Shown: positions 1 to 64,000 of the stretch, one piece after another
Layout: each line of letters starts with the position of its first letter
How positions within the stretch are numbered: the stretch's first letter is position 1
Virus record (IMG/VR): IMGVR_UViG_3300029258_003331
From: a virus
Taxonomy: Duplodnaviria; Heunggongvirae; Uroviricota; Caudoviricetes
Length of the DNA: 64,000 bases
Direction: 5' to 3' (one strand)
Made by a program: the position numbers and the translations under genes
Notes under the pieces: model-generated
What the model saw: the letters and a program-made list of their open reading frames with translations, nothing else
What the model was told of the DNA's origin: nothing
The model's database searches: none

Positions 1-11
1 GAGGGATTGAG

Positions 12-356
12 ATGGACAAAAAACGAGTGGCTGCTGAACTGGTGCGGCTGGCGAAAGGGGTAAGCAGTGACCGTAAACGCACGGCGGTGGATGTTGAAAA
101 ACACATCAAGACTATTCAGCGCATGACGGATTCGAATAGGTTTTCGGAGTCATTGTTGTACCTATTCGCGAAGGTGCTGCGGGACAGGGAGGCTGCCAGT
201 GCGATGCGTGCGGTGATTGCCCTGCGAGACTATTTTGGGAGCATGCCGGCTGGACTTCGCAAGGTGGTTTACGACAAATTCTACAAAAAGGGCATCGAAC
301 AGGTAAGGCGCGAGTTTGATGAAGAAACCGCCGAGCGTATTTACATGGCATTCTGA
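12..356 (+). CDS. Small protein of the N-terminal 'RVAAELVRLAK' helix family (114 aa)
   Basis: ATG with upstream GAGGGATTGAG RBS. N-terminus is MDKKRVAAELVRLAKGV. C-terminal region unrelated to other family members. Confidence 0.7.
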   Translation: MDKKRVAAELVRLAKGVSSDRKRTAVDVEKHIKTIQRMTDSNRFSESLLYLFAKVLRDREAASAMRAVIALRDYFGSMPAGLRKVVYDKFYKKGIEQVRREFDEETAERIYMAF

Positions 357-371
357 AGCAGGAGTTGAGGG

Positions 372-803
372 ATGGATGAGAGACGAGTGGCTGCTGAACT
401 GGTGCGACTGGCAAAGGAACTGACGGCAAAAGTTGACGTTTCCGGAACACCCCGAGCGAGGAAGGCTGCCTATCGTGGTCTCTGGGTCACACTTGATGGC
501 GGTGAGGTGACTGGCAGTGTGTATTTTCGCCAGGAGGTGAGTTTCATCCGCGAAGACGCCAAGGGCATTGCGACCATAATGAAGCGTTTTGGGGAACGGG
601 TCGAGAAAGTGGCTTCAAAGTCGCCTGCGGAAATGAGACCGGATGGTGACGTGCGCATGGGTTCAAAGGCGAGTGAACCGAGTTCTGTGTTGTTGACGGT
701 GCCGTATGTGGTCAAATTCGGCGGTGCAAAAGGCGCGGGAGCCGTCGTTGAGTACTTGGAAAAGAACCCCAACGTAGGGAAGTTCACGAATTGGCTGGAC
801 TGA
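372..803 (+). CDS. Small protein of the N-terminal 'RVAAELVRLAK' helix family (143 aa)
   Basis: RBS GGAGTTGAGGG then ATG. N-terminus MDERRVAAELVRLAKELTAK, nearly identical to the N-terminus of the preceding gene. Confidence 0.75.
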   Translation: MDERRVAAELVRLAKELTAKVDVSGTPRARKAAYRGLWVTLDGGEVTGSVYFRQEVSFIREDAKGIATIMKRFGERVEKVASKSPAEMRPDGDVRMGSKASEPSSVLLTVPYVVKFGGAKGAGAVVEYLEKNPNVGKFTNWLD

Positions 804-831
804 TGCGCGGGTCTCATCGCCTGTGAGAAGT

Positions 832-859
832 TTGTGGTCATTCGCCCGGGGCTATAATT
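832..859 (+). promoter_or_regulatory. Sigma70-like promoter TTGTGG-16nt-TATAAT
   Basis: -35-like and -10 hexamers with 16-nt spacing, 37 nt upstream of the 896 start. Confidence 0.45.
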
Positions 860-895
860 GGTTGAGGACATTGAGATTACATAGGGGAGCAAGAG

Positions 896-1378
896 ATGGA
901 CAGGAAAGAATTGGCGAAGAAACTTGTGCGGCTTGCGGGCAGCATCATGGGACCTGGTATTCCTGATGGCAGTGGTCCTTGCGGTGGTACGGATGAGTGC
1001 CCGATGACAGATGATGCTCCGATGGCACGAGGGAGACGTTACCTTCGCAGAGGTCCCCAGGATGGCACAGGACCGATGGGTGGTACGGATGAGTGTCCGA
1101 TGGCGAAAGAGGAGTTGGCGACGGAACTTGTGCGACTGGCGAAGGCGCTGGTTGCAGGTGCTCCGGCTCTTTCCAACAAGGAGAAGGCTGTCGCCAAGAA
1201 GATGCAGGCGAAGGGATACAACTACATCGTGCAAATCACAACGGTTGATGGTGACTTTGGCGAGCCGCTTTACTTCAAACATGCCAGTGAAGTGGGGCCG
1301 TTTTTGCGCAATTTCCCGGACTATCAGAAAGCGAAGATCAAGTGGACGGCGACTCTGAGCGATTTTGATTTGGACTGA
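896..1378 (+). CDS. Protein with two copies of the family helix motif separated by a duplicated GGTDECPM segment (160 aa)
   Basis: Upstream TTGTGG-16nt-TATAAT promoter-like element (about 832-859) and GGGGAGCAAGAG RBS. Motifs are MDRKELAKKLVRLAGSI and MAKEELATELVRLAKALV. There is a 94-bp tandem duplication at DNA level. Confidence 0.75.
   Translation: MDRKELAKKLVRLAGSIMGPGIPDGSGPCGGTDECPMTDDAPMARGRRYLRRGPQDGTGPMGGTDECPMAKEELATELVRLAKALVAGAPALSNKEKAVAKKMQAKGYNYIVQITTVDGDFGEPLYFKHASEVGPFLRNFPDYQKAKIKWTATLSDFDLD
985..1102 (+). repeat. 94-bp-period tandem duplication inside the 896..1378 CDS
   Basis: GGTGGTACGGATGAGTG(C/T)CCGATG occurs at 985-1008 and 1079-1102. Encodes GGTDECPM twice. Confidence 0.7.
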
Positions 1379-1384
1379 TGAACC

Positions 1385-2050
1385 GTGGACGACTGCCTCC
1401 TCGCCCAAGAGTTGCTAAAGGTAGCCCGGATTCTCACATCCGGACCACCTCGCTCATTTAGCAAGACATTTGAAGGTCCAAACGGTAATGAGGCTGTTGC
1501 ATACGAGTGGCGCTGGAAATGGGACGAGGTATACAGCAAGCGCGAGGACGGCCTTGTCTCCGCGAAGGTGAGCGACTGGGACAACGCCGAGAAGTGCAAG
1601 AGCTGTGGCCGGAAGATTGTCCACGTCTACTGGGTGAAGGACAAGGAAACCGGGAAGGTCGAGCCCTACGGAGCCGACCACCTGCATGTCGCCCTGGGAT
1701 ACCGGCGCGAGTTGAGCAAGTCCCAGGTCGAGGGCATCCAGCGCAAGGTGACGAACCTCGAAGCCCAAGCCAAGGAAGAGAAGAGACAGCGCGAGGAGTA
1801 CGAACAGAAAGTCAAACTCAGGGCCTTCAAGATAAAGGGCGACCCGAAGCAGGCGATGCAGCAAGCCAACATCGCCTTCAGCAAGTACGGCAGCCATCCG
1901 CTCATGGGCAAGCGGCCTGTGGTTTGGCTGTGGAACAAGTCGAAGGACTTGCTAATGCGCGGGGACGACTTCGCGGTGAAGAGGTTCTTGCGGATGATGA
2001 GCGGCTGGCAGGCAATAGAGCCGGGCAAGGTAAGGGAGGTGGTGACATGA
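1385..2050 (+). CDS. Family-related protein (221 aa), GTG start, N-terminus LAQELLKVARIL, K/E-rich C-terminal region
   Basis: Long ORF with diverse composition. Motif variant at the N-terminus. Stop overlaps the next start as ATGA. Confidence 0.7.
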   Translation: MDDCLLAQELLKVARILTSGPPRSFSKTFEGPNGNEAVAYEWRWKWDEVYSKREDGLVSAKVSDWDNAEKCKSCGRKIVHVYWVKDKETGKVEPYGADHLHVALGYRRELSKSQVEGIQRKVTNLEAQAKEEKRQREEYEQKVKLRAFKIKGDPKQAMQQANIAFSKYGSHPLMGKRPVVWLWNKSKDLLMRGDDFAVKRFLRMMSGWQAIEPGKVREVVT

Positions 2051-2397
2051 ACCAGGAACAAGTGGCTGACAGGGTGGCAAATCATGTCGTGGCTCTAATG
2101 GGACCAGAGACCGTGAATGAGGCGCTTGACCCAATATGGAACAAGTTGCACGATGCCGAGACAGCCCTGCGGCAGGTGGGGGACAGGTACGACATTGCTG
2201 CCTCTTATTCCGGCGGACCAGGGGAGAGGGATGCCAAGGAGATGGTGGTGCTCATTGGGAAACTCCTCAAACACATCAATGCACTGACTACCAAGGCGTT
2301 TGACCGCGTCGCAGGGGCAGAGCGCAAATTCATCAAGCAATTCGGCACACCGGATGATTACGCTGACAAACAGCGCAGAGAGATTTTTCCGAGATAG
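2047..2397 (+). CDS. Hypothetical protein (116 aa) with degenerate helix motif EQVADRVANHVVAL
   Basis: ATG at 2047 follows AGGGAGGTGG RBS and overlaps the upstream stop (ATGA). The long upstream extension of this frame (1507-2046) is R/G/Q-rich and looks like a shadow ORF. Confidence 0.6.
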   Translation: MNQEQVADRVANHVVALMGPETVNEALDPIWNKLHDAETALRQVGDRYDIAASYSGGPGERDAKEMVVLIGKLLKHINALTTKAFDRVAGAERKFIKQFGTPDDYADKQRREIFPR

Positions 2398-2407
2398 GGG
2401 AGGCACA

Positions 2408-2836
2408 ATGGACGACAGACGAGTAGCACGCAATCTCGTGAGGATGGCCAAGGAACTCGCTGGTTCCTGGACGGGCAAACAAGTTTTTATCAACAGCAAG
2501 GGCAAACTCGTTGATATTGTGTTCCGCTGGGTTGTCGAGTTGGAAGAGGGGGACGAGTGGAAAGATGTAGTGCGCAGTCTCCAGACAAAAGCCAGCGACT
2601 CAGAGGGCGATTTCAAGAGATTGAATGACGCTGTGAAATCCTTCCAGCACATGGCTCGCTTCGAATATTTTCGTCCCCTGCGATTCTGGGCAAAAAGCGA
2701 GTGGTTTGTCGCGTCAACGAGAATTCGGTGGAGCATCGACGATGACCAAGACCTGGAGTGGAGCAACGAGATTATGGCTCGGCTACAGAAGGCATCCAGC
2801 AATCACGGGTTCAAAGTCGTGAAAGGCTCTTGGTAG
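2408..2836 (+). CDS. Small protein of the N-terminal helix family (142 aa)
   Basis: Internal ATG at 2408 preceded by GGGGAGG RBS. N-terminus MDDRRVARNLVRMAKELAGS. Confidence 0.75.
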   Translation: MDDRRVARNLVRMAKELAGSWTGKQVFINSKGKLVDIVFRWVVELEEGDEWKDVVRSLQTKASDSEGDFKRLNDAVKSFQHMARFEYFRPLRFWAKSEWFVASTRIRWSIDDDQDLEWSNEIMARLQKASSNHGFKVVKGSW

Positions 2837-2839
2837 GAC

Positions 2840-3289
2840 ATGACCTCGCGCGACGAAGTGCTCAGGAAGATGATTTCAGGGGTGCCTCCAGAAGGTATTG
2901 AGGCTGAATACATCCCGGATGACTATGGAGCCGAACCACTGCTCGACCAGAATCCCGAGCCGGCGTTCAGGTATGTCAACCTGGGACCAAATGCGCTGAG
3001 GGAACTACGAGCCCAGGCTGACCAGGGAGAGGAAGGTATCGACCCGGTGGCATTGGTTTTAGCCGAGAGGTTCATGGCAAAACGCTGTAATTCGGCGCAC
3101 CAGGCAGGGGAGCCGGAGCGAGGAGAGCCCAGGGAAGCCCAGAGAGTTGATAGTCTCCGCGATTGTGTGAGCGATGAGCGTGATGAGTGGATAATAGTAG
3201 ACCCGTCGAAATTGGCCGAGATTGCACCGCGTGAATTGGGGGACCTGATTGATTTTGACATGCTGCTGGGAGATGAGTGTGAGATTTGA
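2840..3289 (+). CDS. Acidic hypothetical protein (149 aa)
   Basis: ORF starts 4 nt after the upstream stop. Composition is acidic. Confidence 0.6.
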   Translation: MTSRDEVLRKMISGVPPEGIEAEYIPDDYGAEPLLDQNPEPAFRYVNLGPNALRELRAQADQGEEGIDPVALVLAERFMAKRCNSAHQAGEPERGEPREAQRVDSLRDCVSDERDEWIIVDPSKLAEIAPRELGDLIDFDMLLGDECEI

Positions 3290-3477
3290 CGGTCTGCAAG
3301 TCGGGCGCTTTTGATGTAGAGATAAATCGCCTGTAGTGACGAGTTTTGGAGTTATCTTGACCTCCTTGGGAAAAGGGGGTTTTTTCGTGCGTGGTTTTTT
3401 AGGTAGAGCGTATAATTTGAGATGGTGGTTTTCGATAAGTCGTGTTAAATGGCGAGATTTGTGTGGAGGGGAACGGC

Positions 3478-3699
3478 ATGTTTGACATATGGATTTTCTT
3501 GTTTGTGGTTTTTGGCGGTTTCTGGTTGGTGGGCGTCTATGACTGGGTGGTTGGCTTCAAGGACAAGTCGTTTTGTTTGGTAATGGGATGGCATGACGGG
3601 AGCGGCGGCAAACGTTCCTTTGATGGCTGCTCTATTCATGCAACGTGTTCGAGGTGCGGAAAAGAGGTCATGCAGGATAGTCAGGGGAACTGGTTTTAG
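3478..3699 (+). CDS. Small hydrophobic membrane protein (73 aa)
   Basis: GGAGGGG RBS 6 nt before ATG 3478. FDIWIFLFVVFGGFWLVGVY transmembrane segment. TATAAT at about 3411-3416 upstream. Confidence 0.55.
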   Translation: MFDIWIFLFVVFGGFWLVGVYDWVVGFKDKSFCLVMGWHDGSGGKRSFDGCSIHATCSRCGKEVMQDSQGNWF

Positions 3700-3729
3700 G
3701 GGCGGTCAAAATCTGGGAAGGGAGGTATC

Positions 3730-4275
3730 ATGGCAGCACCGCACAACCCAGGGCGGTATGGAGAAACTTGGCGTCAAGAGCGCATTGACGCATATCTCGC
3801 TGACTTAGAGAGGCTGAGGGAGCGCGTGGTGTTGTCTGGCGGCTGGGCGTGGCATTTCATGTCCCCGGCAGGGCACACGGAACTGAAGCATGCCCATGAT
3901 CACAAGGACGCGGATATCTTTGTTTCGCCCCCGGTTCTTTGGCAGGTTATCGCGGACTTAGAGGCTAACGGCTTTCGGAAGGTTAGGACCCGGTTTGACA
4001 AGATGCCGAGCGCCGAGGATTTCCGTCGCTATGAAAAATATACTCTGGTAGGCGACAAGGACATCCGGATGACGATTGACCTCTTTGTGAGGGATGTGCC
4101 GAGCATTGAGGTGAGGGGCTGGCGTGTTGTCGAGCCGGAGTTCTTGCTATCTTTGTATTCGACGATTCATGACAGCAAGAGTTGTTTCGCAGTGGTGGCA
4201 GCAAGCAGACTCATCAAGGAGGGGAAGAGCCCCATTGGTGACGCGGCGCTGACAGAAATACCGACGCCAAGGTGA
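3730..4275 (+). CDS. Putative nucleotidyltransferase-fold protein (181 aa)
   Basis: GGGAAGGGAGG RBS. LSGGWAWHF...HDHKDADIFV resembles the G[GS]-x9-13-DhD NTase-fold signature. Family assignment is tentative. Confidence 0.65.
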   Translation: MAAPHNPGRYGETWRQERIDAYLADLERLRERVVLSGGWAWHFMSPAGHTELKHAHDHKDADIFVSPPVLWQVIADLEANGFRKVRTRFDKMPSAEDFRRYEKYTLVGDKDIRMTIDLFVRDVPSIEVRGWRVVEPEFLLSLYSTIHDSKSCFAVVAASRLIKEGKSPIGDAALTEIPTPR

Positions 4276-4284
4276 GTCAGGATC

Positions 4285-4428
4285 TCATTCTGACTGCTGC
4301 TCGGGTTCGTCCTTTGTTTCGGTCGGGTAGAGCCCGGCGGTGCATTTCCAACACCTGAGCGATTGGCACTTGTCGTTTACTTGTTCGACCTCTTCGCATC
4401 CTTCGGTTGAGCATTGCATCTTCTTCAT
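4285..4428 (-). CDS. Small Cys-rich protein (47 aa; C6,C11,C21,C26,C29)
   Basis: Strong AAGGAGAAACCC RBS then ATG on the minus strand. Not in the ORF table because it is under 60 aa. Preferred over the overlapping R-rich 92-aa table ORF 4277..4555. Has a GGAACCGGTTATACATG motif 54 nt upstream. Confidence 0.45.
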   Translation of the reverse strand: MKKMQCSTEGCEEVEQVNDKCQSLRCWKCTAGLYPTETKDEPEQQSE

Positions 4429-4481
4429 TTGGGTTTCTCCTTGTTCTGAGGTGGCGTTTTACGGACCTGGGCTCCTTTCGA

Positions 4482-4500
4482 CATGTATAACCGGTTCCAA
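4482..4500 (-). promoter_or_regulatory. Conserved GGAACCGGTTATACATG element, class-II motif copy 1
   Basis: Gene-direction orientation, 54 nt upstream of the 4428 minus-strand start. Confidence 0.4.
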
Positions 4501-4560
4501 TCCAAAATGTCGGGAAAAATCCGAGAAATCGTCTAAAAACTTGCTCAAAAATCAACCCAG

Positions 4561-4569
4561 ATGGTATAA
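4561..4569 (+). promoter_or_regulatory. Extended -10 promoter TGGTATAAT
   Basis: TTGCTC-18nt-TGGTATAATGG, upstream of gene 4662. Confidence 0.5.
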
Positions 4570-4661
4570 TGGCAGCCGGCAGAAGAGAAGTCTCTTTGGT
4601 GGGGAAGATGGGTTTTCCGTTTGTCGGGTGCTTTTTTCAGCGTGCAGGGAAGGATGAGGAG

Positions 4662-5072
4662 ATGACACAGGCAGAGAAACTTGCGATTGACCTGGTTTAT
4701 CCGTTTTTGGCTTTGACGGATGAGTACGATATCAGGGACCGCGTCTTTTGGAGGTGCGGAGGGTGTTATGGATTGGTGACATTTTGCATCTTGTGTAACG
4801 ACCTCTTCGCGTGGGGGACTGCGGATTTGGTTGAGGTGACGGCGGAAAGCCTCCCTGAACTTCGCAAGGCTATTGGGGATGTTTTGGTGATACAGGAAGA
4901 CGCCGTGGACGAGGCGTTGGACCTCTTTTGTGCCAGGACGAGGAGAACACGTCCCCAGGGCGCAGCATATCCCAAAGACAAGAGCCTATGGGCGTTGTTT
5001 GACGCTTGTGGTCCCGAGCGCGCAGAGGGTGTGCCCGGGAACCCATACAAGCCAGGGGAATACCGGTGCTGA
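4662..5072 (+). CDS. Hypothetical protein (136 aa)
   Basis: The table ORF starts at 4569, but that ATG lies inside the TGGTATAATGG -10 box. The ATG at 4662 follows GGATGAGGAG RBS. Confidence 0.6.
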   Translation: MTQAEKLAIDLVYPFLALTDEYDIRDRVFWRCGGCYGLVTFCILCNDLFAWGTADLVEVTAESLPELRKAIGDVLVIQEDAVDEALDLFCARTRRTRPQGAAYPKDKSLWALFDACGPERAEGVPGNPYKPGEYRC

Positions 5073-5263
5073 AGAAGGAAGTATGCCAACAGTGCATCCA
5101 AGAACATCGCGGTGGGTGGGTCCATTTCGACGAGGAGCGTTGGAGGTTGGAGAGAACGGTATGCTGCAGGCTGGGCATGGTCATCAGCGGAAGAGGCGTT
5201 TCGGTCGACCAAGTGCCCCCTGATTGGTGCTGGTATAAAGGCAGTCACGGGGAAGAGATATAG
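5066..5263 (+). CDS. Possible small Cys-rich protein (65 aa; CQQC...CC)
   Basis: GTG start after AGGGGAA. Overlaps the previous stop. An alternative frame (5112..5402) cannot be excluded. Confidence 0.3.
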   Translation: MLKKEVCQQCIQEHRGGWVHFDEERWRLERTVCCRLGMVISGRGVSVDQVPPDWCWYKGSHGEEI

Positions 5264-5631
5264 TCTCGCGGTGTCAGCAGATAATGTCGTTTCCGACGAC
5301 GATGTGTACAAAGCGCGGGGCAGTATTCAGAACGCCCAAAACGCCAAGGCTGCGGCATGCGACCTGGGCTTCTCTGTGCCAATCTCGGGCAGCGACACCT
5401 GACAAGGCTCCGTGAATCTTCTTGATGATTCTGACGGTGGAATCGGTGGGCGTGAGCCGGACGAGTGGCTTGTGCATGTGTCCTCTTCTCCGTTTTCCTT
5501 TGCTAATTACCCGGAAAAATTGAATTCCAGAAAGCGGAATGGTCGATAAGGCTTCCGTGGCAATCATTATCGGACGCTGTGGAATGCTTATCGGACATTG
5601 TGAGACTTTACGCGCTGGAAGGAGAAATGGC

Positions 5632-5865
5632 ATGTATGACCGAATTCTAACTGGAATACGCCGTGCTTTAAGAGAGAACCTGAGAGAATATGACATGAAA
5701 AAGATGGAATTTGATCGACTTTTGGGCATGGAGGATTGGATGCTGGAGCGGGGAAACAGGGAGATGGCGGAGGCGTACAATCAGGCGGCTGGGGTTGTGG
5801 GCGAGGAGTTGGAAACGTTGATGGGACGCGTGGTGAGGCTGCGGGCATTACTCAAAGCCGCATAA
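5632..5865 (+). CDS. Hypothetical small protein (77 aa)
   Basis: GGAAGGAGAAATGGC then ATG. The table ORF extends to 5539, but the upstream part lacks an RBS. Confidence 0.5.
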   Translation: MYDRILTGIRRALRENLREYDMKKMEFDRLLGMEDWMLERGNREMAEAYNQAAGVVGEELETLMGRVVRLRALLKAA

Positions 5866-5930
5866 TTATTTGATATTTCGGCTTTCAATGGAGTTTGAAG
5901 GATTTGCATCTTTCGTGAGAGGAGAGAGCC

Positions 5931-7550
5931 GTGATAAAGACATGGACAGCAGACCAGGCGTTTCAACTGGGAGAAATCGGTCAACAGGTTATTCCGGTGC
6001 ATGATCGGAGCATCCTGAACATTGCCGCCGGCGAGGTTATCTACGAATCAGAGGAGCGGGAGGCATTGCTGGTGAAGGGTCGGTGGTTGTCGATTGCAAA
6101 TACCGGCTGGCAGACGTATTGCACTCATACGGAATCACGAGCAGAAAATGCACTCGGCGGTCTTTACACAGCAAGTGGTGTGTATCCCTACTCGATTTAC
6201 ATTGACGCGGCTCGGGGCGACGACTCTACAGCGGACGGCTCAAGAGGATTGCCTTTCCTGACGCTGGGGGCTGCGCAGACGTGGTTCGCAGCCAACTTCC
6301 CGCACGGCAACGATTACGACGAATGGGCGACCCGGGGTGTGACCTACTACCTGGCTGACGGGGTATATGATGAGGGTAACGTTACCCTGCGTGCTCATCG
6401 CCGAGTGACCAGGGTTGAGGGTAAGTTCGCGTATTTCACTGGGCAACTCACGTGCCGGAATGCGATTGCTGACTTGCCGAATGCGATTGCCTTCATGGAT
6501 GTGTTGCCGTATCCCGCCACCGTTATTACTGGACCCCCTCTGGCAGACTGCTGGGCATATCACCTGTCGGCTGCAGCGGCAAGTGCTCCGGACATCAGCG
6601 TTACATACGGGTCAAATTACGCAACTTCAACATTCGGAGCAGTTTATCGGGATGGGGCGTCAAACGAGTATGTCGCCATTGGCTACGCAGACGACCTCAT
6701 GACGATTTACGTGCGCCCTGCGGCTGCTTACGTTGGCGGTTGGATAGGCAGTGCCCACCCACCGTCTGGAAATCTGACATTGCACTCGGGGACAGGACCG
6801 GCGACCATCAGCGGCACTGTCACAAGCATGGTGCCACAGCCACTGAACAACGCTGCCAATACCTCAGCCGAGACATTCATTGGCTATCACCTGCTGGGAC
6901 ACGCGCCGACGGCTTATGTGCCTTTTGGTCTGTCAATCGAGGATGGGGTGCGTCTCATCAGCGAGGGCTACTACGGAAGTCATCACCAGTGGTTTTACTG
7001 CGAAAGAACCAGGCTGCCGCAGGGTGGCGTCATTGTGCAACCTGCCGGGGACGCTTCTCTATCCAATCTCTCGTGGTATGCTGAGTTCCGGAGCGCTTCC
7101 ATTCGCAACGGGGATAGTTCGTCGGAGATGGGGTCGCAATTCAGCAGCGTGTATTCATCGCTGGAGGTGTCTGCTTTGGACTCGTATCTTGGGGTGCCGA
7201 TCAGGGGTAATGCCAAGATTTACGGAGCGGAGCAGGTGACGTACAGTGACATTGATGCTACGACTGCTGTGACTGGTGGTTCGGTGGTAGGGGTTTGGAC
7301 GTACAGTTGGGCTCCATTCATGTTTTGTGAGTTTGGGGGCTCGACGTACAACTTGAGCAGCACAGCCTATGCGGATGCGAGATCTGCCAGTAGCTTGATT
7401 GCCGGCGGCTTTGGTGGCACGCTGAGTTTGACCCAGAATGCGATTGGGTTGGGTCTGACTGCGAATCCGGCTGATTGGGGTGGTTCTCCGCCTGTTGACG
7501 TTGCGACGGCGATAAACCGCATTGCAACGCACGTGGGTCCGGTTCCGTAG
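5931..7550 (+). CDS. Large G/S/T/A/Y-rich protein, possible structural or receptor-binding (tail-fibre-like) protein (539 aa)
   Basis: GAGAGGAGAGAG RBS then GTG. Low-charge, Gly/Ser/Thr/Tyr-rich composition typical of fibre or beta-helix proteins. Function is inferred from composition only. Confidence 0.8.
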   Translation: MIKTWTADQAFQLGEIGQQVIPVHDRSILNIAAGEVIYESEEREALLVKGRWLSIANTGWQTYCTHTESRAENALGGLYTASGVYPYSIYIDAARGDDSTADGSRGLPFLTLGAAQTWFAANFPHGNDYDEWATRGVTYYLADGVYDEGNVTLRAHRRVTRVEGKFAYFTGQLTCRNAIADLPNAIAFMDVLPYPATVITGPPLADCWAYHLSAAAASAPDISVTYGSNYATSTFGAVYRDGASNEYVAIGYADDLMTIYVRPAAAYVGGWIGSAHPPSGNLTLHSGTGPATISGTVTSMVPQPLNNAANTSAETFIGYHLLGHAPTAYVPFGLSIEDGVRLISEGYYGSHHQWFYCERTRLPQGGVIVQPAGDASLSNLSWYAEFRSASIRNGDSSSEMGSQFSSVYSSLEVSALDSYLGVPIRGNAKIYGAEQVTYSDIDATTAVTGGSVVGVWTYSWAPFMFCEFGGSTYNLSSTAYADARSASSLIAGGFGGTLSLTQNAIGLGLTANPADWGGSPPVDVATAINRIATHVGPVP

Positions 7551-7593
7551 GACGTTGTTTTTGCGATTGTACTCGGCACAGAAAGGCGGGAAG

Positions 7594-7989
7594 ATGAAAG
7601 AGGTAGCCAGTGCGCTATTGAGGATGGCGAAGACGCTGATGGCGAAGGCTGACGATTTGCGTGTGACGGCGTATCTCCATCGTGCCTACAGCGATCTAAT
7701 GGATGACCTGGAGAAGCAGATCAAGTCCGAGTTCAAAGGCATCCGGCAAATTCAGCGTACCCATCGTGCCGCGCGGGAATACAATATGTTCATGAGTGGT
7801 TACGCGGCGAGTGACATTGCTGCGACGGCGACGCTGAGTATCATTTTCGAGGGTGAAAAGTTCGAAATCCACCTGAGCGGGAAACGGTCTGATTGGAGCG
7901 ACGAAGCCGATATGATGAACTGGGTGAAGGGTGAGGGTGTTCTTCCGGTTCGTAGGATCGCTGCTCACCTGGCTGCGGTTTTTACATGA
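7594..7989 (+). CDS. Helix-family small protein (131 aa)
   Basis: Internal ATG 7594 after AAAGGCGGGAAG. N-terminus MKEVASALLRMAKTLMAKADD. Confidence 0.7.
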   Translation: MKEVASALLRMAKTLMAKADDLRVTAYLHRAYSDLMDDLEKQIKSEFKGIRQIQRTHRAAREYNMFMSGYAASDIAATATLSIIFEGEKFEIHLSGKRSDWSDEADMMNWVKGEGVLPVRRIAAHLAAVFT

Positions 7990-8048
7990 GGGGGACGGGC
8001 TCTGGCGTGACAACTTCGAAAATCAAAGCCAGTCTGTTTTAGGAGCAC

Positions 8049-8525
8049 TTGATGAACAACATTCAGATCGCCAAGGAACTGGTTGCCATCGCCAGAGATA
8101 TTTCTCCTGAAGTGGACGAGTGGCAAACGAAGTTTCCCTATGAACTGATTGACAAACTCGACACTGAATACAACTCCCTGAATCGGTGGTATCGTGACCT
8201 GCGCCAGTCCAATCCTGACGCCGCGAGTTTGTTAAATGACGCCCTCAAGAGCATGGTGACTTTGCTGGCTCGGTTGAAAAGGAGTGCTGAGAGTTTGTAC
8301 TTGACGGCTTCTCATCGTCCTGTTGCTGGCGCGGACATGGGCTCAGTAATCGCAATGGCTATTTCACGGCTAGAAAGGCTGCAGGACGAGTTTACTGCGG
8401 TCAGGGATAAGATGAAGCGGAGCCGGGAGCCTGTTATCCGGAACACTGTCAAAAAACTCAATGTTGCCTTGGATGCATTCAAGGATGTGATGAGTAAGAT
8501 GGTGAGCGTTGAGGCATCGGTTTAA
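8049..8525 (+). CDS. Helix-family small protein (158 aa)
   Basis: AGGAGCACTTG then ATG. N-terminus MMNNIQIAKELVAIARDIS. Confidence 0.8.
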   Translation: MMNNIQIAKELVAIARDISPEVDEWQTKFPYELIDKLDTEYNSLNRWYRDLRQSNPDAASLLNDALKSMVTLLARLKRSAESLYLTASHRPVAGADMGSVIAMAISRLERLQDEFTAVRDKMKRSREPVIRNTVKKLNVALDAFKDVMSKMVSVEASV

Positions 8526-8548
8526 GATTCTGCAGACGGAGGAAAAGG

Positions 8549-8965
8549 ATGAGTAAGAAGGCGCGTGTTTCAGATAAGATGGTAGCCGAGAAATTGGTGC
8601 GCCTAGCCAAGGAACTCGTTGGCGGGGCAAAAGAAGCGGCTGGGATGTTTTTCGTGTATGACGTTATCGGTGACTCAATTATCCTGCAAGCACTCAGGGA
8701 GGTAAGAACTGGTGACATTCTCAAGGACGTCAACGCCGACGCCAATGATGCAGTCAAGCAGATGGCTAAGAAACTCTCCGCTGTCGAGGCTGGGTTGAAG
8801 GGAAATGGTTCGGCGTACAGGATAACCGAGAAGCCGACGGATGCTGTCTTGTTGAATGTTGGTGGTCGCATGTACGTCTCCGGGGGCGCTTCGTTTTCTG
8901 CTGACGATGTTGCTGCTGCGGAGAAAGTCGTTAAGAGACAGAAATTCCGTCTGCAGGCTTTTTGA
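8549..8965 (+). CDS. Helix-family small protein (138 aa)
   Basis: GACGGAGGAAAAGG then ATG. N-terminus MSKKARVSDKMVAEKLVRLAKELVGG. Confidence 0.8.
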   Translation: MSKKARVSDKMVAEKLVRLAKELVGGAKEAAGMFFVYDVIGDSIILQALREVRTGDILKDVNADANDAVKQMAKKLSAVEAGLKGNGSAYRITEKPTDAVLLNVGGRMYVSGGASFSADDVAAAEKVVKRQKFRLQAF

Positions 8966-8978
8966 TGGAGATTGTGGC

Positions 8979-9269
8979 ATGAATCAAAACGAAATTGCCG
9001 AGCGCGTAGCATATAGCGAAAAGCAGTGGGAACAGGCAACCCGGCTTATCGAGAGCGGTGACTCGTTGGTGAAGATTCTGCAGCAGGACTTAGATCGGGT
9101 GCAGAAAGCCGTGGACGCTGCTCAGAGGCAACTTAAGGGAGCGCAGCGGGCAGGAGCAGGCAGGACGATTTCTCCGGATATTATTGACGCCCACATCATT
9201 CCGGCTCTGCGCACAATGAATTCGACGGTGCATGGTCTCTTTGAGCAGGCAAAGGCAACCGTGAAATGA
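8979..9269 (+). CDS. Hypothetical protein (96 aa) with weak motif NEIAERVAYS
   Basis: ATG 8979 is 9 nt after GGAG. Stop overlaps the next gene start (ATGA). Confidence 0.5.
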   Translation: MNQNEIAERVAYSEKQWEQATRLIESGDSLVKILQQDLDRVQKAVDAAQRQLKGAQRAGAGRTISPDIIDAHIIPALRTMNSTVHGLFEQAKATVK

Positions 9270-10777
9270 GTATCGCTGACGTCACATATACCAACATTAC
9301 TTTCCAAAAAGCCAAAGCAACGGCGGCGCAGATGGGGGCGACGTTGTTTTGGTATGAAGGTGTGCCTTGGATCATGCGAAAGGGGCAGTGGGAAATAGAC
9401 AGGCAGAAGCCCAGACTGAAAGCCCGGAAACGCACGGCAAGGATGTCGGTGAAAAAAGACGGTGAGACAACAGACAGGCGTATTGCTGTCGAACTAATCA
9501 GAGTTGCCGACTTGCTGTTGGGTTCCAGGGCAAAGTTCTTGATGGATGAAGCAGGGGGAGGAGAACCGCAGGGACGGCTATATCGGTCACTGAGGTCTTT
9601 GACAAAGAGCAACAATGGTCTTTGGGAGTCCCCGAAGCAACGTGACTTCATCAAACGTATGATTCAGAGAGGTGGCAAGAGCCCGACGAGTGGCTATTTT
9701 TCTGCTAAGATGCTTGCCAAGGCACCTTCCCAGCCTTACACGGGCATTGTTGGTACGGAATACTGGCACGGGAGAAACTGGGGCAAAAAGCAGCGATACA
9801 TGCTCTACGTGTATTTTGTCGATGATTACGGTATTGTGCGAGAGTTAAAAGGCAAGATGAAGTACAACGAGAAGGAGGGGCTAGGTCCTGAACTTGTCGG
9901 TTTCCAAGTTACGTTTGACCGCCCAGCAAATCTCGGGCTCGTTCAAGAAGAGAAAGAAGATCCGTGGTTTGATGAGCACCGGAAAGAAATCGACTTTGCC
10001 AAAGAATGGTTGGGCGACAACGATTTCTGGAAGAAATGGCTGGGGGAATTAGATGACGGTGTGCGTATTCCAGACAAGATGTGGGAACGCATGTTAGAAG
10101 ATGCCGAGAGGGAGAGTACAAAGGACGCACTCGAAGGATTTCCACGGGCTCCTACTAAGACTGAACTAGAACTGAAGATACAGTTCGTGAAGGTTTACGA
10201 AGGACAGTACGGAACCTCGGTCGGTTTAGGAGGAGTGGATAAGCGTTACCCTGAACGTTGTTTTATCATGGTAAGCGCTGATTGGTTGGACAGGAACTTG
10301 CCTCAAGACATGGCAGATGATTTTGATGCGTGGCTCAATGGATACGAGGATGTTTCTCCCAGACCAGTGCTTAAGGGCAAGACCATGACCATCGCGGGGG
10401 AATTCGAATCAGACGGCGAGGTCATCAAAAAAGTGAAGCGCGCCCGACTGAAGATGGTGAAAATCGCAAAAAGGGCTAGCATGAAATTGCGGATGACGAA
10501 TGGACGTGCCGAAAAGCGAGTAACCGAGCAACTCCAGGGAATGAAACTCAAGGCTCGGAACAAGGGAGATGTTAACAGCGCGGTTATCTCTGGGGGCTAC
10601 TATGCCGGAAAGCACGAGCAAAGAGCGTATGTCTATCCTGGTAACTCCTACGGAACGGCGGTGTGGAGAGTGACGTTCAAGGAAAACGAGGCATTGAATC
10701 CGATAAACAACTCGGGTGCTTTTTTGTTCACGGTCGATCCTGATTTGACTGTGACGCGCTGGGACACGAGAAAATGA
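9266..10777 (+). CDS. Hypothetical protein (503 aa) carrying the family helix (DRRIAVELIRVADLLLG) at residues about 70-86
   Basis: ATGA-coupled start. Long ORF with diverse composition. An in-frame ATG (9443) lies 10 codons before the motif. Confidence 0.85.
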   Translation: MSIADVTYTNITFQKAKATAAQMGATLFWYEGVPWIMRKGQWEIDRQKPRLKARKRTARMSVKKDGETTDRRIAVELIRVADLLLGSRAKFLMDEAGGGEPQGRLYRSLRSLTKSNNGLWESPKQRDFIKRMIQRGGKSPTSGYFSAKMLAKAPSQPYTGIVGTEYWHGRNWGKKQRYMLYVYFVDDYGIVRELKGKMKYNEKEGLGPELVGFQVTFDRPANLGLVQEEKEDPWFDEHRKEIDFAKEWLGDNDFWKKWLGELDDGVRIPDKMWERMLEDAERESTKDALEGFPRAPTKTELELKIQFVKVYEGQYGTSVGLGGVDKRYPERCFIMVSADWLDRNLPQDMADDFDAWLNGYEDVSPRPVLKGKTMTIAGEFESDGEVIKKVKRARLKMVKIAKRASMKLRMTNGRAEKRVTEQLQGMKLKARNKGDVNSAVISGGYYAGKHEQRAYVYPGNSYGTAVWRVTFKENEALNPINNSGAFLFTVDPDLTVTRWDTRK

Positions 10778-11118
10778 AGCGACGAGCCAAACCTGCGATA
10801 CCCTACACTCTCAAGCGGGCAGGCTTTCGCGTGGTTGAGAAACCCGACGCGATGAGTGGCGCGATAGAACGATTCTTAGTGTCGAGCGATGACATTTTCG
10901 GCGTTGTGGATGTTTTGACTTCTGCCGGCTGGAAAGTGTCGAAGCGCAGTCAAAAAGAGATCATGCTGAAGGATCAACAAACGGCATTAAGAGTGCGTTT
11001 GACGAACGACCGGCGCTATCCCATTAGTCTGGCGAGATACCATACTGTTCCTACCGGTTTGGCGCTTAACGTGGCTTCTGAACTGGTGAAGATAGCCAGG
11101 ATTGTTGTGACCGGATAA
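10774..11118 (+). CDS. Small protein (114 aa) ending in the family helix (…VASELVKIARIVVTG)
   Basis: ATGA overlap with the upstream gene. Motif is at the extreme C-terminus. Confidence 0.7.
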   Translation: MKRRAKPAIPYTLKRAGFRVVEKPDAMSGAIERFLVSSDDIFGVVDVLTSAGWKVSKRSQKEIMLKDQQTALRVRLTNDRRYPISLARYHTVPTGLALNVASELVKIARIVVTG

Positions 11119-11128
11119 GGACTGGAAA

Positions 11129-12478
11129 ATGACAGACGAGGTCCCTGATTTTGTTTTGGCAGCATGCAAGCGCGTGAAGGGGAAATATGGTCCCGTTCAC
11201 GCGAGCTGTATGACGATTTGCCTTGACCGGTTGCCGCTGAATTGGTGGGCTGACGTGATTTTAACGTCGAAATCACTACGACGTGCCTGGTTTGGCATCG
11301 TAAAGTCTGCTGGGCTGTGGTACTGGTTCACACACTACTACACTCCGGATGGTAAACACCGAGTACAGAAGGAGATTAAGGGTATCCAGGAGCGCTTTGA
11401 GCAGGCTATGAAAACGTTCAAAAATGCCCTCGTCGGGGAGCTGGCGCGAGAGGCATACGATGGCTTGCTAATGGTCATGGAGAAAAATGGTGAAAAGGAG
11501 ATAAGCAGCAGAATGCACCATGCGCGCGCCCTCTTGATGGATGACGAAATGGGTAGCATAATCAGGACGATACCCCTCGCTTTAAGGAAGGTGCCGGCGT
11601 ACATCCTCAGAAAACTGAAGGAAAAGATTACGAAGGTCATGACGGAGATGGTAACTTCTTCGGCGACGCAAATGGCTGTAACCAAGGAACCACCATTAAA
11701 GGGAATCCAGCGCAAGAAAAAAATCAAAGAGCAACGGAAATACAACCAGAAACACAAGCAGCAAATCCAGAGAGAAATGGAAAAGCAGCGGAAAAGAACG
11801 TGCCACGGAAAACCGAAGGGATGTAGCCGGCAGGAACGGGTCTGGAAACATCCGAGAGAAGGAGCAGAGATGAGACAGGTCGCGAGAGAATTGGTGCGGC
11901 TGGCAAAGAGGATTACCTACGCACCCACCAAAAACATGACGCCAGAGGAAGCCAAGAAAAAGGTCCAAGACGCTGTGAAGGAAATGCAGGCTCTTCACGA
12001 CAAGGCAACGAAAGCCGAAGGTGACAAGCTCGACCTCAAACTCTTGCGCAACCGGGTACAACAGGCGCTCAGGGAAGACGTTGCCAGTCTGAAGGCTCTT
12101 GCTGGACATCTTGATCTTGACGACGTTGACATCAAGAAGGTCGAAACTGCGTTAAAAAAGGACCTCGCAGCACTGAAGAAGAAAAGCGCCTCAGAAGAAG
12201 GCAACAGGCAAGCATCTGAAAGTTTGTTCTATGCCCTGATTGACCCGAAGGACATTCACAAATTGAAAAGCGAAGTAGACGAGCAGACGTATGAACTGGC
12301 ACTCAAGGTTGCGGTTCAACTTGCTAAGGATTTCACGCCTGACCGCAATCAGAGGGAAGCCATAAACCGACTAAAGATGAGCGTGAGCGGTCATGTAAGG
12401 GGAGCGGACCTTCACAGAAACAACATCTTCAAGGCAGCACACGCTTTGGGAATAAAATTGCCGAGTATGATGTTCTAG
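11129..12478 (+). CDS. K/E-rich coiled-coil-like protein (449 aa) with internal family helix (MRQVARELVRLAKRIT) at residue 248
   Basis: Long ORF. The internal in-frame ATG 11870 is preceded by GAGAAGGAGCAGAG RBS, so the C-terminal 203 aa may also be made as a separate helix-family protein. Confidence 0.8.
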   Translation: MTDEVPDFVLAACKRVKGKYGPVHASCMTICLDRLPLNWWADVILTSKSLRRAWFGIVKSAGLWYWFTHYYTPDGKHRVQKEIKGIQERFEQAMKTFKNALVGELAREAYDGLLMVMEKNGEKEISSRMHHARALLMDDEMGSIIRTIPLALRKVPAYILRKLKEKITKVMTEMVTSSATQMAVTKEPPLKGIQRKKKIKEQRKYNQKHKQQIQREMEKQRKRTCHGKPKGCSRQERVWKHPREGAEMRQVARELVRLAKRITYAPTKNMTPEEAKKKVQDAVKEMQALHDKATKAEGDKLDLKLLRNRVQQALREDVASLKALAGHLDLDDVDIKKVETALKKDLAALKKKSASEEGNRQASESLFYALIDPKDIHKLKSEVDEQTYELALKVAVQLAKDFTPDRNQREAINRLKMSVSGHVRGADLHRNNIFKAAHALGIKLPSMMF

Positions 12479-12488
12479 GAGGTGTGCG

Positions 12489-12659
12489 ATGAGTGTGTCA
12501 GACTTGACCGATGAGCCCACCTCGGAAACGCAAGTCATTCGGTCATGTAATACGCTGCTGAGTATGCTATACTCCGTTCAGCGCATCTTGCGAAACAGGT
12601 GCGGCGAAGAAGAATCAGATGAAGTGCAAATTGAGTTGAACCGAGAAATTGTCGCGTAA
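12489..12659 (+). CDS. Possible small protein (56 aa)
   Basis: TAGGAGGTGTGCG then ATG. Below the table threshold. Followed by a 10-bp imperfect hairpin overlapping the next start region. Confidence 0.4.
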   Translation: MSVSDLTDEPTSETQVIRSCNTLLSMLYSVQRILRNRCGEEESDEVQIELNREIVA

Positions 12660-12693
12660 GAAAACTTGCGCGACGGTTAGATGGAGGAGTCAG

Positions 12694-13083
12694 ATGCCCA
12701 GGACGACGAAGAAGGAATGGGAAGCCGCATTGAAAAAGGACGAGGCTGACCTGCGTTGGTACGAAGATGCCCTGAAGAAGATTCAGAGGGGCGAATCAGT
12801 GGAGAACCTGAGCGAGGACGGAGCCAAGAGCGTAATCCGAGGGCTGCAACAAGTCATCAAAAACAAGAAGGGCTTGATGAGGAACCTGTCTGCCTCTGCG
12901 GTAGCATCCGAGTTGCTGCGGTTGGCGAAGGAAATCGTAGCGGCGGACGAACCGAGCAACCTGAACAAGAGAGAACGCCAGAGGGTCAAGGAACTCTGGG
13001 ACAAAGAACCTGACCTGACCTCCGCAGAACGCAGGGAACTGAAGCAATTCGAAAAGAGAATGCGCGGTCAGATGACGTTCTGA
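12694..13083 (+). CDS. Charged protein (129 aa) with internal family helix (AVASELLRLAKEIVAADE)
   Basis: GGAGGAG RBS then ATG 12694. The table ORF begins at a TTG at 12649. Confidence 0.7.
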   Translation: MPRTTKKEWEAALKKDEADLRWYEDALKKIQRGESVENLSEDGAKSVIRGLQQVIKNKKGLMRNLSASAVASELLRLAKEIVAADEPSNLNKRERQRVKELWDKEPDLTSAERRELKQFEKRMRGQMTF

Positions 13084-13313
13084 GTACCTTCCGAGAACTC
13101 CGAGAGGCGTTGAAAGCGCTGGATAGTGGCAGAGGTGACAAAATGGATTTTTACGACACGCAAGATGCGGCATTTTTACTGCGCAACTTGTGTGGGGAAC
13201 TGTCTGGTAAACTGTCCACCGTTTCGAGGACAATGGATACGCTAGCCAAGGACCTGAAAAAAGCCACCTGAAATTCACGGAACCAGCCTCTCCCAGCGGC
13301 TGTTCTCCTCACG

Positions 13314-13348
13314 TGATCCCTGCTCGCAAGAGTGGGGATCATTTTTTG
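13314..13348 (+). terminator. Rho-independent terminator
   Basis: TGATCCC-13nt loop-GGGATCA followed by TTTTTTG. Confidence 0.6.
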
Positions 13349-13368
13349 TGTCCGGTGTCGCGCTGAGG

Positions 13369-13377
13369 TGATATAAT
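13369..13377 (+). promoter_or_regulatory. Extended -10 promoter TGATATAAT, abuts a start codon (leaderless?)
   Basis: -10 ends 6 nt before ATG 13384. Confidence 0.45.
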
Positions 13378-13383
13378 GAAAAC

Positions 13384-13563
13384 ATGAAGCCGGATTATGA
13401 GTTGTGCAAGAAACATTGCCGCCGTGCCCACAGGTGTTTCAAAAGGAAGCACTTGCGAGAGGCAGATGGCACAGTGAGAGTTATCGCGAGGAAACCGGAG
13501 GAATTGCCGTCCTGGTGTCCTTTCGTGCTTGAACACCTGATGAAGCGAACGCCGGGCTCGTGA
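13384..13563 (+). CDS. Small Cys-rich protein (59 aa) ending …SWCPFVLEHLMKRTPGS; paralogue of 15662..15850
   Basis: ATG 6-7 nt after the TGATATAAT -10 box, so likely leaderless. Shares the CPF(V/L)LEHLM C-terminal signature with 15662..15850. Confidence 0.55.
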   Translation: MKPDYELCKKHCRRAHRCFKRKHLREADGTVRVIARKPEELPSWCPFVLEHLMKRTPGS

Positions 13564-13732
13564 CCTAGAGTACTCGCCTGTCAGCAATCACATGATAACG
13601 GTTGGCGGGGTCATCTGCGTCTGGACCTCCCCTTGTGGCTTTGAATCCACTCATGTGAAGGCGTGTCAGGACAGTTGCTGATTATTCGAGCGGTCCCTTG
13701 AGTTCTACTGTTTGGATCAGGGACGTTTTCAC

Positions 13733-13945
13733 CTACTCTGTTTCTGTTTCTGCGTGGAGCCCAGAGAGCATCGCGGCGACCGGAATCATACATTCGTTGG
13801 TTTCGCCGCACCTGTTTGCGCCTCGGATGATTTTACTCGCCTCGTTCCGTTCGTAGATACCGGCTCCGCTGAGTTCGGTTGAGTATCCCCGCGAGTTGGG
13901 AGCCCACCAGGCATTGTGCTCGATGCTCCAAATGAGATATTTCAT
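13733..13945 (-). CDS. Hypothetical protein (70 aa)
   Basis: ATGA overlap with the upstream L7/L12-like gene, suggesting translational coupling. Confidence 0.5.
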   Translation of the reverse strand: MKYLIWSIEHNAWWAPNSRGYSTELSGAGIYERNEASKIIRGANRCGETNECMIPVAAMLSGLHAETETE

Positions 13946-14289
13946 GTGATTTGTTCTTTCAGTTCAAGCGCTTTTGCAAAAGCCACGGTGAGATGCGGCA
14001 GCACGGAAGGCATTTCTCGCTGAGTTGCCAATTGGATGGCTGCCTTGATGTGTTGGATAATGTCGTCACTTGGGTCGTAGGTGGAGAAGGTGAAGCCGGC
14101 GTTGTGGAGTGTTGTTGTCGCTCGGGTGGCTTTTTCCTTGTTGAGGGAGATTTGCCGTGTTTCACCGGCTGCGACCGAGTCAATGATGAGTTTTGAATCC
14201 TTGAGCCCCAGATTAGTGACTTCGCGGAGCGCTTTGATGGCTGGTATGCGGTTCTCGTTTGTGGGGACAGCCGTGATGACGAGTTCCAT
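13942..14289 (-). CDS. Ribosomal protein L7/L12 C-terminal-domain-like protein (115 aa)
   Basis: AAAGGAAAGAACC then ATG. IPAIKALREVTNLGLKDSKLIIDSVAAGE aligns with the bL12 CTD consensus ([23 protein letters not shown]). Lacks the bL12 N-terminal dimerisation and hinge region. Confidence 0.7.
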   Translation of the reverse strand: MELVITAVPTNENRIPAIKALREVTNLGLKDSKLIIDSVAAGETRQISLNKEKATRATTTLHNAGFTFSTYDPSDDIIQHIKAAIQLATQREMPSVLPHLTVAFAKALELKEQIT

Positions 14290-14320
14290 GGTTCTTTCCT
14301 TTCTAAAAGGCTTCAAATTG

Positions 14321-14671
14321 TCAGGATACGCCTTTGGGCGGTTCCAGGAAGAACGGTGTTTCTGCGGTGGACGCCTCAATTGCGGATTTCAGACCGGCAA
14401 GCGTTCCCGTCTCTATTCCGCAGTGTTCCCGGGGACAGCCGTCTGTGGCGGATTGACAGTGCTCCACAAGTAAGCATTGTTCGCAATTTTGGTTTTCCGG
14501 TTCGTATTCGCCGTAGCATTGTGCAATGGATTGTATGTGCTGCACAAACGCGCGGCTTTTGCGGCAACTTTGCTGGAATCCGCAGTCCTCGCAGGAAAAA
14601 CGGCTGTCGTAGTTACCGTGGCATTTGGGTACGGTTTCCGGGGCTGTTTTCGTGTCAGGCATCTTGGTCAT
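14321..14671 (-). CDS. Cys-rich putative metal-binding protein (116 aa, at least 12 Cys)
   Basis: CEDCGF…C, CEQC…C…C…C clusters. Start may be internal. Confidence 0.6.
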   Translation of the reverse strand: MTKMPDTKTAPETVPKCHGNYDSRFSCEDCGFQQSCRKSRAFVQHIQSIAQCYGEYEPENQNCEQCLLVEHCQSATDGCPREHCGIETGTLAGLKSAIEASTAETPFFLEPPKGVS

Positions 14672-14900
14672 CCTCCAAAACCAGGAAAATGGCTGGCGGT
14701 GGCTCGGGCGCAGTGTCGAATTTTAGGAACTGAACCTCGATGTCGTTTGCGTTGAGAGTTGTGTCGGTGGCTTCTCCGGTTTTAGGGTCCGTGCCAAGAA
14801 TCAGAGCGCTCTCCAGAATAGGGCGAGGCGAAAACCGGGCAAGAAAGCCCTGCGTTTCGGAGTGGAGAAAAGCCTCTTGTGTAATGTTATCACGTTCCAT
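14655..14900 (-). CDS. Hypothetical small acidic protein (81 aa)
   Basis: In-operon ORF with short overlaps on both sides. Confidence 0.45.
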   Translation of the reverse strand: MERDNITQEAFLHSETQGFLARFSPRPILESALILGTDPKTGEATDTTLNANDIEVQFLKFDTAPEPPPAIFLVLEDDQDA

Positions 14901-15366
14901 AGAAGACGCATACCAGGTGTTTTGAGTTATCGGTTAGTGCCATGGCTTCCATCAGTCCCAGCAACCACCGAAAGCGGCGATAATCGCTGTTCTGCACGTC
15001 AGTGCGCACCGCCTCTAAGACATCCTTGAAAGGAACCAAGACAAGTGGATCGCCATAGTTGTCTTCAGAAAACTCGGTACACCTGTCACTGTGATAAAAA
15101 TACACAAACTCATTTTGATTTTCTTCGGTGACCTTAAGGTACTTATCATGCAACAAGTCGAGGTTGCTATAGTCGATTTTGCTAAGGTCAAGATGCACAG
15201 CAGGCATCAAGTATCGTTGCATACGCCCCGTCTTGATTGGGTTTCCGGCTTTATCCTTTTTATATGGATACCCAGACCCATCTTCATATGGGTTAGTCAA
15301 ATCTTTTGCCAGTTCTGGTACAGGATCTCCAAGGAAACCTATAACAATGTGCGTTTCATATCCCAT
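14890..15366 (-). CDS. Hypothetical protein (158 aa)
   Basis: ATG 15366 after AAAGGGTAAAACC. Composition looks like a globular protein. Confidence 0.7.
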   Translation of the reverse strand: MGYETHIVIGFLGDPVPELAKDLTNPYEDGSGYPYKKDKAGNPIKTGRMQRYLMPAVHLDLSKIDYSNLDLLHDKYLKVTEENQNEFVYFYHSDRCTEFSEDNYGDPLVLVPFKDVLEAVRTDVQNSDYRRFRWLLGLMEAMALTDNSKHLVCVFYGT

Positions 15367-15379
15367 GGTTTTACCCTTT

Positions 15380-15547
15380 CTAAGCATTGACCAGTTTCTT
15401 GGCTACACCACTCCCAAACTTCATTTCCTTTCTGTCCAGCGGTTGGATGAGCCTGCAGCCTGTGAGGGAGTAGATGTTTTCGAGCGTACCGTCGCAATGC
15501 ACATCCCGGATTTGTTTGTTGCGAACGTCAATCAGCACGGCTTTCAT
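15380..15547 (-). CDS. Small protein (55 aa, MKAVLIDVRNKQIRDVHCDG…)
   Basis: Strong AAGGAGG RBS 7 nt before ATG. GACCGGTTATAAGG promoter-like motif 20 nt upstream. Below the table threshold. Confidence 0.5.
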   Translation of the reverse strand: MKAVLIDVRNKQIRDVHCDGTLENIYSLTGCRLIQPLDRKEMKFGSGVAKKLVNA

Positions 15548-15566
15548 CGGGTTTCCTCCTTACTTT

Positions 15567-15585
15567 CCTTATAACCGGTCTCAAA
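15567..15585 (-). promoter_or_regulatory. Conserved TTTGAGACCGGTTATAAGG element, copy 2
   Basis: 20 nt upstream of the 15547 minus-strand start. Heads the 15.5 to 13.7 kb minus operon. Confidence 0.5.
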
Positions 15586-15643
15586 GAGCAAATGCCGTTG
15601 AATTCTGGATTTTTTTCATGTTTGCATCCCAAAATGGCTGATC

Positions 15644-15653
15644 TTGGTATAAA
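15644..15653 (+). promoter_or_regulatory. Extended -10-like TGGTATAAAAT
   Basis: Ends about 8 nt before ATG 15662. Confidence 0.4.
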
Positions 15654-15661
15654 ATGGGGCT

Positions 15662-15850
15662 ATGGAAAGTCAAGTCCACCACAATCTTATGGTTTGCAAC
15701 AGGTGCAAAGAGGCTCGTTGGCTTCGGTGCATGAACGAGCGCCTGCGAGCGAGAGCAGAGTGTTTGAAAGCCAAGGAACCATATGACGAGCGTGATGTGC
15801 CGATAGATTGTCCGTTCTTGCTGGAACATCTCATGGAATCCGGGGCGTAA
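15662..15850 (+). CDS. Small Cys-rich protein (62 aa) ending …DCPFLLEHLMESGA; paralogue of 13384..13563
   Basis: Immediately downstream of a TTGGTATAAAATGG promoter-like element, so likely leaderless. C-terminal signature is shared with 13384..13563. Confidence 0.55.
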   Translation: MESQVHHNLMVCNRCKEARWLRCMNERLRARAECLKAKEPYDERDVPIDCPFLLEHLMESGA

Positions 15851-15866
15851 AAATTCACTTTTTGTT

Positions 15867-15875
15867 GGTATAATC
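15867..15875 (+). promoter_or_regulatory. Extended -10 promoter TGGTATAAT
   Basis: Upstream of the 15922 small Cys-rich gene. Confidence 0.5.
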
Positions 15876-15921
15876 GAAAGGAATCGTTACGGCGTTGCTT
15901 GACCACATGAAAGGGGCATCC

Positions 15922-16107
15922 ATGAAGTGCGATACTTGTGAACATTACTCGGCACAACCCAGGGAGTATTGTGGCTTCGTGGAGGGCGTGTATTGCGACG
16001 GCTGCTATATTGAATACTTGTTGTGCATACGCCAGCAACTGGAGCACGAGGTGAGCCTGACTAAAGTTAACTCTGAAATGATGAGAGAAGGTGATGAGCG
16101 TCGCTAG
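15922..16107 (+). CDS. Small Cys-rich protein (61 aa; CDTC…C…CDGC)
   Basis: AAAGGGG RBS 5 nt before ATG. TTGGTATAAT promoter 45 nt upstream. Confidence 0.5.
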   Translation: MKCDTCEHYSAQPREYCGFVEGVYCDGCYIEYLLCIRQQLEHEVSLTKVNSEMMREGDERR

Positions 16108-16175
16108 GTGGATATGCGAAAAGTGCCGATGGAGAAGGACACCTTTCGAGAGCGCAACCAGACGAGTGGAGCGGG

Positions 16176-16409
16176 ATGAGGAACCCTGCTGGATTGAGTT
16201 GCCAAAAGGTGGAATCACTGCGGGCGGATGAAGCCGAACGTCAGGCTAAGAGAGAGGCTGCAAAACAAGTCACAGTCACGTTTCCGAAGGGGACGGTTAT
16301 CGAGGGAAGCCCGGCGGGAGTCGCTGAGACACTTTTGTTTTTGTTGGGGAAGCGCATCGGAAAAGAGATATCGGAAGTGTTGAGGACGGGGGATCTGTCC
16401 GAGGAATAA
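16176..16409 (+). CDS. Hypothetical protein (77 aa)
   Basis: GGAGCGGG then ATG. Followed by a strong hairpin terminator. Confidence 0.5.
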   Translation: MRNPAGLSCQKVESLRADEAERQAKREAAKQVTVTFPKGTVIEGSPAGVAETLLFLLGKRIGKEISEVLRTGDLSEE

Positions 16410-16427
16410 AACAGGGCAACTAGCCAA

Positions 16428-16465
16428 GAAAAGGGCTAATTCCTATGTGGGAATTAGCCCTTTTT
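16428..16465 (+). terminator. Rho-independent terminator, possibly bidirectional
   Basis: 13-bp stem AAGGGCTAATTCC/GGAATTAGCCCTT, loop TATGTG, then TTTTT. Has an A-run on the other side. Confidence 0.75.
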
Positions 16466-16636
16466 CATGATATTTTCTTAATATTGTGGCTTTCTGTAAG
16501 CCGCTCTGATGGTTTTTGAGTGTCTGGCGGTGTACCAGAGCCTTTTTGGCACTTGGGACGCACAGCGGGCTTCTGTAGCCTTCTGGTGAGTCTAAGAGGC
16601 ACCTTGTGAGGTCAATTTGGGAGACAGGAGAGCGAG

Positions 16637-17722
16637 ATGGCAATGCGAGACGCCTACAAGAACTTTCGTAAAGGGACGTATCTCTACAATTTCTTTGCAG
16701 AGAAGGACGTTCCGGATAGGCTGTTCGACGTCCAGGATTCTCACGGCGTCTTGCATACTATCCCCAATGAAGTTGTGGTGGAACACATCGCTCTGACTTC
16801 TGGTGGGGAGCGTAAGAAAATCGAGGACACCTTGCGCAAAATTGACTTCGCAAATGGCGATGTTAACCACTTTCTGCGGTTCCTTGCCAAAGCCATTGCC
16901 GAGAGATACGAGGGTGTTTTGCGGGCGTCGAACATTGCCGTAGCCCACGAACTGCAGGGCATTGCGTCGCTTCTTGTGACAGCCGGACAGAGGACGGCTC
17001 ACGATGTTGTCAAGTTCCAGCCGGGAGACCTTGTGAAATTCGAGGGTCGGAGTCGTAACATCTTTGAGGTGATGGGCTTCAGCGTCGAGTATGCCCTGGA
17101 AGGACCGAACCCTCGCACCGGCAAAACCGAGTACCTGTTTAGCCTCCCGCACGTAGCCCTGGGGAAGATTTTTCAGTTTGATGGTAGACCTTCCGGTAAG
17201 TACGGGCATGGCGAAGTGGGTGACAATATTGTGATGAAACGCGATTCCAACTACGGCAAAGCGGGACAGAGTTACCGCATTCGGTATGTCCATGTGAAGT
17301 ACAATCTCAAAGGAGTGAACAACAAAAAGCAGATGACCATTGGCGGCGAGAATCTTGTGAAGGCTGATGCTCCCATGCTCGACAAGAAGGGTCGTGATGC
17401 GGTTCAGGCAGCCCAGGACGAGTTTGGCGGCGTAGGTGGTCTTGTGGTGATTGACATGTACCGGCTCATGCGCGAGCGGGTGGGCAAGATTCTCAAGGTC
17501 ACACCGAAGGGCGGACTCATCGTGCAGCAGTTCGGGAGGACCCTTGCTCCTCGCAATGAACTCGACCGGGAGACTTTCAAGCCCAACTTCCAGGACAAGC
17601 TCGACAAGGTCGCATTCACAGCCGACTTGTTCCGGGGCGAGTGGGTGTGGGGGTCGAGCCGTAAGAATTTGCACGTCAAAGGTCCGTACAAGGGCGGTAC
17701 CGTTACGAGTCTGTTGGACTGA
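16637..17722 (+). CDS. Hypothetical protein (361 aa)
   Basis: GGGAGACAGGAGAGCGAG then ATG. Diverse composition. Preferred over the antisense 394-aa R/L/H-rich shadow ORF 16592..17776. Confidence 0.85.
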   Translation: MAMRDAYKNFRKGTYLYNFFAEKDVPDRLFDVQDSHGVLHTIPNEVVVEHIALTSGGERKKIEDTLRKIDFANGDVNHFLRFLAKAIAERYEGVLRASNIAVAHELQGIASLLVTAGQRTAHDVVKFQPGDLVKFEGRSRNIFEVMGFSVEYALEGPNPRTGKTEYLFSLPHVALGKIFQFDGRPSGKYGHGEVGDNIVMKRDSNYGKAGQSYRIRYVHVKYNLKGVNNKKQMTIGGENLVKADAPMLDKKGRDAVQAAQDEFGGVGGLVVIDMYRLMRERVGKILKVTPKGGLIVQQFGRTLAPRNELDRETFKPNFQDKLDKVAFTADLFRGEWVWGSSRKNLHVKGPYKGGTVTSLLD

Positions 17723-17732
17723 GGAGAAAACC

Positions 17733-18116
17733 ATGAACAAGAGACGGGTAGCACGAGATCTGGTGCAATTGGCCAAGAACCTGACGGCCTACAAAGGCAC
17801 CAAGACCTATTTGTCGAAAGGTGACGGCGAATTCCACATCCAGATTCGCGGGCACGTGAGGGCAACATTGGGGCGCAGCCGGACAGTCAAAGGAATCATA
17901 GACACCGAGGAAGACATCAAAAAGGTGGCCATGTCCGAGGTGAAAGGATTGAGTCCCGAGGCGAAGGATATTTACTGGGCGAAGACGGCGCTGGTCATTC
18001 CGAAAGAAGGTCTGTATGTTATCCTGAACGGCATTGTCGAGTTTGCCGACGAGAACAGCGGAGAGGAAATTCTTCGGGACAGGGGCTACGAGAAGACAGG
18101 CCCGCTGAAAGGCTGA
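17733..18116 (+). CDS. Helix-family small protein (127 aa)
   Basis: GAGGAGAAAACC then ATG. N-terminus MNKRRVARDLVQLAKNLTAY. Confidence 0.8.
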   Translation: MNKRRVARDLVQLAKNLTAYKGTKTYLSKGDGEFHIQIRGHVRATLGRSRTVKGIIDTEEDIKKVAMSEVKGLSPEAKDIYWAKTALVIPKEGLYVILNGIVEFADENSGEEILRDRGYEKTGPLKG

Positions 18117-18134
18117 CCTGCCAAGCGTAGAGAT

Positions 18135-18725
18135 TCAATTACATCGCCCTGGCTGGAAACGGCTGGGGCGATAGCTTTGATGGATGATTTCTTGTACCCG
18201 CTCCCAGGGCATCGGCTCATAGTCGTGGCCGTCTATCCCAACATCCAGAGACAGATTGCTCCTGAAATACTTGCTGTGCGAGTGACCGTGCAAATGCCAG
18301 GTTCCGCTTTCCTTGCCAGTCCATTGCCAGTTGTATCGGTGGCTTAGATAGAGTTTGACGCCGTCCAGAATCATCGTGTGCTCTTTCTTGACCCACACAA
18401 ACTCAGTGGCGTTTCTGACTCCCCGTGCGTCGTGGTTTCCCAGGATGAGGCGAATGCGTCCGTTGAGCCGTGCAACCAGGGGCTCAACGGTCACACGCGT
18501 GCCATGGAAAGCAAAGTCCCCCAGGTGATACACGTCGTCCTCTGGGCTTACTATTTGATTCCAGATGCTTATCAGAGCCTCGTCCATTTCGACGGCGCAT
18601 GTGTTTTTGGCTTCTTTGCTGAGCCATTCGTTGTCTTCATCGACGTAGCCGGCAGCCCAAGGACGGTTGCAGTGACGTGCTATGTTTGCATGTCGAAAAT
18701 GGGTATCTGCTGAGAAATATATCAA
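18135..18725 (-). CDS. Calcineurin-like metallophosphoesterase (196 aa)
   Basis: Motifs D-x-H (SADTHFRH), GDFAF, GNHD and HGHSH match the MPP superfamily signature set. Confidence 0.85.
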   Translation of the reverse strand: MIYFSADTHFRHANIARHCNRPWAAGYVDEDNEWLSKEAKNTCAVEMDEALISIWNQIVSPEDDVYHLGDFAFHGTRVTVEPLVARLNGRIRLILGNHDARGVRNATEFVWVKKEHTMILDGVKLYLSHRYNWQWTGKESGTWHLHGHSHSKYFRSNLSLDVGIDGHDYEPMPWERVQEIIHQSYRPSRFQPGRCN

Positions 18726-19180
18726 GTTCCTGCCCCAATGTAGAAGACGTGCCCCTCAGCACATTGGTAGGCGTCAACAACGTCGAGACATGTTTTCCGA
18801 CCCGGCACGTGAACCCGAATCATGTCGCTTGCAATATCAGAACTGGTTTTTGTGAGCGTCGAACAGCCGCAAACAGGACACTGTCTCGGGCGTTTCCGGG
18901 TACCAGGGTCGCGTCCCAGGATGGCGCTAATTTCTTCGTCATTCAGGTCAAAAGCGACGCCGAAAGGGAAAAAATCACACTTCTGAATGCGGTCGATGGC
19001 TTCTTGGATTGATTCTTCCAGCGCAGAACCAGCGAGCGCGTCAAAGGGCAGTTCCACGTATCCTTCGCCGTTTTCAATTGTGTTGCAGATTTCTCGCATG
19101 ATGTGTCTTGGACCTGTCTGGAGGGAATCGCAGTGTACCCAGAGCGCATTTGCCTCCTCGTTTGACAAGATGATGTGCAT
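18722..19180 (-). CDS. Hypothetical protein with CPVCGC motif (152 aa)
   Basis: ORF in the minus operon. Overlaps neighbouring genes by 4 nt. Confidence 0.7.
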   Translation of the reverse strand: MHIILSNEEANALWVHCDSLQTGPRHIMREICNTIENGEGYVELPFDALAGSALEESIQEAIDRIQKCDFFPFGVAFDLNDEEISAILGRDPGTRKRPRQCPVCGCSTLTKTSSDIASDMIRVHVPGRKTCLDVVDAYQCAEGHVFYIGAGT

Positions 19181-19182
19181 GT

Positions 19183-19764
19183 CTAGTTTCCCTCTGCCAG
19201 GTATTTGTCTACCTCGGCTAGTCCTCTGCCATAGTCCGAACTGTGGTAAAACTCGACGATTTCTCGTTTGCGGATGTGTTTCAGTTCTTTGAGTTTCGGG
19301 ACGGTCAGGGTTTCGACCATCACTTTGGTCTCTGTGAAGGCTTTATCGCCCTTCTTGATGAGGTTGGCAGCGTGTGTAGAGTCGGGGCGAAATTTGAGCA
19401 GGTAGTGACCCCGTAGCATCGCGCGGTAGTCTTTCTCGGTAGTCTCCATGACGATGAGGGTGACAAAATCCTGAACAGCCATGAGCCAGTCGATACGGAT
19501 GTTGGCTGGCAGATGGAACAGCGGGGCGGACTGGGTGGGGCGCGGGTAGAACATGAGGTGTTTCTGAATGAAAAGTTGTGCTGCCCAGGCTCGTGAAATG
19601 AGCGGTTTTGGTTGAGGCTTCTTGGCGCTATCCAGAGTGCCGTTTTTGCGCCAGTCGAATTCCAGACCCTTTGAGAGAAGCATATGGCAAAGGGTAGTTG
19701 CCTCGCAGGTCATAATTGTTGGGTACCGGCGCATCCAGTATAGCATCCTGTCGTAATACCTCAT
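19183..19764 (-). CDS. Hypothetical protein (193 aa)
   Basis: ORF in the minus operon. Confidence 0.7.
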   Translation of the reverse strand: MRYYDRMLYWMRRYPTIMTCEATTLCHMLLSKGLEFDWRKNGTLDSAKKPQPKPLISRAWAAQLFIQKHLMFYPRPTQSAPLFHLPANIRIDWLMAVQDFVTLIVMETTEKDYRAMLRGHYLLKFRPDSTHAANLIKKGDKAFTETKVMVETLTVPKLKELKHIRKREIVEFYHSSDYGRGLAEVDKYLAEGN

Positions 19765-20075
19765 TCTGTAGCCTCCGGGTCTGCTAATTCAAAATGGGGG
19801 TGGGGGTTTCCCTCGGGGTCGATTATCTCCAGTTCATGTATCCTGAAGAGCCCCCCGAGCGTCCAGTCACAGCCCATTTCTTCGGTGTGGCGTCCGATGC
19901 ATGAATATCCGATTTGAGTGGCAATTGTCGCATCGTCCAGGTCCGTATACTCGCGGAAATCCTCGGCGGTTTGAGGGGTGCCGCACCTTGGACATTTGAC
20001 CTTCCAAAGCGCTGGTTTTTCTCCGAAGCGTCTTTTGGCTTCGGCAACGAATTTTTGAACGGTGATGGTACGCAT
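19761..20075 (-). CDS. Hypothetical protein with CPRCG zinc-ribbon-like motif (104 aa)
   Basis: AAGGAGCAAAAA then ATG at 20075. TTGGTATAATG on the minus strand about 30 nt upstream. Confidence 0.6.
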   Translation of the reverse strand: MRTITVQKFVAEAKRRFGEKPALWKVKCPRCGTPQTAEDFREYTDLDDATIATQIGYSCIGRHTEEMGCDWTLGGLFRIHELEIIDPEGNPHPHFELADPEATE

Positions 20076-20103
20076 TTTTTGCTCCTTGGGTGATTTTCCC
20101 TGC

Positions 20104-20112
20104 ATTATACCA
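20104..20112 (-). promoter_or_regulatory. Extended -10 promoter TGGTATAATG (minus strand)
   Basis: About 30 nt upstream of the 20075 minus-strand start. Confidence 0.5.
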
Positions 20113-20221
20113 ACAGTGTCTCTTTTTGGTTGGGCGAAAATCAGGAATGTTTGGAATTTTGGTGAAGGAGGGCACCGGGGGCTCCGCGAGGGAAGCCCCC
20201 GGCGTGAGGGAGGGAGACGGC

Positions 20222-20461
20222 TCAGATGGTCAATTGGCGGATGTGAGCAGCCATGCGCGCGAAGGCTGCCGGCGAACTATCTCGCACATGGCTCCAATCA
20301 AAGCACTGCTCGTTCGCGAAGGAGAAGTCGATGGTCCCGAAGCCGTCACCGAGCAAGTAAACCTCGGTGTGCTGTTGCGAGGTGAGTTTGCCAAAGTTCT
20401 CGCCAGTGCAGCACATGTACGAGACCACAAGGTCGCGCTCTTCCTGGGCTTTGGTAGTCAT
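20222..20461 (-). CDS. Hypothetical protein (79 aa)
   Basis: GAAAGGAAAAAGAC then ATG. TTGGCACCGGTTATACAGG motif 28 nt upstream. Confidence 0.55.
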   Translation of the reverse strand: MTTKAQEERDLVVSYMCCTGENFGKLTSQQHTEVYLLGDGFGTIDFSFANEQCFDWSHVRDSSPAAFARMAAHIRQLTI

Positions 20462-20488
20462 GTCTTTTTCCTTTCTATCCTTGGACTA

Positions 20489-20509
20489 CCTGTATAACCG
20501 GTGCCAAAA
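20489..20509 (-). promoter_or_regulatory. Conserved TTTTGGCACCGGTTATACAGG element, copy 3
   Basis: 28 nt upstream of the 20461 minus-strand start. Confidence 0.5.
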
Positions 20510-20534
20510 TCAATACGCGGTCAAAATCTCGGAT

Positions 20535-21560
20535 TTATTTGTGGCAAACGTCGAAATAAACGGCTGAAGGGACGCCGTTGGAGGACGTTTTGTAGATTAT
20601 GAAACTGGCTTTAACCTTGTCTCCCACTTTGAGTTTCAGAGATCTTTGGTCACCGGAGTAGCCGCTAACTACTCGCTTTGCGAGTTTTTTAGCCTTTTTT
20701 ACTTTACTGCAACCCAACTTGACGCCGATGTAGTTACGCAGGCTGATACCGTTGATGACGACAGGTTTGTTTTTGCTTAGAGGATGATGGAAAGTGCCTA
20801 TGACGAAAAAAGTGTCAGTAACCCGACGCCAGAGAAGACGGTTCTTGATTGTTTTCAGGCTCTCTTTTCGCTTTTCCCAGTCGGCGCGAGTCGGGACTGG
20901 CATAGAGTGGACGCGGACATGTTCTTGGTCACTGCGTTCATTGATACGCACGAATTGAGGCATAGTCAGCGCTTTTTCTTTCTTGAGAGGCAGGTCCGTC
21001 ACCTTTCCGTACTTAGACGCCTCAGCAGCCTCTTTCTTGGCAGCGGTAGCGAGTTTGGTCCTCACCGCCTCCCATTCGCTTTGAGACACTAGCACACCTT
21101 CCTCCACCCAGCCACGCACTTCAAAATCAGGGCTACAGTAAGCAACACGCCGAAAACCGCCCTCCGCAGCCAGAATAGTGACCCCCGGACCATAGCCAGT
21201 GATTTCAGCCAAGGTCCCGGAAAGCCTGCCGCTCTTCATGAGTTTGGTGGCTTCCTTGACGTAATGGGTAGGCGTCGTTTCCTCGGGTGGGGTGCGTTCT
21301 TCGGGTGCCTGGTCGGTGATGGATTCTTTGGGCAGGTAGCCAGTGAGGGTGAGGTCGTAGCCGCTGTATTTGATGATGGAGAGGTCACCGACGTTTCCTT
21401 TGACGGCGACCTTGGTGCCTTTGTGGAGTCGGCAGATGCGGTTTTCAGGGGTGGCGTTGGGACCTGCGTGGACGAATGTTGGCGTGATGACATAGGCGTC
21501 CCCAGCGTGAGTCACCGAATAGCCAAAGAGCACGAGCAAAAGAGCCAATTTGCGGTACAT
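20535..21560 (-). CDS. Secreted protein with N-terminal signal peptide (341 aa)
   Basis: GGGAGGAAGTGATAT then ATG at 21560. N-terminus MYRKLALLLVLFGYSVTHA is signal-peptide-like. The table ORF extends to 21851, but that extension is S/T/P-rich and is overlapped by the next gene. Confidence 0.75.
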   Translation of the reverse strand: MYRKLALLLVLFGYSVTHAGDAYVITPTFVHAGPNATPENRICRLHKGTKVAVKGNVGDLSIIKYSGYDLTLTGYLPKESITDQAPEERTPPEETTPTHYVKEATKLMKSGRLSGTLAEITGYGPGVTILAAEGGFRRVAYCSPDFEVRGWVEEGVLVSQSEWEAVRTKLATAAKKEAAEASKYGKVTDLPLKKEKALTMPQFVRINERSDQEHVRVHSMPVPTRADWEKRKESLKTIKNRLLWRRVTDTFFVIGTFHHPLSKNKPVVINGISLRNYIGVKLGCSKVKKAKKLAKRVVSGYSGDQRSLKLKVGDKVKASFIIYKTSSNGVPSAVYFDVCHK

Positions 21561-21561
21561 A

Positions 21562-21867
21562 TCACTTCCTCCCTTCTTGATTTTCCCTGGAGAGAATATA
21601 CTCTCCCATGCGACAGTTCGAGTTTTTCTGTTCGATTTGCTGATGCTTGGCGCAAGGGGTGTGTTTGTACCAGGGCTTGTCATGTATGGCACAGTAGTAT
21701 TCTCCTGGTTTCTCCCCACGCAGGTGTTTACAGGGCGTCCCATCTCCCAGGACGACCGCCATGTTGTCTTGGCAATCGGGGTCGTTGGGGTCATAGCCCT
21801 GTTCGGGGTCGTCGATGATGACCACGAATGAGTGTTTGCAACAGTAGCCACATCGTAGGCAGATCAT
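21562..21867 (-). CDS. YkgJ/UPF0153-like putative zinc/iron-chelating protein (101 aa)
   Basis: CLRCGYCC matches the CxxCxxCC motif. GAAAGGAAAACCA then ATG. TTTGAGACCGGTTATACAGG motif 17 nt upstream. Confidence 0.6.
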   Translation of the reverse strand: MICLRCGYCCKHSFVVIIDDPEQGYDPNDPDCQDNMAVVLGDGTPCKHLRGEKPGEYYCAIHDKPWYKHTPCAKHQQIEQKNSNCRMGEYILSRENQEGRK

Positions 21868-21883
21868 TGGTTTTCCTTTCTGC

Positions 21884-21903
21884 CTGTATAACCGGTCTCA
21901 AAT
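21884..21903 (-). promoter_or_regulatory. Conserved TTTGAGACCGGTTATACAGG element, copy 4
   Basis: 17 nt upstream of the 21867 minus-strand start. Confidence 0.5.
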
Positions 21904-21999
21904 CGTAGGTGACGTTAAAATCCCATATTTTCTTGATATTTTCGTGTAGATGAGCGCGTCCCAATATGCCGTTTCCCCTCCTTCGTGGCGCTTGCTGCC

Positions 22000-22332
22000 T
22001 CAACGTCGAAGCCGGGATAGTCGTCCGTAAGCCACATCCATTTGTGGTGCTAGATTTGTGGGTCCCCCCTCTGCGGAGTGACCCACAACGGAGCCGTCGT
22101 GGTATCTGACGGTTGGCTCGTCGGCGGTATCGAAGTCCGGCGAGAACTGGAATGCCACGTCCTTCGTGTCTACGTCGTAGCGCACGCAGGTGTAACCGTC
22201 TATGCGCGAGCCAGTCAGCTCCTTAGCGTTCGCAAGTAGATAGTCTGGCACGACTTGCGTCTCGTATGGTCGGTGCGTGTATAGTTGCTGTCCGACGCGC
22301 TTACATGGTCTTCTTGCGGCTTGTCCACCCAT
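22000..22332 (-). CDS. Hypothetical protein (110 aa)
   Basis: Second ATG (22332) has AAAGGAGA 6 nt upstream. Confidence 0.55.
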   Translation of the reverse strand: MGGQAARRPCKRVGQQLYTHRPYETQVVPDYLLANAKELTGSRIDGYTCVRYDVDTKDVAFQFSPDFDTADEPTVRYHDGSVVGHSAEGGPTNLAPQMDVAYGRLSRLRR

Positions 22333-22450
22333 GGACGGTCTCCTTTCCATTTTCCTCTAATCAGGGTCGAGCGTAGAACGTCCCTGAAAAGTCATATTTT
22401 CTTGATATTCTGGTACGGGTGAGTGAACGTAAGCCCTTGGAGGAAATGAG

Positions 22451-22876
22451 ATGGACGACAGGCGCATTGCGGGTGAACTCATACGGGTGGCCAAGCTGCT
22501 GGAGGCTGTGAAAAGCCCGTTCACGATTATGAGACCCCTACAGCTAAAGACCGAGGGGGCAACCAGAGCCAGCATCGCGAACGCCCGGCTCATCAAGGGC
22601 GCTGGCTATGAGATTGCAGATGACCCGGTCTACGAGTACGACAAGACGGGTGTCAACTGGGACCTGGAGGTGGACTTTGTGCGCCCGAGCGACGGCCACA
22701 GGGCGACGCACAATTTCGATGGGTTCTCATGGGGCTACAGCGGCGAGGGGCCGCGTGGGCTGATTGAGTTCTCGGACATCTTCGGATTGGGTCTCGACAA
22801 GGACAAGATTCTCGGCAAGAAGGAAACAGGGCTGCCAGATAAGGGTATAGTTCCGCTGATAAAGGGGTTCCGATGA
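22451..22876 (+). CDS. Helix-family small protein (141 aa)
   Basis: GGAGGAAATGAG then ATG. N-terminus MDDRRIAGELIRVAKLLEAV. Confidence 0.8.
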   Translation: MDDRRIAGELIRVAKLLEAVKSPFTIMRPLQLKTEGATRASIANARLIKGAGYEIADDPVYEYDKTGVNWDLEVDFVRPSDGHRATHNFDGFSWGYSGEGPRGLIEFSDIFGLGLDKDKILGKKETGLPDKGIVPLIKGFR

Positions 22877-23460
22877 AGCGCATCGCAGAACGTATCGCGA
22901 ATGAGGTCATCTGTCTAGCGGCTCGTGTCGAGAAGTGGGCATTGAACCTTGCCATGTGGATGCTACGCGACGACGGGAACCGGCTACGGGGGCTTTCTCC
23001 GGCGACGGCGCGGAGGATTGACCAGATGCTTGAAAAGGCAGAGGAAAAGGGCACTCTGTGGTTAGCCAGGGAGATTCAGTCCCAATTCCCGGATTTGGAA
23101 GAACGGAAAGTAGCCTCCGAGGTCGAGAAAACGGCTGCAGTGCGCACGGAGAAGTTCTACTCTTACACGGCGCGCGGGTTTGTTTTGGGATTTGAGACGA
23201 CGATTGGTCCTGCTGGTTCCCTGGTTTCTGTTGGTTGGGCGACGGCGACAGAGAAGGAACTTCGTCAGCGGTTAAAGCGTGAAGTGTTTGCCATCGAGCG
23301 TGACATTCCGGAATTGGATTTTCGGAAGGAACCGGCATGGATTGTGGGCGATTCGCGAGGGGTGACGGTACGGGTCCTGGCGCTGTCGAAGACGATGCCG
23401 GAAGACGAACTAGCAGCGGTTGAGTTGCTGGAAATGGAAGGATTTGGGGCGCGGTCATAA
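22873..23460 (+). CDS. Hypothetical protein (195 aa) with degenerate N-terminal helix (RIAERIANEVICLAARV)
   Basis: ATGA overlap with the upstream gene. Followed by terminator hairpin 23498..23524. Confidence 0.75.
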   Translation: MKRIAERIANEVICLAARVEKWALNLAMWMLRDDGNRLRGLSPATARRIDQMLEKAEEKGTLWLAREIQSQFPDLEERKVASEVEKTAAVRTEKFYSYTARGFVLGFETTIGPAGSLVSVGWATATEKELRQRLKREVFAIERDIPELDFRKEPAWIVGDSRGVTVRVLALSKTMPEDELAAVELLEMEGFGARS

Positions 23461-23497
23461 GGAACGCCGCGCACCCACACGCCGGGACAACACCGGT

Positions 23498-23524
23498 CAG
23501 GGGGCTTAAATGCCCCCCTTTTTC
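23498..23524 (+). terminator. Rho-independent terminator
   Basis: GGGGGC-TTAAAT-GCCCCC followed by TTTTT. Confidence 0.65.
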
Positions 23525-23535
23525 AGAGAGAGATT

Positions 23536-26500
23536 ATGAGGTGCGTATCCACGACTGCCGAAGCCTTCGTTAAACATTCTGCTGAAGAGGCGGCAGACAA
23601 GCCCACCGTCAACGATTATCTTCAGACCATCTTGTACGACGCAGCCAAGAGTGGTTCTTTGTCCGACCTCAAGAACGCGATGACTGATTTCAAACGCGAC
23701 CATGGCGTTTCACTTGGCATGATGGTCAATGGTCTCTATGGACCGAACGAGAAATCGACGTTAGCCCACGCCGTGCTGCAGGACGATAACACACGCGAGG
23801 TAGTCAAAAAACTCGATTATCTTCTCAAGGAAGGCTACGACCCAAGCATGGTGAGTCTCGAATCGTCTGAGCGCCCGAGCCTATTGCAGCGAGCCGAACA
23901 AGGTGCCGATACGCTCCGGGCGCTCTTGGAGAAGCACGGCTACGTCTTTGGGACAGGCAAGGGAGAGGGTGCCGCTGGTTACGGTAAGATAAAAGAGAAG
24001 TTCGAGTACGGACCATTCACGATTGTCAATGCTGGTCTAAATGATGACCACATGGCTAGGGCTCTTTCTGAGTTAAAGCCTGTCATTGCCAAGATGAAGA
24101 AACTCGGCTTCGGCAATGTATTGTATGGTCCAATAATTGTCGTCTCTAGCAAGCTTGACGGGTTCAGCGTTTACAACGACCAGGCGAAGAAGTACAAGAG
24201 CATGACGGCGGGTGCCTACTATGACCAGTCGAGGGACATCGTGGTGGTGAATGCGGACAGCATAAATCCTACGTTGTTTGCACATGAACTGGGGCACAGA
24301 CATTGGTACAAGAAGATGGGCTCGACGCAGCGGGCGATGTGGGAGGGGGACTTTGAGAACCGGGCGACGAGAGTGAGTAAGCAGCAGGTGGACATGGTTT
24401 ATGCGTTGTTCAAGAAGGCTGTTCCGTTCGAGAAAGACGCGCTAGGGTTTGAGTATCCGAATTGGACAGAGTTCGGATACAAGAGATTTCTGGCTGCGCT
24501 TAGAAGGGGGCAGGCGAAGCACGCGCTACTAGACGTGTACGATTTGATAGTGAGGAGCGCCCACGGTTTTTCAGGCGGCAACATCAAGACGGCTCGCAGG
24601 AAGTACATCGGCTACCTAGTCGAAGAGGGATCATTTGGCGGTTCTTACTGGGATGCCAAGTGGATTCCGCCTGTGGCTGAGGTATTAGCCGGCGAGCAAG
24701 ACCCGGAGATTCTTCCCAGCAGGATGCGTGGTCGACCGAGGGAAGACTATGAATTCATGAAAAAATACGTCCACAAGCCTTTCGGGCGTCTTAAGGATGC
24801 GGCGAGGAAATCAATCGGCGCGACACTTGTTGAACTGGAGAGCACGACGGAATACGGGAAAAACAATACGCGGGAAGATTACGCTGAGGCATTTGCGCAT
24901 TACATCACGAACAAACCGATGCCTGAGCGTCTGGTATATTTGTTCAGAAAAGTTAACGGGCTCAAGGTGGCGAGTGAGGAGGATCTTATGGATATGCAGG
25001 TTATTGCGACGGAGTTGAGTCTTCTTGCTGATACTGTTGCGTGCGAGGCGGGAATCGACGACCAGGAAGAGATTGGCTTTCTGGACCAAAGCAGCATCGC
25101 CGAGAGGGTTGCTGCTGCCGTTTTGGACGTTCCGACGCATAAGGATTTTGCCAAAGTCGTGCGTGAATACGGGAACGGGTCAAAATGGTCTCACGCTGCC
25201 ATCTTTCCTGGCAAAACACACCGCGCGAAGAGACCCAAAGCGGTTTCCAGAAAGCCACTTGGGAAGCCGTTAGATGAAGCCCTTGCCGAGATTGGTGTCC
25301 AAGAAATTCCGTATGCTGAGGTGCGGGACGACGCGCTCGTTGTGACCGTGATTGGCAACCGGGGAGAGAAAGACACGTATGTTTTTACCAAGGAGCCCTA
25401 TGTCAATGTTTTCCGGGTCGAGCCTCAGAAGCGCAATGAGACAATGGAAGAACGGTCACTGGTTTTGAAAGAGAAACTCCATGAACTGGGGTTGAAGTAC
25501 TTGGGAGAGAGACACGGGAAGGCTGGCATGCAGATGGGACTCCCGGATAGTGCCCGGCGTGTTGGGGTGGGTTCCCGTGATTTCATGGCGAACTACTTGC
25601 TGGTAGATGGGAGAGACCAGCGCTGGAACGAGCATGATTTCTGGTCAATCAAGCAGCGAGGCGGCGACGAAACACTCCTTAAGAAACTCGTGGATTGGGT
25701 CAAGCGCGGTCCTACAATGCGACAAGTGAGACAGCGCGCAAGGGAGACCGGAGAGCGCACAACTGGTCTCATGAGGCTTTCTTCCGAGATGACTGTAGAG
25801 GAGAGGGTTGCCCAGGCGATTTTGGCGACGGCTCCGAACATCATCAATCTCCAGGATGTCAGAGAGCAACGCCGGCGTGAGGAACTAGAAAAGCGCTACG
25901 AGAAATCCAAGGAAGAAAAGGAAGAAAGGGAAAAGAAACAAAAGGATGAGATGGAAGATTTCGTGGGGACTATGAAATCCGCACTTCCTAGATTCAGCGC
26001 ATGGGTTGAGAAATTCGCGCCAGTCAAAAAGGCAGGCATCAAGAGGGCACATGCGACGAGAGACGGCTGGACGGTAAAGGTGCTGATAGACCTGGAGGGA
26101 GATGACTACGTTTCGTTTGACGTCTACAAGTACGCCCACCACGACAATGCTGCGCTCTACAATTCGGTTGCTTTCGTGGGCGGCAGGAAGACTAACATCT
26201 TCAAGTCGAAGTTTGTGACGCTGGACGAGACAAAGGATGCTGCCGACCCGAAGGTGGTACTGCCGGCTCGTCGCCTGGAGAAGATATTTGGCGAGCAGTC
26301 CGGGGAAGAAGACAGGATACGACCAAAGGATTTCATCGCGCTCCTTGAAAGACGTCTGGGGATGAAATATCACGCGAAGGACATGTATAGCATCCCCCTG
26401 AACGAGGAAGAGGATGTGCGGTTGTTGCTCTATCGGTGGGTTATCATGCGCACACCCGGGTGGGGCGTCAATGGCATCTACCAGCGTCACAAGCGCATTG

Positions 26501-26592
26501 ATAGGGGAGAGACGGTGAGCATCCCTGAAACCAAAGAGGGCATCAGGCAGGTTGAGAAGATGGTTGCTGATCTTAAGCGGAAATATGCATAG
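23536..26592 (+). CDS. Large multidomain protein with HExxH zinc-metallopeptidase-like motif (1018 aa)
   Basis: GAGAGAGA RBS. FAHELGHRHW plus downstream EDYAEAFAHY, a possible third ligand. K/E-rich segment near the C-terminus. May be a virion or polyvalent protein. Confidence 0.9.
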   Translation: MRCVSTTAEAFVKHSAEEAADKPTVNDYLQTILYDAAKSGSLSDLKNAMTDFKRDHGVSLGMMVNGLYGPNEKSTLAHAVLQDDNTREVVKKLDYLLKEGYDPSMVSLESSERPSLLQRAEQGADTLRALLEKHGYVFGTGKGEGAAGYGKIKEKFEYGPFTIVNAGLNDDHMARALSELKPVIAKMKKLGFGNVLYGPIIVVSSKLDGFSVYNDQAKKYKSMTAGAYYDQSRDIVVVNADSINPTLFAHELGHRHWYKKMGSTQRAMWEGDFENRATRVSKQQVDMVYALFKKAVPFEKDALGFEYPNWTEFGYKRFLAALRRGQAKHALLDVYDLIVRSAHGFSGGNIKTARRKYIGYLVEEGSFGGSYWDAKWIPPVAEVLAGEQDPEILPSRMRGRPREDYEFMKKYVHKPFGRLKDAARKSIGATLVELESTTEYGKNNTREDYAEAFAHYITNKPMPERLVYLFRKVNGLKVASEEDLMDMQVIATELSLLADTVACEAGIDDQEEIGFLDQSSIAERVAAAVLDVPTHKDFAKVVREYGNGSKWSHAAIFPGKTHRAKRPKAVSRKPLGKPLDEALAEIGVQEIPYAEVRDDALVVTVIGNRGEKDTYVFTKEPYVNVFRVEPQKRNETMEERSLVLKEKLHELGLKYLGERHGKAGMQMGLPDSARRVGVGSRDFMANYLLVDGRDQRWNEHDFWSIKQRGGDETLLKKLVDWVKRGPTMRQVRQRARETGERTTGLMRLSSEMTVEERVAQAILATAPNIINLQDVREQRRREELEKRYEKSKEEKEEREKKQKDEMEDFVGTMKSALPRFSAWVEKFAPVKKAGIKRAHATRDGWTVKVLIDLEGDDYVSFDVYKYAHHDNAALYNSVAFVGGRKTNIFKSKFVTLDETKDAADPKVVLPARRLEKIFGEQSGEEDRIRPKDFIALLERRLGMKYHAKDMYSIPLNEEEDVRLLLYRWVIMRTPGWGVNGIYQRHKRIDRGETVSIPETKEGIRQVEKMVADLKRKYA

Positions 26593-26601
26593 GAGGATCC
26601 C

Positions 26602-27024
26602 ATGGAACGTATCGCAAGAGAAATATTGGCTGTGGCGAGGCTTCTAATTGCCCAGTTTCGGACCTTGAATGATTTCGAGGTTTTTGAGAAGGGACTGGCT
26701 CCGGGACGCACCGAAATTTGGTATCAGAACGACCGTTTTGCGCGGGACGGGATGATGGGAATGAATTGGCTGCGCAAGCAAGGATTAGTGCCCGACCCGA
26801 AGGTGCTCAAAAAGACACACGTGCTTTTGGGTTCCATCAAGGAGGCGAACCTGAACAAGATATTCGCCATGATGCAAGGTGAGAGGTGGTCACCCGGCGG
26901 GGAGGCGCGTGATTTCATTCGCAAGTCAGGCGCACATCACACGTCTATGTCTGTCGGCGACGTAATCAAAATCGGCAACAAAGCGTGGATTGTGGACAGT
27001 TTTGGGTTTGAACCACTGGATTGA
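26602..27024 (+). CDS. Helix-family small protein (140 aa)
   Basis: AGGAGGATCCC then ATG. N-terminus MERIAREILAVARLLIAQF. Confidence 0.8.
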   Translation: MERIAREILAVARLLIAQFRTLNDFEVFEKGLAPGRTEIWYQNDRFARDGMMGMNWLRKQGLVPDPKVLKKTHVLLGSIKEANLNKIFAMMQGERWSPGGEARDFIRKSGAHHTSMSVGDVIKIGNKAWIVDSFGFEPLD

Positions 27025-27031
27025 GAGAGAC

Positions 27032-27583
27032 ATGGCTAGACTTGATAAGCACTTCTTTGACGTGAGCGACCTTGCCAGGGACGACTGGCGCGAGAAGGTT
27101 AAAGAGGCTCAAAAAAGCCAGGGTATTCAGTTTAACCTGGAGAACGACGATGCAATCGAGCAGCGTCGTGTTGCTATCGACACTCCTGAAGATGCCTTTG
27201 AGTCTGCGAAGGACGGAAAACCAGTAAACGACAAGATGAGGTGCAAGTGCGAACTATGCGCTGCGGGCGGAGACTGGCAGCAAGGCACCTACTATTTTCG
27301 GATTCAGAAGTACGAGGGCGGCGGACCCATTAGTTCGGGGGAAAGGTTTTGTATCATCGTGCCCAGGGAAGAGGGCAACTGGTGGCTCATGCGGACGAAA
27401 GACGGTTTTGTGCCGCGTGGTAGCGACGAGGAACTGAGACACGACTGGGACGAGGAAAAGAGGGCATGCTGGAAGGCTCTCCCAGGATTATTGAGGCAAT
27501 ACAAGGACGAGAAAGCGAAGAAACAGAGGCAGGCAACCGTGAGGAAATTGCTGCGTTTGGCGACGCGCATTCTCGGCACATAA
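27032..27583 (+). CDS. Hypothetical protein (183 aa) ending in the family helix (…ATVRKLLRLATRILGT)
   Basis: GAGAGAGAC then ATG at 27032. The table start 26990 overlaps the previous gene by 35 nt. CxC…C motif in the middle. Confidence 0.7.
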   Translation: MARLDKHFFDVSDLARDDWREKVKEAQKSQGIQFNLENDDAIEQRRVAIDTPEDAFESAKDGKPVNDKMRCKCELCAAGGDWQQGTYYFRIQKYEGGGPISSGERFCIIVPREEGNWWLMRTKDGFVPRGSDEELRHDWDEEKRACWKALPGLLRQYKDEKAKKQRQATVRKLLRLATRILGT

Positions 27584-27720
27584 GCAGTTAGGACACCCGA
27601 GACAAGAGAGTCCTTGAAACCCCAGTCCCAAGAACAACTGTCCTAAAACAGGGCAGCATATCTAGTTAGCCCAGACGTTGCAACTAAAATGAAAAATTGT
27701 GGTTCTTTTTTCATCCTTGA

Positions 27721-27729
27721 TGGTATAAT
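27721..27729 (+). promoter_or_regulatory. Extended -10 promoter TGGTATAATGG
   Basis: 34 nt upstream of ATG 27763. Confidence 0.5.
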
Positions 27730-27762
27730 GGGTGGCAGAATTCAGTTTTCGGAGGAACGCAG

Positions 27763-28095
27763 ATGAGCGAATGCAAGTGTGAGCGAACGCCCTGGCAGGT
27801 TATCAGGTTTGCATTGCTGGCGACGGTGTTGCTTGTGGCGGCGCATTTGGTATTTGACGCTGTCTACGAGAACGTGCGCGGGCCAATAGAGGGTTCAGCG
27901 GCGGTGAAGCAACTGGAGGACGACGACGCATCTTATGTAGCCGGTCGAGTGGTAACGAGGGGAGTGGTGGTTTGTGTGGAACAGGGACTCGTAATCGTAG
28001 TTCTGGCATGGGTGTGGCTGAGTGTCTTATCGAAGGCGGTGTCTGCGTGGGACATCGACAAGAAGGATGAAGAGAAGGGAGAAGCAAGTGACTAA
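27763..28095 (+). CDS. Membrane protein, 2 TM (110 aa)
   Basis: TGGTATAAT promoter at 27721-27729 and GGAGGAA RBS. Two hydrophobic helices. Confidence 0.7.
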   Translation: MSECKCERTPWQVIRFALLATVLLVAAHLVFDAVYENVRGPIEGSAAVKQLEDDDASYVAGRVVTRGVVVCVEQGLVIVVLAWVWLSVLSKAVSAWDIDKKDEEKGEASD

Positions 28096-29125
28096 GGTGA
28101 TTGGGATTTTGGTTGGGATTGTGGTGGTGGGAATTGTAGCGTGGTTGATTATTGCTTCGTTGATGGGACCTCCGTGCGTGGAGAGGTTTGAAGAAATCCA
28201 GCCATACGAGACAGCCTTTGTGGTGCCTCTGGAGGGCGCAAACAAAACCGTCCAGGGAAAATTCGGCTCGGTGGAATATCTTGAGGCAGCAAAGGTAGCA
28301 ACCAAACGCATCAACATCCCATTGCGCAAAAAGACGACAGGACGCTGGCCAAGCCTGGGGGATTTTGAGTGGGTGCCGACCGTGCGCGTGATTCGGGTGA
28401 ACAGAACACCAGTGACGCGGGAATGGACAGCCTCTATGCAGACCGGTAGCGACACCACCAAACAGGATATTGACGTAGAGTCGAAAGATAGCATTTCGTT
28501 CGGCGTGGGTATTAACATCACGGCGTTTGTGACCGAGAAGGATGCATCCAGGTTTCTCTACTACTATCCGGGGAAGTCATTGGCGCAGGTTATCGACACC
28601 AATGTGCGCGGGGCTGTGGCGGCTATTTTGTCTCGTGAGTTTGGCAGCCGGCTTCTGAAAGATTGTAAGACCGACAAGCGAGATATTACGGAGATCATGC
28701 TGAAGGAAGTGAAGGAGGATTTCTCATCCAGGGGCGTGACCGTAGAGAACGTCGGTATTGTCGGTGGCTTGACCTATCACAACCAGAGAATTCAAGACGC
28801 TATTGACCACGCTTATGAAGAAGAGATGAAAGTCGAGGCAAAGCGCCAAGAGCGTCTGGCACAAGCGGAGGTCAACAAGAAAGAGGTTGAAATGGCCGAG
28901 GCGTCAGCAAGAGCAGCCAAGGCATTTGCGGCGGCTGCTGAGGAACGTATTAAACAGGTGCGCCTGGAAATCGAGAAGATGCGGGCTAAGGCGGCACTTA
29001 TCGCGGCAGAGAAGTGGAACGGGAACGTGCCGTCTCAGATTCTGCCGCAAGGAAGCCAGTTTCTCTTTGGGTTGGACGCGCCACGAATGAGCGCACCGAC
29101 ATCGCAGATGCAGAACGATAATTGA
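28088..29125 (+). CDS. SPFH/band-7 (stomatin/prohibitin/HflK-like) domain membrane protein (345 aa)
   Basis: GTG start after GGGAGAAG overlaps the upstream stop. N-terminal TM helix, then an SPFH-like core (FGSVEY…AQVIDTNVRGAVAAIL…), then an Ala/Glu/Lys coiled-coil tail. Confidence 0.8.
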   Translation: MTKVIGILVGIVVVGIVAWLIIASLMGPPCVERFEEIQPYETAFVVPLEGANKTVQGKFGSVEYLEAAKVATKRINIPLRKKTTGRWPSLGDFEWVPTVRVIRVNRTPVTREWTASMQTGSDTTKQDIDVESKDSISFGVGINITAFVTEKDASRFLYYYPGKSLAQVIDTNVRGAVAAILSREFGSRLLKDCKTDKRDITEIMLKEVKEDFSSRGVTVENVGIVGGLTYHNQRIQDAIDHAYEEEMKVEAKRQERLAQAEVNKKEVEMAEASARAAKAFAAAAEERIKQVRLEIEKMRAKAALIAAEKWNGNVPSQILPQGSQFLFGLDAPRMSAPTSQMQNDN

Positions 29126-29156
29126 GATTCTTGCCGGAAAACACGCGATTTTCTGA

Positions 29157-29188
29157 GCCCCGCTGGTTTTCCGGCGGGGCTTTCTTTG
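29157..29188 (+). terminator. Rho-independent terminator after the SPFH gene
   Basis: GCCCCGC-10nt loop-GCGGGGC followed by TTTCTTTG. Confidence 0.7.
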
Positions 29189-29202
29189 AGGAGGGTATTG
29201 CA

Positions 29203-29475
29203 GTGGACGAAAAAATAGCAGGATCGAGGATTTCTGAGCCGCCCCAACATGTTCGGCACGTTGATTTAGGCAGCGCGGATGGTACGTCGCGGTGGAAGAG
29301 AGAGTGTCCTGCCTGCGAGAGAGGCGTCTTGTGTGTACGCCGGGATGCATCCACGTTACAAATCGCAGAATCTGATCGGTGCGTATATGGGTGGACAATA
29401 AAACATGCTGAAGAGATGCCAGAGGACGCCTGGCACCTGCGTTTTCAAGAGCCCCAAGATGAGGACGAAGAATGA
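29203..29475 (+). CDS. Small protein with CPAC…C motif (90 aa)
   Basis: GAGGAGGG RBS 7 nt before GTG 29203, immediately after terminator 29157..29188. Confidence 0.45.
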   Translation: MDEKIAGSRISEPPQHVRHVDLGSADGTSRWKRECPACERGVLCVRRDASTLQIAESDRCVYGWTIKHAEEMPEDAWHLRFQEPQDEDEE

Positions 29476-30407
29476 ACCTCATCGAACATCTCAGCGAAAA
29501 ACTGACGCATCTATATCCGTGGCGACGTTGGCATTTTGGTCTTTCTCAAGAGGGCAAGATTCCAGTGGGCGCAAACCTGAGAAATCACTCTTTCCAAAAA
29601 CCGATGAGATGGGCTTGGCGGCACATTGTTAAAACTGTCCTTACCGGCGGCAGCAGTGAAGAGGCTGCATTCAGGGCTATCGAGCCGCTGTTCCGCGATT
29701 TCCAGGATGCTTATGAGTTAGGACACGCTGACCAAACGCAAGTGGCTGCGACGCTCCAAAAAGCCAGGATCAAGTTTGCTGACCGAAAGGCTGACTTTGT
29801 TGTTGGTTTGTCCCGCCAAGTTGCCAAACGACGAGGCGAGGTCCCGTCTAGCCGAGCAGGACTAGAATCATTGCCAGGAGTCGGAAAACATATCGCGAGC
29901 ATCATGATGGCAACTATCTTTGGCGAGGAGGAGTTTGGCATTGACCTTCACGTGCGGCGCATAACAAAGCGAATGGGAATCGTCAAGCCGAGCGGAGGTG
30001 ACTATAAAATTGAGCGTGAAATTAGAAGGCACACCAGATCAGAGAAGTTGGGGCATTTTTCCCGTTCGTTCGTAGACTTCGGGCAGGATGTTTGTGGTTT
30101 TCATGCGCGTTGTCATGTTTGTCCATTTGCTGATAAATGCGCTTTCTATAACGAAGCGCCGCGCAAAGAGTTTTACAGCCAACTCAGGCGCGTATTGGCA
30201 TTGCGCCCTGGTTCGAATGAGTGGTTGAAATATGGGAAGTGGAGAGTTTATTTTGACAGTGAGTGGCTCTCACTTGACGAACGACGACTCAGCCCCGGTT
30301 TGTCTCGTGATGCAGGGCTGAAAACAGAGGCAAGCAGGCTTTTCGACTTATACCGGGAGGCGAGCAAGAGCAGGCAGAAGCCAATGGTTCAGTTAACATT
30401 GCTGTAA
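29472..30407 (+). CDS. nth: Endonuclease III-like HhH-GPD DNA glycosylase with [4Fe-4S] cluster loop (311 aa)
   Basis: LPGVGKHIASIM…GIDLHVRRITKRMG matches the HhH-GPD motif. CGFHARCHVCPFADKC matches the Cx6Cx2Cx5C EndoIII FCL motif. Confidence 0.8.
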   Translation: MNLIEHLSEKLTHLYPWRRWHFGLSQEGKIPVGANLRNHSFQKPMRWAWRHIVKTVLTGGSSEEAAFRAIEPLFRDFQDAYELGHADQTQVAATLQKARIKFADRKADFVVGLSRQVAKRRGEVPSSRAGLESLPGVGKHIASIMMATIFGEEEFGIDLHVRRITKRMGIVKPSGGDYKIEREIRRHTRSEKLGHFSRSFVDFGQDVCGFHARCHVCPFADKCAFYNEAPRKEFYSQLRRVLALRPGSNEWLKYGKWRVYFDSEWLSLDERRLSPGLSRDAGLKTEASRLFDLYREASKSRQKPMVQLTLL

Positions 30408-30433
30408 CGTCTGAGAGGAAAGGGAAATCACGG

Positions 30434-31075
30434 ATGGGTCATTGTTCCCCGTCAAAGTTGCCGATGCTAGCCGAATGCCCGTGCTTTCAGTCAACAGAGG
30501 CGGGCTTGGCGGCAGAAAGAGGGTCGATACAACACGCAGTAATTGAGGAACACTTTCTAGGCAACGAGCCATCATGGAAGTCCCTTTGGCCATCTGAAAA
30601 AAAGAAAGTGCGATGGGCGATTCGATGGATTGAGAAGAATACCTCCAGCCAACGCCAGGTCGAGGTAGAGGTGCGCCCCTCAAGATCTGATATTGCGGTT
30701 GTGGGACGCGGATTCATTGACGTTTTGGATACCAGCGACGGAATTCACATCGTTGACTACAAATCCGGCGGCGAGGCACACTATCTGCCTCAACTCGCGG
30801 TCTATGGTCTGATTATGATGCGCAAGATGGGAACATCTGAGGCGCGCCTGACTTTGCTTTACGGGAAAACCGAGGAAATTGTCAGTGAAGTCCTTTCCAA
30901 TGCAGAAGCGGAGGAGATAGTTCTGCCGATTGTCGCTGCTGTAAAAAATCCCGAGAAAAAGCCCTGTCTCTGCAAATACTGCTCGTGGTGTTTAAGAGTG
31001 AGGACATGCAGTGCCCTCCCTGCAAGCGTTCGACGTGCCTTTGCGGAATCTACTGAGAGGAAAAAACCAGAATAA
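30434..31075 (+). CDS. Cas4/RecB-like PD-(D/E)xK nuclease with C-terminal Cys cluster (213 aa)
   Basis: GFIDVLD…IVDYKSG (motifs II/III), QLAVYGLIM (QxxxY) and CLCKYCSWCLRVRTC. Resembles Cas4/DUF83-family phage exonucleases. Confidence 0.8.
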   Translation: MGHCSPSKLPMLAECPCFQSTEAGLAAERGSIQHAVIEEHFLGNEPSWKSLWPSEKKKVRWAIRWIEKNTSSQRQVEVEVRPSRSDIAVVGRGFIDVLDTSDGIHIVDYKSGGEAHYLPQLAVYGLIMMRKMGTSEARLTLLYGKTEEIVSEVLSNAEAEEIVLPIVAAVKNPEKKPCLCKYCSWCLRVRTCSALPASVRRAFAESTERKKPE

Positions 31076-31100
31076 ACTGAGAAAATCGGGTCATTTGTAT

Positions 31101-31120
31101 TTTGGGACCGGTTACACAGG
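31101..31120 (+). promoter_or_regulatory. Conserved TTTGGGACCGGTTACACAGG element, copy 5
   Basis: 27 nt upstream of ATG 31147. Confidence 0.45.
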
Positions 31121-31146
31121 TGGACACTTCAGAAAGGAGACTGAAA

Positions 31147-31698
31147 ATGGCTGACTACGTTAAAGCGCCGGCGTGCCAGATGCTCCAAGTTCACTGTGTG
31201 TGTTGCGGACGGCTTCTTTTGGATGCTGACAGCGTCGCGCAAGGAATCGGACCTGAATGTCGGGGAGGGCTCGAACTTTTGGAGCCGGATATCCGCACGA
31301 TTGCCAATGAGCATGTCTACCACGCGGCTGAGGCAGCAATGGCAGGGAAGGCTCAGGAAGTTCTTGAGTACGCTGACCTGGTGGAAAAACTGGACGAAAA
31401 TCTCGTTGCTCTGGCTAATCGCATGCGCCGTCGTTTCGTTAAGGCTCGGGACCGCCAAGAATACGAGATTACGATTGAGGAGGACGGGGACCGGCTTCTC
31501 GTCGATACTCCCTTTCGGCGCGGTGAAAAGGAAGAGTTCATTCAGGCGTGGAGGGACATACCTGGACGCCGTTTTGATTCTGAGCGCCGGATGAACAGCG
31601 TCCCGAGCAAGGAACGAGTTGCCTTGTGGGCGCTCCTGCGTAGGTTTTTTCCTGGGAAGTGGGGTATGGGACCGAAGGGTCTATTTCGCGTGGTGTGA
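31147..31698 (+). CDS. Hypothetical protein with CxxxxxHCVCC motif (183 aa)
   Basis: AGAAAGGAGACTGAAA then ATG. GGGACCGGTTACACAGG motif 27 nt upstream. Confidence 0.7.
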   Translation: MADYVKAPACQMLQVHCVCCGRLLLDADSVAQGIGPECRGGLELLEPDIRTIANEHVYHAAEAAMAGKAQEVLEYADLVEKLDENLVALANRMRRRFVKARDRQEYEITIEEDGDRLLVDTPFRRGEKEEFIQAWRDIPGRRFDSERRMNSVPSKERVALWALLRRFFPGKWGMGPKGLFRVV

Positions 31699-31699
31699 G

Positions 31700-32197
31700 A
31701 TGGAACTCAGAGAATATTTATCATCGGTGGTGGACATGTGTCGCCGGAACATGACAAGGACCGAGTACCTGTACGTGTGCATGGAAGATTTTGTCCTTCA
31801 GCACGGGATTGTCTTCAGTGCCGAGGGACTCCCAGAGGGTTTTGAACCCGCTGAGCCTCGCAGGTGTTTTGCTAACGCCTTTGAACTACTTGATGACAAG
31901 TCCCTTATCTATTGCGAGGGCTACGGGCTATGCGAGGGGCTGATCCCGATGCACCACGCTTGGGTCGCAACTGAAGAGGGAACGGTGATAGACGTAACCT
32001 GGGGTGCCATGTTGCCCAAGCGGCGCGCGTTTTACATGGGCGTCCCGTTTCGCACGGAGTTCGTGATTGAGGTGGTTTTGACGCGCGAGAAGTATGGCGT
32101 GATCGATAACTGGGAAAACGGTTGGCCACTGTTGACCGGTCGTCTCAACAAACGAGAGTTCCTAGACGACAGGCTGGGAGAACATCATGGACAATGA
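31700..32197 (+). CDS. Hypothetical protein (165 aa)
   Basis: Starts 2 nt after the upstream stop. Confidence 0.7.
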   Translation: MELREYLSSVVDMCRRNMTRTEYLYVCMEDFVLQHGIVFSAEGLPEGFEPAEPRRCFANAFELLDDKSLIYCEGYGLCEGLIPMHHAWVATEEGTVIDVTWGAMLPKRRAFYMGVPFRTEFVIEVVLTREKYGVIDNWENGWPLLTGRLNKREFLDDRLGEHHGQ

Positions 32198-32513
32198 GAC
32201 AGCAAAGACAATGAACGCGATTCGGGAAATGAGCGCCGAAGTAATCAAACAAGTCCGCAGCACGGGTGTTCCAGAGATCGGGCTGCTGCGACGAATCGGG
32301 AAGGCGTATTGGCGTTTGGCTGACAATCTCTTGAGTGCTGGCGTTGGTTTGGACGGCAATCCTGCGCAGAGCGTCCACGAACTGGCAGACATGCTCGCGA
32401 ACGAAGGGCAGCCGACATGCGATGACAAACCGTCTTGTCGCAAGATGGCATGCGATGACGAGTCGCTGCCATTGGCTATCCGAGAGCGATTGCGTAACCG
32501 GTTCGGACGCTAG
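32187..32513 (+). CDS. Hypothetical protein (108 aa)
   Basis: Overlaps the upstream gene by 11 nt. Confidence 0.6.
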   Translation: MDNETAKTMNAIREMSAEVIKQVRSTGVPEIGLLRRIGKAYWRLADNLLSAGVGLDGNPAQSVHELADMLANEGQPTCDDKPSCRKMACDDESLPLAIRERLRNRFGR

Positions 32514-32515
32514 GC

Positions 32516-32938
32516 ATGAGGAACGCCAGGAGAGTAATTCTGATCATTGGCACCGTGTTGACGTTTGTATTGGGGACGAACAGCACCGTTGCGAAAGAGA
32601 AGCGTCGTGCTGTCTATGTGACTGTGGTGGCGACGGCTTATTGCCCATGCGAAAAGTGCTGCGGAGAAAACGCTGACGGATTGACGGCTACAGGCACCGA
32701 TGCGTATAAGGCTGGTGTTGCGGTTGACCCGGGGACGTTTCCAGAGGGTTTTCCACTAGGAACACACTTTGACATCCCTGGTTATAATCGCGGACCAAAC
32801 GGAAATGGCTCGTGGATACGGGCGGATGATACGGGTCGGGCGATTCAAGGGACGCAAATTGACGTGCGTTTTAGAACACACCAGGAGGCGAAGGAATGGG
32901 GGCGCAGAAAGATCAAAGTCCGAGTGTGGCTGAGATAG
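32516..32938 (+). CDS. Secreted 3D-domain (MltA/YabE-like) putative peptidoglycan hydrolase (140 aa)
   Basis: Signal-peptide-like N-terminus. TAYCPCEKCCG…VAVDP…FPLGT…ADDTG…QIDV reproduces the three conserved Asp residues of the 3D domain. Confidence 0.75.
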   Translation: MRNARRVILIIGTVLTFVLGTNSTVAKEKRRAVYVTVVATAYCPCEKCCGENADGLTATGTDAYKAGVAVDPGTFPEGFPLGTHFDIPGYNRGPNGNGSWIRADDTGRAIQGTQIDVRFRTHQEAKEWGRRKIKVRVWLR

Positions 32939-33095
32939 AAGAGGGCACCCGATTTAGAGAGACGAGTGCTGATGTTATTTTCGTGGTGAAAGGGAAACAC
33001 TACAACAAGGGCTGGTGGTGGTGCGAAGCCGAAGCCGAGGACGAGAAGACGGGCATGTGGGCTTATTCGGAGCCCTACATTCTGAGGAACAGGTT

Positions 33096-33335
33096 ATGAG
33101 GGACGAGTTGGCTTTGGTGATTATCGAGTACGAAACTGGCGAGGTGGGCGTGCAGGCGGTGGCGACCAACGCGGACGGCGAGGAGTCTTTCGATAACTGT
33201 CACAAGGAAGAAAAAGGCAGAAAGCCGCGAATGACCCTCGTGAAACTGAGATATCCTGACCCAGAAGGGGTGATTGTGGAGGCGAAAACCAAGATCTTGT
33301 CTGGTTTAGTCCAGAAATTCGAAAAAAGTAACTGA
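33096..33335 (+). CDS. Hypothetical small protein (79 aa)
   Basis: ATG overlapping the upstream table ORF stop. The low-confidence table ORF 32896..33099 overlaps the 3D gene and was not adopted. Confidence 0.45.
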   Translation: MRDELALVIIEYETGEVGVQAVATNADGEESFDNCHKEEKGRKPRMTLVKLRYPDPEGVIVEAKTKILSGLVQKFEKSN

Positions 33336-33344
33336 ATCTGCGCC

Positions 33345-33362
33345 GCGAGACCGGTTATAGGA
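33345..33362 (+). promoter_or_regulatory. Conserved CGCGAGACCGGTTATAGG element, copy 6
   Basis: 29 nt upstream of ATG 33390 (HExxH-vWA gene). Confidence 0.5.
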
Positions 33363-33389
33363 AGTAGAGGACTTTGCCGGGGCGATAAT

Positions 33390-35252
33390 ATGAGCGCCAC
33401 AACGACGAAACACAGCAAGAAGAATGCTCGCTATGTTGAGCGGCAAAAACAACTCAAAGCCGTTCAGGAGGTCGAGCGTGCCCTCAAAGTAATCATCCCA
33501 CACATGTGCCGGGACGGTAGGGTAACCATCAAGCATGTGGCTCCCGGCAATCCCCCTTGTGCCAATGTGAAAACCCGCACCATTTTCATGCCGCCACTCA
33601 ACGGTCTACAGGATCTTATGTTGGCACGGGCTTACTACTATCACGAGGTACTCCACATTGCTCACAGCCATCTCTCGGAGTCTCAGTGGGAGGAAATCCG
33701 TGAGAACAAGGCTCTGAAGACAATTTTGAATTCTCTGGATGATTACCGAATTGAAGCGAAGGGTGCAAGAAAATACGAAGGCTGCCGGGTGGTTTTCAAC
33801 TGGAGCCGGGACTACCACAACAAGAAAATTGCAGGACAAGTGCAACGTGGGGAAACCGTTGAGATTCCACTTTGGGAAGCCGCATGCGCCATGGAGATAA
33901 TGTGCAAGGGGGCGCGGTTGGCATGGCGCGCTGAGGGGCTCGCGGCAGAGTACATCAGCGCTGCCTATGAGACATACCAAGAGGTGCGTGGAGCAGAATC
34001 CACAGGGGATTGCCTGGTGATCGCCAGAAAGATTTACGACATCATTAAGGCAATAAAGAAAGAGCAGCAAGGACAAGGGGAACAAGGGGAACAAAAGGGA
34101 CAACAAGAGGGACAACAAGAGGGACAACAAGAGGGACAACAAGAGGGACAACAAGAGGGACAACAAGAGGGACAACAAGGGAAGGAGACAGCAACAGCGG
34201 ACCCCAGGGAAGGCGAGAGTACAGACAACGAAACAAGTGGACAGGTCGAAAACACGAAGGATGATCGAACAGACGAAGAGGTTGCTGGTGCGCTTGAGAA
34301 GGAGGCAGAAGGCGAGGACCTGGGAGAATTCCTGCGGCGCGAACTTGAAGCGCAAATCGACGAAGTTCCCGAGGCAGATCGTCGCTATCGCAGTATTAGG
34401 GAAAACGACGCATACGAGGTGCCCGATAGCACCAGTGTGGCTCAGTTCAACGCAGTCCGCGAAGAAGTGGCAAACAGCATTATGGGTATCAGTCGAGCAC
34501 TGGACCAGGCTCTCCGCACACTTAGTCGCTCTCGTAAGGAACAATACATGCGACGCGGAAAACTTGACATGCGGCGGCTTGTGGATGCGGCAGCCGGATT
34601 GGACAAACGGGTCTTTTACCAGGTTCGAGACGGTGAGAAATTGGATACAGCGGTAGTCATTATTGTGGACGAAAGCGCTTCGATGTCTGCTTCACGATAC
34701 GCCATGCAGCGGCTTGTTGCGGCGTTGGGGGAGACCCTGAACAAACTGGGGGTTCGCTTTGAGATTGTCGGAAGTACCACGAAATACTTTGGCGGCGAAA
34801 TTCCCAGAAAGTTACTAATTCCGGGCTATGATCGAACAAACCCTCTCAGGTTGCGTATTTATAAGACCTTCACCGAGAGATGGGAAGCCGTCAAAACACG
34901 CATAGTTCGCATTTCAGCCTTCAAGCACAATGTGGACTGTGAGGCAATTGAGATGGCTGTCGCGCGCTTGTCTACGTGCCGAGAGCGCCGTAGGATCATT
35001 TTCAGTTTGAGCGATGGTTGTCCCGAAGCAGGACATAACAACGAGCAGGAAATGGGTCAGTTTCTCAAGTACGTTTGTGAGCGCAGTCGAAGAGCGGGAG
35101 TCGAGGTATATGGGTTCGGTGTGCGCACAATAGAACCGAGGAAGTTTTACGGGAGGGATTATTTTGTCTACCTGAAAGATGAGCGACAAATGGGACAAGA
35201 TTTCTTCCGTCGGTTTGCGGACATCATCACAAGAGGTCGTTTCAGGGCGTAG
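33390..35252 (+). CDS. Putative metallopeptidase (HExxH) – vWA-domain protein, CobT/DUF2201-like (620 aa)
   Basis: GAGACCGGTTATAGG motif 29 nt upstream. YYYHEVLHIAHSH in the N-domain. (QEGQ)n low-complexity linker. VVIIVDESASMSAS MIDAS motif in the C-terminal vWA fold. Confidence 0.9.
   Translation: MSATTTKHSKKNARYVERQKQLKAVQEVERALKVIIPHMCRDGRVTIKHVAPGNPPCANVKTRTIFMPPLNGLQDLMLARAYYYHEVLHIAHSHLSESQWEEIRENKALKTILNSLDDYRIEAKGARKYEGCRVVFNWSRDYHNKKIAGQVQRGETVEIPLWEAACAMEIMCKGARLAWRAEGLAAEYISAAYETYQEVRGAESTGDCLVIARKIYDIIKAIKKEQQGQGEQGEQKGQQEGQQEGQQEGQQEGQQEGQQEGQQGKETATADPREGESTDNETSGQVENTKDDRTDEEVAGALEKEAEGEDLGEFLRRELEAQIDEVPEADRRYRSIRENDAYEVPDSTSVAQFNAVREEVANSIMGISRALDQALRTLSRSRKEQYMRRGKLDMRRLVDAAAGLDKRVFYQVRDGEKLDTAVVIIVDESASMSASRYAMQRLVAALGETLNKLGVRFEIVGSTTKYFGGEIPRKLLIPGYDRTNPLRLRIYKTFTERWEAVKTRIVRISAFKHNVDCEAIEMAVARLSTCRERRRIIFSLSDGCPEAGHNNEQEMGQFLKYVCERSRRAGVEVYGFGVRTIEPRKFYGRDYFVYLKDERQMGQDFFRRFADIITRGRFRA
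34064..34181 (+). repeat. 12-bp coding tandem repeat (GGGACAACAAGA) x7, preceded by degenerate copies
   Basis: Encodes the (QEGQ)n linker of the HExxH-vWA protein. Confidence 0.85.
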
Positions 35253-35258
35253 GAGTAC

Positions 35259-35828
35259 ATGATGGCGCTTAACAAGATATGCCACTACAGAGGAGGCAGC
35301 AGCAACAAGACATATCTCGTCTATGTCATCAAAGTGACTGACGGTGAATATCGAGTTGGTGGTAAGTGGGGAAGGACTGGAACTGCCCTCCACCAACAGA
35401 TTAAGCACGTCACGCAGACGTTCCAGGAAGCGCAAGACAAGGCTCTGCAATTGTTCCGCAGCAAGATAAAAAAAGGTTATCAGAACATCGAAGATCCCGA
35501 CTACGATGGTCCGCTAACATTTGCGCGTATGTCGGAATACCTGGAACATGATATTGAGGCAGAGCAGGATAGCGACGAAACGGATAACAATGAAGCGGTA
35601 GTAGACGGGGCAGTTCTATCTGGCAGGAAACCTGTGCCCGTACCCCAGAATGGTGAGGATATAGTTGTCATGTGTCTTGACAACACGGGGATGGAGGACA
35701 ACTTCAGCAGCGGCGTTACCTACGTGGTCGAGAATGAGATTGACGAGGAGATGTTTGTGGTCTCGGATAAGCGCGGGAGGGAAATCGAGTGTTATCGTGA
35801 CCGTTTTCGCGTGGTGGTGGAAGAATGA
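35259..35828 (+). CDS. WGR-domain protein (189 aa)
   Basis: KTYLVYVIKVTDGEYRVGGKWGRTG…ALQLFRSKIKKGY matches the WGR (Trp-Gly-Arg) domain consensus. Acidic C-terminal half. Confidence 0.8.
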   Translation: MMALNKICHYRGGSSNKTYLVYVIKVTDGEYRVGGKWGRTGTALHQQIKHVTQTFQEAQDKALQLFRSKIKKGYQNIEDPDYDGPLTFARMSEYLEHDIEAEQDSDETDNNEAVVDGAVLSGRKPVPVPQNGEDIVVMCLDNTGMEDNFSSGVTYVVENEIDEEMFVVSDKRGREIECYRDRFRVVVEE

Positions 35829-36214
35829 GCACAGGTGCAAGAAAACTCAAAGAAATTGCCCGCCGGAGACATAAGAAGCGCGAAGCCACGAACCTGGCAG
35901 AGCGATGTGGTTTCGAGTCTAATTGTCCTGACTGCCGGAATTGGGCGAAGAGTGAATCGGGCGAGCATTGCCGCGCGTACTCTGCGGGCGAAAGGAGACC
36001 CGTTGGCTGCCCTCATTTTGAAAGAAATATGGTAGATAGACGAGTGCGCTGCATCAACAACGAAGGCATCGCGGAAAGGTTCACTGTGGGAGCGGTCTAC
36101 GATGCCGCTTTTTACTATGATGACGATGAAGAGTATTTGCGAGTAACCGATAACCAGGGTGTTCCGGTTGATTGCGATTGGGAACAGTTTGAAGCAGCAG
36201 GGGAGCCGAAATGA
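35825..36214 (+). CDS. Hypothetical Cys-rich protein (129 aa)
   Basis: ATGA overlap. C-terminal module RCINNEGIAERFTVGAVYDA…D is repeated in the next gene. Confidence 0.7.
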   Translation: MSTGARKLKEIARRRHKKREATNLAERCGFESNCPDCRNWAKSESGEHCRAYSAGERRPVGCPHFERNMVDRRVRCINNEGIAERFTVGAVYDAAFYYDDDEEYLRVTDNQGVPVDCDWEQFEAAGEPK

Positions 36215-36864
36215 AGTTCATGCGATGTACCGCGCTTACGACCGAAGGCGAGTTTACAGTAGGTCGTATCTACGCGGTAAAAGATGAGATGGAAACAGAC
36301 GCGAAAACAGACGATAGGTTCATGATTGTAGATGATAACGACGAGCGTTTGAAGATGAAATACAGTGACCGGTGTTTCGAGAGGGTGATGACCGTCTATG
36401 GGGTCTGGGTGTGCGAGGATGGCAACTTTGACGCTGGAGAGGTGTTGTCCATAACGGGCGTAGATGGACAGTTTTTGGAGGTTGCCGGATACGGATATTT
36501 TGGCGGTGATTGCATTGAACTGCTTGACGCCACGAATCTGCGACCGGGGATTGTTGTCTGCGACGAAGAGAATGGGCAATGGCGTAAGGTGAGTCGCGTA
36601 GATGAGGATTTCAACGTCTCTATCGACGGGAATCCAGAGGAATTTAGGTCGGTTGCCGGATTCTCACTTGCGGTAGTAGACGGTGCGGTAGTGGATTTTC
36701 CTGTTTTGTACTGCATCGACGCGAACGGAAAGCCGGGAGAACTTACCGTGGGAGAGTCGTATCTTCCGGTGGCAAGAGAGGGTGCTATCGTGACATTGAA
36801 AAATGATGCTGGCGAGGAAAAAGGCTACGGCATGGACAGGTTTTCAAAAAAGAGAAAAAAATAA
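36211..36864 (+). CDS. Hypothetical protein with 3-4 repeats of a small RC-x4-EG-x-FTVG-x-Y module (217 aa)
   Basis: ATGA overlap. Internal repeats are visible in the protein sequence. Confidence 0.75.
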   Translation: MKFMRCTALTTEGEFTVGRIYAVKDEMETDAKTDDRFMIVDDNDERLKMKYSDRCFERVMTVYGVWVCEDGNFDAGEVLSITGVDGQFLEVAGYGYFGGDCIELLDATNLRPGIVVCDEENGQWRKVSRVDEDFNVSIDGNPEEFRSVAGFSLAVVDGAVVDFPVLYCIDANGKPGELTVGESYLPVAREGAIVTLKNDAGEEKGYGMDRFSKKRKK

Positions 36865-36887
36865 GATTTTTGGGCGGCAAATGGAGA

Positions 36888-36904
36888 ATGAGACCGGTTA
36901 TAGA
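36888..36904 (+). promoter_or_regulatory. Conserved ATGAGACCGGTTATAGA element, copy 7
   Basis: 31 nt upstream of ATG 36934 (AAA+ ATPase). Confidence 0.5.
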
Positions 36905-36933
36905 TGTAGGCGCACTCAAGAGAAGGGAACGAG

Positions 36934-38169
36934 ATGCCCACAAAAGCCAGTCTTACAGATGAGGAGCAACGAGTAGTCGAGGCAGTCAAAAAACTCGTTG
37001 CTGAACACGGAACTGTTGAGGTGGGGTGGGACGATCCTGTTGTTGCCGACCACTTTGACGTACTCCGGAAATCCAAAGTTCGTCGCTGTCTTGTCAAAGG
37101 GGCAGACAGCATCGTTGTGGACATTTACGACACGACGAAAACTGTCCGGCTCTTTGCCATCTCGGGAACTCACTCAGAGGGGCGACAAAAAGAACGAGGC
37201 AAGAAAAGGACGTCCAAAAAGAAGATTCAGCACACCTACATCAAGCCACGCCTGCATCAGCGCATGAAAAAACTCATTCAGAGCCCTTCGTCCTTGGTGG
37301 TGTGCGGCGTGGGTCCGACCGGGTGTGGGAAGACCACACATATGCGGCTGATGGCTGAAGAATTGAACATGGAACTAGAACTCATCAACTGCAAGCGGGA
37401 CATGGACACCGCTTCGTTTATTGGCGAGAAAACCATTGAGGTAGACGAGAAGACGGAACAGAGTATCATCAAATTTCTCGAAGGACCTGTCATCCGCGCC
37501 ATGAAGTGCGGTCTTGACGAAAAAGGCAACGAAGTTGGGAATCCAGCCCTCCTGGTTGTTGACGAATTTCCGATGATACCGAGTTGGATTGCCATAGGGT
37601 TGAATAACCTGCTTGACAACTTCAGTCCACGGCGGCAGATCCGGGTTGACGCTGATGGCGCTCGGGTAGTAACGAGCCACAGTGGATTCCGGATTGTGTT
37701 GCTGGGCAATACGATTGGGAGGGGGATCCTCAGTACGCGGGATGCAGGCTACGTGGCGCAGGGAGACGCACTAGACGACAGTACCCTTGACCGTATTGAC
37801 GCGATTTTTCACTACGGGTATAACCGCCGCGCTGAAGAATCGATCTTGCGAGAAAAGATCGGCAATGACAGCATGGTCCGCAAGTTGCTCCGGTTCCGTG
37901 ACGCCATACGGAATCTCAAACGACAGGGAGAAGTGACAACCCCATTCTCAACGCGCCTCATCGTGAGCGTTTGCGACCTCTACCGGGAATACGACGAAGA
38001 TATCGCTTGGGCGTTGCATGACGCGGTCTTTGGGAAACTTGTGGATGACAGTCCAGATCCGAATGTTCCCGGCGGCGAACTGGCTGTGTACAATGAGCAG
38101 GCAATGCAAATCTTCGGTATTGACGTGCTGAAGAGTGCGGCGGACGATTCCGACATGGATTACGTTTGA
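36934..38169 (+). CDS. AAA+ ATPase, MoxR/CobS-like (411 aa)
   Basis: GAGACCGGTTATAG motif 31 nt upstream. Walker A VCGVGPTGCGKTT. Walker B LLVVDEFPM. Confidence 0.9.
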   Translation: MPTKASLTDEEQRVVEAVKKLVAEHGTVEVGWDDPVVADHFDVLRKSKVRRCLVKGADSIVVDIYDTTKTVRLFAISGTHSEGRQKERGKKRTSKKKIQHTYIKPRLHQRMKKLIQSPSSLVVCGVGPTGCGKTTHMRLMAEELNMELELINCKRDMDTASFIGEKTIEVDEKTEQSIIKFLEGPVIRAMKCGLDEKGNEVGNPALLVVDEFPMIPSWIAIGLNNLLDNFSPRRQIRVDADGARVVTSHSGFRIVLLGNTIGRGILSTRDAGYVAQGDALDDSTLDRIDAIFHYGYNRRAEESILREKIGNDSMVRKLLRFRDAIRNLKRQGEVTTPFSTRLIVSVCDLYREYDEDIAWALHDAVFGKLVDDSPDPNVPGGELAVYNEQAMQIFGIDVLKSAADDSDMDYV

Positions 38170-38193
38170 TTGAACTCCAGCCTTGGGGAAATC

Positions 38194-38691
38194 ATGAAGA
38201 GAGACAGATACGCAATTTACGAGATGATGGGAAAAATGGTGAATTTTCGTCTTCCGCGCGCGCGAACAAACAAGCCGGTGGAGGGCGTGGTTGATAGCGT
38301 CTATCGCGACGTGGTGAATAAGCAAATCGAAATTGAAATTGGTCAAGTTCGCTACGTCTTCCGTGAGCCTGACTCTGTCATTTACTTGGAGGAAGACGCT
38401 TCTTTGGTCTTCGTATACGGTGACGAAGAGGACCCAACAGACGAGGAATTCTTCGAGGCGCTCAAAACTGCGTCGGGAAAAGGAAGTGGGGTAGACGCCG
38501 CCTTGAGGGAGTTGGAACGGGAAAAGCAGCACATCTTTTTTTCGTTGTTTGCTGCGCCTCCCCGGAATACCCGCAGGAATAGGGGTCGCGGTTCTTCGGG
38601 GCGCGCCAGGAATATCGGAGCATCAAAAACGGCGCGAAAAGATAAAAAGCGAAAGGAGAGCAACCAGAGAAAGGGGAAACAAAATGGCTAA
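38194..38691 (+). CDS. Hypothetical protein with highly basic R/K-rich tail (165 aa)
   Basis: GGGGAAATC then ATG. The table start is a TTG at 38170. Confidence 0.6.
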   Translation: MKRDRYAIYEMMGKMVNFRLPRARTNKPVEGVVDSVYRDVVNKQIEIEIGQVRYVFREPDSVIYLEEDASLVFVYGDEEDPTDEEFFEALKTASGKGSGVDAALRELEREKQHIFFSLFAAPPRNTRRNRGRGSSGRARNIGASKTARKDKKRKESNQRKGKQNG

Positions 38692-39541
38692 GCGGATTGA
38701 AGGAGAGATCATTGGCTACCAGGTCAAAGCCCAGTTGACAACGACGGTAATCAGTGCGGACCTTGTCAAGGCGGCGGCTGCCAAACACAATCTTCCCCTT
38801 GGCTATCTCTGCATCCCATCCAAGAAACGTGCGACGGCTCGTGCTGCTAACGAAGCCGCCAAGACTCATCGGCGCTTTCGTGATCACCTGACGCGCTCGG
38901 TTGCGAATAACCCCGAAAAAGCAAGTTGGTGTATCCTAGACGAGCAACATGACGAAAGCCATGACCGCAATTACTATCATCAGGGTGCGACCATTCGTTT
39001 CGACAAAAACAGCGGGTGCGTTACGGCGGAGGGGAACGAGGCGATGGTGCAGCGTTTCTGGACGTACCAGGAGAAATACGAAAACGGCTTAACTACTAAC
39101 GACTTGCGCAGTTTTCTCTATCGCGTTGTGCGTCGCTTCTGCAATGGCGTTGGGCTTGTACCCACTGGCGGTCTCTACTTTGTGCCGGCTTCCAAGTTGC
39201 CTGTCCTGCAGTCCATGGATGCTTTTTTGAGGGAATTGTGCGTCGGTCGGCTTTGGTATGAGCCAAAGGTGGACTGCCGCGAGACGATGGAGTGGCTGTG
39301 GGACTCCGCAAAGCGTGAGGTGACGTCCCAGATAAACAAGATCATGTCTCAAGTTGCGCAAATCAGCAAACGCGAGAGTTCCCTCCAGCGGAAAAGCGGG
39401 GAACTTGGCGAACAGAACGCACTGCTGGAAGCCTATTCCGAACTCACTGGATTCGGAGAAGAGGCGGAAGAAATCTCAGCAACTATTGAGGATGCAATCA
39501 AGACGGTGACGGAGCGCATTTCCGAATTGGTCGTTGTTTAG
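38684..39541 (+). CDS. Hypothetical protein (285 aa)
   Basis: AAAGGGGAAACAAA then ATG. 8-nt overlap with the upstream gene. Confidence 0.75.
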   Translation: MAKRIEGEIIGYQVKAQLTTTVISADLVKAAAAKHNLPLGYLCIPSKKRATARAANEAAKTHRRFRDHLTRSVANNPEKASWCILDEQHDESHDRNYYHQGATIRFDKNSGCVTAEGNEAMVQRFWTYQEKYENGLTTNDLRSFLYRVVRRFCNGVGLVPTGGLYFVPASKLPVLQSMDAFLRELCVGRLWYEPKVDCRETMEWLWDSAKREVTSQINKIMSQVAQISKRESSLQRKSGELGEQNALLEAYSELTGFGEEAEEISATIEDAIKTVTERISELVVV

Positions 39542-39701
39542 GTTGCCTCTACAGATCCCAAGCCGGGAGCCTATTTGGTCGTAACCACAAAGTTAGTGTG
39601 GCTTTACAGGAGAAGGATAGGGCGTGACGGAAGTCGAGAAAGAGGGCACTCCCGGGCGAATTTTTCGTGCGGTTTTATTTTTCGCTCAATTTTCTCTTTC
39701 G

Positions 39702-39710
39702 TTGGTATAA
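39702..39710 (+). promoter_or_regulatory. Extended -10 promoter TTGGTATAATGG
   Basis: Abuts the table ATG 39714. Coordinates may be off by 1. Confidence 0.45.
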
Positions 39711-39713
39711 TGG

Positions 39714-40463
39714 ATGACAAGGCGACGCGCTGATAGTGGTGCGCTGGTTGAAAAATGGAAGGCGGAACTTGTGGATGTTTCAATGGTAGAAGGGATTCTC
39801 AAAGGGCGACGGACGACTTTGACCCGGCTTCAGATTGAGAACCAAACGCTCGACCGCCAGATTGCACAGCACGTGGAAAAGGTGAAATCGCGCGTGTCTC
39901 AACTCGAAATGGGACAAGAAGCCCTACAGTTCCTAGAGAACGTGGCTAACAGTCGTCGAGGGGCGATGAAGGCGCAAATTGAAAATGTTGTCACGGAAGC
40001 CTTGTCGTTTATCTACGGGGACACCTATCGCATCGAGTTGGTTTACGACGTGAAAAACAACCGGAGTTTTATGGAAATTGAATTGGTGAAGGAAACACCC
40101 CAAGGTCCTGTCCGGAGGCAGATGGATGGTTTTGGCGGCGGTGTTTCAGACACCATCAGCGTGCCTCTCCGTCTTTTGGTTCTTCTCGCGTCACGGCAAA
40201 CTGATCCCGTCTGCATTCTGGATGAGTGCTACAAACACATGGATTTGACGCGCGTAGACAGGGTTGCCGAGTTTATGTGCGACGTTTCACATCGCTTGGC
40301 TTTGCAGGTTATCATGCTGTCGCACCACGTGGCAATGCATGAAGTGGCGGATTCTGCTTGGCACGTGACGGATAAAGACGGTACCTCGGTCGTGCGAATG
40401 ATAGATGTCAGCGAATTTATCGACGAAGAAGGGGAGGCAACAAAGAGAGATGGCGAAAATTAG
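39714..40463 (+). CDS. SMC/Rad50/RecN-like ABC-ATPase C-terminal-half-like protein (249 aa)
   Basis: Signature-like GFGGGVSDTIS, Walker B ILDE, D-loop and H-loop (IMLSHH). No Walker A. Start uncertain because TGGTATAAT abuts the table ATG; GTG 39771 is an alternative. Confidence 0.7.
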   Translation: MTRRRADSGALVEKWKAELVDVSMVEGILKGRRTTLTRLQIENQTLDRQIAQHVEKVKSRVSQLEMGQEALQFLENVANSRRGAMKAQIENVVTEALSFIYGDTYRIELVYDVKNNRSFMEIELVKETPQGPVRRQMDGFGGGVSDTISVPLRLLVLLASRQTDPVCILDECYKHMDLTRVDRVAEFMCDVSHRLALQVIMLSHHVAMHEVADSAWHVTDKDGTSVVRMIDVSEFIDEEGEATKRDGEN

Positions 40464-40941
40464 AACAGCGAGTGTGGATGATGATGTGACGAGGTTGGTC
40501 GATGAGGGGGCGCAACTCGACGCAGAAAGCAAAAAGCACCAAGCGCGCTTGAAAGAAATTAAGGAGGAATTGACAGGCGCTGTTTCTTTTGAGGAAGGCG
40601 AGAGCAGCGTGCGCGTAGCCGGAGAGAACGACAGCGCGGTGGTTACGTGTCGGAAGTCCGTGAGTCTTGGTTTCGACGGGGCAGAGGATGAGGAACGGTT
40701 CAGGAACGTCTTTGAAGGGGAAAAATTCAGCACTGCAGTCGGTAGCCAAGTTGTTGTTCGCGTAGCACCTGGGAAGATGGAGTCCCTTTTGGACTTTCTC
40801 GGTGAAAACAACTACGGATACGAGGTAAACTGGAGTCTGAGGGCGCAGGATGTAGTGGCGGTTAACTCTCCGGAGGCGAAGGCTATCTTGGAGAAGGCAA
40901 CGAAGGTAAAAACGACGACTGCGGTCAAATTTGAGTGGTAA
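40450..40941 (+). CDS. Hypothetical protein (163 aa)
   Basis: ATG 40450 overlaps the upstream gene by 14 nt. Confidence 0.6.
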   Translation: MAKIRTASVDDDVTRLVDEGAQLDAESKKHQARLKEIKEELTGAVSFEEGESSVRVAGENDSAVVTCRKSVSLGFDGAEDEERFRNVFEGEKFSTAVGSQVVVRVAPGKMESLLDFLGENNYGYEVNWSLRAQDVVAVNSPEAKAILEKATKVKTTTAVKFEW

Positions 40942-40969
40942 CAACCGGAAAGTGAATGAAAGGAAGGGA

Positions 40970-42271
40970 ATGGGAACGAACGACGACAAGCGGCTCAACG
41001 AGTACGAGCGCACCTACGAAGGCTGCTATGGTCTACAGGTCAAGGCGGATAGGCTTGTTGACTTTCTGACTACGAATTTTCGCTTTAACGACATCGAAGA
41101 AGAAGCCGGCAATCCGCGCATTGCTCAGTGTGTGTGGGGACATCCAGGGACGGGCAAGACCTCAATTATCAAGCAACTCCGCGAAACGCCGGTAGAATGG
41201 CGTGGAAAACAATACCCTGGATGGGACGTGCATGACGTTCCGATTGCGCAGTTCGAGGAGATGGGCGACCTTCACGGCATTCCTATGGATAGCCTCATGA
41301 TGCGCCGGAGACGAGACGGCGATTCCGAGAGCGAAGAACAATGGGTGCCGCAGAACGAGATGACCATTGCGGCGTTCCGAGACGACGGCTGGGAAGTAGA
41401 CACCAGCATTCAGCCCCGTACCATCATGGCTCCTCCTGACTGGGTTCCTTTGAAACCAGGACCTGCGATTTTGCTGTTGGATGACTGGAATCGCGCCAGC
41501 ATTCGCATCATCAAGGGTATCATGCAACTTCTGCAAAACTACGGCATGGTATCGTGGTCGCTCCCGGCGGGCTGCAATATTGTTTTGACTGGCAACCCGG
41601 ACGAACAGAATTACCTGGTCACAACCATTGACAAAGCCATTCTAACGCGCATCGAGCACGTCACGCTGGTTGAAGATGCCAAACTGTGGGCAGAGTGGGC
41701 AGCGAAGCAAAAACTTGACCATCGCGGGATTTCGTGGGTGTTATATCAGCCCGAAATGATGCACGGCAAGGAACGGACGAATCTGCGGACGCTTTCTCAT
41801 TTCTTTCGGAAACTGACAGCCATTGGCAACCTTCAGAACGAGGACGCTCGGAAGCAGGCAATGCTCCATGCTCATTCGTTGTTGGACGAAGAAACTGTCA
41901 CCGCTTTTATCGTCTTCTGCACTCGCAAGATGGAGGACATAGTCGAGCCCGAAGATATTTTGGATGGTCGGACGGACGTAGCCGCACGGTTGTGTGAACT
42001 GATGTCCAGCGACAAACACGAACCGCGTAGTGACATTCTCGGTGTCATGATAGAGCGCTTGTTCGGGACCATGGTTGACCCAAGCACCAAGCAAACTCCC
42101 GAACGCATTGAGAATTTTCAGAGGTTTATCACCAACCAGCACATCCCTGAAGATTGTCGTCATGCGCTTTGCAATCGTCTCTCCAGGCGTGCAGATGCGG
42201 ACGGTAGAAATCAGAAGTGGCTTCTCAATAATTCAGCATTGCGCGGGTTGATCTTAGAAATGTTTGACTAA
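40970..42271 (+). CDS. AAA+ ATPase, MoxR-like (433 aa)
   Basis: GAAAGGAAGGGA then ATG. Walker A VWGHPGTGKTS. Walker B ILLLDDWNRAS. Confidence 0.9.
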   Translation: MGTNDDKRLNEYERTYEGCYGLQVKADRLVDFLTTNFRFNDIEEEAGNPRIAQCVWGHPGTGKTSIIKQLRETPVEWRGKQYPGWDVHDVPIAQFEEMGDLHGIPMDSLMMRRRRDGDSESEEQWVPQNEMTIAAFRDDGWEVDTSIQPRTIMAPPDWVPLKPGPAILLLDDWNRASIRIIKGIMQLLQNYGMVSWSLPAGCNIVLTGNPDEQNYLVTTIDKAILTRIEHVTLVEDAKLWAEWAAKQKLDHRGISWVLYQPEMMHGKERTNLRTLSHFFRKLTAIGNLQNEDARKQAMLHAHSLLDEETVTAFIVFCTRKMEDIVEPEDILDGRTDVAARLCELMSSDKHEPRSDILGVMIERLFGTMVDPSTKQTPERIENFQRFITNQHIPEDCRHALCNRLSRRADADGRNQKWLLNNSALRGLILEMFD

Positions 42272-42297
42272 GAGAGCACGACAGCAAGGAGGCGGGG

Positions 42298-43107
42298 GTG
42301 GACAGAGTACAAATTGACAGTCTTAATGAACTGCCATACAACCCGCGAAAAATCAGTTCGCGGAACCTTGAGAACCTTAAAGCATCAGTGAGAGAAGGAA
42401 GCAACGCATTTACAGAAGAAGAACGCGACGAGGGGTTTCGGTTGGCTATGACGGTGACGGTAAATCGCATGGGCAACCGTGTTGTGGGAGGTCACCAACG
42501 ACTAAAGGCGCTGAAGGCTCTCGGGCAAGACTGGGTGTGTGGCGCAGATGTTACCTGGGTTTCGTTGGAGCCGAATTCTGTTGCCGAAAAGGCGCTGAAT
42601 GTCGCCTTAAACAACCGTGAGGCACAAGGAGACTTCATCCAGGAAGAATTGGATGACCTCCTGGCTAGTATCAAAACAGAAGATTCGGTACGCTTTGAGA
42701 GTTTAGGATTCGAGGATATCGACGCTGACTTGAGTTTTCTGGATAGCGAAGCCGAACCGCCAAGGAAACCCGCGAAAAATGAAGAAGCGGCTGGCGAAGA
42801 TGCCCCGGTTTCCAATAAGTTCAAAGGGGAACCAGGTAGCCAGGCAATACACACCAGCGATGAGGCAGACGGTGTTGGTGACGTTGTGGACGGGGATGTG
42901 GTAGAGCCGCCAACGCCTCCGGTGGATGAATCGGAAATGCCTAGCGAACAACTTTTCCCTATTTCCTATGCTGTAACGGTACAACAGCGCGAACATGTTT
43001 TATCGGCTATTACCGTGGCAAAGGAAAAATACGGGTTCAAGACAAACGCTGAAGCCTTGTCATTTGTTTGCGAGGAGTACGTTGCAAAGGAGGAAGAAAA
43101 TGACTGA
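42298..43107 (+). CDS. ParB/Srx-like N-terminal-domain protein (269 aa)
   Basis: LPYNPRKI…VGGHQRLKALKALG matches the ParB-like nuclease/NTP-binding box (GxHRxxA). Acidic C-terminal half. Confidence 0.8.
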   Translation: MDRVQIDSLNELPYNPRKISSRNLENLKASVREGSNAFTEEERDEGFRLAMTVTVNRMGNRVVGGHQRLKALKALGQDWVCGADVTWVSLEPNSVAEKALNVALNNREAQGDFIQEELDDLLASIKTEDSVRFESLGFEDIDADLSFLDSEAEPPRKPAKNEEAAGEDAPVSNKFKGEPGSQAIHTSDEADGVGDVVDGDVVEPPTPPVDESEMPSEQLFPISYAVTVQQREHVLSAITVAKEKYGFKTNAEALSFVCEEYVAKEEEND

Positions 43108-43477
43108 AACAGGAAAGCCCGGAGGATTTCTGAAGGGATTTGGTTCGGGGGCAATCATCGTCCTGGTAGTCGCCGTTGGATACATCTTCGGTTTTGACGA
43201 GAACCCAAAAGACGCTGTGACGGACGCAGTGCAGGAAGCCTACGTCGTTGCTGCGCTCGGGGAGAAAAGCGTGGCGCAACTCAAGGCGACGTTGCCCGAC
43301 CTGAGCCCGAAGCAGGAGGAGAATCTCAAGAAAACCGAAGAAGCGCTGGGCAACGTAAGAGCGGAGGCGGAAAGAATCGCCTTGTTGTTCAAGATTGCTT
43401 TGCCCCCACTTCCCGAAGAAACTGCGCTGCCTGCCGAACCGAGTGCGGAAACTGTTGCTCCCGTTCCGAGTGATTAA
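43100..43477 (+). CDS. Single-pass membrane protein (125 aa)
   Basis: AAGGAGGAAGAAA then ATG. TM helix GSGAIIVLVVAVGYIFGF. Followed by a strong terminator. Confidence 0.7.
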   Translation: MTETGKPGGFLKGFGSGAIIVLVVAVGYIFGFDENPKDAVTDAVQEAYVVAALGEKSVAQLKATLPDLSPKQEENLKKTEEALGNVRAEAERIALLFKIALPPLPEETALPAEPSAETVAPVPSD

Positions 43478-43484
43478 GGAACCT

Positions 43485-43528
43485 GTCTCGGCTGCTTCAC
43501 TTTTTTGTGGGGCAGCCGAGATTTTTGT
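43485..43528 (+). terminator. Rho-independent terminator
   Basis: CTCGGCTGC…GCAGCCGAG 9-bp stem, T-rich loop, then ATTTTTG. Confidence 0.7.
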
Positions 43529-43547
43529 TTGATTTAAGGTAGCCAGG

Positions 43548-43556
43548 TGGTATAAT
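43548..43556 (+). promoter_or_regulatory. Extended -10 promoter, TTGATT-16nt-TGGTATAAT
   Basis: Follows terminator 43485..43528. Drives 43761 through a roughly 200-nt repeat-containing leader. Confidence 0.55.
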
Positions 43557-43646
43557 GCGGGAGACTCGGTGCTGAATTTTGATGAGACGTTGTCATTTTA
43601 AGGAGGGAGAAAGATGACCTGAAATTGTGGTGCGCGGTACTGCCGT

Positions 43647-43741
43647 GTGAAATCATTCGCAAAGGATGCGTTTGAGAAAGCAGGCAGGTAATACTACTCT
43701 GCGAAATCATCCGCAAAGGGCGGTTGAGAAAGCAAGTAGCG
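43647..43741 (+). repeat. Two roughly 40-nt imperfect direct repeats in the 5' leader of gene 43761
   Basis: G(T/C)GAAATCAT(T/C)CGCAAAGG…TTGAGAAAGCA(G/A)G…AG at about 43647-43688 and 43701-43741, about 85% identical. Confidence 0.6.
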
Positions 43742-43760
43742 TGTGAGAGAGGAAAAAATC

Positions 43761-44723
43761 ATGCCTAGCGACACTGTACCCACTCTTGACTCGTTGAATG
43801 AAAAGGTTGTCGAAGCCGCGAAGGTTTTAGAGAGCATTCCTGGCTTTTGCGATGCACTCGATACTGACGGCACCCTGGCTGAGCGCACACAGGCATACGT
43901 CTGGGCGCGTTTGGCACAACTTGGCATTTATCAAGACGAGAATTCACATGATCTCCTGATGTCGGATGATTGCCAGGAGGGAGAGGTTCGGCGTACCTTT
44001 TGCGAGAATGGCGACCCTAACGTCCCACCTGTGCGATTCAAGCGCATGTGGTCAATTCTTCGTGGCGGCGAGGCGAAGCATGAGCCTGAGAGGGCATCCG
44101 ATGTCTCAGATGCCCTCCTTGAGGCGTTGGGTAAGACTCGTCCAATCGAGCATTGGAGAGACACAGAACTCGTAGCAGCCTATGGTTTTGACTGCGAACT
44201 TACTATTGTGGATGCCCTAAGAAAGCGGAGTCAAAACCGTCCGTTCTTGGTTTTCAATCAGGACGGGAGTGTGGACGTAGAGACAAGCTGCCGAATGCTC
44301 CGTGAGACGCGCCGGCGTGAGATGCCGGTCATGTATCAGGTGTCCGATAGCCTGAAACGGCTGTATCGTGCCGGGGAGTTTCCAGGTGTCTTGGACCTCC
44401 GGTGTCCTTTTCACGATGTCATTCTCACGGATGGTTACTGTGACGAGTCAAAGATGACGTGGGAAGGCGTGGACTACGAATGTATGCAGTTTGCGCGAAT
44501 TGCCCAGGAGGAAGGCGAAGCCGGACAAAGCAAGCCTGACATTCGCCAATTCATAGCCACGGCGCGCGGAGAGGGTTTGTCGGGTCTGTCTCGTGATTAT
44601 CCGCATGTCGCACTCATTTTTCAGGAGCGCAAAGAAGCGGACAATCTGCCAAATCTCAAAGTCCGCCTATCGGAGCCGAACCAGGCTAATTCTGCCGACC
44701 CCTTCGGAAAGAGGCGCTTTTAA
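43761..44723 (+). CDS. Hypothetical protein (320 aa)
   Basis: GAGAGAGGAAAAAATC then ATG. 5' UTR contains two roughly 40-nt direct repeats. Confidence 0.8.
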   Translation: MPSDTVPTLDSLNEKVVEAAKVLESIPGFCDALDTDGTLAERTQAYVWARLAQLGIYQDENSHDLLMSDDCQEGEVRRTFCENGDPNVPPVRFKRMWSILRGGEAKHEPERASDVSDALLEALGKTRPIEHWRDTELVAAYGFDCELTIVDALRKRSQNRPFLVFNQDGSVDVETSCRMLRETRRREMPVMYQVSDSLKRLYRAGEFPGVLDLRCPFHDVILTDGYCDESKMTWEGVDYECMQFARIAQEEGEAGQSKPDIRQFIATARGEGLSGLSRDYPHVALIFQERKEADNLPNLKVRLSEPNQANSADPFGKRRF

Positions 44724-44762
44724 CGACTGAATGACCAGCGCAACTGACCGAAAGGAGCGAAA

Positions 44763-45830
44763 ATGGTAGCATGGGATAAGCCTCTTCCGTGGGTTGAGGA
44801 CTGCAAAGATGTTGTGATGCGTGAGATGCGCTTGGACGGGTTTGTGGCAAAGATCATGTTTGCCGAGAGACTAGAAGGGAAATCTACTCACGGATTACCA
44901 CCAGGGAGGGCTGCCGAAGTTGTGCAGGTGGACTGTCTGCCGGGAGTGCCGGAGTCCTGGGTGCGCGGGAGGGGTTCCTACGTTGTTCCTGTGGAGACGG
45001 GAACAGGAATCTGGTTCGACTGGAGAAATGGTGCCGAGAGGGACATGAACACGGCAGTTGTTCCCTCAGTCAAAGGAATGAATCCGTTGACTGGGATGCC
45101 GCTGGATGGAATGTACCTCGAAAGTTACGTGGAAAAATGTCCCAAGCACGGCACCCGATTCAAGGGTGGTGGTCGTTTTTGCGAAGAATGTGGTTGGGAA
45201 TGGCCACCGCAAGGATATATCACCTACGAATCAACGATGTGGTGGGATGGTTTCAGGCAACCGGATGGCACCGTTCGCCAGTTTTTCTTCACAGACGAAG
45301 ACAGGCGCGATATCGCTTCGGCATTGATTGGCAAAGAGAACACAGTCCCTGCTTTTGGTTTTGCCTTCTACTGCCCCAAAAATCCCCGTACACCGCCGCC
45401 TCGTATGACCAGGGGTGTTGGCTGGAAAAAGTCTTTCGTACCCCACGAAGTCAATTATGTCGGTTCCTCCGTCAAGTATTCCCACAGGCAGCCGGATGTG
45501 TACTCGCAAACGGTTGATATGGGCGTTGCCAGTTTCACGGCACAGAGTTTGGCGGGGGCACAGGACAGCGACCTCGTCAGGACAAGCAGCATAAGTTGCA
45601 GCACGAACGAAAAGCGTTCTGCGTCGGTAAGCATCGGAGCAGGCGCAAAGATTCGTCAAGGATTGATGGTCGACAGCCTGGGTTTGGAGGGTTGGCAGGA
45701 AAGACCCTCTGCCGTTATTCGTCTCTACTTCTGTTTCGAGGAGGAGTTCAGGAAAATCGTGAAAAAGGGCGGCATCAAGGAATTCAACTGCAGCAGCGAG
45801 GGGATGCTAGAGGGGCTTCCCGTTGGTTAA
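44763..45830 (+). CDS. Hypothetical protein with CPKHG…CEECGW zinc-ribbon-like motif (355 aa)
   Basis: AAAGGAGCGAAA then ATG. Terminator downstream. Confidence 0.8.
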   Translation: MVAWDKPLPWVEDCKDVVMREMRLDGFVAKIMFAERLEGKSTHGLPPGRAAEVVQVDCLPGVPESWVRGRGSYVVPVETGTGIWFDWRNGAERDMNTAVVPSVKGMNPLTGMPLDGMYLESYVEKCPKHGTRFKGGGRFCEECGWEWPPQGYITYESTMWWDGFRQPDGTVRQFFFTDEDRRDIASALIGKENTVPAFGFAFYCPKNPRTPPPRMTRGVGWKKSFVPHEVNYVGSSVKYSHRQPDVYSQTVDMGVASFTAQSLAGAQDSDLVRTSSISCSTNEKRSASVSIGAGAKIRQGLMVDSLGLEGWQERPSAVIRLYFCFEEEFRKIVKKGGIKEFNCSSEGMLEGLPVG

Positions 45831-45856
45831 GGGATATTTTTCGAAGAATTTTCAAC

Positions 45857-45886
45857 AAAGGCCGCTTTCGGGCGGCCTTTTTTCAC
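45857..45886 (+). terminator. Rho-independent terminator
   Basis: AAAGGCCGC-TTTCG-GCGGCCTTT followed by TTTTC. Confidence 0.75.
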
Positions 45887-45903
45887 GAATTTCGGGGAGC
45901 AAT

Positions 45904-45912
45904 TGGTATAAT
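45904..45912 (+). promoter_or_regulatory. Extended -10 promoter TTGGTATAATG
   Basis: Follows terminator 45857..45886. 21 nt upstream of ATG 45933. Confidence 0.55.
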
Positions 45913-45932
45913 GCATCTGTGGAGGACAAAAA

Positions 45933-46256
45933 ATGCGTCACCCAGCAGATGAGGGCGAAGATTGGACGGAGATATTTGGTAAGACTTTTTCCCATTCTGA
46001 GTTGAGGGAGGCGGCAGATTTTGGGGATGTCGTGCGGTCGTATGGGTTTGTAGAGTCAATGTTGTCTACCTTCATTCGCGAGAAGATGAAAGTGGGACAT
46101 CGCCTGTTTCTTATCCAGAACCTTAAGCCAAGCGAACTTGGTGTGATGGCGATGCGGGAGCCCGATGACAGGTTGGCTCACATTATCAGAGAGCGATGTA
46201 GCGAGATGCACCGTCAAGAAGAGGGCAGACAGTGTATCGTGCTACCGAGTGAATAG
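45933..46256 (+). CDS. Hypothetical protein (107 aa)
   Basis: TGGTATAATG promoter about 20 nt upstream, then GGAGGACAAAAA and ATG. Confidence 0.65.
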   Translation: MRHPADEGEDWTEIFGKTFSHSELREAADFGDVVRSYGFVESMLSTFIREKMKVGHRLFLIQNLKPSELGVMAMREPDDRLAHIIRERCSEMHRQEEGRQCIVLPSE

Positions 46257-46265
46257 TGGGAGACC

Positions 46266-47579
46266 ATGATGCCCGATATTAACGTGAAAAGAGAGGTGAT
46301 GCGGGGCTCGGTCGATTTGATTCGGCACAAGTTGTTTTACGGGCACATACTTCAACAGATACCCAAAGTGTATAATGCCGAAAAATGGGGAATACCGACC
46401 ATGGGAGTCGGGAAGGAAGCCAATGATCTCTTGATAAAACTTTGTGTAAACGAGCAGTTCGTGCGGGAAATTTGGAAAAGAGCCGCAAACAGCGAGCAGG
46501 CCAGACAATGGCTAGGCTGTATCCTGGAGCACGAGGTTTTACACATTGTCTTTGACCACCTGAGTCTCCAATTCTACGATAAAACACGCGGCGCTGTGGC
46601 TGTGGATTTGGCGGTCAATTCCTACCTTCCTGAGCAGCACCTCCCTCCTGGTTGTTGTTTTCCGAATGACTACAACCTTGCGCAGGGCAAAAGCGCCATG
46701 TGGTACTACACGCACTTGGTGGATAATGAGCACTACCAAAAGCAGTTGGCGGATGAAACACTGGCCGTTCATATGGGAAATCAAAAACAACAAAGCAAAG
46801 GAAAAGGCGGAAAACAGGGAATAGGCGGAAAACAGGGAAAACAGGAAGAACAGGGAAAAGGTGGAAAACAGGGAAAAGGTGGTGATCTGGATATGTCTGG
46901 GTCGCATGAAATGTGGGACCGAGCGGCGCAGGACCCATTGCTGAAGGAATTTTGCAAAGACCTCGTCAGCAAAGCCCGGGAACTCGTTGGTAAGGAGTAC
47001 GGTGACATACCAGGGGCGGTAATCGAGCAGATAGAGGATTTGTTCAAGAAAAGACGACCCATTGTCCCCTGGAATAAGGTGCTCCGGAACTTCGCCGCGA
47101 GTGCTACGGAATCAAGTTTGGATTACACGATGAAACGCGTAAGTAAGCGTTTCGGTACGCGACCGGGCACGCGAAAAGAAGACGTGCTCAACCTTGCCGT
47201 AGCCGTCGATACAAGCGGGTCAATTAGCGATTCGCAGTTGGTGTTGTTCTTTAATGAGGTTCGCTGGATATGGCGCAATGGTTCTATTGTGACCGTCTAC
47301 GAAGCCGACGCCGATATCCAGGCGGTCTACAAATTCAAGGGTAAGTTCACCGGAGAGATACATGGTCGCGGCGGTACGGACTTGGAACCGGTCTTGAAGG
47401 AAACAGAAGGAAAATACGACGCGCTTATTTATTTCACCGATTTTTATGCGCCTCACATCGACAGGCGGTATAATATTCCTATCTTGTGGGTGCTGACTAC
47501 CGAACTGACGCGTGACCGGTTTCCTTACAAGTGGGGAAGATACATCAAGATTGAAGATAATAAGGCAAAAGTTGCCTGA
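46266..47579 (+). CDS. Second putative metallopeptidase (HExxH) – vWA protein, DUF2201-like (437 aa)
   Basis: ILEHEVLHIVFDHL N-domain. (GKQG)n linker. VAVDTSGSISDSQ MIDAS in the C-terminal vWA. Same architecture as 33390..35252. Confidence 0.9.
   Translation: MMPDINVKREVMRGSVDLIRHKLFYGHILQQIPKVYNAEKWGIPTMGVGKEANDLLIKLCVNEQFVREIWKRAANSEQARQWLGCILEHEVLHIVFDHLSLQFYDKTRGAVAVDLAVNSYLPEQHLPPGCCFPNDYNLAQGKSAMWYYTHLVDNEHYQKQLADETLAVHMGNQKQQSKGKGGKQGIGGKQGKQEEQGKGGKQGKGGDLDMSGSHEMWDRAAQDPLLKEFCKDLVSKARELVGKEYGDIPGAVIEQIEDLFKKRRPIVPWNKVLRNFAASATESSLDYTMKRVSKRFGTRPGTRKEDVLNLAVAVDTSGSISDSQLVLFFNEVRWIWRNGSIVTVYEADADIQAVYKFKGKFTGEIHGRGGTDLEPVLKETEGKYDALIYFTDFYAPHIDRRYNIPILWVLTTELTRDRFPYKWGRYIKIEDNKAKVA
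46795..46900 (+). repeat. Degenerate 12-bp coding repeat (GGAAAACAGGGA)n
   Basis: Encodes the (GKQG)n linker of the second HExxH-vWA protein. Confidence 0.7.
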
Positions 47580-47600
47580 GATTGATCATGGGGAGGCAAG

Positions 47601-48002
47601 ATGAGAACGCTGTTGGTTGCGACTGAGGAGACAATTGGGGCTCACGCGGGCGAGGAATACGACGATTACATAACGGTGAAGTCCATCCCGACCCCGCAAG
47701 AGTTACCTTCGATTGCCAATCAAATTCGCAATAAAATACGCGGAGTCATTGTTGCTGCCCAGGCTGAAGGTTGCCACGATGAAAAGGTGGTTAAAATAAG
47801 CCTTGATGCATCGCCGCCTTACAGTGTCGTGTTGGTAAGCCTTAGCGATGTGATGAAGCAGGAAGAAGGTCTCGTGTTGGAGTTGCCCAAGGGACTGGGA
47901 AGAAAGGATAACGCGGTCAGTAGCGCAGACTCCACTACTATGACGGGCGACGAGAGCGGCACCGTGCAGCCCGAAGATGCCGACAACGAAGTGACCAGTT
48001 AA
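47601..48002 (+). CDS. Hypothetical protein (133 aa)
   Basis: GGGGAGGCAAG then ATG. Confidence 0.65.
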   Translation: MRTLLVATEETIGAHAGEEYDDYITVKSIPTPQELPSIANQIRNKIRGVIVAAQAEGCHDEKVVKISLDASPPYSVVLVSLSDVMKQEEGLVLELPKGLGRKDNAVSSADSTTMTGDESGTVQPEDADNEVTS

Positions 48003-48015
48003 GAGGAGAAAAGGA

Positions 48016-48510
48016 ATGGCAACACCTGAGCGGTTCGTAAGTCCTGCTGTCGCTGACATCATGGAGAAACACCTGCGGGCGTATCCGGAGGTCTTCGAGG
48101 GGTTCGACGTCAACGAGATAGTGTGCTTCCACTACAAAGGCAAAGAGGATACGCGTCGTCCTTTGAAGATTAAGCCCGTTCGCGACCCGTTTGACATGCT
48201 GGTTGACAAGGTTTACATCATCCAGGTGGCTGACGCGACTTGGAATGAGATGACGCCAACCCAACGTCATTTGGCTGTTTTTCATACGATGTGTGCTATT
48301 CCAGAAGGCGCATTTGACAAGGAAAGTAGGGAATACGGTAAGGTCAAAAAGCCTGACTACGAGTTGTTTGCGGAAGAATTCGCAGCCGCCGGAGGGGTGC
48401 CAAACTGGATGGAGAATCCGGAAGCCAAAGACCCCTTGGAGAAGAAAAAGAGCAGCACTCCTAAGCGCGCGGTGACGACAGCGGGGGTTGCTGCCGGGGC
48501 TACCGCGTGA
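48016..48510 (+). CDS. Hypothetical protein (164 aa)
   Basis: GAGGAGAAAAGGA then ATG. Confidence 0.7.
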   Translation: MATPERFVSPAVADIMEKHLRAYPEVFEGFDVNEIVCFHYKGKEDTRRPLKIKPVRDPFDMLVDKVYIIQVADATWNEMTPTQRHLAVFHTMCAIPEGAFDKESREYGKVKKPDYELFAEEFAAAGGVPNWMENPEAKDPLEKKKSSTPKRAVTTAGVAAGATA

Positions 48511-49139
48511 AGAACAAGTTTCTGACGGAAATACTCAAAATGCCGGCAGAGCAGCGTCGGCGACTGCGTATCGACGTGAGACGCCACAAGCGATATCGAC
48601 CGGCGGCACGTCGCGAATATACACAAGAGGAGTTGCTGGAGTGGGCAAAAGAACGCAACATCAAAACAACGCGCCAACTCGATGCTGTGCGCGAGAAAGG
48701 CGACCCAACGTTTTACATTTTCAAGCAGGTGTTTGGTTCTTGGAATGCTTTCAAGGAGATGGCATACGGAAGGGAGGCAGTAGACCCCTTTTTGCACGAG
48801 CCACCGAATGACGCGAAATATATCATGGAAGTCATTGTGCAGTTTCAACTATGGCGACAAAAGGACTACGAAAGAGCGCGACAGGTGCGTCCGGAGGTTG
48901 TGCCGTCTATCAGCCGGCTGCGTTATCAATTTGGCAGATGGTCAAATGCCGTTTACTGCGCTGAAAGGTGGTCGGCTTGGAAGACCCTGGAGCATTACGT
49001 GAGATTGCGAGATAAACTGGGCAGGTGGCCAACGGGTGGCGAGTGCAAGAAGGCAAAACTCGACCTCCGAATGCTCTTGGAAATTCACCGGACGAGTAAG
49101 GCTCTGCAGAGGTTTATCGAAAATATGGAACGAGGTTAG
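48507..49139 (+). CDS. Protein with two homing-endonuclease-associated (HNH_repeat-like) repeats (210 aa)
   Basis: ELLEWAKERNIKTTRQLD…FGSWNAFKEMA and a second copy …FGRWSNAVYCAE. No catalytic HNH, GIY-YIG or LAGLIDADG motif seen. Confidence 0.7.
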   Translation: MKNKFLTEILKMPAEQRRRLRIDVRRHKRYRPAARREYTQEELLEWAKERNIKTTRQLDAVREKGDPTFYIFKQVFGSWNAFKEMAYGREAVDPFLHEPPNDAKYIMEVIVQFQLWRQKDYERARQVRPEVVPSISRLRYQFGRWSNAVYCAERWSAWKTLEHYVRLRDKLGRWPTGGECKKAKLDLRMLLEIHRTSKALQRFIENMERG

Positions 49140-49141
49140 GC

Positions 49142-49591
49142 ATGCAGCCAGAGCAGACCATCCGAGACAAGTTTGACATGCTTTATCGGCGTGTCTTGCA
49201 GAAAAGACAAAATGCTTACTTGACTATGGGTTACAGAAATTGTAAGTTTAATAGTGTCAAACGTGTTAGGAAGAACGGCTGGGTTGGTTTTTGCGTGAAC
49301 CCAGAAGTCGTTACCAGGAGGCAACGCTTCCTGTTCGTCTGCAACGATGACGAAACTGCCGAAAAATGCGAATGCTACGAATGTAAGCACACAGAGGACT
49401 CGGTAAGGGCTGAGTTCCACGAGGAACTTCGGAACCCCGCGTTGTGCGGTCAGAAACATCCGAAGTTGGCAATCCTCCTTTGGTGCTTGCAGGAGATGCC
49501 GGAAGACCGGAGCCGGCGTCGCCGTTTTATCAGGGCACTGCTATCGAGCATCAGGGAGGTTTGGAGTTTAATTCGATGCCGATGGTGGTGA
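49142..49591 (+). CDS. Hypothetical Cys-rich protein (149 aa)
   Basis: Starts 3 nt after the upstream stop. CECYECKH motif. Confidence 0.6.
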   Translation: MQPEQTIRDKFDMLYRRVLQKRQNAYLTMGYRNCKFNSVKRVRKNGWVGFCVNPEVVTRRQRFLFVCNDDETAEKCECYECKHTEDSVRAEFHEELRNPALCGQKHPKLAILLWCLQEMPEDRSRRRRFIRALLSSIREVWSLIRCRWW

Positions 49592-49595
49592 CTGG

Positions 49596-50294
49596 ATGGG
49601 CGTAGCGGCGCATTGGTACTGCCTACTGCTTGATTCCCAGAGATTGCGCGGAATCAAGGACATCGAGCGTCATCTCTGGCGCGAGATGGGTCTCATATTT
49701 GGCGATGACTTTGAAGATGTGCGCTTGATAGGCGAACGGCTCGACGAGGACGCCTACGAGTTGTACTCCGAGAGTTACGCCTTTGTGAAATGCCGCAGTT
49801 ACGAACACCACGCACAACGTCTCAAAGCATCGTCCCTCATTCAACTTGTTCTCCCTTCTTTCCATAGCCCCGACATAGTTTCTGAAGATGCCATTGAAAC
49901 GTTTGACCGGGCGGCTCGGGTCAAGTGTGGCAATAACAGTCCCGTTTCGGTCGGGGATATTGTTTTGGTGCGCAGTGGCTATTTGGAGAACTTGTACGGC
50001 GTGGTTGTGCGCGAGGGGAAAAAAGACCGGTTTGAGGTCATGTTCAGGTTACACACCCGGCATTTCATCGAAGAGGTGTCGGAAAGAAACTTGTCAGCGC
50101 GGGGTAGCGTGTTTCGGGACCACGGTGTAAAGGTCCGAGTGAAAGCAATCGGCGATGCTGTTGATATCAGATTGCTTTCACCGCAAGTTGGGAAAGGCGC
50201 GAGGGATAGTCTTGAAAATAAGGCACGTAGGACGGCATGGAGACAGGAAAAGACGGTGGGGAAGAGAGAGTTACCGGCAACGGCCACACTTTGA
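49596..50294 (+). CDS. KOW-motif (NusG/Spt5-like) protein (232 aa)
   Basis: SVGDIVLVRSGYLENLYGVVVREGKKDRFEVMFRL fits the KOW consensus GxxVxVxxGxfxGxxGxV. Confidence 0.65.
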   Translation: MGVAAHWYCLLLDSQRLRGIKDIERHLWREMGLIFGDDFEDVRLIGERLDEDAYELYSESYAFVKCRSYEHHAQRLKASSLIQLVLPSFHSPDIVSEDAIETFDRAARVKCGNNSPVSVGDIVLVRSGYLENLYGVVVREGKKDRFEVMFRLHTRHFIEEVSERNLSARGSVFRDHGVKVRVKAIGDAVDIRLLSPQVGKGARDSLENKARRTAWRQEKTVGKRELPATATL

Positions 50295-50766
50295 CGTTAG
50301 CGAGGTCCGGGAGAACAAAGCCCTTTTTGACCTGCTGAACGCCAAAGACCGGGATGTGCTCTATCTCGTCTACGTGTCGAGAAAAAAACAACAAGCCGTG
50401 CGCCGTATCCTGCGGCGGTCGCAACCTATGCTGGTGTATGACATTAGACGCATACGCGAACGCATGGAGTTCATCGTTTATCTCAAGCGCGTTTTTGATA
50501 TCTTTTTGGATTTTTTGGAATTTCGCGCGGAGGAGTACGAACCCGAGATAATCGAAGCGCTCATCGTCATGTATTATACCACTTCGTATACCCAGTCCTC
50601 AGAGGTCCTCGGAAAGCCACAAATCTATGTCAGATATACATTTGACAAAGCCATAAAGCAGTTGCGAGAGAGAAAACATTGGGACGCTTACGAGATATTT
50701 GCCGCCATAGCCCGTAACAAGAATAAGGTCAAGCGGCTTTATAAGTCACGCGATAGCGCCTCCTGA
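50155..50766 (+). CDS. Sigma-70 region-4-like HTH protein, start undefined (203 aa as tabulated)
   Basis: LNAKDRDVLYLVYVSRKKQQAVRRILRRSQPMLVYDIRRIRERM resembles the sigma r4 / LuxR-type HTH. The first 47 codons overlap the KOW gene and are R-rich. No canonical start sits just after the KOW stop. Confidence 0.4.
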   Translation: MLLISDCFHRKLGKARGIVLKIRHVGRHGDRKRRWGRESYRQRPHFDVSEVRENKALFDLLNAKDRDVLYLVYVSRKKQQAVRRILRRSQPMLVYDIRRIRERMEFIVYLKRVFDIFLDFLEFRAEEYEPEIIEALIVMYYTTSYTQSSEVLGKPQIYVRYTFDKAIKQLRERKHWDAYEIFAAIARNKNKVKRLYKSRDSAS

Positions 50767-50860
50767 CTGCATATTTTTTTGATAATGCTGTCTTTTTAGA
50801 GGGTTACAGCAGTGTTCCTGCTGTCGTGGTCTGACGGTCTATCACGAGGAGGGGTTGGTC

Positions 50861-51130
50861 GTGGGTAAGGAATTTTACAGCGACTTCGTCTGGCATTCGG
50901 CTATCGGAATTGACAGCGTGGTAGACGGGCACAAACGGTTTTGTACGCGCTTGCCTAATACACGCAAAGCCAGGAGCATGTTTTTCCGCGCGGCTGGGGA
51001 CGGCAAATTGCTCATTCATCGCACTACTCAGGCTCTCTGGCGCGTGAGTGAGGATGGTGGTTCTATTGAGCCGGTTTTTGACACAGATGTTTTGACCGAG
51101 GAAGACCTTGCTGAAGGCTTCTCCGAGTAG
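50861..51130 (+). CDS. Hypothetical protein (89 aa)
   Basis: GAGGAGGGG then 6 nt then GTG. Confidence 0.5.
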   Translation: MGKEFYSDFVWHSAIGIDSVVDGHKRFCTRLPNTRKARSMFFRAAGDGKLLIHRTTQALWRVSEDGGSIEPVFDTDVLTEEDLAEGFSE

Positions 51131-51143
51131 AGAGGGTGCCAAT

Positions 51144-52322
51144 ATGGATTTGACCAGGATGATGGCTGAGGAGCCGCTTGCCAACCTTGATTGGCTGCAG
51201 AACGCAGAGACTTTCGAGCCGGCAGACAAGGACATTAACACCAAGGATGACCTCGCCGTAGAGTGGGGGCGTGGCAGTGTAAATTCCCCGGAGGACCTGC
51301 CGCCGACCACCATTGAGGATGAAATGGATGTCGAGATGCCCTGGCAGGCGACGGAATCATGTGTGGCGGCAGCGCGTGTGTTGATGCATCAGGGATTCAT
51401 GCACGGTGACTTGGTTGCGGCTCTTCGGACGCATTTCGCCCCCGACGTGATTAAGGCTGCTATTCCTGAGTTGAAGAAACTCACGGCGGCGGAAGGTATC
51501 ATCGGCTGTGTGGCGCTGGACCTGCGGGGACAAAAAGACCACGAAGCAGCACTCAAGGCATCCCGCAGGTCGCCCTATAAACGCTTCATCAGTTACGTGC
51601 TTATGACCCCTGAGCAGATTGAGTCCAGCGCACTCGTGGAAAGGCACTATGCGACGAGAGCCAGTATGGAAAACGGCTCCATTGATGGGCTTTTGGGTAA
51701 CGACGAGAGGCGCACTATGGAGCAGGCTGTTTACAAGCCTCTGAACATGCCCATCATTGTTATGTCTTCGGGTCCACACGAGGAGAGCATAAGCGACGAG
51801 AACTACGGCACCACCATGCTTGAATTGGCTCAATTTGGCGAGTTGAATGATGACGAAATCAAGGAGATTGAGAGCCGCGAATCAGCCGACAACTTTGAGA
51901 AATTGCGCCAAGCATTTCGTCTCGTCAATCGTAAGCGCAAAGCCAAAGCGACAGCGGATATGAATCGCAACGTCAATGCTGCGGATAAGGCGAACGACTA
52001 CGCAATGGAAGCGTCTATCGTGACGGCGGAGGTTGGTAACGCGCCGACTCCTGAGATTGAGACCTTTGGGGTTGATGTCGCGAGTTTGACGGTCGAAAGT
52101 GACCGGGAAGTCGAAAAGGTCGCGGTCGAAGATGTTGAAGTGCAGCACGTAGAGCAGGAAGACATCGTGCTCGCAGCAGTAGCAGAGATGGATCTTGATA
52201 TCGACCCGTCAGTGGTTCTTGATCCTGAGTTTGAGGGCATCTCCGACATTGGGCTGGACGAACCCGCAGAGCAAATCGCGCCTCTCGACATTGAAGAGAC
52301 GGCAGAAATCGACTTTGGTTGA
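51144..52322 (+). CDS. Highly acidic protein, possible scaffold or morphogenesis-associated (392 aa)
   Basis: GAGAGGGTGCCAAT then ATG. pI very low. C-terminal D/E-rich repeats. Confidence 0.75.
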   Translation: MDLTRMMAEEPLANLDWLQNAETFEPADKDINTKDDLAVEWGRGSVNSPEDLPPTTIEDEMDVEMPWQATESCVAAARVLMHQGFMHGDLVAALRTHFAPDVIKAAIPELKKLTAAEGIIGCVALDLRGQKDHEAALKASRRSPYKRFISYVLMTPEQIESSALVERHYATRASMENGSIDGLLGNDERRTMEQAVYKPLNMPIIVMSSGPHEESISDENYGTTMLELAQFGELNDDEIKEIESRESADNFEKLRQAFRLVNRKRKAKATADMNRNVNAADKANDYAMEASIVTAEVGNAPTPEIETFGVDVASLTVESDREVEKVAVEDVEVQHVEQEDIVLAAVAEMDLDIDPSVVLDPEFEGISDIGLDEPAEQIAPLDIEETAEIDFG

Positions 52323-52384
52323 TGTTGTTTTCTGCATGAAGTGCTGCCTGAAAAATTGAGTTGGGAACGACGAGAAGGGACTAA

Positions 52385-52990
52385 ATGGCTGCTGACGATT
52401 TCAGCCGGGACGAGGGTTTTGACGAGGGACCGACGACCGAACTTGTAGTTGCCAGTCCCGAGACTAACCTGCCGACCGAAACTCCCCCGCCGGCTACCAA
52501 CATGAGGGAGCATCGGGCAAACCTGGTGCGTGACTACCACCACGGGGCTTCCTCGCTGGCTGAGAAATTGCGCCTCCAGGGTCGGGATAACAGCGAAGCC
52601 ATGGTTATGGCTATCGTGGCTGAGATTATCCAGGAAACGGATCATCTCCTCGGGAATGAGTTGGTAGCCACTGAGGACGGCGAATTACGAGACGCTTCGG
52701 TTATCTCTACAAAGCGTGCAGAGGTATTGGATAGGGCGCTCAAGGCGGTACAGACAAAACTGGTTTTCGACCGTGACCATGGCATTGACGTGGAGAGCCC
52801 AGCCATGCGGGTTATCTTCAAATTCTTCATGTCCAAGGTGAGACATGTGTTCAAACTTCTCAAGTACAGTGACGAGGCTTCCGACACTTTCTTTCGGACG
52901 TTTGCGAGTGTCATGGATGCATGGGAAGGTGAACTAAAGACGGAATTGCAAGGTAGTTCGGTGTTGAATCCAGAGAAGAACCAGCGATGA
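52385..52990 (+). CDS. Hypothetical protein directly upstream of TerL; candidate terminase small subunit (201 aa)
   Basis: Assigned from position only. ATGA overlap with TerL. Confidence 0.6.
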   Translation: MAADDFSRDEGFDEGPTTELVVASPETNLPTETPPPATNMREHRANLVRDYHHGASSLAEKLRLQGRDNSEAMVMAIVAEIIQETDHLLGNELVATEDGELRDASVISTKRAEVLDRALKAVQTKLVFDRDHGIDVESPAMRVIFKFFMSKVRHVFKLLKYSDEASDTFFRTFASVMDAWEGELKTELQGSSVLNPEKNQR

Positions 52991-54828
52991 CTAAAAAAAA
53001 CGACTTCATGGACGAACTCACCGAGGAGTTTCTTTCCGGAAACACGACGGATGTAGCCGACGTGATTACGTTTGTGGAGGCTCCATGGGGTCTCAATCTG
53101 ACGCTTTTCCCGGTCCAAAAGTGCGTACTCAAGGTGTATTACGGGCTCCCATTAGATAATCAGGAACGTAGCATCCAGGTCCCGAATATCATCAATGACA
53201 AGATACTCTACGAATTTACCGAGGTTGAGTTCCTGAAGTGGCTTTATGAGGAAGGTCGTTGCAACAGCCGAGAAATCATCGAGGCTCCGTATACCGAACT
53301 CATTCTGGTCATGGGCAGGCGAAGTGGCAAGTCAACAATAGCCTCTTGTATCTCTTGCTACGAGGTGTACAAACTCGTCAAAAGGGGCGACCCTTCGGCT
53401 TTCTACGGGTTCCCCCCCGACACCACTGTCGCCATCACGAACGTTGCGCCGACTGATGACCAAGCCAGCATTGTCTTCAATATGCTGCAGAAGAACGTTC
53501 TCGGTTGCCCTTTCTTGCGTGACCGGATAGTGAATCAAACGCTGACCTATTTCAACGTGCAAACTGATTCTGATCGCAACCTTCCGAGTAAAAAGCGCCG
53601 GGCTAGCATCATGTCCTTGGCTGGTGGTTGTGCTTCTAACAGCCTGCGCGGGCATAACAATATCGTGGTCGTGATGGACGAGATGGCGCACTTCATCGAC
53701 AACAACGGTCGATTTTCTGGCTCCGAGGTTTACAAGGCTCTGAAACCCTCCATTGGCTCGTTCAAGGGCGACGGCAAGATGGTAGGTATCAGTTCTCCCT
53801 ATGCCAAATACGGACAGTTTTGGGACTTGTATGTTGATAGTTTCAATCAGTGTGAAAATACTATCATGTTTCAGATGTATTCATCCCTCGTCAATCCAAC
53901 CATTCCGTCTGCGTTTCTCCGTGCGGAACGTCAGAGGGATCGCATTGGCTTCATGACCGAGTACGCTGGTGAGTTCAGCGATAAGGTCACAAGTTGGGTT
54001 GATGACGAAGATAAATTCAAAGCGTGCATCGTTAGAGGTCGTCCCAAGCCGGTGCGCGGACAGACGGGAACAGACTATTTCATGGGTGTTGACCTGGGCG
54101 TCAAGAACGACGGCACAGCAATTGTCATTTGTCACCGCGAACAGGGCATCAATCGCCGGGGGAAGGTGTTTGCCGGCACTCCCTCACGCATTATCGTGGA
54201 TTGGGCGCAAGTCTGGTTCTCGGGCTCCTCTGACGTGTGGGAGGTTTCCAACAACATCTATAAGGGTTGCAATAAATATGCCGAACACGACGTGATTCCA
54301 GTGGCTCTTATTGCCGAAGAGATTAAGAATTTGTGTCGCTGGTTTCCAATCAAGTCTGGGTGGTTTGATCAATGGAATGGATATTCGCTTCTGGAAATCC
54401 TGCACTCCATGGGCTTGAAGCAATTTCGCATGGAGCAAGTGACAGACAGGATGAACAGCGACACCTATCAACTGTTCAAGACTTTGTATAGTGAACAGAT
54501 GATCGAGTTTTACGATGATGAAACGCTGGAATCCGAGATTCTAGGGTTGGAGGCTGAACGCAAATCCAAAGCCAGGATAGAAGTGCGGGCTCCTAACAAG
54601 CGAGGTGCGCACGATGACCTCGCCGATGCTTGCGCCCGAGCCATTTTTGAGGCGTATGGTGCTGACGGTCCAAAAAACACGAATCTGACAGGAGGAGCCG
54701 GCGCAGCGGCAATTGGAAGTCGTGGAATGACAATGGCGATGAAAAATCACCAACGAGCGCAGTCCAGAATGCACGGCGCGCATCCGAGGAGGGTAGAAAG
54801 AAGCCACACGCGGACGCGATTTGTTTAG
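52987..54828 (+). CDS. terL: Terminase large subunit (613 aa)
   Basis: Walker A VMGRRSGKST. Walker B VVVMDEMAH. RNaseH-like nuclease Asp residues (GVDLGVKNDGTAIV, GAHDDLADA). Confidence 0.9.
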   Translation: MTKKNDFMDELTEEFLSGNTTDVADVITFVEAPWGLNLTLFPVQKCVLKVYYGLPLDNQERSIQVPNIINDKILYEFTEVEFLKWLYEEGRCNSREIIEAPYTELILVMGRRSGKSTIASCISCYEVYKLVKRGDPSAFYGFPPDTTVAITNVAPTDDQASIVFNMLQKNVLGCPFLRDRIVNQTLTYFNVQTDSDRNLPSKKRRASIMSLAGGCASNSLRGHNNIVVVMDEMAHFIDNNGRFSGSEVYKALKPSIGSFKGDGKMVGISSPYAKYGQFWDLYVDSFNQCENTIMFQMYSSLVNPTIPSAFLRAERQRDRIGFMTEYAGEFSDKVTSWVDDEDKFKACIVRGRPKPVRGQTGTDYFMGVDLGVKNDGTAIVICHREQGINRRGKVFAGTPSRIIVDWAQVWFSGSSDVWEVSNNIYKGCNKYAEHDVIPVALIAEEIKNLCRWFPIKSGWFDQWNGYSLLEILHSMGLKQFRMEQVTDRMNSDTYQLFKTLYSEQMIEFYDDETLESEILGLEAERKSKARIEVRAPNKRGAHDDLADACARAIFEAYGADGPKNTNLTGGAGAAAIGSRGMTMAMKNHQRAQSRMHGAHPRRVERSHTRTRFV

Positions 54829-54849
54829 CACTCTGAAAGGAGTGGGAAT

Positions 54850-55452
54850 ATGAAAAAGCACGGAAGTTTGTCGGATGAGGATTTGTCCAGTGTGATACAA
54901 GCAGCGACACAACTGGACGAGCAAGAGCGCATCCAAAAAGAAAAACGTAGGAGAGAAGGAAGAGAAACTGCGGAGGATCTGCCTGCGGGACATCCAATGC
55001 GTGTGGCGATGGAGCGCGCGCGTGAGCAGTTTGAGCAGCGCCAGGAGTTTGAGAAACAGCAACACGAGGCTGTTGAGCGTATGAAGGCTAGGCGCGCTAA
55101 GAGAGCACAGAAGAGGCACTCTCGGCGGGCGGCAGAGGATAGCGCTGACAAAGCCAGTCAGAAAGCCGCAGGAGAAACGAACCGGGCACTGGACGAACTG
55201 GCTGAACATACCGCGACAGTACGCGATGAGGTGGGAAAATTGATGGAGCATATGAAGGAAGTGAACGGTTCCATTGATGCCCTGGCAACGCATGCGGCGG
55301 AGGTGGGAGGTACTGTGCAGGTCCTGGAAAAAGACCTGATTGGAGGTGCAATGGTGAAGGCAACACGACTGCAAAGATTGCTTCTTGCAACGCATCGGGG
55401 ACTGACTACGTCGAAACTCAATGACAAGCGCATTGAGCGAGATGGATCTTGA
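54850..55452 (+). CDS. Coiled-coil hypothetical protein (200 aa)
   Basis: AAAGGAGTGGGAAT then ATG. R/E/K/Q-rich. Confidence 0.7.
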   Translation: MKKHGSLSDEDLSSVIQAATQLDEQERIQKEKRRREGRETAEDLPAGHPMRVAMERAREQFEQRQEFEKQQHEAVERMKARRAKRAQKRHSRRAAEDSADKASQKAAGETNRALDELAEHTATVRDEVGKLMEHMKEVNGSIDALATHAAEVGGTVQVLEKDLIGGAMVKATRLQRLLLATHRGLTTSKLNDKRIERDGS

Positions 55453-55483
55453 TAACTCGATGACAATATAGAGGAGCCTTACA

Positions 55484-57499
55484 ATGGCGAAGAGGAAAAC
55501 ACCGGTGAAGAGAAGAACCCCGCAGAGAAAACGCACAGCGACGCTTCGGGACGCGGCAGTAGAACAGGCATTGTCCGAAGCCTCTGCGCGAACTGATGAC
55601 GCTATTGGTGGCATTCCCTCCCCGGGACTCCAGCGTGGACCGGTAAATGATGTCAAGGCACGCATTGCTGCTGTCCGCGAAAAGAACGGTTTAATCGCTT
55701 CTGGGCTTCCGAGAATGCGTACTGCCGGAATGATGATGAGTCAATCCACGGGGATGGATGGCCTTTGGGGCAGTTCGTCTCTCGATGCATATCACACAAG
55801 TTACGCCTCTGGAAATACGCTCTATGGAGGCGGCGTTCGTGATGTTCCGACCTATTTTGTGATGATGAACCAGCAAAACGGGGGCGTTCTCTACTGGCCC
55901 GTTAGCCTCCGTGAGAAGTACGAATGGTATAGGTACTTCTCAAGAACGGATGCTTATGTTGGACGGGCGTTGGAGTTGCTGTCTGACCTGCCGATGAGCA
56001 AAATCACACTGAACATGCCCAAGATACCGAAGAAAGGACTCAAAAACGAAATCTATGAATTCTTTCAGGACATGTGCGAGAATTTGAATCTTTTTGAGCG
56101 CCTGCAGGAAATCTTGTGGGAATGGAACATGATCGGAAACTCCTTCCTCTTTCATGAGTGGTCCGCGAAAGAGAAGCGATGGAACAAAATTGTGATGCTG
56201 CCGCCGGAAGAGGTAAATTGTTTTACCTATCCGTTCAGTGATAACGCACGCATTGAGTATCGTCCTGAAAAACTGATGCAAATTGTCAAGGCATCGGCTG
56301 ATGTGACAGGTTACGATGTGCCGCAGGAAGACAAGGCGGCATGTAGTCGAGTTGAAATGATGAAAACACTGGTCAAGAATATCCCTCCCGAGGTCGTGAA
56401 GATGATAAGGGAGCAGGATTGTATCGTCATGGATACCGATCCCATGGCTGGAGGCAGACCTGGTTCCTTTGCGTATCATTTTGCTCGTCGTCGCAGTCCG
56501 TACATGGATTTGGGTGCCTCCGTGTTAGAACGCGTCTTGGTCCCCATGCTGCAGAAGGAAAACTACCGCTACACGCAACTTGCCTTGGCTACGAGAAACA
56601 TGACGCCGAAAAACAAGATCTCGGCTCCAGGTTTGAATGAGTCGGAAATTGAACAATTGCGGGCTCAAATCGACTTGTCCTACATGGACCCTGAATACTC
56701 TGTAGTCACGAACTACGAGTGGGATTGGGAGCAGATTGGCGCTGATGCTCGCTTGCTTGATCTTGCCAGCGAATATGAGATGATCGAGAATCAGGTATTC
56801 GCTGGGTTGGGGGTGACGAGGGAGTTGTTGACTGGCGAAGGCACGTATAGCGGCAATCGGATTACTGTTGAGATCCTGAACACTATCTTTTTGCTCACTC
56901 GTCAGATGCTTCAGCGTTATGTGGAGCGGAGTTTGTTCCGGCCGGTGGCAGAGGCGCACAAGTGGTATGAGGACACGAGATACGGCGTGCGCAAATATTG
57001 GTATCCGCGAGTTGCCTTTAACCGCTTGAGCATTAGGGATAATCAGGAGGTCTTCGAGAACCTGTTTCAACTCTACCAGAAAGGTTCTATGGATATCGAC
57101 GTGCTCTACGAGTTGTTCAATCTTGATAGTGATTACATTCATGAAAAAATCAAGGAGCAACTTTTCACGGTCAAGGACCCGAATTTCAATCGTACCATTG
57201 AGAACGTGGATGACGAGGTGGGTCGTGCGCTTGTGGAGCGTTCCGACGTCGTGGACAAGGTTGGCAAGTACCTGGGTCTCAAAGTGTCCGCGCCCCAAGG
57301 TGAGGGCGAGGGTGAATTCGGAGAGAGCGGATTCGGTGGAGGCTTTGAGGGTGGGTTCGGTGCGGAGGAACCTGCGGCAGAAGAGGAATCTGCGTTGGAT
57401 GAGATGGCAACGAGCATTGCAGAGGAATTGCCGGAGGACGCGGACGAGGGAGAAGTCAGGGAAGTGGTTGAGGAGTTGGCGGGGGCTGGAGTGTCGTGA
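55484..57499 (+). CDS. Putative portal protein (671 aa)
   Basis: Immediately downstream of TerL. Its size and acidic G/E-rich C-terminus are typical of portals. Assignment is from position and composition, not motifs. Confidence 0.8.
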   Translation: MAKRKTPVKRRTPQRKRTATLRDAAVEQALSEASARTDDAIGGIPSPGLQRGPVNDVKARIAAVREKNGLIASGLPRMRTAGMMMSQSTGMDGLWGSSSLDAYHTSYASGNTLYGGGVRDVPTYFVMMNQQNGGVLYWPVSLREKYEWYRYFSRTDAYVGRALELLSDLPMSKITLNMPKIPKKGLKNEIYEFFQDMCENLNLFERLQEILWEWNMIGNSFLFHEWSAKEKRWNKIVMLPPEEVNCFTYPFSDNARIEYRPEKLMQIVKASADVTGYDVPQEDKAACSRVEMMKTLVKNIPPEVVKMIREQDCIVMDTDPMAGGRPGSFAYHFARRRSPYMDLGASVLERVLVPMLQKENYRYTQLALATRNMTPKNKISAPGLNESEIEQLRAQIDLSYMDPEYSVVTNYEWDWEQIGADARLLDLASEYEMIENQVFAGLGVTRELLTGEGTYSGNRITVEILNTIFLLTRQMLQRYVERSLFRPVAEAHKWYEDTRYGVRKYWYPRVAFNRLSIRDNQEVFENLFQLYQKGSMDIDVLYELFNLDSDYIHEKIKEQLFTVKDPNFNRTIENVDDEVGRALVERSDVVDKVGKYLGLKVSAPQGEGEGEFGESGFGGGFEGGFGAEEPAAEEESALDEMATSIAEELPEDADEGEVREVVEELAGAGVS

Positions 57500-59856
57500 G
57501 CGAAATTACATCAGCATTGGTGCGCATGAGTGCCGTTGACTGGCTGACGAATGCTAATCAGAGCCAGATCCTTGATCGTGTCCTGGAAAAGGCGGGACTC
57601 GGTTCTCTTGTCATCCGAACGGCTGCAGAAGACGTCAATTGGGATGCCGAGGTAACGAAAGACAACATTGCTGACGTGGCAAGTAGCTTGAACGAGTTAG
57701 CCAAGGGCTACGATGACGCGGTGGCTAGGGATATCCAGAAGCAATTTGACCAACTCGAACCCAAGGAAAAGCAGGAAGAGGCTGCCGGCGAGGGAACCTT
57801 TGACGGGAAGGCAGTAGTAGAGGGACTGGGCGACGAGACAGAGGCGGAGAGTCCCAAACCGGCAAAGAAACCTAGTGAGACCCCGGGTGATGAGGTTGCC
57901 TTGGTGAGGGATCTGATTGACATGGTGATGGCGCTTCTTTATGCGAAGCCGGGAAGAACGCCGGTAAAAGAAGCGTCAGAGCAGGAAATCGACAAGGCTG
58001 CAAGCGCATACATCGAGGTTGCCCGGATGATGCTGGCGAAGTGGCAACCAATGAAGACGAAAAACAAGAAGGGATTGCCCGGCTGGAAAAATACAGAGAC
58101 CGGAAAGGTCGTCTATCAGAAGACGGAGCCAGGAAAAGTCTCTCAGAAAGAGAAAGTCAAGCCTGAGTCGGGCAAGCAGCCGTCGCAGTCAGAAATGAAG
58201 GCACTCGACCGACCATCTCCGGATTGGTATGACAAAGACAACCCGCTCGACTTGTCTGATGAAAAAGCCATGACAGACAAAGGATTTACCAAGGCGGAAA
58301 GTGACTATCCAATTGGCGATGACACTATCATGACCAATGCGAAAACGGGCAAGAGTTACCGCTTTGGTGATCTTCCAGAAGCAGCCAAAAAAAGGCTTTC
58401 CGAGAAGGTGAAGGCGGGTCAGACATGGAAGGCTCCTGCCGCACAGAAGCCAAAGGAACAGACGGCTGAAGGTATCGCCAAGAACTATTTTCCTGGTGAT
58501 GAGAATCCACTGGAGAAGCATAGCCCGGACGAAGTAGAGGCGGCTATCCAGAAGCAGATTGACGCGGCTACTGAGCGAGGTGACGAGGACGAGGCTGCTG
58601 TTTTTCGAAGCGACCTGGAAAAATTCAACAAAGGCATGGGTCGGGAGATGAAGCCGGAGGAAAAACCAGAAGCGGAAGCAAAGCCGGAAGTAAAACCTGA
58701 GAAGAAGCCGGAAGCAAAACCTGAGAAGAAGCCGGAAGCAAAACCAGAAGCGGAAGCAAAGCCGGAAGCAAAACCTGAGAAGAAGCCGGAAGCAAAACCA
58801 GAAGCGGAAGCAAAACCAGAAGCGGAAGCAAAGCCGGAAGCAAAACCTGAGAAGAAGCCGATGAGCCTCAAGGAGATCCGGAGCGCCTTGAAGAAGCGTC
58901 CGGAAATGAACCTTGCTGCAACAATGGCAAAATGGTCGGGACTCAGTGGGCAATTCGAAGAGGCGACTCGAAAAATGTCAGCGGAGGATCTGGATGCCAT
59001 TGATAAGATAGGGATTGACTCCAGAGATTCCAGCACTGGTACCATGGATGCTCGGAAATTCTTCGAAGGTGTCTTGAAACAATTCGGGCTCAAAACTCCA
59101 AGGACCGGCAACCCACCAGAGGTTACCGAAAAACAGACCACGGAAGCCAAAAAATCGCTTGAGAAGGTGAACCCGAAGGAACCAGACGAAAAGCAGCACA
59201 TGCAGTCCGTAGAGGCTGTAGCGGAAAAAACAGGAGAGACGCCCTCGCAGGTCAACGAACGTGTTTTGAAGGGCTTGGATGGCTTAATGAGCGGCAACAT
59301 GGAACTCACCAAAGCCATTGAAAAAGGAATGACCACACGAACGCTTTTTCACGAGTTGTTGTCTAATCCTTCCGCTGTCGCCACAAAGAGTAGGACAAAA
59401 CCCAGCAAGAAAACCATACAGAAGCAACGGAAGGAGGAACGCACGCGCCGCAAGAAAGGAAGACCGAAAGCCAAGAAACGTCGTGCAGCCGAGGAACGCG
59501 TCGCCTCCGCCTTCTTGATGGGTCAGGACGAGAACGACTCTTCCACGCTTTCTCCCGAGCAAATAGACAGGTTGGTTGAAAAGGTGATGAGCAAAAAGGC
59601 ACCGGAAGGGAACGGTGCAGCGGAAGACATGGTGATTACCGGCGCACGAGGTCTTCAGATGAATCGCAAAGACAAGGACCTCATGCAAGATACGGGTGGC
59701 GGCTCGTACAAGAAGACGGAGCCCAAGGAAAAGCCACCTCGCGAAGACCTGAAAAAGCCCTGGAGCAAGAAGCACAAGAAGCCGTCTGAGCAAGATAAGG
59801 ACGTTGACCAGGACCCCGATTTGAAAGTTTCGGCCGTAGGGAGACGCATGAGATGA
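57496..59856 (+). CDS. Large protein with (KPEAKPEKKPEA)n repeats, possible scaffold or head-associated protein (786 aa)
   Basis: ATGA overlap with the portal-like gene. 18-24-bp tandem repeats at 58655-58862 encode PEAK-type repeats. Very basic C-terminus. Confidence 0.85.
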   Translation: MSEITSALVRMSAVDWLTNANQSQILDRVLEKAGLGSLVIRTAAEDVNWDAEVTKDNIADVASSLNELAKGYDDAVARDIQKQFDQLEPKEKQEEAAGEGTFDGKAVVEGLGDETEAESPKPAKKPSETPGDEVALVRDLIDMVMALLYAKPGRTPVKEASEQEIDKAASAYIEVARMMLAKWQPMKTKNKKGLPGWKNTETGKVVYQKTEPGKVSQKEKVKPESGKQPSQSEMKALDRPSPDWYDKDNPLDLSDEKAMTDKGFTKAESDYPIGDDTIMTNAKTGKSYRFGDLPEAAKKRLSEKVKAGQTWKAPAAQKPKEQTAEGIAKNYFPGDENPLEKHSPDEVEAAIQKQIDAATERGDEDEAAVFRSDLEKFNKGMGREMKPEEKPEAEAKPEVKPEKKPEAKPEKKPEAKPEAEAKPEAKPEKKPEAKPEAEAKPEAEAKPEAKPEKKPMSLKEIRSALKKRPEMNLAATMAKWSGLSGQFEEATRKMSAEDLDAIDKIGIDSRDSSTGTMDARKFFEGVLKQFGLKTPRTGNPPEVTEKQTTEAKKSLEKVNPKEPDEKQHMQSVEAVAEKTGETPSQVNERVLKGLDGLMSGNMELTKAIEKGMTTRTLFHELLSNPSAVATKSRTKPSKKTIQKQRKEERTRRKKGRPKAKKRRAAEERVASAFLMGQDENDSSTLSPEQIDRLVEKVMSKKAPEGNGAAEDMVITGARGLQMNRKDKDLMQDTGGGSYKKTEPKEKPPREDLKKPWSKKHKKPSEQDKDVDQDPDLKVSAVGRRMR
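58655..58862 (+). repeat. 18/24-bp coding tandem repeats (AAGCCGGAAGCAAAACCTGAGAAG…)
   Basis: Encode KPEAKPEKKPEA / KPEAEAKPEA repeats in the 786-aa protein. Confidence 0.85.
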
Positions 59857-60125
59857 ACGAAGAGAGGCTTGACAAAATGGTTACTCGCATTGCCGCTGAC
59901 GAAGGAAGCGACCCAGCCCTTGAGGAGATTGACAAGGCTATTGACGCCATTCTTCTTAGCATCCAGGTCATCGAGGAAACTCTCCCGAAAGTGGCTGCCT
60001 CGACGCCTCAAGAAGAGGAAGCCAAGCGGAAAATCGGAGACTTGTTTGACACTGCCATCAATCCTTACTTCGCGGATGTCATGGAAGCGATGCAGGTGTT
60101 CGGTGGTGAGGATAAGCCGGAGTAG
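59853..60125 (+). CDS. Hypothetical protein (90 aa)
   Basis: ATGA overlap with the upstream gene. Confidence 0.6.
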   Translation: MNEERLDKMVTRIAADEGSDPALEEIDKAIDAILLSIQVIEETLPKVAASTPQEEEAKRKIGDLFDTAINPYFADVMEAMQVFGGEDKPE

Positions 60126-60143
60126 GAGCGTGCGGGGTAAAAA

Positions 60144-60971
60144 ATGGCGTCCAGTTCATCTTCAAGTTCTTCTTCAACTGTGCCTTTGCTCTCGGACTAT
60201 TGCGTTCGTGGCGCGGGGAATCTTCTCTACGATGGCACCTACACGGCTACTGGTTCTTACTTCAATGAGTATCCCTACTACGAAAACAGCAACGGCATGG
60301 AGTTGTTCTGGGCCGAGACGAATCAATGGGCTCTCGGGCAACGCGGGACGATTCAAGACTATCACGCCATTCCTCCCGCCACGCCAGGCACTACCGCTCC
60401 CGACGATGGAGAATGGGTGGAGTTTACCGGTCTCAATCCGCCTCCTGATGTATTTGGTGGGGCTTGCGCTCTCACCTCTTCAAGCAGTTCCTCAAGTAGT
60501 TCCTCGACGAGTAGCGAGTCTCACAGCAGCAATTCGTCGAGCAGCAGGTCTTCTTCCTCTTCTTCTTCATCGTGGAGTTCTTCCTCGGCGTCGTCTTCTT
60601 CGTCATCTTCGTCGTCTTCGTCATCTACCACGCCGAGCCTGTCTTTCCCTTATCCGACAATGGGGACCGTGCGCAGACCGGTTGGACAGGGGTGCTCGTC
60701 TTGCGTCCATCAAGAATATTGCCAGGCTTTTTACTGGCTCATTCGGTATGCGCAGTATCCCAGCGTCACAGGAAAGAACGTGGACACCGTTGACAAACAC
60801 CTCGGGATACAATGCGAATCATGGTCAAACGACCCAGCTCAGCACATAACGCATTGGAATTCTGCCGACTATGACGAAAATTATCGACTTGCAGCCACGG
60901 AACAGATACTCATAGAGCCGTTTCCTAGTGGCATAGATGACGCAGTGACGGCTGGTTACAGAGAACACTAG
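60144..60971 (+). CDS. Ser-rich low-complexity protein (275 aa)
   Basis: GGGGTAAAAA then ATG. Poly-Ser runs of 9 and more than 40 residues. Confidence 0.7.
   Translation: MASSSSSSSSSTVPLLSDYCVRGAGNLLYDGTYTATGSYFNEYPYYENSNGMELFWAETNQWALGQRGTIQDYHAIPPATPGTTAPDDGEWVEFTGLNPPPDVFGGACALTSSSSSSSSSSTSSESHSSNSSSSRSSSSSSSSWSSSSASSSSSSSSSSSSTTPSLSFPYPTMGTVRRPVGQGCSSCVHQEYCQAFYWLIRYAQYPSVTGKNVDTVDKHLGIQCESWSNDPAQHITHWNSADYDENYRLAATEQILIEPFPSGIDDAVTAGYREH
60474..60625 (+). repeat. Low-complexity TCN-rich tract encoding poly-Ser
   Basis: More than 40 consecutive Ser/Thr codons. Confidence 0.8.
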
Positions 60972-60983
60972 CGAGGTGACCCA

Positions 60984-61403
60984 ATGCCTAGAGACTTGGA
61001 AGTTTACACACCAAAAGCAAGACCATTGACCGCTCCGTCGCGCGAGGAATTCATCAAGTACCAGAAATCGAAGGCGCGCGTGCAACGACGTGGCAAGAAG
61101 CGCTTTAGGGACTTGGTGGGTCGCCGTAGTATTTCGCTGGTCATCCGAGAGAGTGCCGCCGGTCGCAAATACATGCACATTCGCTACAAGAAAGTCACGA
61201 CAAGCGAGGTTAAACGGTACAAAGTTGCGCCGTACTCATATCGGTACAAGCGCCAGAAGAAAACGGGAAGACGGAAGAAAATGCTCTTCGCGTTTGACTT
61301 CAAGGATAGACACATCAAAGGTTTTTACCTCAGCAATATCCAGAGAGTGCAACGAACAGACAGCAATTTCACGCCAAAGTGGGAAATCGAAATCACCCTC
61401 TAG
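60984..61403 (+). CDS. Highly basic K/R-rich protein (139 aa), possibly nucleic-acid binding
   Basis: GCGAGGTGACCCA then ATG. About 30% K+R. Confidence 0.7.
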   Translation: MPRDLEVYTPKARPLTAPSREEFIKYQKSKARVQRRGKKRFRDLVGRRSISLVIRESAAGRKYMHIRYKKVTTSEVKRYKVAPYSYRYKRQKKTGRRKKMLFAFDFKDRHIKGFYLSNIQRVQRTDSNFTPKWEIEITL

Positions 61404-61514
61404 TATTGTCATATTTTTTTTATATCCGGCGCTTAATGACAACAGGTCGCACGCCTCCTCCGGGGTGGTGTGTCGCCGTGCAGATTGGGAAAGAATAACG
61501 CTGAGAGGCATGCC

Positions 61515-62981
61515 ATGAGAACAAGACGAGGAAGTAGTTTCTACCGCTCTGAGATGGCTCGCATGATTGACCAGTTCTCGCCTGGAGACTATGTCCTCGG
61601 CACTTGGATGGTCATTGGTGACTCACTCCAGGGCACAGTGACGGACGTAAACAAGGCAGAAAACAAGGTTTACGTTGCCTGGAACGGTGGTCCTGTGAAG
61701 CAACATGACCCAGATGAACTGATGTTGTCGGTCAAGCAAGTGGATTTGGACCGGCAAATGGGGGAAGCCCAGAAGCGAACGGTCATGGAAAACCCGGCAC
61801 CAGAGGACGCGAGTGGAGAATCCAAGCCGATGGTTACTGTCTTGGATAACACTGCAAAACCAGGACCAGAAATCAGAACGCGCCGAGGAAGAATGAACCG
61901 TAAAGCAGCGAGCCCTCCATTGGATAAATTCGTGGGCAACCCCGAATTGCACGGTCTGGACAAGCCTGTGAGCGGCGGAAGCAATGTCATGGAGGAGTTG
62001 GCTAGGGCGCTCTACGTCGAGTCCCAGAACGCAAAAACGGCGTCCCATGGTGGTAGGCGCATGGCTGTCTACCATGGCGGCCCGGGCAGGCATTATCGAC
62101 GCACCCGGCGTGAACGTGATGAGGATGTGGCGTATTGTCCTCGCTGTCGTCCGGAACTCGTGGAGATGGAACTGCAGCCTTTCACCCGGGGAATCGGCAT
62201 TTGGATTTGTCCGGAATGCGGGTGGAAAATCAGCACGGACAAAGTGACCGATGAGGCTCTGCAGGTGCCAGGTAATCCGGATGATGATCTCGTTGTGCTG
62301 GGGAGAGGTCGTAGGATGGCTGGACGATTTTTGAAAGTGGCGGCTGCTGGTCCATACACGATGCTGGAACAGTTACAGGACGATCTCAAAAAAGGTCGGT
62401 TCCAGAGTCGTGTTGATTCTTGGTCATTGGTCATGGGTCATACTCGCTCTGCTGACATCATCGCTTGGAAGGGTGGTCGCGAGGGAGATCACATTGCCAT
62501 GGGTCTGGTTGGATACCGCGATGGCGATGATGTGGATGAATTGGAAAAGATGGTCAAAAAGAACATCTCGAAAGCCATGCAAAATCTTAAGCGATTCAAG
62601 GGCATGACTTCCAGGGAGACAGAGCGTATCTTGACCCAGGAACTTCAGAAAACCAAGAAGGCTGGGAGTGTGCCCAAGAAGGTTGGCAAATACACCGTCG
62701 AGAAAGAGTCTTCTCTGTCCAAAGGTCCCAAGGAGGGCTATTTGGTCAAAGAGGGAGAAGCGGTCAAGGGTTTCGTTGAGAAGTTCAAGGACACCCAGAC
62801 CGAAACCAATCCTTGGAAGGCTTTTCACTATCCCCACGGATTTCGACCGGGGCAGAGCCAAGCGAAGATGGTGGCTGTGTATTACCCGAAGGCTGAGTAC
62901 GACGCCATGAGCGACAAGAGCGGCGCGAAGCCGGGAGACGTGAAAGACGCGGTGATGGCAGCCGCAACAGGAAAATCATAG
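61515..62981 (+). CDS. Hypothetical protein with CPRC…CPEC zinc-ribbon (488 aa)
   Basis: GAGAGGCATGCC then ATG at 61515. Confidence 0.8.
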   Translation: MRTRRGSSFYRSEMARMIDQFSPGDYVLGTWMVIGDSLQGTVTDVNKAENKVYVAWNGGPVKQHDPDELMLSVKQVDLDRQMGEAQKRTVMENPAPEDASGESKPMVTVLDNTAKPGPEIRTRRGRMNRKAASPPLDKFVGNPELHGLDKPVSGGSNVMEELARALYVESQNAKTASHGGRRMAVYHGGPGRHYRRTRRERDEDVAYCPRCRPELVEMELQPFTRGIGIWICPECGWKISTDKVTDEALQVPGNPDDDLVVLGRGRRMAGRFLKVAAAGPYTMLEQLQDDLKKGRFQSRVDSWSLVMGHTRSADIIAWKGGREGDHIAMGLVGYRDGDDVDELEKMVKKNISKAMQNLKRFKGMTSRETERILTQELQKTKKAGSVPKKVGKYTVEKESSLSKGPKEGYLVKEGEAVKGFVEKFKDTQTETNPWKAFHYPHGFRPGQSQAKMVAVYYPKAEYDAMSDKSGAKPGDVKDAVMAAATGKS

Positions 62982-63054
62982 GCATGAAATACCCTTAGCC
63001 ATCGTGGGCTGGGGTAAATCGAACAAAGGCGCAGGAATAGGCTAGGAGAAAAAA

Positions 63055-63318
63055 ATGGCATATTCGCGCAAGTACCAAGAGGTTGTTGCTGGTCGTGTAC
63101 GTGAAGACGAGGGAACGTTTGGCTCGATGAACAAGGTCGCGACTCCTGCTGGCACGTTCACCGCCTTCCGGGTGAGTGGAAACGCCGACAAGGAAGCCCC
63201 GCTGGCAGAAGATCACTTGAACACCACCCAGGCTGGCAAGGCGCGCACGGTTGTCAATGGTGAGAATCCTGTCGTCACTAACTACAATGCCGGCAGTAAC
63301 AACTCCGCGAAGTACTAG
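63055..63318 (+). CDS. Hypothetical protein (87 aa)
   Basis: AGGAGAAAAAA then ATG. Confidence 0.6.
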   Translation: MAYSRKYQEVVAGRVREDEGTFGSMNKVATPAGTFTAFRVSGNADKEAPLAEDHLNTTQAGKARTVVNGENPVVTNYNAGSNNSAKY

Positions 63319-63335
63319 GTTCGGGAGACAGATGA

Positions 63336-63566
63336 ATGAAATTATTACAAGCGCTTGATGGATGGAAAACACACATTTGTGCGCTCCTGTTGATCCTTTC
63401 AGGAATATTGAAGCACTATGGTGTGCTTGACCCAGAGACCTTCAAGACAGTAGTGACCATCCTGGGCGGTCTTGGTTTGGCAGCGATTAAGTCTGGTCAA
63501 ACGCGAGTCGAAAAGGCTGCGAAGCAACTAGCCCGCTTGATGAGGAATAAGCAACCCCTGGCTTGA
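63336..63566 (+). CDS. Small membrane protein, holin-like topology (76 aa)
   Basis: GGGAGACAG then ATG. Two hydrophobic segments and a charged C-terminus. Confidence 0.55.
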   Translation: MKLLQALDGWKTHICALLLILSGILKHYGVLDPETFKTVVTILGGLGLAAIKSGQTRVEKAAKQLARLMRNKQPLA

Positions 63567-63689
63567 GGGAAATCAACGCCTGCGGACGGCAGTGACAATG
63601 ACTCTGGTCGTTGTGAATCTGAACTGGTTGAAGCAGGAATCGAACACGGAAAAGGTCTTACGCTTTTCCACGTTTAGAGGAGCAGAGAC

Positions 63690-64000
63690 ATGGCAGTAAC
63701 AGGAATCAACAACTGGGAATACGCCCGCTGGGTTTACACTGTCGGACGCTCGCTTCGTTTCAATCTGCCGAGCACCAGCGAACAGTCGGCGGCGGACACG
63801 TTCATTTCAGCATTGACGGCTGGACGTCCGTGGCTGGAACCCCGCGAGCAGGCCAAACAAGCGGCTGGCGGCACATTGAACAATGCCGAGTTCAGAGGCG
63901 AGATGATTGCGGTCATCGGTCGTGACATCAAGAAGACGCCTCTCCAAACATCTGGTGAGAAAACGGCTTGTGACAGTCTCATCAGTGCCACGGGAAATCG
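63690..64000 (+). CDS. Hypothetical protein, 3'-truncated by the window end
   Basis: AGAGGAGCAGAGAC then ATG. ORF stays open to the window edge. The antisense table ORF 63734..63991 is a shadow. Confidence 0.5.
   Translation, partial: MAVTGINNWEYARWVYTVGRSLRFNLPSTSEQSAADTFISALTAGRPWLEPREQAKQAAGGTLNNAEFRGEMIAVIGRDIKKTPLQTSGEKTACDSLISATGN

Follow-up and report, generated by a model that had tools for sequence, protein, structure and literature searches.

A portable amphipathic helix on otherwise unrelated small proteins of uncultivated large phages: a candidate capsid-targeting propeptide

Results

We analysed a 64,000-nt stretch of phage DNA (Caudoviricetes; IMGVR_UViG_3300029258_003331), referred to here as the window, which derives from a genome of 117–133 kb. 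Five consecutive genes at its 5′ end, starting at 12, 372, 896, 1385 and 2408, have one amphipathic N-terminal helix in common, and the translations of ORFs 12–356, 372–803, 896–1378, 1385–2050 and 2408–2836 begin with the peptides given in the original prediction. This tag is 17–19 residues long with the consensus M-[DN]-x-x-[KR]-[VI]-A-x-E-L-V-[KR]-[LI]-A-[KR]-E-L-x-[AGS]. A loose regular expression found 13 copies on the + strand of the window and none on the − strand. With an 18-column HMM, there were 14 strong matches (16–28 bits), all on the + strand, where the maximum for reversed-sequence controls was 7.4 bits. Six more copies lie in the same genome beyond the window, and the genome as a whole has at least 20. 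The genes concerned are as follows:

12–356, + strand: tagged gene, 114 aa; tag MDKKRVAAELVRLAKGVSS at nt 12–68; HMM 25.0 bits; GGAG-type ribosome-binding site upstream; protein without a family match in Pfam, PHROGs or NCBIfam
372–803, + strand: tagged gene, 143 aa; tag MDERRVAAELVRLAKELTA at nt 372–428; HMM 26.5 bits; exact protein also recorded on a 116.7 kb ENA contig
896–1378, + strand: doubly tagged gene, 160 aa; tags at nt 896–952 and nt 1100–1159; HMM 21.7 and 22.7 bits
1385–2050, + strand: tagged gene, 221 aa, GTG start; tag VDDCLLAQELLKVARILTSG; HMM 20.9 bits
2047–2397, + strand: untagged gene, 116 aa; N-terminus MNQEQVADRVANHVVAL; no HMM match of 4 bits or more
2408–2836, + strand: tagged gene, 142 aa; tag MDDRRVARNLVRMAKELAGS, with Asn for Glu at site 1 and A-K-E kept at site 2; HMM 27.2 bits
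7594–7989, + strand: tagged gene, 131 aa; tag MKEVASALLRMAKTLMAK, without an A-x-E site; HMM 24.5 bits; start coincides with the source-contig gene call
8052–8525, + strand: weakly tagged gene, 157 aa; MNNIQIAKELVAIARDIS; HMM 6.5–7.8 bits, the level of the controls
8549–8965, + strand: tagged gene, 138 aa; tag at residues 9–26, nt 8573–8626; HMM 27.7 bits; boundaries as in the source-contig gene call
9266–10777, + strand: 503-aa ORF with an internal tag at residues 70–87, nt 9473–9526; HMM 20.0 bits; no good ribosome-binding site ahead of the Met near the tag
10774–11118, + strand: 114-aa gene with a C-terminal tag, NVASELVKIARIVVTG-stop, nt 11062–11115; HMM 22.2 bits
11129–12478, + strand: 449-aa ORF with an internal tag at nt 11870–11923; HMM 25.5 bits; AAGGAG-N5-ATG ahead of the tag
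12694–13083, + strand: 129-aa ORF with a tag at nt 12892–12945; HMM 22.3 bits
17733–18116, + strand: tagged gene, 127 aa, from a codon-usage gene call; tag MNKRRVARDLVQLAKNLTAY; HMM 16.4 bits
22451–22876, + strand: tagged gene, 141 aa; tag MDDRRIAGELIRVAKLLEAV; HMM 23.0 bits
26602–27024, + strand: weak tag-like N-terminus, MERIAREILAVARLLIAQ; HMM 4.8 bits, not above controls

ORF 2047–2397 had been proposed as a weak member of the set; with an HMM score below 4 bits it is not a member, and at most it could be counted in a looser class of N-terminal helices. The signature had also been said to head at least nine further genes. Past position 3289 there are eight strong copies (7594, 8573, 9473, 11062, 11870, 12892, 17739 and 22457) and two to three weak ones (8061, 26602 and 27542); only four to six of them head a gene. 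The C-terminal copy and the three internal copies (ORFs 9266–10777, 11129–12478 and 12694–13083) do not. ORF 11129–12478 is probably either a fusion of two modules or a case of an in-frame internal start; its C-terminal module has homologs in L044, L023, L068 and L047 that are stand-alone proteins with a tag. An internal start is also possible in ORF 12694–13083, given the Met six residues upstream of the tag.

All-against-all BLASTP aligned only the first 15–20 residues of the proteins, so the bodies are unrelated at BLASTP sensitivity and the predicted arrangement of a conserved module on diversified bodies holds. Within the motif, pairwise identity at codon positions 1, 2 and 3 was 53%, 74% and 36%; the third-position value compares with 24–27% in flanking DNA, and the stretches up- and downstream of the motif are at the random level of 27%. 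All four codons are in use for the invariant Ala, and 63% of same-residue codon pairs differ in codon. Selection is therefore acting on the tag peptide rather than on the DNA. More widely, 131 of 157 tagged bodies fall in separate clusters, and the tag is shuffled over unrelated bodies on hundreds of contigs. The genes form a tight tandem series on one strand, as would be expected if the similarity came from ordinary paralogue expansion or from a feature of the nucleic acid itself, for example a recombination site or a shared promoter, translation enhancer or ribosome-binding site. That explanation is already contradicted by the BLASTP and codon-position results, with third positions near random, and by the movement of the tag among unrelated bodies; we consider it extremely unlikely. 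The recent duplication named as a risk in the original prediction is likewise not seen: the bodies have no detectable similarity, the flanks are random and the codons are spread.

The tag is a portable peptide, in which a 16-residue amphipathic helix is followed by a flexible linker and then by any small soluble body. The helix has an Asp/Asn N-cap and a small residue as C-cap: position 16 is small in 89% of copies, often with a second small residue next, and conservation ends at position 17. A Met lies exactly six residues ahead of Ala4 in 161 of 225 copies, and an adjacent Met is present in 202 of 236, against a background of 31%. In the doubly tagged protein of gene 896–1378, AF2 predicted both tags as isolated helices (residues 3–18 and 72–86) separated by a linker with pLDDT <50 (residues 19–68); the duplicated linker contains ‘GPGIPDGSGP..TDECPM’ and a small alpha/beta body follows. 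Homologs of this protein carry the same body with other N-termini or the same head with other bodies. The tagged bodies are hypervariable and soluble, with a median of 108 aa, and none of 178 has a transmembrane segment (9% of untagged ORFs do). They are not basic and show no pI bias. Among the tagged proteins are rubrerythrin-like proteins and CCA-adding enzymes; in the latter the Pfam domain begins only at residue 41. Proteins with two to five tags, separated by Lys/Glu-rich spacers, make up 7.5% of tagged ORFs.

The tag had no match in Pfam, PHROGs or NCBIfam, was not found in GenBank phages or in 185,579 cellular genomes, and a literature search for its peptide strings found no paper, in line with the earlier statement that the signature matches no described family. 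Environmental phage contigs commonly carry it, and it is present on 49% of ORFs in tag-selected arrays.

The head module lies at the other end of the window:

52987–54828, + strand: large terminase (TerL), start of the head module; weak Pfam TerL matches
55484–57499, + strand: portal protein; phrog_16240, E = 8e-21
57496–59856, + strand: 786-aa low-complexity protein following the portal, with a PEAK-repeat stretch
63690–64000, + strand: start of a 117-aa ‘W-x-Y-A-R-W’ protein cut by the window end (L010 10636–10989)

TerL is 47–53% identical to TerL in seven IMG/VR contigs. The C-terminal RKDKDLMQDTGG module of the low-complexity protein is a separate small gene in relatives, with a tag-like helix at its head. 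The prohead protease gene begins ∼50 nt past the window end (L010 11000–11992). The protease of this clade resembles annotated prohead proteases of other jumbo phages and is predicted to have a gp21 fold, with T4 gp21 as best structural match. It and its upstream neighbour are the two commonest untagged families of the tag arrays, the ‘W-x-Y-A-R-W’ protein being the most recurrent. Tagged genes flank the protease in L004, L069/L082, L094 and L096. When loci were instead selected by protease, from contigs of 50–338 kb, all five had tags (17 matches, against 0 in the control), with tag-headed genes one to three genes from the protease. The acidic proteins encoded between protease and scaffold contain tag-like helices, mostly without Glu6, and the scaffold of the window phage has a weak tag copy, equalled by 2 of 1000 shuffles. 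By tblastn, TerL and portal did not recur among 80 tag-selected loci. The adjacency of tag and protease is not statistically compelling, because the first loci were chosen by tag and the chance expectation is high: with ∼15% of genes tagged, a tagged neighbour within three genes would occur by chance at ∼60% of loci. In the cultured relative Tunturi_5 the protease is present with no tags within 20 kb on either side.

The protease SPN3US gp245 cuts after A-X-E with Val preferred at P4, and two of its substrates have N-terminal propeptides of 20–24 residues (PMC10052503). The tag carries this V-A-x-E logo. In copies unconstrained by the search pattern, position 3 was V/I in 79%, Ala4 was present in 99% and Glu6 in 92%. 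Of the A-x-E sites that the original prediction placed within the motif, [VI]-A-x-E fits the published logo. In the window genome, Glu6 at this first site is absent from 6 of 20 copies (∼30%) and 3 of 20 have no A-x-E at all.

Discussion

A group of uncultivated large phages therefore carries the same helix on dozens of otherwise unrelated small proteins. The tag is most likely an address label that loads proteins into the assembling head and has a protease cut site built in; we put the probability that it is a capsid-targeting propeptide of the kind of the T4 capsid-targeting sequence (CTS) at about one half. Through the helix, the tagged protein would dock onto the prohead scaffold or core during assembly, probably by tight helix–helix packing of the invariant Ala4/Ala11 face. 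The partners are likely to be the acidic multi-helix proteins whose genes lie between protease and scaffold, and which have the same kind of helix. The gp21-fold protease would then cut after Glu in [VI]-A-x-E, in some cases with a second cut at A-[KR]-E, leaving the cargo free inside the head, from where it could enter the next host together with the DNA. The literature places gp245 in the gp21 lineage; T4 gp21 itself cleaves behind L/I-X-E, 10 residues from the start of IPIII are enough for prohead targeting, and a variety of IP-like proteins bearing CTS-like sequences is present in T4 relatives (PMC9026906). In SPN3US, the head contains over 50 different proteins, and many of them are ejected (PMC10052503). 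If the propeptide reading is true, the large set of fast-evolving bodies would amount to an arsenal of accessory proteins delivered by injection, for example factors for host takeover or anti-defence.

Of the roles suggested originally, virion targeting is the best-supported explanation, through the predicted protease fold, the logo and the gene context, although cytoplasmic docking remains its rival; a polymorphic-effector (toxin) role received no support from any result. The peptide-level selection, the fixed Met spacing, the absence of transmembrane segments, the isolated helices with a low-pLDDT linker, the late start of the CCA-adding domain, the small bodies and their modularity all favour a capsid-targeting propeptide, as do the logo and the tagged genes beside the protease and scaffold genes. 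Against it stand the copies lacking Glu6 or any A-x-E, the general absence of Glu6 from the head-module helices, the non-basic cargo, conservation over the entire helix beyond what a cleavage site needs, the location of most window copies 25–50 kb from the head genes, the result for Tunturi_5 and the scale of usage, which far exceeds that of any known CTS system (a single genome of ∼120 kb has 20 or more tagged genes, and 49% of ORFs in tag-selected arrays are tagged). In addition, [VI]-A-x-E sites flank the protease core in only 21% and 31% of homologs.

Some of these points would suit a virion-independent docking or oligomerisation helix in the cytoplasm, which associates with its own kind in a homotypic antiparallel coiled coil or attaches to a single abundant hub of phage or host origin. 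Accessory proteins would be gathered into a complex, condensate or viral factory, with multi-tag proteins as multivalent scaffolds. Hydrophobic positions 3, 4, 7, 8, 10, 11, 14 and 15 are palindromic about 9, and the logo suggests self-complementarity, with Ala opposite Leu and Glu6 opposite Lys12. The spacer-separated multi-copy proteins, the cytoplasmic type of the CCA-adding enzyme, the lack of pI bias and the small-gene region in which most copies lie also fit. Such docking leaves unexplained the fixed distance to the initiator Met, the near-perfect V-A-x-E logo and the clustering of tagged and multi-tag genes at protease and scaffold genes; twenty proteins on one host hub would interfere mutually, and multi-copy proteins are few. 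We regard it as possible but doubtful. A membrane-targeting helix, which would bring soluble proteins of the phage to the cell membrane at its inner face, is unlikely. Its hydrophobic moment (0.41–0.48) and net charge (0 to +2) resemble those of the MinD membrane-targeting sequence, and no tagged protein has a transmembrane segment of its own, but mean hydrophobicity is low (0.0–0.2), Glu6 and Glu13 are conserved, and an apolar face of invariant Ala and aliphatics without aromatics suits helix–helix packing over lipid insertion; the logo and head-module context would again go unexplained. Still less probable is a secretion or processing leader, of double-glycine type (C39 peptidase–ABC exporter) or RiPP-like and recognised by one modifying enzyme, on hypervariable ‘cores’. 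The small residues at position 16 and often next to it would agree with this, as would arrays of a conserved leader with a hypervariable remainder like those of prochlorosin-type precursors. Bodies of 60–500 aa with predicted folds are, however, far oversized for RiPP cores, Gly-Gly has no fixed position, internal and C-terminal tags occur, and no C39 peptidase, ABC exporter or RiPP enzyme was present among the scanned window and neighbouring proteins.

The T4 CTS (IPI–III and Alt) likewise consists of a few residues at the very N-terminus of small proteins that are otherwise unrelated. It ends in a cleavage site, after Glu, for a prohead protease of gp21 fold (for the tag, cleavage is proposed from sequence), and its targeting and processing determinants overlap within ∼10 residues. 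The tag has no sequence similarity to MKTYQEFIAE and differs in forming a full amphipathic helix of 17–19 residues with invariant Ala at i and i+7, in its [VI]-A-x-E rather than L/I-x-E site, and in its internal, C-terminal and multi-copy occurrence. It is also used far more widely, on at least 20 genes per genome compared with ∼5 in T4, and T4 internal proteins are basic whereas the tagged cargo is not. The propeptides of head and ejection proteins in giant phages (substrates of phiKZ gp175 and SPN3US gp245) share the A-X-E logo and Val at P4, but most have a length of 111–254 residues and they do not constitute one portable motif; a tag sequence common to them has not been described, and no phiKZ-type or SPN3US-type gene was identified in this analysis.

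Encapsulation peptides of microcompartments and cargo-loading peptides of encapsulins are short, occur at either terminus and are joined by a flexible linker to diverse cargo, which they dock on the inner shell surface. The former are amphipathic helices, and the encapsulin shell has the HK97 capsid fold. Rubrerythrin-like proteins are among the tagged proteins here. The encapsulation and cargo-loading peptides have no sequence similarity to the tag and stay on their cargo without proteolytic removal. Genes for a microcompartment or encapsulin shell were not seen, and the shell for the tag would be the phage capsid. Prochlorosin-type precursors and the N-terminal host-targeting motifs RxLR and PEXEL of eukaryotic pathogens, finally, likewise have a short conserved N-terminal signal on a large, quickly diversifying gene repertoire, read by a single machinery, and PEXEL doubles as a protease site. 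Their biology and sequences are unrelated to those of the tag, and the analogy is one of logic only.

A conserved N-terminal helix in the window

The ORFs at 12, 372, 896, 1385 and 2408 open with the peptides first noted, a shared amphipathic helix of 17–19 residues with an internal V-A-x-E (the tag; the remainder of a tagged protein is its body). ORF 2047, originally listed as a weak member, does not belong. A looser second class of N-terminal helix, M-[ND]-x-E-R-[IL]-[AD]-x-[RKM]-[VIM]-[AT], occurs at window positions 2047, 8979, 22873 and 59853 and in the head modules of several of the metagenome contig loci compared (L002–L008, L096 and L110). The genes that it heads include the conserved 90-aa head-module protein, and it resembles the C-terminal ‘RLDRVANAL’ helix of the scaffold.

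A loose pattern found 13 copies of the tag on the + strand of the window and none on the − strand. The profile built from these copies recovered 14 window copies at 16–28 bits, with reversed sequence reaching at most 7.4 bits. The same genome carries four more copies upstream of the window and two downstream; of the genes on its contig, roughly 117 kb long, about 20 are tagged. The tag had been described as heading at least nine more genes; further copies do lie past 3289, but one is C-terminal and three are internal to long ORFs. Gene 896–1378 holds two copies.

Gene with a C-terminal tag
10774–11118, +, gene carrying the tag at its C-terminus

The internal copy at 11870 is preceded by a strong ribosome-binding site and the module that it starts is a stand-alone tagged protein elsewhere. 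The internal copies are thus most readily explained as neighbouring modules that have fused.

Selection on the peptide and anatomy of the tag

Within the motif, pairwise identity was 53%, 74% and 36% at codon positions 1, 2 and 3, compared with 27% in the flanking DNA. The invariant alanine uses all four codons about equally, and 63% of codon pairs encoding identical residues differ. This pattern shows selection at the peptide level, and so excludes both recent duplication and a DNA-level repeat such as a promoter, ribosome-binding site or recombination site. An ordinary paralogue family was likewise rejected, since BLASTP matches were confined to the tag and the bodies are unrelated. The tag is conserved at the extreme N-terminus of diversified bodies, much as the original prediction had described it.

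Anchored on 225 copies, the consensus is M-[DN]-[RNK]-x-[KR]-[VI]3-A4-x-E6-L7-V8-[KR]9-[LI]10-A11-[KR]12-E13-L14-[VT]15-[AGS]16. Conservation ends at position 17, past which the information falls to zero. The methionine lies exactly six residues ahead of Ala4 in 161 of the 225 copies. The Asp/Asn after the methionine and the small residue at position 16 would be typical helix caps, and the alanines at i and i+7 on the apolar face suggest tight helix–helix packing, not lipid binding. The apolar pattern appears palindromic about position 9, which would place Ala opposite Leu and Glu6 opposite Lys12; antiparallel self-pairing of the tag may therefore be possible. In the AF2 model of gene 896–1378, the two tags are separate helices (residues 3–18 and 72–86), with a linker of pLDDT below 50 and then a small alpha/beta body. 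Tag, linker element and body recombine freely among homologs.

Distribution of the tag

The tag does not match a described family, as had been supposed: no profile in Pfam, PHROGs or NCBIfam gave a significant match over the motif, the best being TIGR04354 (amphi-Trp), whose 13 bits fall short of the cut-off of 31. No paper on the peptide was found in the searched literature. A search of 1.84 billion proteins with the profile of window copies returned 67 cluster representatives at E ≤ 0.001 (best E 8e-11). The copy was N-terminal in 50 of the 66 representatives having one of at least 10 bits, and all those looked up were unnamed metagenome proteins. The motif alignment gave no matches in a word-index protein search, for which the motif is too short.

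At the DNA level, one degenerate pattern matched at least 119 JGI metagenome stretches, against approximately two expected by chance. The first 80 loci (274 kb) contained 236 profile matches, with none in the control; a methionine stands at the start in 202 of these copies against a background of 31%. Fifty-four loci hold 2–15 copies each, always on one strand. Across 120 loci, 226 of 463 array-strand ORFs were tagged, 92% of them by a single copy; this 49% is an upper bound, since the loci were chosen by the tag. In IMG/VR, the exact R-only pattern had no match, and the K/R pattern had a single, lone and internal match that was judged to be chance.

No tags were found overall in GenBank phages, and the cultured relative Tunturi_5 has the protease with zero tags in the surrounding 40 kb. 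In 596 Gbp of species-representative cellular genomes there were only approximately 10 chance matches, which give no clue to the host as they are isolated, internal and without arrays.

Tagged bodies are small, soluble and diverse

Among 166 complete tagged ORFs the median length is 119 aa, and their 157 bodies fell into 131 clusters. Compared with untagged ORFs, the bodies are shorter and more strongly charged, and none of 178 has a transmembrane segment (9% of untagged ORFs). They show no pI bias, so the charge bias expected of DNA-associated internal proteins is not seen. A Pfam and PHROG census of 150 tagged proteins was almost empty, and neither these proteins nor the window proteins matched an inner-body or ejection protein in PHROG or Pfam. 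Only one tagged enzyme is recognisable, a CCA-adding tRNA nucleotidyltransferase; it carries the tag in three phages and in two of them lies inside the head module. An apparently tagged DAHP/KDO8P synthase proved to be a bacterial KdsA with a native helix that resembles the tag by chance. Taken together, these data firmly show a portable helix tag, anchored at the N-terminus and previously undescribed, that is under selection as a peptide and sits on a very large and varied range of small soluble phage proteins.

Two elements recur after the tag. A Gly/Pro-rich element, ‘GPG[IV]PDGTGP..T.ECP’, lies between tag and body, is often duplicated and is then followed by an Arg-rich stretch; it occurs at 950–1100 (gene 896–1378) and in the proteins P0002, P0016, P0024, P0043, P0058, P0072, P0075 and P0076. 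This element resembles the DGTGP motif of DUF5320, but Pfam gave no match to it. The other, ‘EFPTQDAYDKYMKEHPDADKSKH’, comes immediately after the tag, often in several copies per protein (P0008, P0013, P0037, P0053, L016 68–1234, L082 5864–7603 and L148 9189–9938), and proteins of this type adjoin the protease in L082/L069 and L148. Its matches to Phage_blade (PF24647) were below threshold and no paper on it was found in the searched literature. Small tagged rubrerythrin/ferritin-like proteins are present in two different phages, and a ferritin-domain protein lies in a third head module (L001 8771–9178, upstream of the window; L147 7327–7644; L148 5070–7373).

The window genome and its head module

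The window has no DNA-level match to GenBank phages. Its exact proteins are present on ENA, JGI and Logan metagenome contigs of 64–133 kb. Terminases of IMG/VR relatives are approximately 50% identical, and no close relatives of two large window proteins were found in IMG/VR. Homologs of the protease occur on contigs as long as 338 kb; the clade therefore includes jumbo phages. Almost all window genes are on the + strand; two − strand blocks, 13733–15547 and 18135–22332, break this layout and contain no tags. Long antisense open frames (e.g. 312 aa, 470–1408, − strand) are composition artefacts, which longest-ORF gene calling wrongly picks and codon-usage scoring drops. There are no tRNA genes in the window.

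Head-module genes in the right-hand part of the window and beyond its end (L010, same genome)
52987–54828, +, large terminase
55484–57499, +, portal
57496–59856, +, post-portal low-complexity protein, 786 aa
L010 11000–11992, head-maturation protease, directly beyond the window end
L010 12733–13431, scaffold-like protein, beyond the window end
L010 15371–16231, major capsid protein, beyond the window end

At its N-terminus the terminase has a match to Pfam MJ0330_N. A long (K)PEA(K)PE repeat occupies roughly residues 390–455 of the post-portal protein and accounts for an AT-skew spike at 58–60 kb; the protein's conserved C-terminal ‘RGLQ..RKDKDLMQDTGG’ module is a small gene of its own in L002 (17476), L003 (19086), L004 (14739) and L008 (20742). 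A CobT-like VWA protein, a CobS/MoxR-type AAA+ ATPase with a CbbQ C-terminal domain and a DUF2201 VWA-metallopeptidase are encoded at 33390–35252, 36934–38169 and 46266–47579; the last is conserved beside the head module in all seven of seven IMG/VR relatives. Further cargo genes encode an SPFH/Band-7 protein, a HhH-GPD glycosylase and the anaerobic ribonucleotide reductase NrdD (28067–29125, 29472–30407; L010 18845 onward; L144 17877–20493), followed in L144 by the radical-SAM activase of NrdD. The anaerobic reductase suggests that the hosts are anaerobic.

A predicted gp21-fold protease and the A-x-E site

The protease of the clade matches a PHROG head-maturation protease and resembles jumbo-phage proteins that are annotated as prohead core protease. 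Neither Foldseek nor sequence searches picked up this relationship; structural modelling predicts that the genome encodes a prohead protease of the gp21 fold. Characterised phage proteases assigned to the gp21 lineage cut after Glu, with T4 gp21 cutting at L/I-X-E (PMC9026906). For the phiKZ and SPN3US enzymes the site is S/A/G-X-E or A-X-E, with Val preferred at P4 by that of SPN3US (PMC10052503, PMC9026906). The proposal that the tag contains A-x-E sites of the phiKZ type holds up at the level of sequence, as A-X-E with Val at P4 would correspond to [VI]3-A4-x-E6. In unforced copies (residues not imposed by the search pattern) and window-genome copies, V/I occupies position 3 in 79–85%, Ala4 is present in 99–100% and Glu6 in 70–92%. 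[ASG]-x-E at positions 4–6 is found in 91% of unforced and 70% of window-genome copies, and at least one A-x-E in 94% and 85%, respectively.

No full tag helix was found within the protease (best 3.7 bits). [VI]-A-x-E flanks the protease core approximately 9-fold more often than in shuffles, yet in only 21–31% of homologs. In several relatives the protease gene is interrupted in frame by approximately 1.25 kb (L082 2321–4588, L069 5225–7492, L004 19566–21449; P0113), and one homolog has Pfam intein and Hint domains (PF05203, PF14890). LAGLIDADG domains occur in a 1051-aa terminase (L146) and beside the capsid gene (L145), and portals of 1027–1572 aa in L003, L006 and L008 may hold inteins.

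In L004, L069/L082, L094 and L096 the protease has tagged genes as its immediate neighbours. Five loci picked by the protease alone contained 17 tags (control 0), with tag-headed genes one to three genes from it; as approximately 15% of genes are tagged, this neighbourhood is not significant by itself. Acidic proteins between protease and scaffold have two to five tag-like helices (L145 11060–11656, L147 11724–12500), usually without Glu6. The scaffold proper is marked by a conserved C-terminal helix-turn-helix; that of the window phage has a weak tag-like helix, reached by 2 of 1000 shuffles and lacking conservation in the L082 and L110 orthologs.

A protein of approximately 120 aa, with the conserved N-terminus ‘NWEY[AS][RQ]WVY.[IV][GA]R’ and no family match, is encoded immediately upstream of the protease gene of the window genome (63690–64000, on to L010 10989). 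This is the untagged family that recurs most within tag arrays, sometimes in tandem, and it could be a partner of the tag.

Other loci with the NWEY-type protein
L013, L047, L051, L061, L092, L102, L124, L126, L130–L132

Function of the tag

The leading explanation is that the tag is a capsid-targeting propeptide of the kind used by T4 internal proteins, released by the gp21-fold protease; we give this reading a probability of about 0.5. The main rival is a helix for docking or self-association in the cytoplasm. The palindromic, Ala-faced pattern is consistent with it and the likely protease site in the tag favours the propeptide; we consider this rival rather doubtful. Should the tag not be a loading signal, one helix on approximately 15% of a phage's genes would still point to a hub or assembly, with a partner worth finding.

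Other explanations are unlikely. The helix is amphipathic, as a membrane-targeting peptide might be, and the bodies lack transmembrane segments of their own, but its alanine face points away from the bilayer. For a secretion leader of the double-glycine type, a small residue does occupy position 16 in 89% of copies, yet there is no fixed Gly-Gly and no C39 or ABC exporter in the scanned proteins. A paralogue family or DNA artefact is unlikely given the unrelated bodies and the codon pattern. A microcompartment or encapsulin peptide was rejected, as no BMC-H/P or encapsulin Pfam family was present in the scanned window proteins or neighbourhoods, where the only shell protein found was the phage major capsid protein.

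Extending the propeptide reading, we tentatively suggest, at odds somewhat short of even, that the tag is the general cargo-loading signal of a clade of large uncultivated phages, putting dozens of fast-evolving small proteins into each capsid. The Ala-faced helix would pair homotypically with multi-tag core proteins, the gp21-fold protease would then release the cargo, and the cargo packed in the capsid would be injected with the DNA. If so, the tag would reveal the injected proteome of a large environmental phage group directly from sequence: hundreds of hypervariable small proteins that would act in the first seconds of infection, and hence prime candidates for anti-defence and host takeover. 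It would also offer a compact 19-residue, protease-releasable tag for putting foreign proteins into capsids. Either way, the profile makes a mass of ‘hypothetical proteins’ a recognisable class.

Comparison with known systems

The capsid-targeting sequence of T4 internal proteins is MKTYQEFIAE. Like it, the tag is a short peptide at the extreme N-terminus of unrelated proteins; the tag consensus shares only Met1 and the cut-site Glu with it. The tag is thus no sequence relative of the T4 signal, and by its logic would be a new, greatly expanded form of that kind of signal. In T4 IPIII, the first 10 residues target the prohead core and carry the gp21 site, and foreign proteins fused to them are packaged; T4-related phages have diverse IP-like proteins with similar sequences (PMC9026906). 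If the tag is a loading signal, the T4 principle would not be peculiar to T4; it would be a general strategy, used on a much larger scale and with a different, well-defined peptide. The likeness to SPN3US and phiKZ propeptides lies in A-X-E with Val at P4, and no homology of cargo was found; the tagged rubrerythrin/ferritin-like proteins recall the ferritin-like cargo of encapsulins. Should the cargo-loading reading hold, the tag would do for phages what effector-translocation signals do for bacterial and eukaryotic pathogens.

Follow-up and report, generated by a model that had tools for sequence, protein, structure and literature searches.

A conserved, gene-oriented intergenic element as a candidate second promoter class of an uncultured huge phage

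Copies of the element and the genes behind them

The window, the whole 64,000-nucleotide stretch of tailed-phage DNA analysed here, carries 90 ORFs, and about 85% of the ORFs have no family. An earlier note, made from the letters alone, had listed seven copies of a 20-nt element upstream of start codons on both strands. The core ACCGGTTA occurs eight times on the two strands of the window, compared with a mean of 0.93 and a maximum of 3 in shuffled sequence. Seven of these eight occurrences are the listed sites, with the common consensus kTTGrGACCGGTTATAsAGG; the remaining one, at 32495 on the minus strand, lies within a gene and has no flanking similarity. The invariant part of the element is GACCGGTTA(T/C)A. 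The literal 14-mer ACCGGTTATASAGG matched exactly at 2 sites only, and the full 20-mer matched 4 sites when up to 3 mismatches were allowed. A 22-nt weight matrix with a reporting threshold of 8 bits recovered the seven copies at 21.2-31.9 bits (21-32 bits versus 11 or less for all else). The next best match in the window reached 11.2 bits, within the range of the shuffle maxima (9.2-16.3 bits). Re-mapped in the 20-nt register TTTGAGACCGGTTATACAGG, the coordinates given earlier proved right to within 1 nt.

Intergenic sequence makes up 9% of the window and holds all seven sites, each of them co-oriented with its downstream gene; this arrangement has a naive probability of about 4e-10. The observation of the earlier note is confirmed, including the placement in gene direction just upstream of a ribosome-binding site (7/7), with a separate Shine-Dalgarno sequence after each copy. 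The distance to the start codon, which had been called fixed, is variable (15-53 nt).

On the minus strand, the copy at 4482..4540 (28.5 bits) has the core ATTGGAACCGGTTATACATG at 4482-4501, with an A/T tract and a CCGACATT box upstream. The 47-aa ORF downstream (4285-4428) has its ATG 53 nt away, and a rightward TGGTATAAT at 4562 stands back to back with the copy. The minus-strand copy at 15566..15624 (core TTTGAGACCGGTTATAAGGA, register 15566-15585; 27.3 bits) is 18 nt before the ATG at 15547 and heads a leftward operon running from 15547 to 13733; a rightward TGGTATAAAAT is found about 60 nt from it. The copy at 20489..20547, also on the minus strand (core TTTGGCACCGGTTATACAGG, register 20489-20508; 30.3 bits), is 27 nt before the ATG at 20461 of a 79-aa ORF, in a 73-nt gap with co-directional genes on either side. 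The perfect 20-mer TTTGAGACCGGTTATACAGG, in register 21883-21902, belongs to the minus-strand copy at 21883..21941 (31.9 bits), 15 nt before the ATG at 21867 of a 101-aa CxxC protein that is followed by a 341-aa ORF. The upstream part of this copy is the reverse complement of a third motif (see below), ATATTTTCTTGATA.

On the plus strand, the copy at 31062..31120 (core TTTGGGACCGGTTACACAGG, register 31101-31120; 30.0 bits) lies 26 nt before the ATG at 31147 of a DUF6011 protein and heads the cluster 31147-33335, which includes a 3D-domain protein. The copy at 33305..33363 (core CGCGAGACCGGTTATAGGAA, register 33344-33363; 21.2 bits) is 26 nt before the ATG at 33390 of a CobT-like vWA protein, and its upstream part overlaps the end of the preceding gene. 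The copy at 36848..36906 (core AATGAGACCGGTTATAGATG, register 36887-36906; 28.1 bits) is 27 nt before the ATG at 36934 of a MoxR/CobS-type AAA_5 ATPase. For the three plus-strand copies and the minus-strand copy at 20489, the flanking genes are co-directional and no terminator precedes the copy; a promoter is not strictly required at these four sites.

An eighth copy (24.2 bits) was found in flanking DNA 3 kb left of the window (L111), before a leftward gene. The minus-strand stretch 22353..22410, about 20 nt before the ATG at 22332, scored below the reporting threshold. It has a block ATATCAAGAAAATATG..TTTT in common with the copy at 21883, and its core GCTCGACCCTGATTAGAGGA keeps G..C.G.TTA.A; it could tentatively be counted as a ninth, diverged copy. 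The weight-matrix scan of the window and flank gave no copy from 38 to 73 kb, the region of packaging and structural genes.

Upstream conservation, companion motifs and relatives

Each copy forms a unit some 60 bp long, whose conservation extends about 45 nt upstream and stops near the predicted start site. In the gene direction it comprises an A-rich tract, a GAtTTT patch, a C.GCA..T box, the nearly invariant TTGrG-ACCGGT block and the -10-like TATAsA. The core holds about 25 bits and the region between -45 and -9 about 20 bits. The C.GCA..T box, only moderately conserved (5-6 of 8 copies), occupies a -35-like position about 17 bp upstream of the AT-rich hexamer. Its spacing to (A/T)(C/G)CGGTTA is 17-18 nt both in the window and in the relative L105. 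Conservation is highest in the would-be spacer and extended -10, an unusual arrangement among promoters of the sigma70 family. L105 has four copies with about 72 nt in common, ending a few nt past the predicted start; this span is the extent of a putative UP element, -35, -10 and +1.

The element shows no dyad symmetry beyond chance. The consensus RNA fold of the copies gave 0 pairs and the Rfam search of the window 0 matches, which speaks against a known structured RNA family. These results bear on an RNA-level role, in which the element would serve RNA processing, translational enhancement or the attachment of an RNA-binding protein within the 5' untranslated region. Such a role would suit sites that always lie shortly upstream of a ribosome-binding site in the sense orientation, and gene-oriented repeats beside start codons have a precedent in the Start-Associated Sequences of Cluster K mycobacteriophages, whose distance from the start codon is 3-7 bp and which include the Shine-Dalgarno sequence (PMC3203893). 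The present element, with its 15-53 nt gap and separate Shine-Dalgarno sequence, does not resemble them. An RNA-level role would also leave the upstream A-tracts and the -35-position box unexplained unless transcription started far upstream, where nothing promoter-like is conserved. We regard it as very improbable.

Two further motif classes occur in the same genome. The first, the host-type extended -10 motif TGGTATAATG, is invariant; it occurs in 8 exact copies, where about 0.24 would be expected for the 8-mer, and 7 of the 8 are intergenic and co-oriented. On the leftward strand TGGTATAAT occurs at 20112 and 50581 only, the latter antisense within an ORF. For the leftward units at 4.4, 15.5 and 21.9 kb and the L111 unit, the element is the sole conserved candidate promoter. 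The other class is the third motif, ATATTTTYTTDATA, a T-run class that is kept between lineages and precedes structural modules.

The gene order 3D, small ORF, element, CobT, WGR, X, element, AAA_5, Y, DUF6744 is kept in relatives. The gaps upstream of both the CobT-like and the MoxR-AAA gene were available in five lineages (the window, L105, L109, L151 and L152), and in all five one genome-specific block is common to the two gaps. L105, L109, L151 and L152 thus have their own variants in the gap orthologous to that at 33305; the gap orthologous to that at 36848 holds variants in these four and in the sixth lineage, L115, from which only the AAA_5 gap was available and where related sequence is present. 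Identity between elements is 0.45-0.95 within a genome, compared with 0.32-0.45 between genomes. Differing hosts, and not a phage factor, could in principle account for the lineage differences. At the protein level the related phages are 40-60% identical, and their samples are siblings within a single project (Ga018043x), which suggests that their hosts are probably related.

Promoter types and candidate readers

A housekeeping sigma70/sigmaA -10 element (TAnnnT) would carry A-11 and T-7. In the only TA register the hexamers read TATACA (three times), TATAAG, TACACA, TATAGG and TATAGA, so that T at -7 was found in 0 of 7 copies; the hexamers of the relatives (TAAGTC, TATGTA, TAAGTA, TATAGA and TAGAGA) are likewise without T-7. 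Such a promoter would also have a TTGACA-like -35 element 16-18 bp upstream or a full TGn extended -10; here the -35 position holds the C.GCA..T box, and GGT rather than TGn precedes the hexamer. In a consensus scan for sigma70-type sites none fell on the elements, and two nearby 9/12 matches to the sigma70 consensus (31121 and 36833) are at chance level. A plain sigma70/sigmaA site was rejected on these grounds. With no T-7 and the invariant part at the extended -10 and spacer, the main host holoenzyme is unlikely to act unaided. A sigma54 promoter, defined by an invariant GG at -24 and GC at -12 (GG-N10-GC), was also rejected: of the 7 window copies only 3 have GG at that position, the distance from there to TTGrG is N12 (N11 in L105), and the fourth L105 copy has no GC and reads ATTCAT.

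A host alternative sigma factor of the ECF or group-3 type might read the element through an extended -10 that is rich in GC (GCCGATAA or CGTT, for example); the lineage differences would then be those of the hosts. The bipartite geometry with the 16-18 bp spacing of the sigma70 family would agree with this, and the CGGTTA/CCGTT-type core recalls ECF and sigma28 -10 elements. No phage sigma factor was recognised among the window ORFs, which would also fit. However, the elements differ strongly between phages whose hosts are probably related, and an AAC-type -35 is not conserved (4 of 7 copies at best). It is also uncommon for a lytic phage regulon to depend on a stress sigma factor. We consider a host factor of this kind improbable.

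Neither a sigma factor nor an RNA polymerase was recognised when the 90 window ORFs were searched with Pfam, PHROGs and NCBIfam, and there was none among the precomputed Pfam calls for the 10-kb flanks (about 84 kb in total). A single-subunit RNA polymerase (PF00940-type) was likewise found neither in the window nor in the 10-kb flanks; at least about 50 kb of the genome lies beyond, the longest contig being 132,554 bp. The proposed reader is therefore hypothetical. No homologues of MotA, AsiA, gp28 or gp55 were detected, and no repressor, integrase or other lysogeny gene was recognised among the window ORFs.

The sigma-region-4-like HTH ORF to which the earlier note had drawn attention (about 50.2-50.8 kb) is real and conserved in the clade. 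Its product has two sigma-region-4-like HTH units and is weakly sigma-like: Sigma70_r4 scored E=0.015, PRK12522 E=0.011 and region 4 of SigD in the PDB E=1.1, and phrog_1740 was matched by 4 of 5 orthologues (best E=4.6e-4). Its first recognition helix is invariant across lineages with differing elements. The adjoining ORF (49596-50294) encodes the KOW protein of the earlier note, and its NusG fold was confirmed by the family profile (NusG 2lq8 E=8.5e-7, RfaH 5e-4), by an AlphaFold2 model with pLDDT 84.6 and by Foldseek, whose top matches were NusG and RfaH with probability 1.0. The two genes precede the packaging genes, the NusG-like gene heads a long structural-gene block, and a different conserved motif lies just downstream of them. 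From this gene position and motif, the two proteins more likely serve the third motif than the element.

The NusG-fold protein raises the possibility that the element works in the transcribed leader as a loading or pause site like ops, where this protein would be recruited to protect RNA polymerase against termination. The ops elements that RfaH recognises are 12 nt long, orientation-specific and located in operon leaders (PMC7819879), and a specialised NusG paralogue is encoded in this window as well; fast-evolving paralogues of this kind would fit lineage-specific sites. The pause consensus (G-10, Y-1, G+1), however, is present in only 2 of the 7 copies, and a separate promoter would have to fit upstream in gaps of 54-73 nt, which are too short for it. 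The element precedes short units (0.15-3.5 kb) rather than long operons, and the NusG-like gene belongs, by position, with the structural genes and their different motif. An ops-like site is accordingly a very unlikely explanation.

An asymmetric operator of the stoperator type would have a monomeric phage protein, such as the two-HTH protein, binding the 14-20-bp core in one orientation and repressing initiation, blocking elongation or directionally activating a weak host promoter. The stoperators of L5-type mycobacteriophages are sites of 13 bp present in more than 20 copies per genome of about 50 kb, in temperate phages with a recognisable immunity repressor; they are found within promoters as well as in short intergenic gaps (PMC9283540). 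The element resembles them in being asymmetric, lineage-specific and located in short intergenic gaps with an orientation that follows transcription. The four sites between co-directional genes without terminators agree with an operator, genome-specific variants would be expected from a binding protein co-evolving with its site, and a conserved two-HTH protein exists. Against this, conservation runs through about 45 nt of upstream sequence with promoter-like geometry, over at least 60 bp in all (72 nt in L105), and there are only 8-9 copies in about 84 kb. The leftward units would be left without any promoter, the phage has no recognised lysogeny gene in the window, and the first recognition helix of the HTH protein does not change although the elements of the lineages differ. 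We consider an operator doubtful, though less so than the other alternatives above.

Proposed regulon and comparison with known systems

We favor the interpretation, with a probability of roughly 0.6, that the element is a second, phage-specific promoter class of this uncultured huge phage. This promoter reading is based on the orientation and position of every copy, the additional information upstream with promoter-like geometry, the contrast with an invariant host-type class (TGGTATAATG) that this phage also carries, and the presence in relatives of genome-specific variants at orthologous positions. On the same evidence, the preference of the earlier note for a phage-specific promoter over a plain sigma70 site is the best-supported reading, the initiation itself being predicted. 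Transcription would start about 6-9 nt after the TATAsA hexamer, giving leaders of about 10-45 nt, Shine-Dalgarno sequence included. A lineage-specific factor would direct RNA polymerase to the sites. This factor would most likely be phage-encoded: a divergent sigma factor, a protein that appropriates or activates sigma, or a phage RNA polymerase whose gene lies beyond the DNA seen. The sites would switch on a regulon of non-structural genes, made up of four or five leftward units of small genes and three rightward clusters (DUF6011/3D, CobT-like vWA and MoxR-AAA/DUF6744). Of the middle or late timing suggested earlier, middle fits better, and the regulon is probably a 'middle' temporal class; it cannot be called late with 0 copies in the structural half.

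Most likely the element is a new instance of an ordinary kind of phage signal. It is doubtful that a specificity factor of an undescribed kind reads it, factor and site co-evolving in each lineage; in that case a fast-evolving orphan protein might direct the host core or holoenzyme. The grounds for this reading are that about 84 kb hold no recognisable sigma factor or RNA polymerase, that T-7 is missing from the hexamer and that the invariant bases occupy the spacer and extended -10. Alternatively, the two-HTH protein, perhaps with the NusG-fold protein, might bind the C.GCA..T and ACCGGTTA boxes as a monomer. A factor of a new type would inform how huge phages take over their hosts and would provide an orthogonal pair of promoter and factor; an ordinary phage sigma encoded outside the window would make the finding routine. 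Huge phages seen only in metagenomes are almost unannotated, and the three clean motif classes (host-type extended -10, lineage-specific element, and lineage-conserved T-run class before structural modules) offer a first regulatory map. This map would indicate which orphan genes are co-regulated with the CobT-like vWA and MoxR-AAA pair, and the factor could be sought by comparing, over the whole clade, which protein variants go with which motif variants.

Several known systems resemble the proposed promoter class. In the halovirus HF2, intergenic repeats of 29-58 bp showed promoter activity in reporter assays, and as with the element, whole conserved units head viral gene clusters (PMC8707807). 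The HF2 repeats are archaeal (TATA/BRE), and their classes have no sequence relation to the element.

The element may resemble promoters of single-subunit RNA polymerases of the T7 type in its roughly 20 bp of contiguous asymmetric conservation, a TATA just before the presumed start, and a variant for each lineage that would co-evolve with its polymerase. TTGrGACCGGTTATA followed by s/A-G-G resembles the T7-like form of about 20-23 bp from -17 to +6; the L105 copies have no TATA, the upstream boxes are extra, and an upstream box with A-tracts is not a T7-type feature. Middle promoters of T4 combine a MotA box with a sigma70 -10 and are used with AsiA, and SPO1 has a sigma cascade of gp28 and gp33/34. 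In these phages, as proposed here, a factor made by the phage redirects the host core or holoenzyme and so defines the temporal class, one of three overall, which serves DNA-metabolism and non-structural genes. The conserved block of T4 replaces the -35, whereas that of the element abuts the -10-like hexamer. The SPO1 sigma cascade is mentioned in PMC13401047.

The promoters of the phiEco32 gp36 and phage 7-11 sigma factors, with the motif tAATGTAtA, were found by comparing intergenic regions (PMC4331800). These phages have a recognisable sigma factor and an anti-sigma factor, whereas the present phage has a weakly sigma-like two-HTH protein with no link to the motif. The conserved block of the element is also longer (14-16 invariant nt plus the upstream box), and its TA hexamer is without T-7. 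As in phiEco32 and SPO1, a low-copy conserved motif distinct from the host promoters stands before a class of genes. The likeness to phiEco32 and 7-11 lies in the outline: a short phage-specific motif in low copy (6-10), intergenic and before non-early genes, in a genome that also has host-sigma promoters, and diverging between related phages (PMC4331800).

Sites and anatomy of the class-2 element

The element described in the earlier note, a gene-oriented intergenic unit of about 60 bp that we call class 2, is one of three signal classes in this genome. The 8-mer ACCGGTTA occurs eight times on both strands of the window, against 0.93 expected, and seven of these copies are the sites reported earlier. 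In a 20-nt register they lie at 4482-4501, 15566-15585, 20489-20508 and 21883-21902 on the minus strand and at 31101-31120, 33344-33363 and 36887-36906 on the plus strand; the earlier coordinates were right to within 1 nt in this register. The literal form of the earlier consensus is exact at 21883 only; what all seven share without change is GACCGGTTA(T/C)A. The eighth 8-mer copy, at 32495 on the minus strand, is intragenic and has no other likeness to the seven. A weight matrix derived from these sites gave them 21-32 bits; the best score elsewhere in the 128 kb of strand scanned was 11 bits, which is within the range of the shuffle maxima. The family is therefore sharply delimited. A similar density of the element inside coding regions had been named as evidence against a promoter role, and the matrix scan revealed no weaker copies within genes.

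A gene map of the window was made by codon-usage and ribosome-binding-site scoring, and about 9% of the window is intergenic on this map. The upstream placement claimed for the element was borne out, as all seven sites are intergenic and oriented toward the next gene. The distance from element to start codon is 15-53 nt, and a separate Shine-Dalgarno sequence lies between them. Counting one copy of 24 bits on the locus to the left of the window (L111), eight copies range from -3 kb to 37 kb, and none was found in the packaging and structural region at 38-73 kb. Of the six or seven transcription units read leftward, five start with class 2, and for these no other conserved candidate promoter is seen. 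Ahead of the leftward gene at 22332 there may be a ninth, weak copy. The gap at 5478-5631 contains TTATCGGAC twice as a direct repeat about 24 nt apart, and a weak class-2 relative at 5631-5652 on the minus strand scores no better than noise (10.7 bits). Scanning IMG/VR for the exact 14-mer gave single chance matches and no relatives, and the motif string was found in the literature within primers only.

When the copies were aligned on the core, an A-rich tract appeared near -40, a GAtTTT patch near -25 and, 18 nt before the A of ACCGG, a C.GCA..T box, with TTGrG immediately preceding ACCGGT. Corrected for small sample size, conservation amounts to about 25 bits in the core and about 20 bits from -45 to -9. 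TATAsA is the sole AT-rich hexamer, and conservation ends 2-3 nt beyond it. The 17-18 bp between the C.GCA..T box and this hexamer correspond to sigma70-family promoter geometry. Despite this geometry, the element does not look housekeeping-like in sequence: T at -7 is absent from all seven copies, the -35 position does not resemble TTGACA, and the bases ahead of the hexamer are GGT, not TGn.

Several specific readings were tried and rejected. The spacing is wrong for sigma54, whose key bases are also not invariant, for ECF sigma factors (GGAAC..CGTT) and for sigma28 (TAAA-N15-GCCGATAA). With TTGAGA taken as a -35 element, the DNA 17 bp downstream holds the ribosome-binding site only and no -10. 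Read on the reverse complement, TGTATAAC, the element would make an antisense promoter with C at -7 and without a proper TGn, and its transcripts would run into the upstream genes. Class 2 fails at least one defining feature each of sigma70 promoters, sigma54 promoters, stoperators, ops sites and Start-Associated Sequences, and it cannot be filed under any specific named family. Its comparison with T7-type promoters is mixed, the core being similar in form but accompanied by further conserved boxes upstream.

We consider it probable (roughly 0.6) that class 2 is a promoter class needing a lineage-specific, probably phage-encoded, specificity determinant. Transcription would start a few nucleotides past TATAsA, and the class would drive a non-structural, 'middle'-type regulon. 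Recognition by an alternative sigma factor of the host seems improbable to us. A monomeric binder with two domains, acting at an asymmetric operator or a stoperator-like site, would agree with the orientation of the copies, which fits the rule described for L5-type sites (PMC9283540); no dyad symmetry above chance was found in the element. Such a site does not explain a conserved context of 60-72 nt, and it would leave the leftward units without any other promoter, so that we regard an operator as unlikely, if less so than a host sigma site. An element acting in the RNA, in the 5' untranslated region like the Cluster K Start-Associated Sequences, is very unlikely: its distance to the start codon is wrong for that family, the Shine-Dalgarno sequence is a separate one downstream, and the copies have no consensus structure (0 pairs in RNAalifold). 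Rfam gave no matches in the window.

Counterparts in related lineages

The window encodes the large terminase (52987-54828), the portal protein (55484-57499), a CobT-like vWA protein (33390-35252) and a MoxR/CobS-type AAA_5 ATPase (36934-38169), and about 85% of its 90 ORFs could not be assigned to any family in Pfam, PHROGs or NCBIfam. An identical terminase is present on contigs up to 132.5 kb, and relatives with 50-60% identity are on contigs of 80-550 kb; among database records, an uncultured 485-kb phage (33% identity) and Tunturiibacter phage Tunturi_5 (28%) come closest. The genome therefore belongs to an uncultured huge-phage clade. Single-protein searches for relatives found none in IMG/VR, INPHARED DNA, INPHARED by tblastn with the AAA protein, or GTDB genomes. 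In IMG/VR an alignment-based search found nothing beyond AAA proteins of 28% identity or less; in GTDB it found one Lentisphaeria MAG contig, whose TerL is 32% identical and is at most a weak hint of the host. TerL has more than 600 relatives, and in many of them (P0006, P0025, P0039 and others) it is about 1,000-1,060 aa long with LAGLIDADG or intein domains; the window terminase is without intein. Single window ORFs match the ribosomal protein L7/L12 C-terminal domain (3.8e-9), which would be noteworthy in a huge phage, a Cas4-like PD-(D/E)XK nuclease, endonuclease III/MutY, an SPFH/Band 7 domain and a VVA0879 CxxC protein. Behind the portal gene, a 786-aa ORF (57496-59856, plus strand) carries a long KPEA/KPE low-complexity repeat and has a 760-aa variant in one public assembly.

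Five further lineages were collected through CobT-like homologues and their contigs, together with one metagenome scan with an AAA_5 alignment; one of them, L105, has a contig of 338 kb. The gene order 3D, small ORF, CobT, WGR, X, AAA_5, Y, DUF6744 is kept, with protein identities of 31-64%. Wherever a lineage offers both gaps, one genome-specific block occurs ahead of the CobT-like gene and again ahead of the AAA_5 gene. This block is GAGACCGGTTATAG in the window, about 72 nt ending in TTGCATGCGGTTAAGTCTTTTGAAGG in L105 (4 copies in 22 kb), GATACCGTTCTGTGnrTAGrG in L109 (3 copies), CTyCGGTTAwGTArTTGGA in L151 and GGATTTTTGsGGACTC..TGCAATATGyCTGTAGArAG in L152; L115, represented by its AAA_5 gap only, has AGACTGGTTACC. 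For the 44-nt blocks, identity is 0.45-0.95 within genomes and no more than 0.32-0.45 between them. Common to the lineages are a G/T-rich triplet, then TA and four bases (never TAnnnT), then purines, with the C.GCA..T box, equally spaced, as a further feature common to the window and L105. The position, and presumably the function, are thus conserved and the sequence is reset in each lineage, a pattern characteristic of a cis element that co-evolves with a factor encoded by its own genome. Class 3, unlike class 2, is near-constant between the window and the relative L147.

Two further motif classes and the candidate factors

The other two motif families turned up on reading all intergenic regions of the window. 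Class 1 is the invariant motif TGGTATAATG; its 9-mer TGGTATAAT has eight exact copies, and the 8-mer GGTATAAT has a shuffle mean of 0.24. Seven of the eight exact copies are intergenic and co-oriented, at 4562-4570, 15866-15874, 27721-27729, 39703-39711, 43548-43556 and 45904-45912 on the plus strand and at 20104-20112 on the minus strand. Weaker copies lie at about 850, 3408, 13369 and 15645, and two more lie on the left-flank locus L111 (5335 and 7020). No conserved -35 element was found for class 1, and these sites are presumably extended -10 promoters for the main sigma factor of the host. The exact 9-mer at 50573-50581 on the minus strand, antisense within the sigma-like ORF, could be an antisense promoter or chance. 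The copy at 39703 ends 2 nt ahead of the ATG called at 39714; this leaves two options, a near-leaderless transcript or a true start codon downstream of the called one.

Class 3, ATATTTTYTTDATA, has five copies against 0 expected, all intergenic and on the plus strand, at 16470-16483, 21925-21938, 22394-22407, 50771-50784 and 61411-61424. The reverse complement of the second is the upstream part of the class-2 copy at 21883-21902. Outside the window, copies lie on the flank locus L113 (14160), about 1.7 kb beyond the window end, and in L147 (3105 and 7775). Class 3 lies ahead of the units that start at 16.6 and 22.4 kb as well as of the packaging and structural modules. It is near-identical in the window and L147 (about 60% TerL identity), including the orthologous gap behind the sigma-like gene, where T-rich versions occur in five lineages. 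Class 3 is a candidate late promoter. Strong terminator-like hairpins lie at 16428-16465, 13313-13342, 3359-3381 and 23500-23517; the first has a 17-bp stem, with a shorter stem detected on the minus strand too, and is located behind the rightward 15979-16409 unit and ahead of a class-3 motif.

At usual thresholds, Pfam, PHROGs and NCBIfam identified no sigma factor or RNA polymerase among the 90 window ORFs, nor did the precomputed annotation of the flanks. A 1018-aa ORF (23536-26592, plus strand) was rejected as an RNA polymerase; it is zincin-like with an HELGH motif, has no DxDGD motif and is otherwise unannotated. Two transcription-type proteins adjoin each other about 2.5 kb ahead of the terminase, in the unit headed by the class-1 copy at 45904-45912. 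The first, the KOW protein mentioned in the earlier note, is encoded at 49596-50294 on the plus strand, has a KOW motif and a weak UpxY match, and is found with 40% identity at the same location in relatives. It has 141 relatives among cluster representatives, and its family profile matched NusG (8.5e-7) and RfaH (5e-4) over the full length. AlphaFold2 was uninformative with the single sequence (pLDDT 34) and gave pLDDT 84.6 with the alignment; the best Foldseek PDB matches of the latter model are NusG and RfaH (probability 1.0). With its NGN and KOW domains, this protein is a NusG paralogue encoded by the phage, and none of the papers searched mentions both huge phages and NusG. That class 2 is an ops-like site for such a paralogue is very doubtful, given that the pause consensus is missing in five of the seven copies and there is no space for a separate promoter.

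The second protein is the ORF noted earlier as sigma-region-4-like at 50.3-50.8 kb. It runs from about 50212 to 50766 on the plus strand (listed as 50155-50766); the public annotation, in which it has 112 aa and starts at 50428, probably makes it too short. It has two tandem HTH units resembling sigma region 4. Its neighbours are the NusG-like gene on one side and an 84-89-aa gene on the other, and the terminase follows about 2.2 kb further on; four relatives encode it with 49-60% identity, invariably at the same place, and a homologue is near the terminase of the 485-kb phage LR745208. The ORF 50155-50766 alone had no PDB sequence match, and four of five orthologues weakly match phage sigma-factor PHROGs (best E=4.6e-4). 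The ORF and its weak sigma likeness were thus confirmed, but the NusG-like and sigma-like pair is a better candidate for class 3, the late genes, than for class 2, because it heads the packaging and structural block, because a class-3-type motif lies directly downstream in all five lineages, and because the first recognition helix of the sigma-like ORF is invariant. Late activators sit ahead of terS in other phages, and the arrangement of the pair resembles theirs. The factor recognising class 2 may be an orphan early protein, or may be encoded in the at least 50 kb beyond the DNA examined.

Comparison with known systems

The finding would gain interest if the factor recognising class 2 proved to be of a new type. 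The T4 middle promoters and the SPO1 cascade are phage-specific promoter classes, and class 2 resembles both. The phages phiEco32 and 7-11 have the promoter motif tAATGTAtA, which depends on a phage sigma factor (PMC4331800), and class 2 would be the same in kind, a phage-specific promoter class. It also resembles the intergenic repeats of halovirus HF2, which bear promoters (PMC8707807).
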